Of a stretch of DNA of 64,000 nt, positions 1 to 64,000 are shown piece by piece. The notes beneath the pieces were generated by a model. That model had not been told where the DNA came from, made no database searches, and saw only the letters and a list, made by a program, of their open reading frames with translations. Source of the stretch: Nemertoderma westbladi (Eukaryota > Animalia > Xenacoelomorpha); the NCBI GenBank assembly GCA_032718475.1, contig JAUCBJ010002983.1, positions 1-64,000 on the forward strand, in the 5' to 3' direction. Made by a program: the position numbers and the translations under genes. Position 1 is the stretch's first letter. Each line of letters begins with the position of its first letter.

Positions 1-347
1 ACTAAGTAAACAAAATTATAAAGAAATATATACATAAGTCGATTAGTGGTTATGGTTACTTTACTTTACGTTCATAAATGCATATTTTTGTATACAATAA
101 ATTACGTTTGTTTGTGTATTGCAATTTAGTTTTAGTTCTAGCTTCACATATTTCTGAAATTTTTTTTCAAATATATAGCCGCATTTTTAAAAGGAAACTT
201 TTAGTATTAAAATTACAAATTATTTGAAAATATAATAAACACTAACACTTGTGAAATATAACCCTTTGAAGTATAATCTCTAGATCACTTGAAAGTAAAC
301 CACTATTCTATTTATTGCAATAAATAGTTTGATTTGTACCGAAATTA

Positions 348-490
348 CGGCCCATGTGAAGTATACCAGGCGTCCTGATGTTTTATTTAATTTTCCAGTT
401 TACCCCCATGTAAATAATACCAGGTCTTAACCTTAAATCGTAAAACCCAGAGAGGTTGCAGAAGGGCTGAATCTAACCAAAACAATGGAG
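348..490 (+). mobile_element. Partial copy of a MITE family (left end CGGCCCATGTGAAGTATACC)
   Basis: Colinear similarity to 34258-34390 (cccatgtgaagtatacc, tttacccc, ctgaatctaaccaaaacaat), where the element has both inverted ends. Confidence 0.55.
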
Positions 491-1703
491 TAAAGGGCTA
501 TAAAACACAAAATGACAGATGGGGGGGGGACTTTCGACGCAATAAAAATGCATTCCACCCCCAGGGGAAATTCGACGCAAATAACAGCTGATTACCTGAG
601 ACTGTAACCTGTTCTATTGTGTTTAGTTTATTATTTTAGTTAAATAACGTGCCACTGTAACCTGCTCCTTTCCATAAATTGAGAATGTAATATTGGGGCG
701 GGATATCAATTCGCCAAGATGGGATTTGCGGCCAGCCCCCCCCCCCCCCCCCCCTCTCTATGTCTCCAAAATGAAGAGAAGTTAAACAAATTCTTAATAA
801 AAAATTCTAATAAAAAGTCGATATTTGGATATTCTTCTGCCCACGTGCATTGTATTTCGCACTCGATTCAATCAGGCACATATGCAGACCCTTCGCTTCA
901 TCTGCTAAAAGTAATTGAAATTAGTAAAACATTTATTGATCATTATTTTCTTTATTTATTAAGTTTATTTAGAAAAATTTATTATAGATTCATAGTTTCA
1001 AATCGTCGGGAATTTAGTTCTAATTGCGGTTCTCTAGTAAGTTCATCCGTCATATATACATAAAAACAATTCGTGACATGATGGATCGTGGGAGCGGGGG
1101 TAGTCATTCCGTAATAATTTGCGATAAAATCCTCAAAAAAAGCGTGAAGACATTAATAGAGGGCAACTAATAATAAACTATAGCTCTAAAGAGCAGATAT
1201 CTTAAGCACTACTGGTTACCGCTCTCCTCTCCCGACTGTAAAAATACCGTGAATAATTAATAAATATACGACATTGGTGGTGTTTTATAACACAGTTCAA
1301 CAATTTAAACTTGTAACTCTATAAATAATTCCAAACAAGTACAACTAATATATAAATATATGCATTGTCTGTCCGTGAGACTATGAGTCTGTCCAAGCTA
1401 TACGTTTAGATTCGACAAACGAGATCCAATCGGAGCCTAAGCTCTCGTCCAGAGCACGTTAACCGTCGCTATCTCGAGGCTAATTTTAATACTTTAGAGT
1501 TGATCTTTATACTTGGCAGAGATCTAAAAGTACCTACTAAACTATAGGTAGTATTTGAAAGTACGCCAACCACTCTGCAGTTCTACAGATTCCCGCAAAG
1601 GGACAAAGACAAAATGTCTGACAGTTTAAACCTTCGCCCATTTTAATATTTGTAATCCTTTGGTGGTCTCGCCAGGTATCTACTACTGCAACATAAGCCT
1701 TGT

Positions 1704-2050
1704 GGGGCGAGCCACGAAATGAGCGAAGTCTTAGCATAAGGGGACCATTAATGAGTTCGAGTTGTCAGTCGTCGTCTAATTTTTGATCGCTAATAACTGT
1801 GTCAATCATTGATGAAATGAAACCAAACTTAGAAAACATGTGGATTCTCAAAGGTTTAGAAATATCCTGAGGTTTGGTGAAAAATCAGACCGTCTGCCAG
1901 TCGGTACTCAGTAGTTTCTGACTTTCGATAAAAACCGAAATAAGTCGGCCAATCGTGCTGAAATTAAACCAAACTTGGTAGGCCTACGTATCGGATCGGT
2001 AGAGCTTCTCAGGTTAACTGAGTATCGTGCCCCGCGAAGGCCCCACGAAC
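1704..2050 (+). mobile_element. Short interspersed non-autonomous element, HINE/DINE-1-like
   Basis: Shares the start GGGGCGAGCCACGAA.TGAGC.AAG.CTTAGCATA, a (GTC)n tract, ttttgatcgctaataact and the end CGCGAAGGCCC.ACGAAC with 11131-11478. Partial ends also occur at ~34172-34198 and ~49490-49520. The HINE class assignment rests on architecture only. Confidence 0.6.
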
Positions 2051-2183
2051 GAGTTGTGTTGTACAGTAGTAGATACCTGCCATGGTATCAGTCTGTTTGT
2101 TTGAGAAAACGAATTAATAAAATTATGTTTGTAATAATGAAGAAGAGTGTGTACTATAGCCTAGTGTAACAAAAAAACGTTAC

Positions 2184-2273
2184 CTGTTCGAAAAATTCAT
2201 CCATAAATTTGCAGTCAATGTTGACTGTAACGTCGTTATTAACCAAATTGTCATCTTCATCAGTTCCTTGTGC
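2184..2273 (-). CDS. STX1: Syntaxin-1 coding exon 2 (AQGTDEDDNLVNNDVTVNIDCKFMDEFFEQ)
   Basis: 90-nt phase-0 exon between ttttcttcaatAG and GTAACG. It ends in FMDEFFEQ, identical to the end of STX1A exon 2. Later exons were not found in 1-2183 and presumably lie left of the window. Confidence 0.93.
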
Positions 2274-3938
2274 CTATTGAAGAAAACAAATATATAATTA
2301 TATCGCAATACCCTATTGTAATGAAAGCGTTAGGCGAGTAAAAATATATAAGTGCTAATTGGGCAAGCGAGATAAGATAAGAGTAAAAAGATCTTATCTC
2401 CAAAAAGATAAGAGTAAATGAATGAATATGTACCGGTATATAGCATCAAAATAAGAGTTAGAATAGAAAAGAGTAACTGACTACACACACGATGCAGGAC
2501 ATCAAACTTGAGCCAATACGAGTCAACCGATGTGTGGGTTAGTCGCACACACAGTCGTGCGTGCCATGTTCGCCCCCCATCTTTGGCCACATCGTGTACC
2601 GGTACTCGTGAACTGTGCGTGCAACGCATTCACACCTGTGTTGGAAGGTTTGTCGGCCGGATCTTTCAAACGAGGAGATCAGGGATCATTTACACTGTCT
2701 CGCACTCATGCCTGCAGACAGATACTACTACTGTCGGCGTGCCGCATTGCAGCTGCATTATATTCATACATGAAAAATGCGATGCCTACTTGTTGACGCA
2801 TCTTTGTCGCCAGTGTCCTTTGGGGAGAATATCAAGTAACTCATGGGCTGCCCACCATGCTTACAGGTATTAGGTCAGGAATTATATAAATGAGCGGGGA
2901 AAGGAAACCAGCGTGTCAATTACCTTTGTGTCACATTAGCCTATGTGTTAGTCTGTGTGACCATGGCGGCCTGTGTGTATAATAAACCCTATATAATAAA
3001 CTGTAGCTCGTTGAACTGCCACAAAATGATATTAGGAAATGATATGGGGTCCTCGATGGCTACGACATTTATCTGTTGACAGACGTAGTTACCGCTGTGA
3101 TCTAAGAAAACAATCCTCCTAATATAGTAGCCAACAAGGCATTAGAATAATTAATTGGCCCTTCTTGATTGACTATCACGTCACGACTTAACGAATAGTA
3201 TATATAGGCCCTGGTACTGGTACAGCAGATGAGCAGCAAGCTGCGAACCGACTCAATATCATTGGGGGTCCATATATATATATATATATATCCTTCCGTT
3301 CAACGAGACAAACCACAGCTCCAGAGATGTGAGCAGATAGATATCTTACTTTCGCGTCTATCAGGACAACAACTCAGATTAGGATCGCAAATGCTAGAAG
3401 GCATGTGGAGGGATAGGAAGGAATGGGGCTCCAGCATGGTGGTGGAGTGGAGTGGGCCTTGGTGGGAGTCAGCTGGGGAAAAGTTTAAAGATAACAATGT
3501 TTTCCTTGAGCCAATTTGACAAGAGAGAAAACGAATATATACCTAATAAGCACTAATTTAAAGGGATAAATAATGTATATATTTTACACGATGATAAAGA
3601 AAAGAAGAAAGGAGGCCATAAATAAATAAACGGCATTAATGCGATTGCGAGCGCGAGATATATAACTCTTTCATTATAAATTAATACTTTCAATCTAATT
3701 ACCTCACACAGTAATGCTTTCCTATATCGCATTGATTGTTTGATACGGTACCACAATGTTTAGAAGTAGAATGTAAGGCATTGGCATTGTAAAACATTGG
3801 GTACTTTCGGACCCGGACATTACCCAACAAATTTTACATTGGGAAATAACTACCGGTAACTCTATATGTACTCGTCAGCTCGTAAAGCTTGTTGAGACAC
3901 CAATCAGCCAAAAACTAAATATTTATGTATTTACTTAC

Positions 3939-3968
3939 AGCTCGCAATGCAGCCAGCCGGTCCCTCAT
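3939..3968 (-). CDS. STX1: Syntaxin-1 coding exon 1 (N-peptide MRDRLAALRA)
   Basis: Minus strand reads ATG AGG GAC CGG CTG GCT GCA TTG CGA GCT then a GTAAGT donor. It matches the syntaxin-1 N-peptide (MKDRTQELRT / MTKDRLAAL) and the 30-nt phase-0 first coding exon of vertebrate STX1A. Confidence 0.9.
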
Positions 3969-5749
3969 ATTGTAATCCTACTACTTCTATCACAGTATAA
4001 TGTTCATACAATCCACTGCTTCTGCCCAAAATCGTCAGACTTCGAGGTACGCCAGCGGAGCGCTAGGCTTATAATAAAAATACACGGCACCACTGCTTCC
4101 ACCTCCAGAGTAACGATACCACAGAAGGAACAGAGGAGTCCACGGATCATAAATAGTTAAGGTTACACACTTCCGCAATGGACCTTTGTTACAATAAGCG
4201 CGTCACCTTATCGCAAGCTGCGTCGTTATCACTATTATTTCTGTATGTTGATATTGCGAGGTATGGATGGTTAGATGTTGCAAGGCGCTGTACTCCTTTC
4301 TATATATATCGATCCGAAACAGCGATGCATATAATTATCAGAATCATACAGCATAAGAACAAATTAACTCCATAATCATAAGGACTAATATTACAATCTT
4401 ACATTATAGGCCTACTGTACTACCTGTACTATACATATACAGAACATATAAAATATTCAAGACCTAATGAGTACATAATTTGGTTGAGGAACCAGTTTTA
4501 GTAGCGGAGTAGACCATGATTGATTGATTGCCTAATATACCAGAGCACTACAGCACAGCACTAGACCTATACAGCTATAGGCTTTATATGGTTTTAATAA
4601 TTATTATTTCTTGCATGTTAAACTAAATCATCAGGTACAGCGTGCCATTAATAAGTATTCATGGTATTGGCATTTGTTTGTAAAGTAGCACTTTTGGAAA
4701 TTGTGCTAATCCGAGTTGTTACTTAAACGAACGAAAGTAGTGGGTAGATGAAATGAAAATAAGGATACAGAGACGGAAAACCTTAAATACAAATGCAACA
4801 AGTACAGTAGGTGCGTTGTTTTATTCCAAAAGTGTAACATTACGAACCAACTACTTAAGAAACACTGCATGTAAATTTTTGTTGTCAAGTAAGGTGGACA
4901 TTTTTTGAAATTACTCAAATGTTACAATATGAATTATAGAAAAGAAAGAATACTAATGACTACTTGAGTAGGCCTCCTTGTATTTATGTACTACGATCTA
5001 CTTTACTACATACTACGTACTGTGGTCCGGTATACGTCAGTACGTCTATGCTACAGATACGGTATGTCTGAATGAATAATGACTAGCTGTATGTTATGTT
5101 ATGTTATTAATATCGCCAGAATAACAATAAAATATTAATTTTTGCACACGTACAGTAGATTAAAATAAAATGAACACATATCTGGCAAAGTACGCTAATA
5201 AGCGTATATACTATTGTAAGAAAAATACGGATAATGGTATTCAGGTAAAATGAGTAAAATAATTAAAATTATAGTTCATTTACAGTACTTACAGTTGGTG
5301 CATGTTAATTATAAAAAAAATGAAATTACAGTAAAATTAAATTGAAAACCGGCAAAGCATACTTGTTCAAGGGCTTCAACAACATACAGCATACAGGCAA
5401 ACATATTAATAAGGGACAATTTTACAATACTCCATAGGATACAACACAAAAATACGTATTGTTATACGGAACATAAACTTGGTACCGTAGATATGTCGCA
5501 TAGGTAAAATATTACTGCCGAAATAAAACGTGCAAAGTAAAGTAACTACAAAAGATAGGATAACAATTAAAAATTAAAAAACCGCTATTTTAAAATTTAA
5601 CACAAAAAAATGTTTTTTTGTGATTGAAAAAATGAAATTAATACCGGTAGGTGCTGTAGCTAGATTTTAATAAAGATATCGTTGTATCCGAAAGATATCG
5701 CTTTCGCTACTGCCACTTGGCGCACAGGAGTATCACTATATATTCATTT

Positions 5750-6480
5750 TAAGGGACATTTCGCAGTCTAGTCTATTTTTGAATTTGTTCAAGCATGGAG
5801 TACCAAGGGTATTACGTGACGTGCATTAACAACACTTTCCGGTAATGGTAAAGGATTCCATATGTTTACAACGCTGTCTGCAAAGTTGTTGCATCTCCTT
5901 TCCTACAGTTTGATCTTTTGTACAGCGCCAAGGAAGAGCCTCGTGTTAGCATTGGTGGAGTTCGGAACAAAACTGGTAGAAATTACTTCGCTCAATATTG
6001 TCAATCCCGTGGATAAACTTGTATGTTGTTATAAGGTCGGCTAGTACACGGCAATATATTAATGTCGGCAGTTTGAGTGCACGAAGCCGGTTTTCATATG
6101 ATAACTCAGCCAGTGATAGTACAAGGCAGCAAGGCGAGAGGCACGGTGTTGTACTTGATCATCGATCAATATATATCATGTCGGAGGTATGGCGAACAAA
6201 GAGACAAAGACGTATTCAAAGAGAGGCCAAACAAGGGATTTGTATAACAGGGTCAGAGGGTAAACATCGGAGCTTCCACATATGTAAAAGTTATTCGTAT
6301 TAAATGGACGACTCGCATGGCGCGGGCTACAGTCTTTGTAGTTGTTGCTTTGTCTGAGCTGTGAAGGACAACTCTGGGTGTAGGCCTAAATGTAATTCCA
6401 AAATCACGTTCCTCGTTTGCCGATAAAAGTGTCCGTCCATTCATTGTGTAAAAAGTTGCTTGGGGGTTACTAGAACCTAG
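5750..6480 (-). mobile_element. Degenerate CR1-type LINE ORF2 3' fragment
   Basis: Frameshifted pieces EERDFGITF, ENRLRALKLPTL, ADLITTYKFIHGIDNI, VVNIWNPLP and NKFKNRLD are typical of the CR1 post-RT region. Confidence 0.75.
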
Positions 6481-6599
6481 ATGCTAGATACATGCATGAC
6501 CTTGCACTTGGAGTCATTGAACTGCAATTTCCAATGGTTACACCTGTGTGTCAGTAATAAATTGTTTAATTATCAAAAGTGCCATAGTATAAGTCGTTT

Positions 6600-7245
6600 T
6601 GTTTAGGATTTAGTTGGGCTTGGCAAAATCAGGATGTAGGTAATAGTGTTAATACTTTTCTATTCAATGTAAAGCAACGTATCACTGATCAGTTTGTGCA
6701 ATTTTGGAGATCAGAAGTAGCATCGTCCCCAAAAGGAAGATTTTATATAAAGGAAACATTCAAACCCTCTACTTACATTTACATATTGAGTAATCATTTA
6801 GCGTTGCGCCGGCTTTTTGCGCAATTTAGATGCTCATCACACGGGCTGAGTATTGAAACGGGACGATGGTACGGTATAGCTAGGGACCAGCGAATTTGCA
6901 ATATGTGCGATTGTAATTTAGTAGAAGACGAGTACCATTTTCTATTAGGTTGCACTTTTTATCACAGCCTGCGGTGCAGATACTTGGGTATGAGATATAT
7001 GGTTTTCCCGAATTTTTTAAAATTTATTGAATTAATGCAAACTGACGATCCTACTAAAGTTTTGAATATTGCGCGATATATTTTTCATGCATTTAAATTA
7101 CGTGCAACTGTTAGCTAACTACTGTATACTGTCTATTGGAAATGTTTAATTTACTGAAATTGTTGATAATATTATGTATGTATATGTACAACAGGGGCTT
7201 TAAGTAGCCCGATCGTTGATTAATATATATTAATAATAATAATCT
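6600..7245 (+). mobile_element. Non-LTR retrotransposon 3' end with C-terminal CCHC zinc-binding motif (RTEX/Proto2-like)
   Basis: ORF 6696-7118 contains FRCSSHGLSIETGRW...CNMC...EDEYHFLLGCTFY. It is followed by an AT-rich 3' UTR and a (TAA)n tail at ~7232-7242. Clade is uncertain. Confidence 0.75.
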
Positions 7246-10200
7246 TTATTCACTGTTCAACTTTAACCTGTCTGCTGGTCTGCCTGTTTTATAATATGAG
7301 CAGTTTTATTTATACGCTTCTATGACAGCGGTGTCTCCATCCAAATACAGAAATAATATAATATAGGCCTAGGCCTAATATAAATATAGCTTATACAACA
7401 GTACAATACAGCAATATTATGTAAATAAATAAACTGACTGACCAGCAATAGCAATAATGACTGATCAGCTAACAGGCTAATAGCTGGAACTGTGATAGCC
7501 TACCTGCCTACTGGCCTACTGCTTAACAGCATAAAGTTAAATATGTAAATAAATGACCAGTTGCAGTCAGCCAGTGCTGCAGTGTGAGTTTCCATTACCG
7601 GTACTGCATTATGCTGTTATGATGCCTCCTGCATGGCCAGTCAGCCAGTAGTTATTGTGTTGCTGTGTTGTTGGTCTGATGAACGCATGTCTGCTGTCTG
7701 GCTGTTGTGCTGTCTCAGTCTCACTGTCTGCATGGTGCTAGGTTCGGCTGACTTCTGCGCCAGGCAAATATGTACACCGCACACCGGGTGTGCTGGGCTG
7801 ATTCCTGCTCCGGCGCCGGGTCAATTTCTGCAGCGTCGACGCCGGGAATATTTCGACGCCTGATGCGCCGAGCAGCCGAGCGCAGCATCTCTATCATTGC
7901 CGGTGCTACGCCGGCTACGCCGGCAGATAGGGGCAGCAGTACAGTAGGCCTAGCCTACCTGCCTACAGTGAGTCCAGCCTGCCAGCAGTCAAGACAGCTG
8001 CAGAGTTGTCTTGTAGGCCTATAGTCCAGTAGTCAGATAGTACAAAAGTAGTAGTAAAAAAAAGCCCTATTCTGTTATTCCAGTAGACTACCGGTATCTG
8101 GGTATTCAACAGATTGACAGGACAGAACCAACAGACCACACCCGTCCCATTTCGCCGTACAGCCGTAGGCCTACTGCCGTATGTTGCCTTGTCAGTCTCA
8201 TTACCGGTACTGCTGTACTGCACTGCAGTAGTATGTGTAGCTCTACAGCTCTAGGCCTACTGCTGTACTGCAGTACTGATGTAGAATAACACACTGCTGC
8301 ACTGACAGATAAACACACACCACGACCACACACATATCAACATCATGTGTCATGTTTAATAGTTGAGGGTAAAGAAAGCTACATGCTTATGGCACCCGTA
8401 CAAATCGATAGTAAATAATAAAGTAACTGAAAGTAAATAATATGTATTACCGGTATGTATGTATGTACAGTATACGTGTAGCAAAACGTTGTGTAAAATC
8501 ATGAAACTGATAAAAAATTTTAAAATATTAGATAGAATCGTGGCGTATAAAAACAGTACGGCATGTAAAACAGGTCAAAACATTTGAACACATAAATTTA
8601 CATGGATTAGTTTACACTACACGTAGCGAAAATAATTACAAAGTTTAAGGGTTAAAATAAAATATAAAATTAATTTAAAATATCAGATAAATCCATGGCT
8701 ATAAAAACAGTACGGCATGTAAAATAGATCAATACATTTGAACACATAAATCGAAATAAAATCACAAGTAATATATGACGACAGTTGCACCATTTGGGTC
8801 TATTTAAAAATACGAATGATTGGTAGAAAATAACTGTATAATGGACACGATGAAAAATAGTTAGATAAGTAAAATAAGATAAAATAGTGACATAAAAATA
8901 AGTAGATAATGTAAAAAATAAGTAAAATGCGATAAAAATAAATATTGATGTGCGACTAAAAAAAGAAAACAATTAAATATAACTAATGTGAGTTTGGGGG
9001 GGGGGGGGGTCATTGACTGTAAGTCTCGTTATTGGGACCACCATGAGGGGGTAAATTTGAGCGGCAAGTTTTTGCAGTGCTTATTGAGTCTCTATTTGAA
9101 TGCATTTCATTGCGATGCGATCCATTCAATGCGATTTCAATGCTTGTGAGGGGGCGGTTACTACAGATTCGGATAAGGCGTTCCAGGGGTCAATGACACG
9201 GAAATGGAATGTTGCGTTGCGTTGGAGGAGACGTGCGCGCGGTTTGTTTAGTTTAAGCGAATGGCCGCGGAGGTTGGTATCTGCGAGTGTTAGCATGTTT
9301 CTGAAGTCGACCGATTCCATTCCAGTGAGATATCGGTATACTTATACGAGGTCTGCGCGATGCCGTCTTTATTCCAGTGTAGGTAGTCCCAATTCGCATA
9401 GTCTCGTAGGATAAGGCTTATCTCGCAAATCCTTTACTAGTCTTGTTGCACGTCGTTGCACAGATTCGATTAGTCTAGTGTCACATATATTGTGTGGAGA
9501 CCATACTGTGGACGCATATTCTAGAACTGGGCGGACCAAAGATTTAAAGTGATTTAGAGTGCAATAAATGATCTGGATGATGGTTAAAAGATGGTTAAAT
9601 GATCTGTAAATCAACCCCAAGGTTCGGTTCGCTTTCTTTGTTATATTTGATATATGTCGGCTGAATGACAAATAATTCTGGAATGTAACGCCTAGGTCTT
9701 TCTCGGAATCTGTAGTTTTTAGCTGATTGACACCAAGAGTGTATGGCAAGCAGGGGTTATTATTTCCAACGTGCATGATTTTACATTTGTCGTGGTTGAA
9801 TAACAGTTGCCCGGTGATGCTCCATGTGTGAAGAATATCGAGATCAGTATGAAGGGGTCCGATGGAAAGTGTAGGGGAGCGTTCATAAAGTATGAACGCT
9901 CCCTAGGGTCAGGAGTAAAAATACAGCTATCCTTGGTGTCATCTGCGAATAGGAAAATGAGAAATTGCACCAGACTGGGTATATCATTTACAAATACAAG
10001 GAAATACAAAACGGCACCCACACTTCCGTGAGGCTTACCACTTCGCACCGGCAGCCAATCAGAGTGTTCACCCTGTACCACAACTCGTTGGTACGGATCA
10101 CTTAGGAAATTCTCAATCCAACCAAATAGGTTTACAGCTATTCCAAGATTCTCTAGTTTGTGCAGCAAGCGTCGATGTGGTACACAGTCAAATGCCTTGC

Positions 10201-11130
10201 TGAAATCCATGTACGTGATATCTATACATTGTCTTTGGTCTAGTGCCTGTGATCACGTACAGATAACATCCAAAAGTTGAAGGGTACACGATTTACCATG
10301 CTGGAATCCGTACAGTTGGTGAACAATTAAAACATTTTCTTTAAGGTGAATCCACATGTTATCAACCACAATTCTTTCCATCAGCTTGGTGACAACAGAA
10401 GTGAGACTTATCCGCCTGTAGTTTTCAGAGGCATTCTTTTTTCCACTTTTAAATATTGGCGTAATATTGGCTAACTTCCATTGCTGCGGTACCGTTGCTG
10501 TATCCATTGACTTCTGAAAAATATGTTTCAAGGGTAAACATATTTCAGAAGAGAGTTCTTTCAACACAGCTGGGTAGACCTCATCGGGACCAGGTGCGCC
10601 TGATCCGTTCATCTTCGTAATAACCACAGAGATGTCTGATTCCTGGAAGTCGACTGTTGTGATAGGTTGGTGGGACGGTAGAGGGTGTTGGACGTGGGGG
10701 ATGTTTGTCAAATCTTCAACGGTAGAGACTGATGAATAGTGTTTGTTTAGTGTGTTGGCCTTTTCCTTGTTGTCAGTTACTAGCTTACCAGAATGGTCCA
10801 TAAGGTTGTAAACTACAGGTTTTACTTTTCGTTTTGATTGGATGTATTTGTTGCTGCACACTTAGCTACATTTTTTTCAAATTCATATTGTGTGTTTCTA
10901 GTCATAAGGCTACATTGGTGATGGGAGGTTTTGTACACATTATAGGTAGAGATAGAAGGATTTCTTTTATAGCTATCCCATAGTTTTCTTTTCCTTTTGA
11001 TAGTGATTGATAATTCTTTAGTCCACCATTTTGGCCGTTTTTTCTGACTATGTTTGTTGTTTGTTAGTGGTATGTGCCTTTCACACGATTTTCTAAGTGG
11101 TTGTTGGAATTAAATCCATGCTGCATCTGT

Positions 11131-11478
11131 GGGGCGAGCCACGAAGTGAGCAAAGCCTTAGCATATGGGTGCCATTGGCGAGTTGTCTGTCGTCGTCGCC
11201 TGTCGTCGTCATCATCGTGGTCCTCTGTCATCATACATTTTTGATCGCTAATAACTTGGTTATTCCTCAATGATATCAAATGAAACTTGGTACATATGTA
11301 GTCCGTCAAAAGTTTAGAAAAAATCTGAAGTTTGGTCAAAAACGAGCGAACGCAACGAGGTACAAGAGGAGAATGAGTATTGTATTGAAGACTTCTGACT
11401 AACGGCAGACAACTCGTTAATGGTGCCCATATGCTAAAGGCTTTGCTCACTTCGTGCTGCGCGAAGGCCCAACGAACG
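11131..11478 (+). mobile_element. HINE-like element inserted into the CR1 ORF2, with ~55-bp subterminal inverted repeats
   Basis: ~11140-11193 (CACGAAGTGAGCAAAGCCTTAGCATATGGGTGCCATTGGCGAGTTGTCTGTCGT) is a near-perfect reverse complement of ~11402-11456. Same family as 1704-2050. Confidence 0.7.
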
Positions 11479-12284
11479 TGTATCCATTGGTTGTAGTGTA
11501 CTGCCACCAGTCTATTTTGTTCAACTCCATTTTTATTGCAGTATAGTTGGCTTTAGAGAAGATTGGGAGACGTCTTACTGCAGTTTGGTAACTGGGTTTT
11601 GCATGAGTAGCTTCAAATTCTAGTACTACATGGTCACTTGCTCCAATTCCTGGTAAATAGAGTGGGGGGTCGATGTCGATCGCATTCTCTTCACTGGTTA
11701 AAATTAAGTCTAACATGTGAGGGGGGGGGGGGGGGGGGGGCGTTGTTTCAGAAACAAATCTTGCACACATGTCAGAATTAATTCTTCACCCGAGTCGGTT
11801 GTAGACAATTTCTCCCAATCCGTGTGGGGCATGTTAAAGTCACCCGATATAATCAGAGAATGGGTTCTGTTTTCATCACAGATTTCGTGTAATAGGTTAC
11901 AGACATCCACAAAGTTATCTTTGTTACTTGGGCTGCGGTATAAGCATCCAAATATTAGTGGTTTGGAGCTTGCATAAATCGTTAGCCAGATGGACTCGAA
12001 ACCATTAGATGTTTGTCGAGCCTGAGAATATTCTGAACAATTGAGTGAGTCCTTGCAGTATACAGCAATACCCCTAGAGCATGAGCGATAAGTTATTGTA
12101 GCATCTAGAATATCCATCCAGTTTATAGCAGGTTTCGGCGATGTGTTTTGTAAAACTTTGGTAATATCTCTGTTACAGCAATAATGTCTGGGTGTCAGAA
12201 GCGATTATAGATAGTTCTGGTAGCTTGTTAAGCAGGTTATCAGCGTTAGTGTAGATACACTTAACGTTTGGCATATTGTTGGAT

Positions 12285-12900
12285 TTGGCAGTAGCCACAT
12301 GCAAAGTCCCGGATGTAGGGGTAGCTACAGAAGGGATCCCGGATGGCAGGGTAGGCATGGGTGGAGACCCAGATGGCAGGGTAGTTACAGGAGGGGTCGA
12401 GGATAGTGGGTGGTCGAGGATGGTCGAGGGTGGAGTCCTGGACAGCGGGGAAGCTACTTGCAGAGTCCCGGATGCCAGGGTAGCCATGGGCGGAGTCCTG
12501 GATGGCGGGGTAGCCACGGGCGGAGTCCTGGACGGTGGGGAAGCTACAGGTTGGATCCCAGATGCCGTGGTAGCCACAGGCAGAGTCCCAGACAGTGGGG
12601 TAGCCATGAGCAGAGTCCAGGGCGGCGGGGTAGCCACAGGTGGAGTCCCGGGTGGTGGGGTAGCCACGGGCGGAGTCCCAGACAATGGGGTTGCCATGGG
12701 TGGAGTCCCAGGTGGCGGGGTAGCCACGGGTGGAGTCCTGGATGGCGGGGAAACTACAGACAGAGTCCTGGATGGCAGGGTAGCCATGGGCAGAGTCCCC
12801 GATAGCGTGGTAGCCAAGGGTGGAGTCCTGGGTGGCGGGGAAGCTACAGGCAGAGTCCTCTATGGCATGGTAGCCACGGGCGGAGCCCCAGGCGGAGTCC
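12285..12900 (-). repeat. 30-bp coding minisatellite (~20 units, decapeptide PPVATPPSGT) between ORF1 and the APE domain of the CR1
   Basis: 30-nt periodicity (ggtagccacgggcggagtcctggatggcgg variants). It reads in frame into KCIYTNADNL. Confidence 0.9.
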
Positions 12901-14501
12901 CAATTGGTGTGTTGCGGAATAGTCAGTCCACTTGTTCTGAGCTCTCTGTTGAGTTGGAAGTGGTATGGTTTACAGAACCTCGGCTTAACAAATCACGTTG
13001 TTGCCTTTGATGGCGTTTTTGTCTGGCCTTAAATTCCTCCTCACGTTCATATTTGGACAGATCACGGTCTATATAATAGCACTCTCCATTTTTTACAAAT
13101 GATTTCATCGCAAGTATGGTGTTCGCATTTTCAATAGACCCGAAGGACAGTAGCAGGGGTCGTGCTGAACCATCCTCTCTGTGTTTATCCAGCCGGTAAA
13201 CACAAGTTACGACATTGTGTGATTTTACCAATCGAATCTCGAATGGATTTCTCGTCTATTTCATGTTGTTGTCTTTGTGAGTTAGCAGCATTGTCCCCAG
13301 GGAGTCATCTGATGACAACATTGCGTTTCCGTAAGTCGTTCTCATGAATTACCCTTTCTATTGTAATGTAAGTGTTGGGATTTCCTGTTGTTAGTGGCTG
13401 AGTGGGATGTTGTGTCGTCTTTTGCAGTTCCTTTACGGCCTTTGAATTTTTGCGAACAACTTCAATCCAAGTAGACGAGTTTTTGTCATTATGGTTGGTT
13501 CATTATCATCCAGTGAGGATAAGTCCTCATCTCTTTGGGACGCTACGTTGTGTACATCACGTTTGGTTGAATCACTTGTTTGCTGAATGTCGAGGTTCTC
13601 CTCTTCGAGTTTAGCGATTTTTACCACGGAACAGAAACCACAAGAAAACTTTACTTTCCCAATACTGCAATAGAGTGAGTTAGTGACTCTGTAGGAACTT
13701 CTATCTCAGTCCATGTTGACTTACAGAATGAACATTCGACATTTGTTTTTGTCCAGTTCATCGTTTTTGATTGGCGTCGGTTTGCAGCCACAATCTTCAT
13801 TGGATTGCCACCTGATTGTCTTCGTTGATCGCCTGTTGTAGCTTGGAGGTGCCATTAACTGTTAGTTTAATTCCGTTTTGTTGCACTGGGTGAGTTCATT
13901 GGTGTCCCCAGGCTCCGGTAGTACTTTGCCTTCCAAGGTTACACGGAAATACAGTCAGTCTCCCAAATCCAGTAATATATAATATATCAATCAAATGCAA
14001 TAATGCAATAATAATAGTGGTTCAGTAATATCGGTAGGCCTAAGCTACAGTATAGGCCAGGCCCTACTGTATATCAGTATCAGATAAAATAAGATTTTAG
14101 ATAATGAGGTACAGTCTGACAGTACCGGTAGAGCAGAATGCGATTTTAGCTCTTTTTCTTCACTCAATAAACTATCTTGCACTCCCTCAATTTCTTGTCT
14201 ATCAGGCTAAATGTTTGATGTAATAAACGTAATGCACGTAATGTCTCTCTGTCTGTTTGCGTCTGCATGTATGTATCTGCTGATATACTGTATATCGACT
14301 ATTGAGTAGGGGAAGGGTCCTTATCTGCCTATGAACTTTCGAAAGGTCAATATTATGAATCTACCTTACCATAGCAACTGGTTCTTATGATGGGTGGGTG
14401 ACATTGATTGCAAGGTGAATGCACCTACCCCCACGATATCGACGGGTTCCCTGAGTAAATACTAAATTATTGTTCATTGTTTATTATAATTGTCTTTAAT
14501 A

Positions 14502-14529
14502 CTCTCTCTCTCTCTCTTTCTCTCTCTCT
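14502..14529. repeat. (CT)n microsatellite, left boundary of the tandem duplication
   Basis: Seen directly. Confidence 0.9.
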
Positions 14530-14987
14530 AGATAGCCGATTGCTAGTTGTGCCGACGCACTATTTGTTCAGAGTTGTGCCCTTTCAGTGGGACTGATTAT
14601 TTGAAAATTGTGGTGACATCAATTCCTGTGCTACCACTAGGGGGTGTGGTGTATAATGTGAGGGTAATGTGAGGGAGTGTGATATTGCTTTTTCGTCTTT
14701 GGTTATTTATTGATATTAAGTTTCTTTGATTGTAGGCACAACTTGGTGTCCGTAAACATCATATATCGTGTATAATTGAGGGGAATAACAAATTGAATAT
14801 TTAAGATCGCGATGTTATATTATAGTGCTTTTAATGAAACATCGAATATCACTAATTTTTAATTGTATAAGTTGTTGAACAAATTATATGAATGCTGAAT
14901 GGGAAATTATTCTTATTATATTTTTATTATAAGGTGGTCGATAAAGCAATTTCCAGGCTCAATTTCTTTGTAAATGTATGGTCTCAG

Positions 14988-15185
14988 GAATTCTTGGCAT
15001 GCGAGTATTCTAAGCCCGTGGGTATTCTTAGCCTTGCATTCTTAGCCCATGGGTATTCTTAGCCCGCGAAACAATAACGTTTATTGTTTTGGTTCCCCCA
15101 GTACTCCTCTGAAACCTGCTCCTTTGCTAACCTGCTCCTTTACTAACTCGCGGGCTAAGAACACTCGCGGGCTAAGAATTCACCC
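14988..15185. mobile_element. MITE-like element with repeated inverted CTTAGCCCGCG / CGCGGGCTAAG motifs (second copy ~22720-22884)
   Basis: Tandem ATTCTTAGCCC repeats on the left face tandem GGGCTAAGAA repeats on the right. Confidence 0.5.
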
Positions 15186-17189
15186 AACAAATGTACTTGT
15201 TCAGAGCTGTGAATTCTACATTTCTTCTATATTGAATGTACAGCAAGCAGCAGGGCATTAGAAATTTGAATCATTGCTTCACGAAATAAAAGAAAAGGAT
15301 TATTGTAATATTTCGTTTTATTCCATATCGTAACATCCAATCTTTTAACACCCTATCTCGTATAATCATGCCTCCCCCATCTCGTAGCACGTAATGCATT
15401 ATTGTCAAAAATTTGCAAAATAAACTTGGTCTCTAATCCGATCTATAGACTCTTGGGTGTCCACAACGGTATTAGTACATATTATAACAACAGTTTGGCA
15501 ATAATAATTTGCTACAAGCGTGCAATAATAAATACAAAAGGGTGAGTACAAAACAAATACGCAAGACCCAAAAACTTAAGACCTGTACGAAACACATGTG
15601 ATAACTTTCGTTTATTGTTTTGGTTCCCCCAACTATGACTATGTAACCTGCTCCTTTACTAACCTGCTCCTTTAAATGCCAATGAGACCTAACGCTCTTT
15701 GGGACCTAACGCTACTTTACCTCTTAGTTTTGTACGTCCTTGGTCTTCGTTTTGTACTGACCCAGATACAAGAGCAGAAAACCAGCTATATCGTCCTGCT
15801 ACAACGTTACTAACTTCAGCAACTGTATCATAGACCTATTTGCCTTTAACACTGCGTACCAACACGGTACGAGTTCATCACACGTATTGTCACGACACGT
15901 ACTCGTGTTCATAATGATAATGCCGCCTTTAAATACTGTAATTATAACTTAACCCCCATGGCAGCAAAGTGCCACCTTTAGATATATATAATATTATCCT
16001 GATCCCCAGGGTAGCAGTGTTTCGCCTTTATATAATTATAACCTAACCCTCATGGCGGCAGAGTGCCGCCTTTACATATATTATCCTGACTCCCAGGGCG
16101 ACAGGGTGCCGCCTCTATTTAAAACCTCTTATGACTTTCTTATAACTATTGGGGCGGATAAATGGAGTTCATATTCGTGTTGTGCAGGAAAAACTGGTCT
16201 AGAAAAATTAATTTATTGCTTGGAGGGATTCCTATTGGTTTGATTAATTTTAAATTACATAGTTTGTGCAAATTAATTTCAATTTAGCCAATAATTATGT
16301 TACAAATGATTAAGGCTGCAGTGTGCCCCCCGGAGTTCAAATGAAAGATTTATAAATTTCGAAAATGGTTAAAGGCGGAATTGTGCCGCCTTTGAGGGTA
16401 GGATAAGTAATAATATGGTTATCCTCTTTACATATAACAACAAAATAATCCTTGGTACGATCAAATATACTTTCTTGGAAGTAAAAATTTACGTAATTTA
16501 TCTTTGGTACACAAAGAGCTACACTTTAATAATTTCTCGAGTTCTCGAGAATTTCGTTGCCATATTCGTAAACATGAAGATTGTAATGCTGTGATAGACA
16601 TAAGAGCATATTGCTTAAAATATATTAAATATAATATAAATATAATTTGCTATACAAATTTCTGGCTGCTTATATTGCATGCATATAGTCCAGCAAAATC
16701 AAATCAAGTCTGTTCAAGACTGTTCATATAGGAATAAGCAATCAAAGTGTAATCTATGTACCCCTTTCGATATCGCTTAATGCACTGATTCTTAATAATA
16801 ATATACAATTATTTCTTATATTTAATAAACTGTAATTTTATTAGGAAGAACTTTCACCTTTCTGTAATATACAGTAGTATTACTTCTAAGAATACACCTC
16901 GTTAGTAATAATAATGTTATAATTTTAATTAGATTGTTTACTCGGGTAAATGGGTGGCTTTTAATATAAATGCTATTTAATTATTTATTTAATACTAAAT
17001 ATTATTACCTTTAACAAAGGATGTTACCCAATACATGAAAACAATTTTTTTGCTTCAATCATGTCCTGATGAATAAAATATAAAAAAGTAGAAAGTTTCA
17101 TGGGTGGTGCTAAAAATTCTGGAACATTTAATACAAAAATCGACACACCGGCACTATTAATGGTATAGTACCCTATTAATTAAAAGTAT

Positions 17190-17472
17190 AAAGAGACAAA
17201 CATTTACTGATAATTAATAGGTAGAGAACTATAGAGAAACCCACCACACAGCACAAATATCAGTTAACAATTATAAAATAGAGTTAAGTACAGAAGAGGC
17301 GATGTAGATTAATTAGCTAGTTGCTGCATATGACGTTCCTATCCTGTCTGGCCTTATGGCAGCCCAGCACCATCTTCCAGTCCAAGCCCACTTCTCCATT
17401 TGATGCGTGACCCACGAACGCAATGGGATGCGCCTCGGATAAGGGCAAACTTGACTCTTGTCCTACTCTTAC
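17190..17472 (-). mobile_element. 3' remnant of an RLE-type (CRE-like) non-LTR retrotransposon (second copy ~24920-25196)
   Basis: Minus strand reads RTRVKFALIRGASHCVRGSRIKWRSGLGLEDGAGLP*. From recall, this resembles the R-x-R-L-S-F-A-x-x-R-x-x-x-x-C-x-R-G-S-R C-terminus of CRE-like elements of marine invertebrates. Confidence 0.6.
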
Positions 17473-17762
17473 TGTCTTACTCAGGTAAATTGGTTAGCGC
17501 AAATTTGCGGGATTTCCGGCATCGGGACCGGGATTATCACTCTCGGGATCCCGTCTGCGTAAAACTTAACTCTAAATAAACTTCAATAAACACTATATTA
17601 CGTAACTAACGGTCAAAAGTGAAAATATTCATAAACCACAATATTACATACAAAATAATAAACTATCTTAATTCAATTTAATACGATGCAGAGAGGTTCC
17701 AACCACGAAGACTATAACAGTCTACAGTACGAAACCAAGACTTCTCCATTTGGCTGAATATA

Positions 17763-18058
17763 TTGTCTGTTTTGGCAAGTATATAAATATACCTTGCCTG
17801 TTTTGGCAAGTATGTAAGTATGCCTTGCCTGTTTTGGCAAGTATATAAATATACCTTGCCTGTTTTGGCAAGTATATAAATACACCTTGCCTGTTTTTGC
17901 TAGTATATATATATACCTTGCCTGTTTTGGCAAGTATGTAAATGTGCCTTGCCTGTTTTGGCAAGTATATAAATACACCTTGCCTGTTTTGGCAAGTATA
18001 TAAATACACCTTGCCTGTTTTGGCAAGTATTTAAATATGTATTGCCTGTTCTGGTAAG
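17763..18058. repeat. 31-bp palindromic minisatellite CTTGCCTGTTTTGGCAAG-TATATAAATACAC (longer array at ~25498-25918)
   Basis: Seen directly. The 31-aa periodicity of the spurious ORFs equals three 31-bp units. Confidence 0.92.
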
Positions 18059-18409
18059 TATTTGAATTTGATAGAGTATATTATAAATATGATGGAAACT
18101 TCCTGTAAGTTTCACGTGTAAGACAAATGTTGAATAAATTATAAAACAAAATATTATTTTATGGCTTTTAACCTGGAGCAAAGAGTAAAGGAGGAGGACG
18201 CAGGAGGAGTAAACGAAATGTAATATGTCCTCTACTTAAAGTAATTGAATTGCCGTACTACTGTAATGAGACTTTCAAAGATTTTTGAGTCAAATTTTAA
18301 TAATATCTCGAAACAGGAAATGTCTACAAGGCAGGCCTACATCCTAAATTTGCATAGAGGATAAAACAAGCAGGAAACGAGCTGTATCAACAAATCAGGC
18401 TGATAATAT

Positions 18410-18650
18410 AACAAGTCAATTTATCAAGTCAAGTTAAGTTTGTCAAGTCAAGTGATGTCAAGTCAGTATGTCAAGTCGTATGGCGCCAAGTCAAACTACT
18501 ATCAAGTCACGTGATGTCAATCAAGGCATTAATTATGAAGTAATGTCGAGTCCAATGATGTCAAGTCAAGTGTCATAAAACCAAGTGATATCAAGTCAAA
18601 TAATTTAAATTGATAAAAAGTGTTGTAAAGTTAAGTGAAGTCATATACCA
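18410..18650. repeat. Degenerate (AAGTC)n low-complexity repeat (also ~26275-26520)
   Basis: Repeated gtcaagtcaagt motifs. Confidence 0.75.
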
Positions 18651-19764
18651 TCATGATAAATGACCATGATGTCTGTCACGGTTTTCTAATTATTGAAATG
18701 GCTTCCGTCAATTTGTTTCACCCACTGCATCGTACCCATCTTGTGAAATTCCACCATAAGAGGCAGGCAAAGAATCGCAAGTTTTCTTTGTTTTAGCTTT
18801 TCCAAGGCTCGTCATTGTTAAAATTGATTTCTAATATTAAGGGGACCATTATCTGATATTCATGATTCTGTATATAAAACAAGATTTTTCACAATTTCTC
18901 AATGTTGACATTTTCCACTGTCAATTTTTTTATTTTTGTCCAAAAAGTTTGAGTCTACTCTATATATAGCACCTCTATATATATATATATAACTGCAAAC
19001 TCAAAATATTATAAGTAAAAAATGTCAAACTGAAAAATGTTGTGTTTGGTTTGATAATTCTGAAGGTATACGGCTTTTCGATGTCGCTGAACAGGATGAC
19101 ACTAGTTATAAATATTTCTGGTATGTGCATGTGCAAATCCCATTTTGGTGCCATTCAAGTGCCCCAAAACGAAAACTACAAGTAGCACAAAATTATAAAG
19201 TGTTAAATTTTGACTTTGGTTATAAATATCTATACTGGTTTTCAAAGTCGCTGATTACTACGATATAACTCGTAAAAAATCATTCGTGCTAACGCAACTA
19301 TCATTTTTGCTGCTTGTCTGGTGGGACGGATAGATACGGATACTAGAAATATCCCAGGTATCGAAAGTATTAATTGCTATTGGTAAAGGTAAAATAGGAG
19401 TCCATAAGGGAAAAACATTTTCCGATATTGATATTGAATTAAGTGATGTTTTATCAGATGACAGGTTATGCCTTTCTGACTGAAAATTCTGAAATTGATT
19501 TTCTCACATTGCGAAGTTCTATTTATCCTTCGCAGCTAATTAATTAGCCATAGCCATTCCTGGCAAATCTGAAATACGAATAAGGCTAAATATTAGGCTG
19601 ATTAAGAGAACAAGAGTTCGTGCTCTTCTATTTAATTTATAGAATTACTATTTATTGTATTTTAGGTGGTAGCAGCAGCGGGGGACTGATACCTCCAGGT
19701 AAATTATAAATATCACGCGTAATTATATCCGTAGCTGTTCCCATAGTTGGTAGGTGCTAAAATG

Positions 19765-20058
19765 CACAACGAGCAACAATGACCAACAGCGAGCAACAAT
19801 GAGCAACAATGAGCAGCAATGAGCAATAACGAACAACAATGACCAACAGCGAGCAACAATGAGCAATAACAAGCAATAATAAAGTACAAGAACGAGCAAC
19901 AATGAGCAACAACGAACAACTACGAGCAACAATGAGCAACAACAAGCAATAATAAAGTACAAGAACGAGCAACAATGAGCAACAACGAACAACTACGAGC
20001 AACAATGAGCAATAACAAGCAATAATAAAGTACAAGAACGAGCAACAATGAGCAACGT
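19765..20058. repeat. AACAATGAGC-based minisatellite (also ~27005-27135)
   Basis: 10-bp core with longer compound units; it accounts for the AHCCSLLL spurious ORFs. Confidence 0.88.
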
Positions 20059-20072
20059 AATGCAATGTAATG

Positions 20073-20450
20073 ATATAATGAGTTAAGTGCCGTTATAGTC
20101 CGTTGGAATATCGTTATATAGCCAGTAGGAAAGTCGTTATATAATGAGTTAAGTGCCGTTATATAGTCCGTTGGAATATCGTTTTATAGCCAGTAGGAAA
20201 GTCGTTATATAATGAGTTAAGTGCCGTTATATAGTCCGTTGGAATATCGTTTTATAGCCAGTAGGAAAGTCGTTTTATAATGAATTACGTGCCGTTATAT
20301 AGTCCGTTGGAATATCGTTATATAGCCAGTAGGAAAGTCGTTATATAATGAGTTAAGTGCCGTTATATAGCCCGTTGGAATATCGTTATATAGCCAGTAG
20401 GAAAGTCGTTATATAATGAGTTAAGTGCCGTTATATAGTCCATTGGAAAA
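20073..20450. repeat. 68-bp minisatellite built from three 22-23-bp CGTTATATA subunits (about 10 units at ~27152-27870)
   Basis: GAGTTAAGTGCC recurs every 68 bp (20146, 20214, ...). Confidence 0.92.
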
Positions 20451-22140
20451 TCGTGTTTCATATTAATTGGATCACAAGGGCGTTTATTTTTGGTAAAATA
20501 GTTGCCTGTCAGATTATTTTTGAGTATAATGGTAATAACAATAATATATTACTAACTACAACACTGTAACAATTAGATGTTGAGAGTCTAGTACAACTGG
20601 GCCCGGATATTTCCATTCATATAGTGCAACCCTTGTCTTTCTGTTTTGAAACACTTAACTTGTTTTTCAGTAATCGAGATTATATAATTAGTTAAAATTG
20701 TAATTAAATATTTCTTATATATTCGGCGAACTCCTGATAAGTGTGTGGGTGGAGGGTCACATTAACAACGCGACTCATATCACCGCCTGCCGTTTTTCCA
20801 TTCATCGCATTATATGTGCTGTATTTCCCGTACATACATTCGCCTCATTGCTTGATATATGCAAAAGCGTAAAATAAAATATAAAAAAGCGTTAAAAGAT
20901 TATATACTACACTACTACTCTATATACTAATAGCTGCAAACTCAAAATATTATAAGTAAAAAAATGTCAAACTAAAAAATGTTGTGTTTGGTTTGATAAT
21001 TCTGAAGGTATACGGGTTTTCGATGTCGCTGATCACGATGAAACTAGTTACAAATATTTCTGGTAAAGCAAACCCATTTTTCGTGCCATTCTGGTGCCCC
21101 AGAACGAAAAGTACAAATAGCACAAAATTATAAACTGTTAAATTTTGCCTTGGGTTTGGTAATTCTGAAGCTGTACCGATTTTCAAGGTCGCTGATCACG
21201 ATACAACTCGTTAAAAATAATTTGTGGTAACGCAACAATCATTTTTGGTGCTTGTCTGGTGGGACGAAAAATACAAGTTAGCGTAAAATTTCAAACGCCA
21301 AAATTCGATTTCTTCGAAATTTTGGTTGGATAATAACGATATTTTTGAGTGTCATGTTCGTGATCAGCATCCCATAAAACCTATATGGTCATCAAATTAT
21401 TTGGTTTTATTAAGGATTAATAAATCTTGTTTGTAATGCAAAAAATTGATTCAAAATCGAAATACGGCCCTCGCACAGCACAATATATAATATGTATATG
21501 AGATCATCCACTGTGTTCATCCGTGGGAGTTAGTGTGGAGTCCAGTCCCCCTTGCCTTGTACGTAAAAACAAGAGAAGGAAGCAAGTGAAAGAGTACCCT
21601 TAATATTGCCTCCAGTAGTGCTTCATATTCACAGATAAATTTACATTACCCCGAATTATTATGAACCCGAATTTGTGGGGCAAAGGGCCTTCCTATTTAC
21701 ATCACAAATCAATATAGCCGTAGTCCGGCTGCCCCATCCATTGCATTAGCTACACTACTGTCTGGCCAGCAGACATATATTCGCCTTCAAGCTCGATATA
21801 TTGCCTTCTCTAACAATGGCATCGCCGTTCACTCCATGTAAACAATTAATGTTCCTACAACTCGTGTTATAAATTCCATGAGATAATTTTAATCAATATT
21901 GATGGTGTCATTTGTTTGATGTTAGCACAACTATTACATGTTAGCAGAACTCTAGTCAATGATTTTTGAATGTTCAAGAAGAGGACGCTAAAGGGATACA
22001 CGATTTTTTTCCCTCACATTTCAGGTATTGCAAAGTGGCACTTGTGCTAACATTACAAAGAGTACATGGGGACCCGATCAAAACGTCGGACACATGTCCC
22101 TGATCAAATGTCAGCTCAACTTGTTACCACTATTTTTTTG

Positions 22141-29609
<7,469 letters not shown>

Positions 29610-29688
<79 letters not shown>
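29610..29688. repeat. (CT)n microsatellite, right boundary of the duplication
   Basis: Seen directly. Confidence 0.95.
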
Positions 29689-29690
<2 letters not shown>

Positions 29691-30329
29691 ATCGGCCTGC
29701 TACATTGAAACCGCACATTGAGATGCTATGCCAGCTTAACAAAAAACATTTTGTCACCACCATGCAAGTTCCACAATTGGCAACCCAATGCCCAGAGTGC
29801 ATTAAGAATGCTATGCCGTCTTACTGTATCAACAAAGTTACACAGCCACTACTCCCTATTTGTTGGGGGGTGGTGCAGGAGGTTTATCGCCCAGTTTAAA
29901 ATGTTGTTATAAATTAACGGTCAATATATTTCTCCCCGTTGGGGTATCGTCAGGACCAAATAGGATTCAAACTACAAAAGAGCAGTCCCTATGACCCTAC
30001 TACTGGTCCCTACTACTCCCTATGACTTTCGGAGGCGTCTCACGAAAGTCATGGGCTGTCCACCATGCTTATTTTCTCAATGGGGCTGACAAAGCACAAG
30101 ATTGTGCACAGTCTGGTTCTCACGGCGAAAACAATCCAAAGCAGAGGCGGCTTTGTTCTAGTGTCAAGCTTGGGGGGGACCAATGAGACACCCAATGTTA
30201 TATAGTGTATGGTTGGAGATGTGTACTGCATTGTGTAGTGCATTGTACTTCACACAGTGAAGTACAAGGAGTACAGATACATACAAATAATATAAAAACA
30301 AAAAAAACATACAAAAAAAATAAATACAA

Positions 30330-31412
30330 AAAAAACCGAATTTATGGTAGCGTCAAACAAATTAGAAAGATCCCAATTTCAAAACTCTTCAAAAATTAAC
30401 AATAAATATTTGACAATGTCACCATCGGTTAAGTACCTAGGAATTCAAATTGATCAAAAGATATCCTGGAACACTCATATAACATACTGTATGTCTTATC
30501 AAAGTTATCTAAAACAGCTGGCATTTTTTATAAGTTGCGACACTATTTTGGTCTACATATCCTAAAACTTCTTTATTTTTCGCTCGTGCACCCGTATATA
30601 AACTATGGACTTATTATTTGGGGGAATGCTGGCACCTCTCTGATAAAAAAAGTAAGACAAAAAATTAATAAAATCTTAAGATGCATTTCATTACCTTTTC
30701 TGACCGTCTTGCGCACTCCTTTCCGTTATATCAAAGTTTAAAAATATTACCCGTTCAACATTTGCACTCACTTCAAGTAGCAGCCTTCATACACAGTGTA
30801 TTCTACAACTATGAGAAAACTGAATTATCAAATCAATTTTTATTGGTACAGTAGGTTCATTGTTCATCGTTATGGTACAAGATCAAAATCACAAAATTTA
30901 TTCTTTATTCCTCGTGCTAATTTAGTCGTTGGTCAGCGATCTATCTCTTTTGCCGGACCATCTCTTTGGAACAACATATCACCTAAACTGAGAGAAATCA
31001 AAAGTAGGAAAATGTTTATAAAAAATATGAAATTAAAACTAATGTCATCGGAGAGCAGCGATCTATAAAAATAAAAAATAAATAAAACATTTATAACAGA
31101 GGGATCGTAAGGAGGTCTACGTAGCAACAACTGTGTGTGGGAGGGGGTCGATTGACCAATGATAGGGGAACTGGGTGCACTGGTGGATTGGGTGTTGGGA
31201 TCCTACATGTATGTAACCCCTGTAGTTGCTTGCACATTATCGTAAGATGTATCTACCCAATTTATGTATTATATATTCCGGTACCTAACAGGATACTGCG
31301 CTAACTAGCACTATGCTACTAAGCAGTCTTCCTGCCCATTTTATTGTGAATTGTGTAATGTATTTGTTATAATTATGTATTATTTGGGAAAATAAATAAA
31401 TCAATCAATCAA
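30330..31412 (+). mobile_element. 5'-truncated Crack/Daphne-like (L2/CR1 group) LINE 3' portion
   Basis: VKYLGIQIDQKISWNTHI, LYFSLVHPYINYGLIIWG, HRYGTRS and GQRSISFAGPSLWNNI. The 3' UTR ends AATAAATAAA(TCAA)n. Confidence 0.85.
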
Positions 31413-31429
31413 AGTACAGGAGTACTGCT

Positions 31430-32400
31430 GCTGCTAAATAATCGGACCTTAAGTTTCCGATGAATTCTGTGTGACTTCCAAATCCTGGAAAGCCCATTCA
31501 ATGCTGCAAAAATGCCTTTCTCTTACGAATTCGAAGGTCCTCCTCATCTGACTTCGAATCCATGATCCCAGGTAACAGAAGTCGTCCACATAGATTTGCT
31601 GAGGACTTTCAAAGTTAACTGTCAAAATTTGTGTCTTTTTGGAGTTAACAGGAAGACCAACACTAGAAGCAGCCTGTTCTAATTAGCTGAGGAGCCATTG
31701 GGGTACCTCTAGTGATTCTGAGAGTACTCCTAAGTGAACAGCAAAGTCTAGATCAGTTAGGTACTTGGCAGGATTTCTTCGACTTCTGGAGGCAGTAGGT
31801 GGAGATACCATCACCCCATCATCATTATGATGATCTAAGGACATGCGTAGTCAGTGTGTGCCCTAGTCGGTGGGACTCATTCTGTGCCTTAGAGAGGTCA
31901 TTTCGGCACTTCCGAATTTTGTGGTCAGTCCAGCCAGTGGGCCTTTTTCCTGTTTCGAGGGTATACAATTACTGTTGCTGCAGCTGCTAACTTAACTGCT
32001 TCTGTGAAGGCAGTATAACCCTTGCAGTGATCTGCCGCCTCAGATACAAGAGCCTCATACCTGTTGGTCAGCTGTAGTGTCTGCTGGTCAGCTCTCGCAC
32101 TGGACTGTTGCAACAGAGAGGACCAGTCATGCCGTGGCAAGGCAGATTTCGTTGTTCTGCTAGCACGCAAACTAAGTCTTACCTTGGCCACAATTTGGCG
32201 GTAATCACTAGAGAAGGGTCCAAGTGTAAATGCATTACAGTCTTGTATAGAGCTCCTGTATTTCCTACGAAACGGAATATGGTTCGCTTCTTGAACTGGG
32301 ATCCAGCCGAAAAACGTCCATTTCCAGAGATGAAATCCTGAAGATGGACGGAATACACTAATTGCAGCATTGATGTGATGTGATGTGTTAACTGCAACGC
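31430..32400 (-). mobile_element. Decayed RTE-clade LINE fragments
   Basis: SSDYRQIVAKVRLSLR and QLTNRYEAL (post-APE region); YLTDLDFA...LEQAASSVGLPVNSKKTQI (RT region). Internally deleted. Confidence 0.75.
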
Positions 32401-33279
32401 AAGGTTGCAACATTTCATAATTATTGTATTATCACACGTTGATATTAAACATTATATAATTTACTTACTTGTATCGTGTTGTGTTTGTTGTTATGAAGAT
32501 GAAGAATTATTATGTTATCCGAAGTAAATAACGAAATTCCACACATAACGAAACACCCCAGTTTGTTTCCTAATTCAAGAACCAAGGTTATTGGGTTGAT
32601 ATTACTACACATGATCAGCGGTTATTTAATTACTGTGCGTATTTACGACAAAATAATAGTTTTGTTTCATTCCCCAACATTATTACACAACCGGTCGCAT
32701 CTCATTATTCACAACAAAATTCCCAAAATTGAAGTATTTCAGCTAGGCTGCTGCTGTATTATATATTATATTAGCCTATCAACTGCGCTTGGCAACATGT
32801 TGCTGTGTTATAGATGACGTGAAATGCACAAGTTCCTAAAACGGCCTATTTTTTGATGTTGATAATTTTGCGTTTTAAAATCGCTATAACTCAGCCAATA
32901 TTAATTTTTTGAAGTAAAATTGCTCTCTGGGTTTTTTCACATGGTCTTTCACATGACATGACACCAAAGAAAACTTAAAAAAATTTTCCGAGTCGCCTAC
33001 CCCATTGATGAGTTCACCCATTTCTGCCGTGATCGAAAGTACTAACAATAATATTTAACGTCTTCCAAGTTCTATGTAATATTATCGTTTATTGTGGCTA
33101 TTGACAGTGCGACAGAAATATTATTACAAGGTATAATAGTACAACGACTGAGCCCGGGATTGAGTATTGTTATTGTAGCAAATAGTAAGGTTTGTAGTGT
33201 GACACAGTGAAGTAACGAACTGAGACTGTCTCCCCAACCTGGTGCAAACCCCGGGAATTGGAAGTCCCATAGAATAAAA

Positions 33280-33585
33280 CTAAATCTCAAGGTTCGACTA
33301 TTTAGGTCAGCAGTAGAACTAATACACCTATATGGGAGTCCATGTTGGGTTGGGCTCTAACTGCTGTGGACGCCAAATCTCTGGATGGCACTTATACAAG
33401 AATGCTGCGCCGGGTTCATTGTGTCAAGTACAATGAACACATCTCCCATCAGACTCTATACAACGTGTTTCTTTAGTCTCCCCTAGATTGACACTTGAAC
33501 GGAACCGCTTCCTCTTTGCAGGGCATTGCTTTCGCCGTGGGGACCAGCCAGTGCACAATCTTGTCCTTTGGCGGCTTCATGGTAT
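33280..33585 (+). mobile_element. RTE LINE 3' fragment
   Basis: LKVRLFRSAVE..LYGS, LDGTYTRMLRRV and FAGHCFR motifs. Confidence 0.7.
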
Positions 33586-34257
33586 GAATATAAGCTTGTG
33601 ACACCTTTTAAAGAAGTACATTATATAATGGGAAAAATAAGCCCATTGTCCCATATGTGACTATTTTTCAAAACTTATTGTAGCTTGTTTGTAGGTTTTT
33701 ATATTCAAAACTGTGATTGCAATGTGGGCCTATCACAGCGAGAAGGGCCCGTACAGTACATCCCATTATAGTTTATTTAGCAATAAAATTCTGAAAACTA
33801 TCCGACCATTAATTCTCAAAAGGCGAAGTAGGGCTCGAACGCGGTACTTAGGTTTCAATATTCAGGTTATCATCAGCCGGGTGTATGTCGGGACAGCGTT
33901 ATCATACTTTTCTATTACATTATATAGTTTTAATATTTCTGACAAATTGAGTCGCCCACGATCTTAATTATAAAACATAAATTATCTGTCAAGACCTACC
34001 TGTCATCAATATCATGTACTGGTACAGTCTGTGCGCTTTTGTGTTAGGGTGCATATTAAAAGGTGGGTCGGTGGGGAGGAAATGTCCCTCTTTCTGCGGT
34101 TTGATTCAATTTCTTAAATCCCAATTTTGTGATACTATCGCACAATTTTTATGTGGGTCTCATAACTGAGCCTCGTGTTGCGCGAAGGCCTCACGAAGGC
34201 GTACTTTAGTCACATCTTTTGATAAATATGATTGACATTGACCCATTATAGGTGATA

Positions 34258-34538
34258 GGCCTATGTGAAGTATACCATAATTGCTGCTGTTATATTTCAC
34301 TTTGCAGTTTACCCCTATGTGAAGAATATCAGGTTTTCACTAAAACCACAGGTTTCAGAAAAGGCCTGATTCTAACCAAAACAATAAACGAATAAGTATC
34401 TATACAGGTTTTAAGACAGAAATAAGCACTACTGTATAAAACACTTAATGAGATATTTGAGAAAATACAAATTTTTCATATATCAAATTACAAGTACATT
34501 TCGACCGAAAAGTGAAATTTGGTATTCTTCACATGGGC
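34258..34538. mobile_element. MITE with ~19-bp terminal inverted repeats
   Basis: GGCCTATGTGAAGTATACC at the left end and GGTATTCTTCACATGGGC at the right end. Related partial copy at 348-490. Confidence 0.65.
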
Positions 34539-35144
34539 TGACCCATATGTCAAAAATTTACATTGCTGAAAAATTCAAGAATATTTGACTTCGCCAAATA
34601 TTTGTCTAATTTTGTGCATTTGAGGATGCGTCCGTAACACAGACATACAGAACAATTGCTCATTCAATGCCGTATGTATGACTGATTTTGCTTTCAATGT
34701 ATCAGAGTAAAGGCGACAATTCTTGCTATCAAATCAAGTCTAAAAATCTTCTTTTCTATTAGATGTAATGCAGTTTGTTAATTTTGGTAAACTACCAGAG
34801 GAAACGCCTGCGAACTGAGGCTCTCACGCTGGAATTGACCCTCTATTAAGAATCCACTGTTGAGTTGTTACGTGATATGATATCATATAAAGTTGTAATG
34901 TGTTGTACTATAATTTAACAACTTGCATGTCGTTGTGATGGTTTGAGAGTGACAGATTCATTATGAAATTGCACTTGTTTAATATTCACAAACATTGAAA
35001 ACAAAATGACAACATTTTATGCATTGTTATTACCATTAGTCTATAAAAAATATAGTACGTTACTGTGGAAGCTGAGCTCAGTATGCTGTTCTGTACAGCA
35101 GTATGAATCCTCAGAGACACTTCTGTAGTATGTACATCCCGAGG

Positions 35145-35279
35145 TTAGTAAAAGTATATCTTTACTTTATTGATGTCTTTGTCTGAGCATTCCCGTAGTC
35201 TATTGTAGTAGTAGAAGTTGCCATCTCTCTTCTGCAGTTTCTTTATGTAGCCGCTATCAGGCCAACGAACGACTTCAGG
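35145..35279 (-). CDS. MEIG1: MEIG1 coding exon 2 (PEVVRWPDSGYIKKLQKRDGNFYYYNRLRECSDKDINKVKIYFY*)
   Basis: Acceptor aattttcctAG, 135 nt, ends TAA. It closely matches the MEIG1 C-terminus ([42 protein letters not shown]). Not in the ORF track. Confidence 0.95.
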   Translation of the reverse strand, partial: PEVVRWPDSGYIKKLQKRDGNFYYYNRLRECSDKDINKVKIYFY

Positions 35280-35429
35280 CTAGGAAAATTTTTAACTGTA
35301 TTAGTTTCAGTTTCAAAATCAAATATCCAGAAACAATAAGATTTGCTCTACGGTATGTAAGCTTTTACTAAGTACAATATAGGGAGGGTAGATAGCAATA
35401 TTAACTGAGTACGCTGTAGATATGAATAT

Positions 35430-36175
35430 TAACTCGAAACCTCACATGAAACAAATTCTAAAGAAAATGTCAAAATCCTGCTGGAATATTCTTTAAGCTA
35501 CGCTATATCTTCCCATACACATTCTTCGTCAGTTATACGTTATCCCTATCTAACATACCGTATTTACTCGAATAAGAGACCCCCCCCCCCCCCTTCCTCG
35601 AATTAACGCCCCGTTACCATCAAATTAGCAACTTAAACGCCTTCCCCGAATAAACGCCCCGGCGCTTATATACATAGTATTACAATGTTGGGCGTTAACA
35701 TTGTTGAAAGTTAACTGATTGTTAATACTGAAGGTAACTGTAGTAGGGTGTTGTACCGCTGTAATAGGCTGCAGTGTAATAAAGATAATCCTGGTTTTAT
35801 TTGAAATATTTCATTTCTTTACTTTGTTTTCATGAATTTAACAACATTCTACATTAGATTAAAAATTCTGAAAATCTAGAAACGCCCCCACTCGAACCAC
35901 ACAATTTGTAACTTATACGCCGTCAACGAATAAACGCCTCCCTCGAATAAACGCCTCCCCAATTGGCAATTTATAAACTTAAACGCCCTGGCTCTTATTC
36001 GAGTAAATACGGTATGGCATTACTCTGGGCCAGTGCTCAAACCATCATACTAAAACCACTTCGTACACAAATCAATAAAATAATTAAGTGTATAACTCTT
36101 AGCCACTATAGAGCCTCTTCTGCTCCAATATATAAATCGCTTAATTTACTCAATTTAGACGCACTGTATCAATAG
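35430..36175 (+). mobile_element. Crack/Daphne-like LINE fragment in the MEIG1 intron, split by a MITE
   Basis: LRYILPIHILRQLY, YPYLTYGI (restored on MITE removal), INKIIKCIT and PIYKSLNLLNL. Confidence 0.65.
35558..36012. mobile_element. Tc1/mariner (pogo/Tigger-like) MITE with 21-bp TIRs and TA target duplication
   Basis: TA-CCGTATTTACTCGAATAAGAG ... CTCTTATTCGAGTAAATACGG-TA, with internal CGAATAAACGCC repeats. Confidence 0.88.
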
Positions 36176-36179
36176 AACC

Positions 36180-37385
36180 GGATGCTGAAAGGGGAAAAGC
36201 CAACACCAATTTGGACTAAAGGTCAACTAAAGCCTCTCCGTAGGAAAGGAGACCTCGGTATACCAACAAACTATCGTGGGATCTGTCTGCTTGTGGTAGC
36301 AGCCAAAATATACAACAAAATGGTTCTATATACTGTATAATTATTCCTCACATAAAGAAACCGCTGCGTAAGAGCCAAAACGGATTTCGACCAAATAGAT
36401 GAACAATAGCATTGTGCACATACTTGCACTATGCTCCACTCAAGCAACACTGCAACTGCACAGTCTTGCAGTCACAATCTTGCGGTTAGTTACACACTGC
36501 AAGATTACTGTTTGTAATTGTACTGGATTACGCAATGAGGACGGCCACAAAGGGTGAAGATCTGGGATTCACACTACAAGAACACCGAAGTAGTAGATAT
36601 CCGGCAACTACAGTTACAAAGACCGACCGACTTTGCGAATAACATCGCCCTGCTCTCTAATATGCTTGCAGATGCGCTTCTACTGAATAAAGTAGAGAGG
36701 TCTGCTAAGGAGGTTGATTTGCATATAAATGCTACCAAGACCGAATCCATGACTTTTAATAAAGTAAATAGAAACTTGAAAACAATAGATAGTAATCAAC
36801 TAAGGAAGACGACTTGACGACTTCCAGTACAGTACCTTGGATCATGGATAAAGAGTAGCAAAAAAGACAGAAGTTAGGAAAGCAAAGGCTTGGGTAGCTC
36901 TAACAAAAATGGATACCATCTGGAAATCAGATCTCTCCAGGCACTTGAAGACTAAGTTCTTTCGAGCCACAGTGGAAAGTGTACTTTATACGGGGGTGAG
37001 ACCTGGACACTGACGAAATCACTTGAACATCAAATTGATGGTTGCTACACAAGACTATTAAGGGTAGCCCAAAACATCAGCTCGAGACAACACATGACCA
37101 ACGCCGAGCTCTATGGTACTATACCACCTGTATCAACCACCCTCCGTGAACGCAGATTAAGATTCAGTGGGCACTGCTGGCGAAGTAAAGACGAGGTCAT
37201 ACCAGATATACTTTTCTGGCAACCAACACATGGAAAGCCTACCCGTGGACGACCGGCTATTACATATATAGACCAGCTTGAAAGGGATACTGAACTTGAG
37301 AGAAACGAAATGGCGACAACTTTGGAGAATCAGGAAGCCTGGAGGGATCTCATTTCCACTATCCGAGATCGCCCGGTAGTAGTAT
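36180..37385 (+). mobile_element. Decayed RTE-clade LINE (RT and 3' end), antisense in the MEIG1 intron
   Basis: KGDLGIPTNYRGICLL, QNGFRPNR, LHINATKTE and RRLRFSGHCWR...GRPAITYIDQLERDT, with a short (GTA)n tail. Confidence 0.88.
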
Positions 37386-37924
37386 CAATTAAAAAGTGGT
37401 ATCTTAAACATGGGCGAACTATCGCGGCAGCATCAGTTTATCCTTGACATGACATGACATGATGATTGATTATCCTGACATGATAAAATGATGCGAAATG
37501 GCAATAAAATGATTTCATAGAATTAGACCTCATATAGTGAAACTGCGTAAGAAGCAACATGAATTTCGACCTGTATGTCGTCGAAGCAGAGGACCTGCCA
37601 TACTTATACTGCGTACTGCAAGCGCATACTGTACAGTATATACACATCAGAGTCCATATATCCAATCATTGATCATATCACTACATAACATTAAAATACA
37701 TACATATACAAATTAATACAAATTAATTATATATCATATTATAACATTAATCATTGATCAATCATCAAACATTGCAAACGGTAGATCTGTGCGGATGCGG
37801 ACATTGCGGGCGGAGAAATGCAAGGACAAACATTTTAAACGGACTCCCCTTACGTATATACGGCAAATTGTATGTATAATGTGTGTTAAATATAAATGAC
37901 AGCTTGCGCTGCGAGTTATCTAAC

Positions 37925-38305
37925 CTTCTTTATACTGTTGTGGACTATGTAATCCACTTCATCTCTGTATCCAGCCATTTGGAATCTGTAATTTTCTTCG
38001 ACTTTATCGTCCCATCGTCTGGGGCGCTGCATAGATTGGGGCCTTAACGTCGAATAATCCACAGAATCCTCGTCCGCTCCGGACGGGAAGTTAATAATCT
38101 CGCGTCTCGAGGCGTTCTGTTTCGAAGTTATTTTAGTTCCGTTTACGAAGTTTAGCTGGGGTCTCGGCCGTGTGACAATTCCGTGTTTACTTGTGTTTCT
38201 ATTGTGTCCGGAACCCCTAGCTTGTACGTTAACCACTTTATAGGTCGATGGATAGGATGTCATAGCAGGAAACGGTTGACGCCGGGCGGCCTCGGGGGTA
38301 GACAT
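37925..38305 (-). CDS. MEIG1: MEIG1 coding exon 1, with N-terminal extension
   Basis: RPQSMQRPRRWDDKVEENYRFQMAGYRDEVDY matches the MEIG1 core ([32 protein letters not shown]). The phase-0 donor AAG/GTTAGA at 37925/37924 joins exon 2 in frame, giving 171 aa. Confidence 0.9.
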
Positions 38306-38519
38306 TCAATGATTAATTCGGAAATAGTTACGATTACATGCAATGCTCATTGATAACAACAATAAGAACTGGAATTTGATTAAAATAATTCAAAATCAAT
38401 TAATTTAATTGCTACATTATCTTGAATATATTGTACCGGTATATGATATGTAAAACTGTAACGAGCCGCTCATAAAGCTGGTAAGTCAATATTAGTAATG
38501 TTGGTTATTTGTGTTGGGT

Positions 38520-38532
38520 GTTGCTAAGTAAC
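38520..38532. promoter_or_regulatory. Candidate RFX X-box GTTGCTAAGTAAC
   Basis: Fits GTTRCY-N-RGYAAC and lies 215 bp upstream of the MEIG1 ATG; MEIG1 is a flagellar/ciliary gene. Confidence 0.55.
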
Positions 38533-38545
38533 GGATATCAAACTT

Positions 38546-38560
38546 GGCGGCAATTTTGAA
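38546..38560 (+). promoter_or_regulatory. Candidate CDE/CHR element GGCGG-CAAT-TTTGAA
   Basis: GGCGG and TTTGAA with the canonical 4-nt spacer, oriented toward TUBGCP5. Confidence 0.4.
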
Positions 38561-39591
38561 TAGTTTCCCATTATTGGACAAACTTCAGAACTTCCATACA
38601 GTTAGTACTGCAGTACTGTACAGCTGTACTGCTGTACTGCAATACAGCAATACTGCTGTACTGGCAGACTGGATTGGACAAACTTCCATATCTGCCTATT
38701 ACAGTATTACCACTTGCCAGTCAGCTCGTACAGCAGTACCATTCCTTCAATCCCTCCCCTCCCCTCCCCCTGCAGCCCTGACCCCCCTCCTTCAAATTTA
38801 ACATTTTTTGCCAGTTCCTGTCTGCTATCTGTTAGTACCGCAACCGCAACTTGGCTACCGGCAGACCGGTACGCGGTACGGTACGGCAGTACGGTACTAT
38901 CAGATTACGGTATTAGGCCTACTGTATTATCTTATTATTACAGTATTATTCATTAATAATGATTCCAGGATTTTAATCTTATTAGACTGTTAGATTACTG
39001 GATTATAGAATAGAGAGTCGAATAATCTGATAATGATTTAGCGTTTACTGGTTTAGGCAGGGTTACTACACCCTACAAGACTGCAAGACCAGTCTGCCAG
39101 TTAGCCAGTTCATAGTCCTGTAGTCAGAAGTCAGATAGACTGATAGAGCCCTGGAGCCCTAGAAGAATTGACCTTCCGATCCGATTGCCATCTGCTATCA
39201 GATTAAAACAAATGTCAGATGAAATTGATAAGGCGTTTTTAAGTAGTGTTGAAGACTAGCCTATCAGTCGGAAATTCATAAAATACAAAATTTTACAGTA
39301 GGCCTACCGGTTACCAGTCAGCCAGTTACCGTTTGCCGTTACCGGCACCGGTACAGTATTTTTGCGAAAGATTTTTAATTGTTTTTGATAATCTGATAGT
39401 ATTGGTATTGGCTGATTGGCCTATCCCTAAATCTGTAGTACTGTAAATGGCTAATTTATGTAACATCCAACATTGACTTGCATTTATATTCACTACAATA
39501 ACGCTATTATCCCAGACAGCCAGAGGGCCAGAGCAGAATAACTTACCTGCTCACCTGAAAAAATCTACTTTCATATCTTTTGTAAAGGAAA

Positions 39592-42408
39592 ATGGCAGAT
39601 TCTACTTGGAACCAAATGCGAAATAAAGAGGCGAACAAACTCCTAGGAGAATTAGTTTGCCGATTAGCGAAACTCGATGTTGGTAGTCAGCGTTACACGG
39701 AGGTCTACGAATCGGTCACAGCCTGTCGGAAGTTCCACTCCTATATGTCGGTAGACCCGGGTAAAGTCAACGCGAGTATCGATGGAGTCGTCGATAAACT
39801 CTTCGTCCATGGTCTGGGGGAGCGGTCGAGGTGTTTGCGAAACCTCGTCGACTCCTTCCTCCACTCCTACTCGCTGCGATCTGCAACTCAGACATCCGTT
39901 CTAGAATCAGAGGTGCCCCACGCCGTATTAAGTTTTCTTCTGCGTCTATCGGGACAGCCGACCGTTCCCACGTTTCCTGACTATCCATTAACAAGGAACC
40001 TCGATGTTCCATCAGAGTCTGATGATATCGACTGGGGTCGGTACCTCCTGGACGGAGAGGATTGGTACGCAGGTTCGTCGTCCTCTGAATCCTCCGACTC
40101 GGATGAGTTTACCGACGATCGCATGGAAACCATTCCACAACGCGCGCAAATATTCCCAGTTGAAGATCCTAACGAGGTAACTATCGAAACTGAAAGTAAA
40201 CAGGATGTTAGTAGCTTATATAGCGAGTTGGATAAAGTAAATAAAGAACTCGACGGACTTATAATCCGCCCTTATTGGAAGGATATCGGTTGTTATAGCA
40301 ACCGGGAGTCGGTTGTTCCCTGGCTGCTTCCCGTCGGAAGTCCCGTAGAGAATCTCGTCACCGAGACTCAGATTGTTTCAGAGACTCTTTGGCTCCTCCA
40401 GGGACAGGCGTCGCTCTGTTGCTACGCGACCAGCGACTCCGGGGACCACGTGGTCCCGACCCCGGGACTCGTCGTGTCCCATTTAACCCGGGAGTCCCTC
40501 GCCGACCGTCTGGGATACTTCGCGGGTTACGGGACCGCATTGCAGCGAATAGGCGTGTTCGTTAACCAATCCCTAACGGGGGAATGTTCTAGAACGTATC
40601 AGGCGTTCGCAGCCGCTGTTAGCGGCGTCCTCCGTAGGAATAAACGGGAGATACATAAAGTAGAAGAACTTATTTGTATCGAGGGAAATAAACCTACTTT
40701 ATTATCTCTAAAGGAGAGTTTAGCTGACTGTTTAGACCGGCTGGATTTATTGCAACGGATTTATATTGAAGGGATTGCGAATAATACATTGAGCGACAAC
40801 GTGTGTCGGTCTAACAACCTCCTACGGGTGCTGCACTCCCATCTGGTCGTCGAGGACTCTCTCGGTCGCCGCCACTCCCGGCAGTACCTCCTCCTGCTGT
40901 CCCTCCTTGTCGCCACCCTCCGTCCGTATCTCGAGATCCTCGACGGCTGGGTGTCCGACGGGCGGCTGGTCGACCGCCACCGGGAGTTCCCGGTGGCGAG
41001 GCGACCGGAAGTCGGTTGCAAGTCCCCGGGGTTCTGGGATCGCGGCTACCAAGTCTACGCGAGGACTTCCGGCGGCCGGAAGGAGCGCGCGGAAGGCGGT
41101 TTACTTGTCCCGGAGTTCCTACTTCCGGTCGTTGATAACATGCTGATTGCGGGGAAGAGTAGCGAGTTGTTTAACGTCGTCTGGTTGGAGGGGTCCGGGG
41201 GGGAGGCGAGGGGGGCGGTCGGTAGGGGGCTGCACGGGAAGTTCGTAACGTCATTACGGGAAGTGTTAGGACTGACGTCACTACTGGAGGAACTGGAGGT
41301 GGCGTCATTACCGGAGGAACCGCTGGGAGGAGTCGAGGGGCGGACGGAAGGGGATCGATTGATGGAGATACATTTCGCGTTGCTAAGTAACCCGGGGACG
41401 ACGCATCTGATCCGTGATGACGTCATTGATGTAGGTTTATGTGACGTCACTAAGTATAATCATTACACCGCGTCCCAAGTGTTCCGACACTGTCTGTACC
41501 CGCACGTATGGTCGTTGTACGACGCCTCCTCACGGCGGTTACTGTCCGCACTGTCCGACAGCTACGCGTTGTCGGACCATCTCCGTTTCGTACACTCGAT
41601 TTACTTTCTGTCCGACGGGTTGTCCGACTTCCTGACCGACTTGTTCGACAAGCTGCTGCGCGACCGACAGGGCTGGCGGGACGTCGCCTATCTGAACGGT
41701 CTGCTGTCGGACTGTCTGTCGGAGCGGCACTGCAGACGGATGGTGGACCTGACGTACGTGAGCGTGGAGGAGCAACTCGATACAGACGAGGAGTTGGCCG
41801 CAATGAAGATTCATTATCTACCGCCGTGGCCCGTTTCTTTGCTTATAAACGCCGAAACTGAAAGTAAATATCAGGTTATATTTACCGAAATACTTCAACT
41901 AAAATTGGCTAAATACAGTCTGGAGTCGTTGAGTTTCGGCGACCTCGTGGTCTCCAGGCGGGGTATCCGTGGCAACGTGGTCCACAGGGTTTTGGTACTC
42001 AGAGTTCGTCTGCTGCATTTTATCAATAGTTACCATAGTTACTTGTTATCTAGGATATATTACGGGGAGTGCTCGCGGTTGCTAGGAGACATGGAGGCGG
42101 TGAGCGATGTAGACCAGTTGCTAGGGTTACATTGGGAGTGTCTGCGGGTAGTCGGGGAGTTCGCTCTGCTCCCCAAGGCGGTTGAGCCAGTCCATCGAGC
42201 CATCCTGAAGCTCGAGCGACTGGCAATGAGCCTCGCTCGGCGATGGAGGATGGGTCCCTCTGCGTTTACCTACGACCTCATGTCGCAGCTCGAGGACCGT
42301 TTCGATAAACTATACGAGTTCCTTTGCTTGTTTCTCAGTCGGGCTGTTCGTAAAGGTAGTTTACCTCACCTAGAAGGTCTAGCAGTTCTCCTAACGACGG
42401 ATCGTTAA
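39592..42408 (+). CDS. TUBGCP5: Gamma-tubulin complex component 5, 938 aa, single coding exon
   Basis: GCP5-specific motifs DIDWGRYLLDGE, LVTETQIVSETLWLL, RTYQAF, PYLEILDGW, PWPVSLLI and a C-terminal GSLPHLEGLA. Uninterrupted ORF. Confidence 0.93.
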   Translation: MADSTWNQMRNKEANKLLGELVCRLAKLDVGSQRYTEVYESVTACRKFHSYMSVDPGKVNASIDGVVDKLFVHGLGERSRCLRNLVDSFLHSYSLRSATQTSVLESEVPHAVLSFLLRLSGQPTVPTFPDYPLTRNLDVPSESDDIDWGRYLLDGEDWYAGSSSSESSDSDEFTDDRMETIPQRAQIFPVEDPNEVTIETESKQDVSSLYSELDKVNKELDGLIIRPYWKDIGCYSNRESVVPWLLPVGSPVENLVTETQIVSETLWLLQGQASLCCYATSDSGDHVVPTPGLVVSHLTRESLADRLGYFAGYGTALQRIGVFVNQSLTGECSRTYQAFAAAVSGVLRRNKREIHKVEELICIEGNKPTLLSLKESLADCLDRLDLLQRIYIEGIANNTLSDNVCRSNNLLRVLHSHLVVEDSLGRRHSRQYLLLLSLLVATLRPYLEILDGWVSDGRLVDRHREFPVARRPEVGCKSPGFWDRGYQVYARTSGGRKERAEGGLLVPEFLLPVVDNMLIAGKSSELFNVVWLEGSGGEARGAVGRGLHGKFVTSLREVLGLTSLLEELEVASLPEEPLGGVEGRTEGDRLMEIHFALLSNPGTTHLIRDDVIDVGLCDVTKYNHYTASQVFRHCLYPHVWSLYDASSRRLLSALSDSYALSDHLRFVHSIYFLSDGLSDFLTDLFDKLLRDRQGWRDVAYLNGLLSDCLSERHCRRMVDLTYVSVEEQLDTDEELAAMKIHYLPPWPVSLLINAETESKYQVIFTEILQLKLAKYSLESLSFGDLVVSRRGIRGNVVHRVLVLRVRLLHFINSYHSYLLSRIYYGECSRLLGDMEAVSDVDQLLGLHWECLRVVGEFALLPKAVEPVHRAILKLERLAMSLARRWRMGPSAFTYDLMSQLEDRFDKLYEFLCLFLSRAVRKGSLPHLEGLAVLLTTDR

Positions 42409-42797
42409 ACCTGCGGACACACAGTCACACAGATATATTTTACTACTTATTTTTGCATGTAATGTATATATTAATGTAATAATGTAAATTCTACGTTAAT
42501 GTAAGACACTCTATACAAAATTCTAGAATTTTGAATAAGAAGAGTGTGACTAAATTTTCAGAGTAAATTTCTAGGTTTAATTTTGTTTTAATTACTAGCT
42601 ATTTCTTATAGTCCTATACCGCTGTGGTTCTGATTTTAACATAAAAAAAACAAACCTAATAATTTTAATTAATTTATTCTAATTAATATTGCTATTTGGC
42701 TTTTTGATAATAAGAAATATCAAGTGAAATCTATTGAAATAAAGTCAGAACTGAATACTGGAATATCAATTATTAAGGGAATTGTTTTGAGAGAACC

Positions 42798-44003
42798 ATG
42801 TCTCAGAAAGACTCGACTGCTGCCGGGGGGAATGGACGTCGCACTAGTATCGGATCTAAAAAAGATCCGGTGAGCAAGAACTCGACGAAACGGCCGTCGG
42901 TGGCGGTTCTACCGGAAGAAATCGAAGTCAGCTGTTCGGGAACAACGTGTGACACTGCTGTGGTATGTATTACGAAAACCTCCATAGACTTCAACAAAGT
43001 GCAGTTTTATTGTGGCCAGTGCTCCGCCAGACATATATCCCGACTAACGGACGGAATAACAGAGATGGAGTCTCGTCTACAAGCCGAGATCGATAAAATC
43101 TCACAAGTAGCCAACGACGCGAAGCAATATAAAGACTGTATGGATCGGTTGCGGTCTTCGGTAAATACTTCTATTAAATCAATGCGCACAGAATTCAACG
43201 ACGAAATCGACGATATAAAGAGCGAAGCTCAAAAAACTGTAGACGAGATGGTAACTATTAAAGAAGTGTTATCGGATGAATCATCCACTGAAATCCAGGA
43301 AGTCGACTCTTCGTGGGCCACCATAGTTCAGCGAAAGCGCAAAAACGTTGTTGACCCAGAGAAGAAGAATTCCTACGCCGGGGTAACCATCAGCAGGAGC
43401 ATTCCTGTAGTAGCTATTACACGGGAGGTACAAAACGAAACCCGCTTACAAACTGAGAGAATGGACAACCTCGTAATATCAAGGATATTCTCTCCTGACG
43501 CGATTAGCGATAAAGATACTGTTGTCGATATCGCGGCCGAAGTAGGGGTGGATTTGTCTGAGGGTATCGTCAGTCTTAAACGAATAAAGGTACCTGCAGC
43601 TGGTTCCGGTGATACCCGAAAGAAAATGATAGCGACTCTGAATCCTGATAAGCGCATACAACTACTAAAAGCAGCAAAAAAACTAAGGAACTCGGAACGG
43701 TTCAGGACAGTCTATATAAATCCCGATTACACTCGCGCCCAAGCCCACGAGCAGTACGTGCTTAGAATAACTCTAAAAAAGAAGCGCTCAGAGGAACCTA
43801 ACAAACAATGGGTCATATATCGCAACAACATCATCGAACGGGCGGCCGTAGACTCCACCAACGCTGTCGCTAGACCAACTACTGGTAATATCTCACGAGC
43901 AAACTCACACGTAGTACCTACATCCCCATTTGAACTTGACGGAGTGCATACACGAGTTATTCGTCGCAGTGAACATCAACACAATTCGGAACGTGGAGAT
44001 TGA
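42798..44003 (+). CDS. LINE ORF1 (Cys-rich N-terminal region, coiled coil, L1/CR1-type ORF1 C-terminal region)
   Basis: CSGTTC...FYCGQC, a heptad-rich segment, NLVISRI and KKLRNSERFRTVYINPDYT. Confidence 0.85.
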   Translation: MSQKDSTAAGGNGRRTSIGSKKDPVSKNSTKRPSVAVLPEEIEVSCSGTTCDTAVVCITKTSIDFNKVQFYCGQCSARHISRLTDGITEMESRLQAEIDKISQVANDAKQYKDCMDRLRSSVNTSIKSMRTEFNDEIDDIKSEAQKTVDEMVTIKEVLSDESSTEIQEVDSSWATIVQRKRKNVVDPEKKNSYAGVTISRSIPVVAITREVQNETRLQTERMDNLVISRIFSPDAISDKDTVVDIAAEVGVDLSEGIVSLKRIKVPAAGSGDTRKKMIATLNPDKRIQLLKAAKKLRNSERFRTVYINPDYTRAQAHEQYVLRITLKKKRSEEPNKQWVIYRNNIIERAAVDSTNAVARPTTGNISRANSHVVPTSPFELDGVHTRVIRRSEHQHNSERGD

Positions 44004-47000
44004 CTGGATGTTTCAATAGTTAATGATAAGGACAGGGACTCCAATTTATTGGTTAATGTTAAATCTGTTAAGAAATCCGGAGCTACTTCAATTATTCCCG
44101 TAAAGGAAAATATACCCAGTTCACAGTTTGCTAATGATAAAGATATTGAGTCCTGTTTAACTTTAAAGATGCCAATGTCCCCAAAGACAACTGTGCTTCA
44201 GGATAATGTGTTGTGTTTTACCGCTGTTAATGTTAACGGAAATAATCAGAGGTCTACGCCACCAAGGAAAACTATGTTTAATGATAACATGTCGTGTTTA
44301 ACCATTAGGTCAATGTCCCCAAGATTAACTACGGTTAATGATAATGTGTCGTGTTTTACCGCTGTTGGTGTTAATGAAAATGATCAGGGGTCAATGACCC
44401 TCCCGGGCCTCCCCCCTTCTGCGGTTACCAGTAAAATCAGTATATTACTGTATAATGCACAGTCTGTGAACAACAAAGCAGAATTTATTAAAGACTACAT
44501 TCTGGAGAATACCATTGATATAACTGCCATCACTGAGACTTGGTTGACAGGTACAATCCAGGATCATGTGGTCATAAATGATATCTGTCCTAGGGGTAGC
44601 TCTATAAAACACATTCCAAGAACCAGAACAAGAGGCGGTGGCGTGGCCTGTATCCATCGCGACTCCCTGAGCATGAAGGTCAGTCCTTCTGATGGTTCAA
44701 CATATCCAACCTTTGAGTACATGGAGCTGACCCTACGCCACTCGGGGTCCTTAATTAGGATATTCATTATATACCGGACCTGCCCAAGCCCAGCTAACGG
44801 TTTCACATATACACAATTTCTAGACCAATTTGCCGATTTGCTTCAGAATCTGATAACTTCCTCCGGTAGGCTAATTATAATTGGCGATTTCAACTTCCAT
44901 GTTGACAACAATTGCAATGCGGAAGCCTGCAAATTTCTCGAGATTGTTAGCTGCTTCGGACTCACACAGCATGTAGAGGAACCAACACATCGACACAGAC
45001 ACACCCTTGATCTGATCTTAACCTACTCTGAGGACTTGCAACTCGTTGATAATATTTGTGTACATGACATTGGGCTTTCTGATCACTTCGCAGTCAGCTT
45101 TAATTTGAACTTGTCAAAGCCTCCACTAGTACCCTGTGTGACATCCTACAGAGATACGAAATCGACTAACTGGTGTGACCTTCGCACTGATATTGAATCA
45201 TCACTATTATGCCGATGTCCTGCAACGAATGTCAATGAGTTATCAAGGCAGTACAATGACATTCTATCGTCCCTCTACGAACTTCACGCACCACTTGTTG
45301 AAAAGTGCACGAAATCTCAGCCCATGGCAAAGTGGTACAATAATTCAATAATGGAGGCTAAAAGGAAGCGAAGGAGACTCGAGCGCCGGTATAGAAAGAC
45401 TCAACTTCAGATAGACTGTGATGCTTACAGGCAACAATGTAATGTCGTGGCACAGCTATTAATATCAACAAAAGAGAAATTATACAGGGGTATTATTGAT
45501 TCAAACATTGGTGATAATAGAAAGCTCTTCTCAGTGGTTGACAAAATTCTTCACCGTAAAAGTAATGTCCTACCGACTCATGACTCTGCATATGAGTTAG
45601 CTGAAAGGTTTGCAGTCTACTTCGACAAAAAGATTGAAAATATTCGCGATGAAATGCTGGGTGTTGATATCGAACTTCGACAAAATCTGCCAAATCAGAC
45701 TATGAACTGCGGAAGTGCTGAATCTGAGGTTGGGGCCAAGGTAGCCCCTGATGAAGAGTATTGTAGCCCAACTGACTCTCAATTCTCTTTTTCAGTACCA
45801 AAACTTGATCACTTCGAGGAAATATCAACTGATGATGTCGCCAAGCTTATCAAAGATTCAAAACCCAAATCCAGTCCCCGTGATCCACTCCCTACACATA
45901 TTGTGAAGCAATACCTTACAACTCTCTTAAGTGTCATTACAATGATAATTAATTTATCACTCACAACTGCTACATTCCCATCATTATTTAAAGAAGCTGT
46001 GCTCAATCCCATTATCAAGAAGCTACGCCTTGACCCCGAGATACTGAAAAACTTTAGACCTGTTTCAAACCTCTTGTTCATTTCGAAGTTAGTTGAAAAA
46101 GCTGTTGCAAACCAACTGATGCTCCATCTGAACTTACATAATCTACACGAGCCTATGCAAAGTGCCTATAGACCATTCCATGGAACCGAAACTGCACTCC
46201 TTAGGGTCAGCGATGAGATTCTGAGGGGAATTGATGATGGTTGTGCAGTACTGTTAATAATGCTCGATCTCAGTGCTGCATTTGATACTGTCGAACACAG
46301 TATCTTATTAAATACTCTGGAACATGAGATCGGCATTGCAGGGACAGCACTAGATTGGTTTCGATCCTACTTGTTGGGCCGCTCACAACATGTACGCATT
46401 AACAACTCATATTCTCAACCTCAGCAATTAAGATACGGCCTCCCACAAGGATCAGTACTTGGCCCAATACTATTTACTATTTATACACGTTCACTCGCAA
46501 ATGTGATAAGGAAATACGGACTGTCCCTACATCTCTACGCAGATGATACTCAAATATACATAACATTTAAGAAATCAAACCTGAATGATGCAGTGGATAT
46601 CACTGAAAAGTGCCTTTCCGAAGTTCGAGCATGGATGGACTCACATCTTTTAAAGATGAACTCAGATAAGACTAAAGTGGTCATGCTGCAGTCGCAATTC
46701 GGTAAACAAGTTGAATCCCCGCACGTGATAATCGGTTCCGAGACTATTGGTTGTAGCGCAACTGCGCGTAATATCGGTGTTGAAATCGATTCTCATCTGA
46801 CACTCCGCAAGCACATTGGAATTACTGTCAGAGAAGCATTCTATCACCTCAGGAATCTTGGAAAAATTAAGCGCTATTTATCCAAAGATAATCTTGAGAT
46901 TTTGATTCATGCGCTTGTCACAAGTAAATTGGACAACTGCAACTCCCTTTATTACGGTCTTCCGACTGATTCCATTAAAAAGCTACAATATGTGCAGAAC

Positions 47001-47384
47001 TGTGCGGCGCGTCTTTTAGTTGGTCTCAAGAAAAGTGACAGGCAACGAATGACCCCTGTACTAATGCGACTACATTGGCTTCCAGTGCAACGTCGGATAG
47101 ACTATAAAATTGCTATGATTACCTACAAGTGTCTGAATGGAACAGCACCAGTATATCTGCGAGATCTACTGTCACCCTACACGCCCTCCCGGTCACTGAA
47201 GTCATCCCACTAGGAACTGCTGGTGATCCCTAGATTCAACATGGTGCACTACGGCAAGCGCGCTTTCTCAGTTGCTGCCCCGACTATTTGGAACAAACTG
47301 CCAATCAACGTTCGACAATCACCAACCATCGCGGTTTTTAAGTCGAGGCTAAAAACACACTACTTCCACCTGGAGTACGAGTAA
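44004..47384 (+). pseudogene. LINE ORF2 (APE plus RT) with one premature TAG at 47211-47213
   Basis: YNAQSVNNK, ITETWL, GDFNFH, TLDLIL, LSDH, NFRPVSNL, LDLSAAFDTVEH, PQGSVLGPILF and YADDTQIY. After the TAG the frame continues for 56 codons of conserved L2 C-terminus to TAA 47382-47384. Confidence 0.92.
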
Positions 47385-48489
47385 ATCTGCATAATCATGT
47401 TCACACGATGTTATCAATGTCCGTTTTTAATTAAACTGTTTTTATCTAATTTTTTAGCAATCCTACATTTTAACAGTGCCATGCGCCTTGCTCTTAATTT
47501 AGGAAAGGCGCTATATAAATATTTTAATTATTATTATTATTATTATTATCTATATATGTGGCCCTACTTCCTTTAATTGAATTAAACATAAATCCCTTAT
47601 TACTTTATAAAGACGATTCTATTATCTATCAGCTGATTATTAATTAGGTTCCGTCTGCGTTTAATTCTTCAGATAAAATAGTATTAGTAGGGTATTCGAG
47701 AAAAAATAGATATAACTTTCTAGTCGCTCGTTTCGTTTCGGGAATTTAGATTTTCTTATGCCTTTCGTGTATTGAGTTTTCACTCAATGACGTGTTTTAA
47801 GTAAATAGAAAGTAGAAACTCAGTACACTTGGACAGGACAGAATATCTGAATTTCAGTCAATCGAAATTTGTGACGAAAGTCGAACTTTCCGATATTTTT
47901 TCTTTATCGAAGACATTTTTTCATCTGGCATCACATTTATGAAACCAGCAATATTGCTCCCCTGGTTTATGAAATATTGAATGTTGGGGGCCAATTATGA
48001 AAAATTTGCATTTTTAACAGCGATTTTGAATAGGAAAAAATAATAAACTAATTGTACGAGGAGTTGAATGAAATCGTTCCGCGCAGAATGAGAATCAACT
48101 AAATACGTTGAAATGGTATGAAAAGTTGAGAATCTTATTTTAATTAATTTAATTTAGTCCGCGTTGCTTATAACTGAAGATTCAAAATTTGAACTTTCGT
48201 ATAATTGTAAAAATCCACGATACGTAATCACATCATTTATCACTGAAATACGACTTTTGGGCGATGAAATCTCGTTACATTTTGTTCGTATGGGTTGCAG
48301 AGTAATATTTAATTTATTTCATTTATCTTTAATTAATCATAATTTTTAATCTTAGTTTGCTATCATATTTTTATTAACTTCTTATACATTAACATTTAGC
48401 TGATCGGTTTCTCTTTGCAATAGTTTTGTATATGATTACGATCTGCAAACAGACAAATATTAGTCTGAGTCCGTCAACTTTACGCGCCG

Positions 48490-49434
48490 ATGGCGTCAAT
48501 GCGACTGCTGACTGTGGTTATTGGAGGGGGGACGGGTTTCATTGGTTCCGCCCTGACCAAAGCGTTAAGAAAACAGGGCCATCGGGTGATAGTGGTGTCC
48601 CGTAGAAATGGGAACAAAGTTCAATTGGACAGGATGTCCTGGACCGAGGTCCAATGCAACGGACTACCTCCTTGCGACGCGGTTATCGGACTACAAGGCG
48701 CCAACGTTATGTCATCCAGATGGAAGACGGTAGTAGACAGTCGCATTCCGACCACTAAGCTACTGGCCTCCGCCATATCGAGATTACATACGCCCCCTAG
48801 TGTGTGGATTTCGGCGTCTGCTATAGGATTCTACCCGCCGAGTTTAACCGCTGTTTACGATGAGGAATCCTCCGGGGGTCATGGCAACCCTTTCGCCGAG
48901 TTGTGCGCCGCGTGGGAGGCGGCTGCTAGGCTACCAGAAAGGGTCGACATCCGCGAACTGACTGCCGAGGATACGAGCATCACCCTGCAGAAACCGCGGA
49001 CGAGACAGGTAATTCTCCGTATCGGTATGGTCCTGGGTCGGGATGGGGGTCTGCTCCGCTCCATGGGGGTCCCCTTCCGTCTGGGTCTGGGCGGGCGGAT
49101 CGGATCCGGATGTCAGTACTTCTCCTGGATCCATCTCGGGGATCTCGTCGATTTGATGGTCTTCGCGTTGGAGCGGGATTCCGTGGACGGGGTTCTGAAC
49201 GCGGTGGCCCCGGGCGTTGCGACCAACGCCGAGCTAACGCGCGCGTTAGCAGCGGCGGTACGACGACCGGCGTTCGTACCGGTACCGGAGTTCGTTGTGC
49301 GACTAGTGTTGGGTCCAACACGCGCCGCCGCTGTGCTACAGGGACAGAATGTTGCTCCTAAACGCGTCAGCGCCTTGGGTTACGAGTTTACTTACGGGAC
49401 TATAGGTAGAGCCCTTAAGGATTTGTATTTGTGA
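48490..49434 (+). CDS. SDR39U1: Epimerase family protein SDR39U1 (TIGR01777-like), single coding exon
   Basis: Rossmann motif GGGTGFIG, GLPPCDAV, SAIGFY, LRIGMVLGRDGG, FRLGLGGRIGSGCQYFSWIH and GVLNAVAP. AATAAA lies at 49438-49443, just after the stop. Confidence 0.93.
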   Translation: MASMRLLTVVIGGGTGFIGSALTKALRKQGHRVIVVSRRNGNKVQLDRMSWTEVQCNGLPPCDAVIGLQGANVMSSRWKTVVDSRIPTTKLLASAISRLHTPPSVWISASAIGFYPPSLTAVYDEESSGGHGNPFAELCAAWEAAARLPERVDIRELTAEDTSITLQKPRTRQVILRIGMVLGRDGGLLRSMGVPFRLGLGGRIGSGCQYFSWIHLGDLVDLMVFALERDSVDGVLNAVAPGVATNAELTRALAAAVRRPAFVPVPEFVVRLVLGPTRAAAVLQGQNVAPKRVSALGYEFTYGTIGRALKDLYL

Positions 49435-49526
49435 GACAATAAAATATTATTGTATTGCGTCACTTAAATTTCATTGAGTTTTTGAGATCTGGGCGAGCCA
49501 TGTAGTGAGTAAAGCCCTATTGGCGT

Positions 49527-52500
49527 TTATGTTAATTCGTTCATTATGTGGCGATTCCTTTGATTAGTGGATCTCCAGACGTTAGACTTGAAGGCTGGCC
49601 CCAATATATACCCTTGACCTGAGAAGTTATTATCCCTTTCCGTTCGAAAATTGCGGTAGAGTTCTAATGCGGCTGGGTTGATAATATTGGGATACTGCTC
49701 ACATATATCTTCGGTGAGGGTTTTGCAGTTGGTAAGGTTGTGAGCCAGGGTAGACGATGCGTTTGTCGGAAGTGATAATAGGCGTTTTAGAAAGGTAGAT
49801 TTAATTTTATCCAGTTCTTTAAGATTTGAGACTGTCAAATGTGGAGCTATTTCCGGGAAAGCGTAAGTTACGGCGGGGTATATTTTCATTTTGAAGATTT
49901 TTACACCAGTTTTGATAGAGACGAGGTTCAGATTTCTCAAGCAGCCTATTAGAGTGTAGGACCGTTGTTTTTTATTCTCAATGTGTTGGGTAAAGCACAA
50001 TGTAGGTTGTAGAGTGACCCCTAGGTAGGTGTACCGGTTAGTTACCTATTTCTATTGGGAGGCCCCCGTATTTGAACACATCACTTAGCCAGTCTTCCAC
50101 CACGCCGAAATTTGATAACTTTTGTTTTATCTAAATTTACATGCATTTTATTTAGTTTACACCACTCATATAGTTGATCTAGCCCAGCTTGGATAGCTTC
50201 TTTTTCTGTAGAATAGAGAACAAGATCATCTGCGAAAAATATAAATAGTAGTGCCGATCCTATACGTCGGAGTAAAGTCGAGAGATCCGCAATAAACATG
50301 ATGAAACCAGTTGGTGAAAAACAGTCACCTTGTAGTATTCCACGTAATTGGACTATTGGTGAAGAGTATTTAATACCATCATAGATTTTAACAGAGTTAT
50401 TAAAGATTGCCCGAATAAGTTGAAATAACTTCCCTTTTATTCCAAATTGTGTGTACATCTTATACAGCAATATATTTCTATCGACCAAGTCGAACGCCTT
50501 ACTGAAGTCAACAAAGACGGCATATACCGGTTTGGAGTTAGTATTATGCACAGTGACATTTACTATTTACAAACTCTATGAATTTCTTAAGTGCCTGCCT
50601 CGTCGACCGCCCGGTAATGAACCCATATTGCTCTGTGGGTAACATAGTCTTTATCTTGGATATAACACGTGCATTTATCATTGATGTAAATATCTTCAAA
50701 AGTACACATATCATGGCCACCCCCTATAGTTTCCGGGGTCACTGTAGCTACCCTTGCCTTTATATAATATTTTTATAATGCTGGTCTTCCAAATCTGGGG
50801 AATGTAACTCACATTCAGACATGTGTTGAACAATAACACTAGGATGGTGATCATGTAAGGTATCACTTGCTTGAAATGTTCATAGAACAGACCATCTGTG
50901 CCGCAAGCTTTCCCATTTGCTGTTCTGTTGATGGCGTTGTTCACCTCTGTTTCACCGAACGGCTGATTATACCAATCGTCCGATTCGTTTTCACCTGGTA
51001 CCGGTGTGAAAAATGGTTGATTTGGTGGTGATTCTGGTGATGTTTCGTTTTGGCCGATAAGAGTTTCAAAATGCTGTTCTAGAATTTTCAGATCTATTGG
51101 AGCTACAGTTGCGACCCTTGCATCTTTCCACAATGACCAAGGGGTTATCTCGGATTGGCGGAGTCTGTTTAGTAGAAGCTCTTCTTTATGTGCTAACATT
51201 TTAACTTTGATAAGACGCTTATATTCTTTCCGAAGAGACCAATAACCTGTAACATTATTGGAGTAGACACGCTGTTCATGCAGGATTGACATGAGTTCAC
51301 GTTTCTTCGACTTGCACTCGTCATCGTACCAGGGTTGATGATGAGAGCGGGATTTATGGTGCTTCTGTGAAGCTGCTGAGATTGTGTTGTTGATATTATC
51401 AACCGCTGTATCTATTTCACCTTCGAGCAGATAGGAAATGATATCATTTTTTCGGAGTTCTTCTTCTAGGATATTAGTGTTTAACTTTCGTGATAGTTGA
51501 GGAGCTGGTTTATCAATATACTCGTTGTTAAAGGCTATAACAATATGTAAATCAACCCGTTGGTGTTTACGAATTGGGTGTAATCTAATAGTTACAGACG
51601 ACGCACGCACCTCAATGTCTGAGGGGACGCGTGTGTAATAGAGATCGATGGTGCTCGTTCCTTGTGGAGAATAGTAAGTACACTCTGAAGATTTGTTTTG
51701 CACCGTAAATCCCAGGATTTGCAGGTTGGTCCTGAGGTCAGTTCCGCGGGTTCCAGTTGCTCTGTCGTCGATTCGACAATTAAAATCACCTCCAAGTATA
51801 ATCGGTACTTCAGGATTAGTGAAGGTAAGCGCCTCGCTGATAGAAAGCAGAATATCCTCTATACTTGTCTCAGGGTTAAAGTAAAAAGCTAGTATGTATG
51901 CAGCATTCGTTCTAAGAACTAAGTAATTGTCAGTTACGGCGATTTCTTTTGGAGAGAGTTCAGGTTTAGCAAGGATTACTAGTCCGCCCTGAGGTCGGCC
52001 CCTTCCTGAATTCCGAGCAGATTGCACGTAAGAGTAAAATCCAGGGAATGAAAACTCTTTTTTGCAATAAAATATCTCAGTTAACAAAAGTAGGTCTGCC
52101 TCCCCAACTACTTCCCGATTACTTAGTGTTTCATGAACATAATTCAACCCTTCTACATTCCAAAGCGCGAGTTTTAGTGATCGCATCGGTGTTTGTTCGG
52201 AGTCTGAGGTACATTGCACATCGGAAACTTCGGTAAGGGGGGATGAACCCGTAGCTTCTACATTCCATAAGCCGATAGGGAGTTGCCGTCAATCATTTTG
52301 CTCGACTGCGGCAGATTGTTGAACATTGCGTGAGGGTCGACTTCTGTAGCCAAATTGGGCGCGTTCCAGATTGCTGAGATGGTAGTTCTTTATTAGTATC
52401 CCATCATCCCATATCTCAGGATTCATTAAAGCGGTGCGGTCACAAGAACAACCGCGCATGGTTTCCACCATATAATTTGCTCCACAACAACCCCGTTTCA

Positions 52501-52600
52501 TGAAAGAATGCAAACTTGCACGTGCAAATATTGCGGTAACAGCGCCGAGGACCTTTACCATGTTCTAGAATGCTCGAGCTCACCTGAACTTTCATCTCTA
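49527..52600 (-). mobile_element. Frameshifted non-LTR retrotransposon (ORF1 C-terminus, APE, RT), RTEX/Proto2-like
   Basis: WNVEGL, GRPQGG, GGDFNCRI, STIDL, KGKGSYSDPGNYRG, FVDFSKAFDLVDR, QGDCFSP, FADDLVL and KTKVIKFRRGGRL. The upstream ORF ends with the ORF1-like motif NPEIWDDGILIKNY. Clade is tentative. Confidence 0.88.
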
Positions 52601-53082
52601 GCGGCACAATAATAGTCTACAATAAAGATAAAGGCCTTAAGAATTGTAAATATAATAAGTCAATAATTTTTTAACAGATTTTTATATGAATGTATAATAT
52701 AAATTGTTTTATTTTATTGAGTATCTTAATGTAAATATTTGAATGAATCGAAATAAAGGTCTCCATTTGCCCCGCGTGGGGGCGCAGTTTAAAAAAAAAA
52801 AAAAATGTTAATTCGTTCATGTGCGTCTTTGCAGGACATTATTCAGAGTCATGTCTGTCGGTAGGCATTGAATTCTACTTATTCTAAATGCTACTGTCTG
52901 CTTACTGTTAAATCCGTGATAGTCATGAAAATACTCCAATAACGGTATTAGCGCTGGGCGGGATCAGTTCAATATGGCGCTGCTACTCGTTTGTAAAAGT
53001 GTTTATTTTAATATTAAGTGAATTTGAATAATGTTATTCTACAATTATATTTATTTGCATCTGGCACTAAACAGAGACAGGC

Positions 53083-56000
53083 CCCCTGGTACTAGACTCC
53101 CACAGCACCCGGTACTAAACTGTCTCATAGCACCCGGTACTAGACTGTCCCTTTGCAACCGGTATTAGACTGTCCCATAGAACCCGGTACTAGACTGTCC
53201 CATAGCACCCGGTACTAGATTGTCCCGTAGCACCCGGTACTAGACTGTCCCATAGCACCCGGTACTAGATTGTCCCGTAGCACCCGGTACTAGACTGTCC
53301 CATAGCACCCGGTACTAGACTGTCCCATAGCACCCGGTACTAGACTGTCCCATATCACCCGGTACTAGACTGTCCCATAGCACCCGGTACTAGACTGTCC
53401 CATAGCACCCGGTACTAGACTGTCCCGTAGCACCCGGTACTAGACTGTCCCTTTGCAACCGGTATTAGACTGTCCCATTGCACCCGGTACTAGACTGTCC
53501 CATAGCACCCGGTACTAGACTGTCCCACAGAACCCGGCACTAGGCTGTCCCATTGCACCCGGTACTAGACTGTCCCATAGCACCCGGTACTAGACTGTCC
53601 CATAGAACCCGGTACTAGACTGTCCCATAGCACCCGGTACTAGCTTGTCCCGTAGCACCCGGTACTAGACTGTCCCATATCACCCGGTACTAGACTGTCC
53701 CGTAGCACCCGGTACTGGACTGTACCATATCAACCGGTACTAGACTGTCCCGTAGCACCCGGTACTAGACTGTCCCATAGCACCCGGTACTAGATTGTCC
53801 CGTAGCACCCGGTACTAGACTGTCCCATAGCACCCGGTACTAGATTGTCCCGTAGCACCCGGTACTAGACTGTCCCATAGCACCCGGTACTAGACTGTCC
53901 CATAGCACCCGGTACTAGACTGTCCCATAGCACCCGGTACTAGACTGTCCCATATCACCCGGTACTAGACTGTCCCATAGCACTCCGTACTAGACTGTCC
54001 CATAGAACCCGGTACTAGACTGTCCCATATCAACCGGTACTAGACTGTCCCTTTGCAACCGGTATTAGACTGTCCCATAGCACGCGGTACTAGACTGTCC
54101 CATAGCACCCGGTTCAAGACTGTCCCATAGCACCCGGTACTAGACTGTCCCACAGAACCCGGCACTAGGCTGTCCCATTGCACCCGGTACTAGACTGTCC
54201 CATAGCACCCGGTACTAGACTGTCCCATAGAACCCGGTACTAGACTGTCCCATAGCACCCGGTACTAGCTTGTCCCGTAGCACCCGGTACTAGACTGTCC
54301 CATATCACCCGGTACTAGACTGTCCCGTAGCACCCGGTACTAGACTGTCCCATAGCACCCGGTACTAGACTGTCCCACAGAACCCGGCACTAGGCTGTCC
54401 CATTGCACCCGGTACTAGACTGTCCCATAGCACCCGGTACTGGACTGTACCATATCAACCGGTACTAGACTGTCCCGTAGCACCCGGTACTAGACTGTCC
54501 CATATCACCCGGTACTAGACTGTCCCGTAGCACCCGGTACTGGACTGTACCATATCAACCGGTACTAGACTGTCCCGTAGCACCCGGTACTAGACTGTCC
54601 CATATCACCCGGTACTAGACTGTCCCGTAGCACCCGGTACTGGACTGTACCATATCAACCGGTACTAGACTGTCCCGTAGCACCCGGTACTAGACTGTCC
54701 CATATCACCCGGTACTAGACTGTCCCGTAGCACCCGGTACTGGACTGTACCATATCAACCGGTACTAGACTGTCCCGTAGCACCCGGTACTAGACTGTCC
54801 CATAGCACCCGGTACTAGACTGTCCCATATCACCCGGTACTAGACTGTCCCGTAGCACCCGGTACTGGACTGTACCATATCAACCGGTACTAGACTGTCC
54901 CGTAGCACCCGGTACTAGACTGTCCCATATCACCCGGTACTAGACTGTCCCGTAGCACCCGGTACTGGACTGTACCATATCAACCGGTACTAGACTGTCC
55001 CGTAGCACCCGGTACTAGACTGTCCCATATCACCCGGTACTAGACTGTCCCGTAGCACCCGGTACTGGACTGTACCATATCAACCGGTACTAGACTGTCC
55101 CGTAGCACCCGGTACTAGACTGTCCCATAGCACCCGGTACTAGACTGTCCCATATCACCCGGTACTAGACTGTCCCGTAGCACCCGGTACTGGACTGTAC
55201 CATATCAACCGGTACTAGACTGTCCCGTAGCACCCGGTACTAGACTGTCCCATATCACCCGGTACTAGACTGTCCCGTAGCACCCGGTACTGGACTGTAC
55301 CATATCAACCGGTACTAGACTGTCCCGTAGCACCCGGTACTAGACTGTCCCATATCACCCGGTACTAGACTGTCCCATATCACCCGGTACTAGACTGTCC
55401 CGTAGCACCCGGTACTGGACTGTACCATATCAACCGGTACTAGACTGTCCCGTAGCACCCGGTACTAGACTGTCCCATATCACCCGGTACTAGACTGTCC
55501 CGTAGCACCCGGTACTGGACTGTACCATATCAACCGGTACTAGACTGTCCCGTAGCACCCGGTACTAGACTGTCCCATATCACCCGGTTCTAGACTGTCC
55601 CATAGCACCCGGTACTAGACTGTCCCATAGCACCCGGTTCTAGACTGCCCCATAGTATACACGGTTCTAGACTGTCCCATAGCACCCGGTACTAGACTGT
55701 CCCATAGCACCCGGTACTAGACTGTCCCATATCACCCGGTTCTAGACTGCCCCATAGTATACACGGTTCTAGACTGTCCCATAGCACCCGGTACTAGACT
55801 GTCCCATAGCACCCGGTTCTAGACTGCCCCATAGTATACACGGTTCTAGACTGTCCCATAGCACCCGGTACTAGACTGTCCCATAGCACCCGGTACTAGA
55901 CTGTCCCATAGCACCCGGTTCTAGACTGCCCCATAGTATACACGGTTCTAGACTGTCCCATAGCACCCGGTACTAGACTGTCCCATAGCACCCGGTACTA

Positions 56001-59000
56001 GACTGTCCCATAGCACCCGGTACTAGACTGTCCCATAGCACCCGGTACTAGACTGTCCCATATCACCCGGTTCTAGACTGCCCCATAGTATACACGGTTC
56101 TAGACTGTCCCATAGCACCCGGTACTAGACTGTCCCATAGCACCCGGTTCTAGACTGCCCCATAGTATACACGGTTCTAGACTGTCCCATAGCACCCGGT
56201 ACTAGACTGTCCCATAGCACCCGGTACTAGACTGTCCCATAGCACCCGGTACTAGACTGTCCCATAGCACCCGGTACTAGACTGTCCCATATCACCCGGT
56301 TCTAGACTGCCCCATAGTATACACGGTTCTAGACTGCCCCATAGCACCCGGTACTAGACTGTCCCATAGCACCCGGTACTAGACTGTCCCATAGCACCCG
56401 GTACTAGACTGTCCCATAGCACCCGGTTCTAGACTGCCCCATAGTATACACGGTTCTAGACTGTCCCATAGCACCCGGTACTAGACTGTCCCATAGCACC
56501 CGGTACTAGACTGTCCCATAGCACCCGGTACTAGACTGTCCCATAGCACCCGGTACTAGACTGTCCCATATCACCCGGTTCTAGACTGCCCCATAGTATA
56601 CACGGTTCTAGACTGTCCCATAGCACCCGGTACTAGACTGTCCCATAGCACCCGGTTCTAGACTGCCCCATAGTATACACGGTTCTAGACTGTCCCATAG
56701 CACCCGGTACTAGACTGTCCCATAGCACCCGGTACTAGACTGTCCCATAGCACCCGGTTCTAGACTGCCCCATAGTATACACGGTACTAGACTGTCCCAT
56801 AGCACCCGGTACTAGACTGTCCCATAGCACCCGGTACTAGACTGTCCCATAGCACCCGGTTCTAGACTGTCCCATAGCACCCGGTACTAGACTGTCCCAT
56901 AGCACCCGGTTCTAGACTGTCCCATAGCACCCGGTACTAGACTGTCCCATAGCACCCGGTTCTAGACTGTCCCATAGCACCCGGTACTAGACTGTCCCAT
57001 AGCACCCGGTACTAGACTGTCCCATAGCACCCGGTTCTAGACTGCCCCATAGTATACACGGTTCTAGACTGTCCCATAGCACCCGGTACTAGACTGTCCC
57101 ATAGCACCCGGTACTAGACTGTCCCATAGCACCCGGTTCTAGACTGCCCCATAGTATACACGGTACTAGACTGTCCCATAGCACCCGGTACTAGACTGTC
57201 CCATAGCACCCGGTACTAGACTGTCCCATAGCACCCGGTTCTAGACTGCCCCATAGTATACACGGTACTAGACTGTCCCATAGCACCCGGTACTAGACTG
57301 TCCCATAGCACCCGGTTCTAGACTGTCCCATAGCACCCGGTACTAGACTGTCCCATAGCACCCGGTACTAGACTGTCCCATAGCACCCGGTACTAGACTG
57401 TCCCGTAGCACCCGGTACTAGACTGTCCCATAGCACCCGGTTCTAGACTGTCCCATAGCACCCGGTACTAGACTGTCCCATAGCACCCGGTACTAGACTG
57501 TCCCGTAGCACCCGGTACTAGACTGTCCCATATCACCCGGTACTAGACTGTCCCATAGCACCCGGTTCTAGACTGCCCCATAGTATACACGGTACTAGAC
57601 TGTCCCATAGCACCCGGTACTAGACTGTCCCGTAGCACCCGGTTCTAGACTGTCCCATAGCACCCGGTACTAGACTGTCCCATAGCACCCGGTACTAGAC
57701 TGTCCCGTAGCACCCGGTACTAGACTGTCCCATATCACCCGGTACTAGACTGTCCCATAGCACCCGGTTCTAGACTGTCCCATAGTATACACGGTACTAG
57801 ACTGTCCCATAGCACCCGGTACTAGACTGTCCCGTAGCACCCGGTTCTAGACTGTCCCATAGCACCCGGTACTAGACTGTCCCATAGCACCCGGTACTAG
57901 ACTGTCCCATATCACCCGGTACTAGACTGTCCCATAGCACCCGGTTCTAGACTGTCCCATATCACCCGGTACTAGACTGTCCCATAGCACCCGGTTCTAG
58001 ACTGTCCCATAGCACCCGGTACTAGACTGTCCCATAGCACCCGGTACTAGACTGTCCCATATCACCCGGTACTAGACTGTCCCATAGTCACCCGGTACTA
58101 GACTGTCCCGTAGCACCCGGTACTAGACTGTCCCATATCACCCGGTACTAGACTGTCCCGTAGCACCCGGTTCTAGACTGTCCCATAGCACCCGGTACTA
58201 GACTGTCCCATAGCACCCGGTACTAGACTGTCCCATAGTCACCCGGTACTAGACTGTCCCATAGCACCCGGTACTAGACTGTCCCGTAGCACCCGGTTCT
58301 AGACTGCCCCATAGTATACACGGTACTAGACTGTCCCATAGCACCCGGTACTAGACTGTCCCATAGCACCCGGTACTAGACTGTCCCATAGCACCCGGTA
58401 CTAGACTGTCCCATAGCACCCGGTACTAGACTGTCCCGTAGCACCCGCTACTAGACTGTCCCATATCACCCGGTACTAGACTGTCCCATAGCACCCGGTT
58501 CTAGACTGCCCCATAGTATACACGGTACTAGACTGTCCCATAGCACCCGGTACTAGACTGTCCCATAGCACCCGGTTCTAGACTGTCCCATAGCACCCGG
58601 TACTAGACTGTCCCATAGCACCCGGTACTAGACTGTCCCATAGCACCCGGTACTAGACTGTCCCATAGCACCCGGTACTAGACTGTCCCGTAGCACCCGG
58701 TTCTAGACTGTCCCATAGTATACACGGTACTAGACTGTCCCATAGCACCCGGTACTAGACTGTCCCGTAGCACCCGGTTCTAGACTGTCCCATAGCACCC
58801 GGTACTAGACTGTCCCATAGCACCCGGTACTAGACTGTCCCATAGCACCCGGTACTAGACTGTCCCATAGCACCCGGTTCTAGACTGTCCCATAGTATAC
58901 ACGGTACTAGACTGTCCCATAGCACCCGGTACTAGACTGTCCCATAGCACCCGGTTCTAGACTGTCCCATAGCACCCGGTACTAGACTGTCCCATAGCAC

Positions 59001-62000
59001 CCGGTACTAGACTGTCCCATAGCACCCGGTACTAGACTGTCCCGTAGCACCCGGTACTAGACTGTCCCATAGCACCCGGTTCTAGACTGTCCCATAGCAC
59101 CCGGTACTAGACTGTCCCATAGCACCCGGTACTAGACTGTCCCGTAGCACCCGGTACTAGACTGTCCCATATCACCCGGTACTAGACTGTCCCGTAGCAC
59201 CCGGTTCTAGACTGTCCCATAGTATACACGGTACTAGACTGTCCCATAGCACCCGGTACTAGACTGTCCCGTAGCACCCGGTACTAGACTGTCCCATAGC
59301 ACCCGGTACTAGACTGTCCCATAGCACCCGGTACTAGACTGTCCCGTAGCACCCGGTACTAGACTGTCCCATATCACCCGGTACTAGACTGTCCCATAGC
59401 ACCCGGTTCTAGACTGTCCCATAGTATACACGGTACTAGACTGTCCCATAGCACCCGGTACTAGACTGTCCCATAGCACCCGGTACTAGACTGTCCCATA
59501 GCACCCGGTACTAGACTGTCCCATAGCACCCGGTACTAGACTGTCCCATAGTCACCCGGTACTAGACTGTCCCGTAGCACCCGGTACTAGACTGTCCCAT
59601 ATCACCCGGTACTAGACTGTCCCTAGCACCCGGTTCTAGACTGTCCCATAGCACCCGGTACTAGACTGTCCCATAGCACCCGGTACTAGACTGTCCCATA
59701 GCACCCGGTACTAGACTGTCCCATAGTCACCCGGTACTAGACTGTCCCGTAGCACCCGGTACTAGACTGTCCCATATCACCCGGTACTAGACTGTCCCAT
59801 AGCACCCGGTACTAGACTGTCCCATAGCACCCGGTACTAGACTGTCCCATAGCACCCGGTACTAGACTGTCCCATAGTCACCCGCTACTAGACTGTCCCA
59901 TAGCACCCGGTACTAGACTGTCCCATAGCACCCGGTTCTAGACTGTCCCATAGTATACACGGTACTAGACTGTCCCATAGCACCCGGTACTAGACTGTCC
60001 CATAGCACCCGGTTCTAGACTGTCCCATAGCACCCGGTACTAGACTGTCCCATAGCACCCGGTACTAGACTGTCCCGTAGCACCCGGTACTAGACTGTCC
60101 CATATCACCCGGTACTAGACTGTCCCATAGCACCCGGTTCTAGACTGTCCCATAGTAACCGGTACTAGACTGTCCCATAGCACCCGGTACTAGACTGTCC
60201 CGTAGCACCCGGTTCTAGACTGTCCCATAGCACCCGGTACTAGACTGTCCCATAGCACCCGGTACTAGACTGTCCCATAGCACCCGGTACTAGACTGTCC
60301 CATAGCACCCGGTACTAGACTGTCCCGTAGCACCCGGTTCTAGACTGTCCCATAGTATACACGGTACTAGACTGTCCCATAGCACCCGGTACTAGACTGT
60401 CCCGTAGCACCCGGTACTAGACTGTCCCATAGCACCCGGTACTAGACTGTCCCATAGCACCCGGTACTAGACTGTCCCGTAGCACCCGGTACTAGACTGT
60501 CCCATAGCACCCGGTACTAGACTGTCCCATAGCACCCGGTTCTAGACTGTCCCATAGTATACACGGTACTAGACTGTCCCATAGCACCCGGTACTAGACT
60601 GTCCCATAGCACCCGGTACTAGACTGTCCCATAGCACCCGGTTCTAGACTGTCCCATAGTATACACGGTACTAGACTGTCCCATAGCACCCGGTACTAGA
60701 CTGTCCCATAGCACCCGGTACTAGACTGTCCCATAGCACCCGGTACTAGACTGTCCCATAGCACCCGGTACTAGACTGTCCCATAGCACCCGGTACTAGA
60801 CTGTCCCATAGCACCCGGTACTAGACTGTCCCATAGCACCCGGTACTAGACTGTCCCATAGCACCCGGTACTAGACTGTCCCATAGCACCCGGTACTAGA
60901 CTGTCCCATAGCACCCGGTACTAGACTGTCCCATAGCACCCGGTACTAGACTGTCCCGTAGCACCCGGTACTAGACTGTCCCATAGCACCCGGTACTAGA
61001 CTGTCCCTAGCACCCGGTACTAGACTGTCCCATAGCACCCGGTACTAGACTGTCCCATAGCACCCGGTACTAGACTGCCCATAGCACCGGTACTAGACTG
61101 TCCCATAGCACCCGGTACTAGACTGTCCCATAGCACCCGGTACTAGACTGTCCCATAGTATACACGGTACTAGACTGTCCCATAGCACCCGGTACTAGAC
61201 TGTCCCATAGCACCCGGTACTAGACTGTCCCATAGCACCCGGTACTAGACTGTCCCATAGCACCCGGTACTAGACTGTCCCATAGCACCCGGTACTAGAC
61301 TGTCCCATAGTCACCCGGTACTAGACTGTCCCATAGTCACCCGGTACTAGACTGTCCCATAGCACCCGGTACTAGACTGTCCCATAGCACCCGGTACTAG
61401 ACTGTCCCATAGCACCCGGTACTAGACTGTCCCATAGCACCCGGTACTAGACTGTCCCATAGCACCCGGTACTAGACTGTCCCATAGTATACACGGTACT
61501 AGACTGTCCCATAGCACCCGGTACTAGACTGTCCCATAGCACCCGGTACTAGACTGTCCCATAGCACCCGGTACTAGACTGTCCCATAGCACCCGGTACT
61601 AGACTGTCCCATAGCACCCGGTTCTAGACTGTCCCATAGTATACACGGTACTAGACTGTCCCATAGCACCCGGTTCTAGACTGTCCCATAGCACCCGGTA
61701 CTAGACTGTCCCATAGCACCCGGTACTAGACTGTCCCATAGCACCCGGTACTAGACTGTCCCATAGCACCCGGTACTAGACTGTCCCATAGCACCCGGTA
61801 CTAGACTGTCCCATAGCACCCGGTACTAGACTGTCCCATAGCACCCGGTACTAGACTGTCCCATAGCACCCGGTTCTAGACTGTCCCATAGTATACACGG
61901 TACTAGACTGTCCCATAGCACCCGGTACTAGACTGTCCCATAGCACCCGGTACTAGACTGTCCCATAGTAACACGGTACTAGACTGTCCCATAGCACCCG

Positions 62001-64000
62001 GTACTAGACTGTCCCATAGCACCCGGTACTAGACTGTCCCATAGTATACACGGTACTAGACTGTCCCATAGCACCCGGTACTAGACTGTCCCATAGTATA
62101 CACGGTACTAGACTGTCCCATAGTATACCCGGTACTAGACTGTCCCATAGCACCCGGTTCTAGACTGTCCCATAGCACCCGGTACTAGACTGTCCCATAG
62201 CACCCGGTACTAGACTGTCCCATAGCACCCGGTACTAGACTGTCCCATAGCACCCGGTTCTAGACTGTCCCATAGTAACCCGGTACTAGACTGTCCCATA
62301 GCACCCGGTACTAGACTGTCCCATATCACCCGGTACTAGACTGTCCCATAGCACCCGGTTCTAGACTGTCCCATAGTAACACGGTACTAGACTGTCCCAT
62401 AGCACCCGGTTCTAGACTGTCCCATAGTATACACGGTACTAGACTGTCCCATAGCACCCGGTACTAGACTGTCCCATAGTAACCCGGTACTAGACTGTCC
62501 CATAGCACCCGGTACTAGACTGTCCCATAGCACCCGGTTCTAGACTGTCCCATAGTATACACGGTACTAGACTGTCCCATAGCACCCGGTACTAGACTGT
62601 CCCATAGCACCCGGTACTAGACTGTCCCATAGCACCCGGTTCTAGACTGTCCCATAGTATACACGGTACTAGACTGTCCCATAGCACCCGGTACTAGACT
62701 GTCCCATAGCACCCGGTTCTAGACTGTCCCATAGTATACACGGTACTAGACTGTCCCATAGCACCCGGTTCTAGACTGTCCCATAGTATACACGGTACTA
62801 GACTGTCCCATAGCACCCGGTACTAGACTGTCCCATAGCACCCGGTACTAGACTGTCCCATAGCACCCGGTACTAGACTGTCCCATAGCACCCGGTACTA
62901 GACTGTCCCATAGCACCCGGTACTAGACTGTCCCATAGCACCCGGTACTAGACTGTCCCATAGCACCCGGTACTAGACTGTCCCATAGCACCCGGTACTA
63001 GACTGTCCCATAGTATACACGGTACTAGACTGTCCCATAGCACCCGGTACTAGACTGTCCCATAGTATACACGGTACTAGACTGTCCCATAGCACCCGGT
63101 ACTAGACTGTCCCATAGCACCCGGTACTAGACTGTCCCATAGCACCCGGTACTAGACTGTCCCATAGCACCCGGTACTAGACTGTCCCATAGCACCCGGT
63201 ACTAGACTGTCCCATAGCACCCGGTACTAGACTGTCCCATAGCACCCGGTACTAGACTGTCCCATAGCACCCGGTACTAGACTGTCCCATAGCACCCGGT
63301 ACTAGACTGTCCCATAGCACCCGGTACTAGACTGTCCCATAGTATACACGGTACTAGACTGTCCCATAGCACCCGGTACTAGACTGTCCCATAGCACCCG
63401 GTACTAGACTGTCCCATAGCACCCGGTACTAGACTGTCCCATAGCACCCGGTTCTAGACTGTCCCATAGCACCCGGTACTAGACTGTCCCATAGCACCCG
63501 GTACTAGACTGTCCCATAGCACCCGGTACTAGACTGTCCCATAGCACCCGGTACTAGACTGTCCCATAGCACCCGGTACTAGACTGTCCCATAGCACCCG
63601 GTACTAGACTGTCCCATAGCACCCGGTACTAGACTGTCCCATAGCACCCGGTACTAGACTGTCCCATAGCACCCGGTTCTAGACTGTCCCATAGTATACA
63701 CGGTACTAGACTGTCCCATAGCACCCGGTACTAGACTGTCCCATAGCACCCGGTACTAGACTGTCCCATAGCACCCGGTTCTAGACTGTCCCATAGTATA
63801 CACGGTACTAGACTGTCCCATAGCACCCGGTACTAGACTGTCCCATAGCACCCGGTACTAGACTGTCCCATAGCACCCGGTTCTAGACTGTCCCATAGAC
63901 CGGTACTAGACTGTCCCTAGCACCCGGTACTAGACTGTCCCATAGCACCCGGTTCTAGACTGTCCCATAGTATACACGGTACTAGACTGTCCCATAGCAC
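53083..64000. repeat. 25-bp satellite array, consensus CATAGCACCCGGTACTAGACTGTCC, >10.9 kb (roughly 430 or more units), open at the window end
   Basis: Seen directly. No spacers and no long ORFs; variant monomers are arranged in blocks. Confidence 0.98.

Follow-up and report, generated by a model that had tools for sequence, protein, structure and literature searches.

Three different LINEs in the analysed stretch of 64,000 nucleotides (hereafter, the window) carry the enzyme-coding ORF2 in the same frame directly behind a TGA that is followed by C and that ends ORF1, presumably so in the RTEX-like element. The best reading of this arrangement is programmed, context-driven readthrough of UGA-C, which quite probably yields an ORF1–APE–RT fusion. 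The family contigs and distant relatives of these elements support this idea, which was the core of the initial annotation, the readthrough itself being predicted from sequence. The features of the three elements are as follows:

9399..12247, minus strand: APE and RT of the CR1-like element, decayed and spread over several frames
12248..12922, minus strand: linker of the CR1-like element, 225 codons, Pro/Thr-rich and repetitive, in frame with the APE start
12920..12925, minus strand: junction stop TGA and CTA of the CR1-like element, from the window sequence
12926..13216, minus strand: 3' part of the broken CR1-like ORF1, of the same ORF1 family as in the L2-like element
42798..44000, plus strand: open L2-like ORF1 of 401 codons, with a coiled coil and a C-terminal domain
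44001..44006, plus strand: junction stop TGA and CTG of the L2-like element, also present in the collapsed contigs of its family from three runs
44004..44453, plus strand: open linker before APE in the L2-like element, 150 codons
44004..47384, plus strand: ORF2 (APE, RT) of the L2-like element, ending TAA ATC
49530..52288, minus strand: ORF2 of the RTEX-like element, with a 43-codon linker (one ATG, codon 35), APE and RT
52286..52291, minus strand: junction stop TGA and CGG of the RTEX-like element, also present in the collapsed contigs of its family from three runs
52292..52440, minus strand: open stretch of about 49 codons preceding the RTEX-like junction stop, presumably the end of ORF1

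The junctions read GAC TGA CTA in the CR1-like element (minus strand, 12925-12923), GAT TGA CTG in the L2-like element (plus strand, 44001-44003) and GAT TGA CGG in the RTEX-like element (minus strand, 52291-52289), so that the contexts and positions first reported for them are confirmed. Each stop is in frame with the first strand of the APE domain that follows it, at a distance of 225, 150 and 43 codons, respectively. A six-frame profile scan of the window located three APE starts, two matches to the ORF1 family and no further ORF1/ORF2 junction. Pfam Exo_endo_phos and RVT_1 were matched in all three elements, in agreement with the profile scan, and by an ORF2 with APE followed by RT all three are APE-type non-LTR retrotransposons. 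Pairwise identity among their RT pieces is about 29%, and these pieces form separate long branches in the tree; the clade names CR1, L2 and RTEX are putative and based on motifs. The share of TGA triplets followed by C is 16-23% for the window and 20% for the loci of the relatives described below, while C stands behind the stop in 3/3 window junctions and 19/19 in-frame relatives, which exceeds chance. The two host stops examined are TAA ACC in GCP5 and TGA GAC in SDR39U1, the latter as read previously.

The L2-like element is the sole clean copy among the three. Its ORF1 ends in a C-terminal domain common to 311 library proteins, and its ORF2 is open over 44004-47210, where a TAG specific to the window copy follows (47211-47213); an (ATT)n tail lies near 47525-47550. 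The last 100 codons of the CR1-like ORF1 match the same ORF1 family (E 3e-8), and in this decayed copy the linker holds one TAG at codon 21 behind the junction (12862-12860). The window copy of the RTEX-like element diverges from its family contigs beyond 52440, so about 49 codons of the element precede the TGA. This stretch, presumably the end of ORF1, had no match in Pfam, the Atlas (best value 0.83), the ORF1 profile or the protein search, and the viral contig collection gave no relatives.

Constancy of the junction within families was analysed for the L2-like and RTEX-like elements using collapsed contigs from three runs. Contigs over these two junctions are 4-14 times deeper than a single-gene contig, and by this depth both elements are interspersed multi-copy families. 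TGA, frame and the +4..+6 bases, whose invariance the initial annotation had proposed to check, are constant, with zero differences at the stop or at +4..+6. Contigs from these runs depart from the window copies at one nonsense codon and four indels, and they lack the indels that the RTEX-like ORF2 carries in the window; since the contigs keep the stop and its context and yet differ at the other lesions, these two TGAs do not represent decay of individual copies.

The wider comparison included 27 families with a readable, stop-bearing ORF1/ORF2 junction, all drawn from one ORF1 family and none RTEX-like; L064 was excluded because it is not a LINE. A TGA CTG located upstream in the APE frame of L014/L040 was considered but is not the ORF1 stop, and these were scored as out of frame. 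ORF2 is in frame behind the stop in 19/27 families (binomial 9e-5 against 1/3), and TGA-C occurs in 18/19 in-frame and 0/8 out-of-frame families (Fisher 4e-6), both p-values being optimistic since the families are related to one another. TGA-C is specific to in-frame junctions in these relatives, which, together with the constancy in the family contigs, agrees with the sequence tests proposed in the initial annotation. Among the in-frame relatives, the stop is TGA in 18/19 (background 0.44) and TAG, as TAG-CTA, in one; +4 is C in 19/19 (background 0.20), and +4+5 is CT in 15/19 (background 0.06). With the three window elements included, UGA is the stop in 21/22 in-frame junctions. The codon after the stop is CTA in 10/19 relatives (nine of them as TGA-CTA), CTG in 4/19 and CAG, CAT, CGC or CTC in 5/19, and the base preceding TGA is a purine in 14/19. 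The in-frame UGA-C layout was found on long separate branches in both APE and RT trees. One copy, L031, has an ORF1 that runs into APE without any stop. Long fused ORF1-ORF2 proteins (703-2005 residues) did not turn up in the searches made for them, which were weak tests. Asp before the stop, suggested earlier as part of the shared junction, is rejected as a general signal, since it occurs in 0/19 relatives and only 12/150 ORF1 homologues end in it.

The stretch directly behind the stop is under purifying selection in frame, as protein. Over 640 linker codons there are no stops in frame versus 36 and 80 in the other frames. For four pairs whose compared stretch contains no ATG, pN/pS is 0.32 in frame versus 0.68 and 1.61 when the frame is shifted; the in-frame values range over 0.32-0.40. 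In-frame ATGs upstream of APE had been listed as a caveat, and they do exist in all three window elements, the first one at codon 19, 35 and 56; however, 14/19 in-frame relatives have no ATG between the stop and the APE Asn, which eases this worry. In two further relatives an ATG occurs only 1-2 codons ahead of the APE Asn, and the ATG of one family is missing in its sister (L019 versus L029). In the L2-like linker in-frame ATGs are located at codons 56, 58, 91, 96, 104 and 131; the family contigs lack the ATG at codon 56. No AUG overlapping the ORF1 stop or close behind it in the ORF2 frame was found in the window elements, nor in the 14/19 relatives lacking an ATG before APE. The missing ATG is no proof of readthrough, since L1 makes ORF2 by an AUG-independent route.

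An enzyme gene placed in frame directly behind a single UGA-C suggests that the enzyme is likely made by occasional readthrough. We suppose that ribosomes would pass this UGA in a few percent of cases, decoding it with a near-cognate tRNA (Trp, Cys or Arg being the candidates), and that one RNA would thereby give abundant ORF1 protein and little ORF1–linker–APE–RT fusion, which, processed or not, would be the active enzyme. The six-base context may act without RNA structure. A downstream stimulatory hairpin or stem-loop is not supported, no local folding signal being found in windows of 60, 100 and 200 nt: the mean z over 100 nt behind the stop is +0.20 (22 junctions), and z ≤ -2 was reached in 0/21 junctions for 60 and 200 nt.

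The main rival is that ribosomes terminate and then reinitiate at the stop or immediately after it, on AUG or else on a non-AUG codon, with ORF2 as a separate protein. Such routes are known for L1 and SART1, at least in the literature consulted, the window elements have linker ATGs, CUG stands directly after the stop in the L2-like element and 4/19 relatives, no stimulatory structure was found, and an open, constrained linker is equally expected if initiation sits at the stop. We nevertheless regard reinitiation as unlikely because it leaves the strict frame, the choice of UGA over UAA and the invariant +4 C unexplained. Moreover, the codons after the stop in the other 15 relatives (CTA, CAG, CAT, CGC and CTC) are poor start codons, and out-of-frame families, which are unable to use readthrough, do not have the TGA-C context. 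The idea that the TGAs arose by decay within one continuous fused ORF, or that three elements agree by chance, is largely refuted already. It could appeal to the other lesions besides the junction TGA that all three window copies carry, to the CR1-like family lying outside the contig check and to CGA-to-TGA being a common mutation; however, the family contigs retain TGA while free of other lesions, and 19 families have one stop in the same context between the ORF1 tail and APE.

It is also highly improbable that ORF2 comes from a separate message, produced by an internal promoter or splicing, with TGAC as a DNA or splicing signal that overlaps the ORF1 stop. TGAC does resemble the branch-point core and the AP-1/CREB half site. 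A minor promoter is described inside the Tca2 junction (PMC2194720). Nevertheless, most linkers lack an ATG, the region directly behind the stop is constrained as protein, and a DNA or splice signal need not coincide with the ORF1 stop in frame. The purine before TGA in 14/19 relatives is also unlike the branch-point consensus. Recoding of UGA by selenocysteine insertion or by A-to-I editing to UGG would agree with the near-constant UGA, but we give it hardly any weight: the window has no match to an Rfam family, SECIS included, at gathering score, one family uses TAG-CTA, folding tests found no duplex around the stop, and the site lies within a variable linker.

If readthrough is the mechanism, it has several parallels. 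MoMLV and Tca2 are LTR elements with a protease that cuts the polyprotein. Like these two, the LINEs here have a single stop between a structural ORF and an RT ORF that share a frame, which would set a high-to-low ratio of products. Pfam reported no protease domain in the LINE ORFs here, and therefore the LINE fusion may stay whole. The gag-stop-pol junction of MoMLV uses UAG plus a pseudoknot (PMC13517186), and in a reporter the flanks of the in-frame UGA junction of Candida Tca2 did not drive readthrough (PMC2194720). PMC13517186 also gives UGACUA and UGACGG, with variants UGACUC and UGACGC, as type II readthrough hexamers, which precede a polymerase or extension in Sindbis, VEEV and Colorado tick fever virus; a stem-loop is required in UGACGG viruses and variable for UGACUA. 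Two window elements carry such hexamers (with CTA and CGG) and the third has CTG. Unlike these viruses, ours are cellular retrotransposons with no downstream stem-loop detected, and CUG, CAG and CAU also occur.

In Paramecium UGA is the only stop, while for the elements described here, with three stops available, selection for the stop and the +4 C is seen in several lineages. The readthrough idea for LINEs is already in print as a suggestion for this ciliate: in Paramecium tetraurelia non-LTR Group 3, ORF1 and the APE-RT ORF2 share a frame across an in-frame stop, and the authors suggest read-through (Guerin et al. 2017, PMC5405496). Group 3 is a separate ciliate clade, and no context analysis or test was found in the accessible text of that paper. 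Its sister groups are said there to use a +1 shift or reinitiation, which our out-of-frame class may resemble. A term search for in-frame junctions gave nothing in PMC4120745, PMC11203168 and PMC2734521, and no experimental demonstration of readthrough for any LINE was found in the literature searched. As described in PMC5009743 and PMC5972666, ORF2 of L1 is translated in an unconventional way that needs no AUG, with termination-reinitiation over a 63-nt spacer, and SART1 uses an overlapping stop-start; neither makes a fusion, although the bicistronic LINE RNA and low ORF2 output are similar to those proposed here.

The mechanism producing the second protein is settled for very few LINEs, reinitiation being the answer where one is known. 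If readthrough is true, a large LINE group uses retrovirus-like recoding, ORF2 annotations begun at the first ATG would be wrong or truncated for such LINEs, the native junction would have to be kept in retrotransposition constructs, and the activity of the elements would hinge on host termination fidelity. We tentatively suggest, as a possibility somewhat short of even chances, that animal CR1/L2-group LINEs have long and widely used a “gag-pol-like” polyprotein strategy, which has re-arisen in, or spread to, RTEX-like ones; ORF2 would be made only as an ORF1 fusion via structure-free UGA-C, and the fused product would persist while lineages changed repeatedly among readthrough, +1 frameshifting and plain fusion. 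If so, the tether between ORF1 and the enzyme would be part of LINE particle building, with no protease to separate them.

Re-reading of the sequence confirmed the three ORF1 stops, their contexts and their coordinates as reported in the initial annotation:

12925-12923, minus strand: junction of the CR1-like element, GAC TGA CTA
44001-44003, plus strand: junction of the L2-like element, GAT TGA CTG
52291-52289, minus strand: junction of the RTEX-like element, GAT TGA CGG

APE lies in the stop's frame in all three, as claimed there, with its first strand 225 (CR1-like), 150 (L2-like) and 43 (RTEX-like) codons behind, and both APE and RT were matched in each element (Pfam). The clade labels are those of the initial annotation; they are consistent with sequence motifs of these clades and are putative. 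Since their RT pieces are ~29% identical pairwise, the three elements are distant from each other. Scanning the six reading frames with profiles revealed three APE starts and no further junction in the window, together with RT-only fragments near 30300 and 36200. As had been stated, TGA acts as a normal stop here: in SDR39U1, TGA GAC closes the ORF two residues past a complete DUF1731 domain. The kinds of genes and elements present suggest a probable invertebrate host.

The L2-like element is almost undamaged, with an ORF1 of 401 codons and an ORF2 that stays open over 1069. The CR1-like element has decayed; its linker (the codons between the junction stop and APE) is repetitive and carries a TAG at codon 21. 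The upstream frame of the CR1-like element (12926-13860, minus strand) belongs to the same ORF1 family (E 3e-8) as the L2-like ORF1 (42798-44000, plus strand) despite the RT identity of ~29%, which agrees with the reticulate evolution of ORF1 that PMC4120745 announces in its title. The ~49 codons before the RTEX-like stop matched no ORF1 in Pfam, the ORF1 profile or the protein search. Other features of the window are the following:

52159-52288, minus strand: RTEX-like linker in which GLWNVE, a short additional copy of the first-strand motif of APE, precedes ALWNVE; this may reflect a small duplication
39586-42408, plus strand: GCP5-like gamma-tubulin complex component, one uninterrupted ORF flanking the L2-like insertion
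48469-49434, plus strand: SDR39U1-like gene, one uninterrupted ORF flanking the same insertion; like the GCP5-like ORF, either an intronless host gene or a retrocopy
37916-38305, minus strand: exon-like piece that matches positions 1-29 of the 75-position Pfam profile Meiosis_expr (MEIG1-like)
17700-18100, 25400-26100 and 52900-53800: tandem minisatellite arrays, a source of long spurious ORFs

Within families, TGA, frame and the three bases behind the stop (+4..+6) proved invariant for the L2-like and RTEX-like elements in public assembly contigs from three runs, which come from two samples and two studies (one run is possibly the window's source). The L2-like junction was spanned by contigs of depth 224, 428 and 112, with five or six differences from the window and none at the stop or +4..+6. 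The RTEX-like junction was spanned at depths of 123, 249 and 95; among the matches listed, three letters differed, all within APE (52010, 52021, 52074), and there were no gaps. Contigs of a more distant RTEX-like subfamily aligned to APE alone, not to the junction. The single-gene SDR39U1 contig had a depth of 28, 30 and 24 in the same runs, far below the junction contigs, which are therefore taken as collapsed from several copies. As an internal control, these runs carry a sense codon where the L2-like window copy has TAG (47211-47213) and lack four indels of the RTEX-like window copy.

With the L2-like ORF1 as query, 311 proteins were retrieved at E <= 0.001. An alignment of eight of them served to find loci, 62 in metagenomes and 2 in genomes, which clustering at 80% identity grouped into 33 families outside the window; their hosts may be few. 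L064 was not a LINE and was dropped; each of the remaining 32 is represented by one unbroken copy chosen by inspection. In 19 families APE follows the first ORF1 stop in the same frame, and in eight it is out of frame; four (L021, L025, L033, L052) have no readable junction. In L031, a single copy which the APE tree places as sister to families of the +1 class, an ORF1 with a Cys-rich finger-like stretch is open directly into APE without a stop, which may be a natural fusion or a copy-specific change. Some copies of L002, L027 and L035 are frameshifted or early-stopped and, where readable, still show this TGA-CT in frame with APE. The in-frame TGA CTA junction of L063 lies on a short contig that was binned with an archaeal genome and is probably a eukaryotic contaminant.

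The in-frame TGA-C junction is a real, conserved feature. The stop of the in-frame families is TGA in 18/19 (TAG in one), followed by C at +4 in all 19 and by CT at +4+5 in 15; the remaining stop triplets in these loci show frequencies of 0.44, 0.20 and 0.06, respectively. TGA-C occurs in 18 of the 19 in-frame families versus none of the eight out-of-frame ones (Fisher 4e-6, p-values being too strong since families share ancestry). No position past +6 is fixed. The in-frame state occupies long, separate branches in the APE (built without L039 and L063) and RT trees, requiring at least three changes of state, and long-branch warnings apply to both statements. The preceding Asp, part of the motif initially proposed, is present in 3/3 window junctions and 0/19 in-frame relatives, and may reflect coincidence or a peculiarity of the host. 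Full-text searches of papers available without subscription, Repbase Reports aside, turned up no account of a conserved UGA-C junction in LINEs of animals.

ORF2 is in the +1 frame in seven of the eight out-of-frame families. Of L007, L024, L039, L040 and L011, four carry CCN TTT C(G/A) where ORF1 ends or close by, and in the fifth ORF1 closes with GTT TAG C. These sequences resemble the sites of +1 frameshifting in influenza PA-X and closteroviruses, and +1 frameshifting may be another recoding route by which the same fusion is made. A loose pattern like LxPxAxxF, the PABP-binding PAM2 motif, occurs by raw count near the junction in 12/19 in-frame and 3/8 out-of-frame families:

In-frame: L003, L004, L008, L018, L019, L026, L029, L030, L032, L046, L054, L056
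Out-of-frame: L011, L024, L040

It begins four codons behind the stop in L032 and L056, and this pattern is absent from the three window elements; a literature search gave nothing relevant.

Reinitiation had been held open because of linker ATGs, which all three window elements indeed have, but in 14/19 in-frame relatives the stretch from the stop to the first Asn of APE contains none; in two the only ATG lies 1-2 codons ahead of this Asn, and three possess a usable one. Of the L2-like linker ATGs, the first (44169) is a different codon in the family contigs, and the second, two codons further, is the same as in the window. Over 640 linker codons of in-frame families there are no in-frame stops versus 36 and 80 in the other frames. 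Sister families keep linker length, with mostly synonymous substitutions: pN/pS is 0.40 in frame (five sister pairs) and 0.32 in the four pairs without ATG in the compared stretch, versus 0.68-0.73 and 1.38-1.61 in shifted frames. Thus the codons that immediately follow the stop are selected at the protein level, with no start codon giving access to them.

Programmed readthrough of the junction UGA is therefore probable, as it jointly accounts for the frame, the stop identity, C at +4 and the start-less constrained linker. For Group 3 of the Paramecium tetraurelia non-LTR retrotransposons, which likewise join ORF1 to an APE-RT ORF2 through an in-frame stop, Guerin et al. (PMC5405496) proposed readthrough, with a +1 shift or reinitiation in the sister groups. 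PMC5972666 and PMC5009743 attribute ORF2 synthesis in L1 and SART1 to reinitiation. AUG-independent reinitiation behind the ORF1 stop would account for the linker here, but leaves the frame and stop context unexplained. Production of ORF2 from a separate message, editing of the UGA and selenocysteine insertion, for which Rfam gave no match in the window, fit less well.

The hexamers UGACUA (CR1-like) and UGACGG (RTEX-like) are shared with type II viral readthrough, as listed in PMC13517186; in contrast to the UGACGG viruses, no folding signal was found behind the stop at the junctions of the window elements and relatives. Weak searches for long fused ORF1-ORF2 proteins found none, and PMC2194720 indicates, for Tca2, that a UGA placed in frame may give no reporter signal. 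The simplest account is programmed readthrough directed by the sequence around the stop: most ribosomes would halt at UGA-C and release the ORF1 protein, while a few would decode UGA and produce an ORF1-linker-APE-RT fusion, for which the rate, the inserted residue and the processing are inferred.
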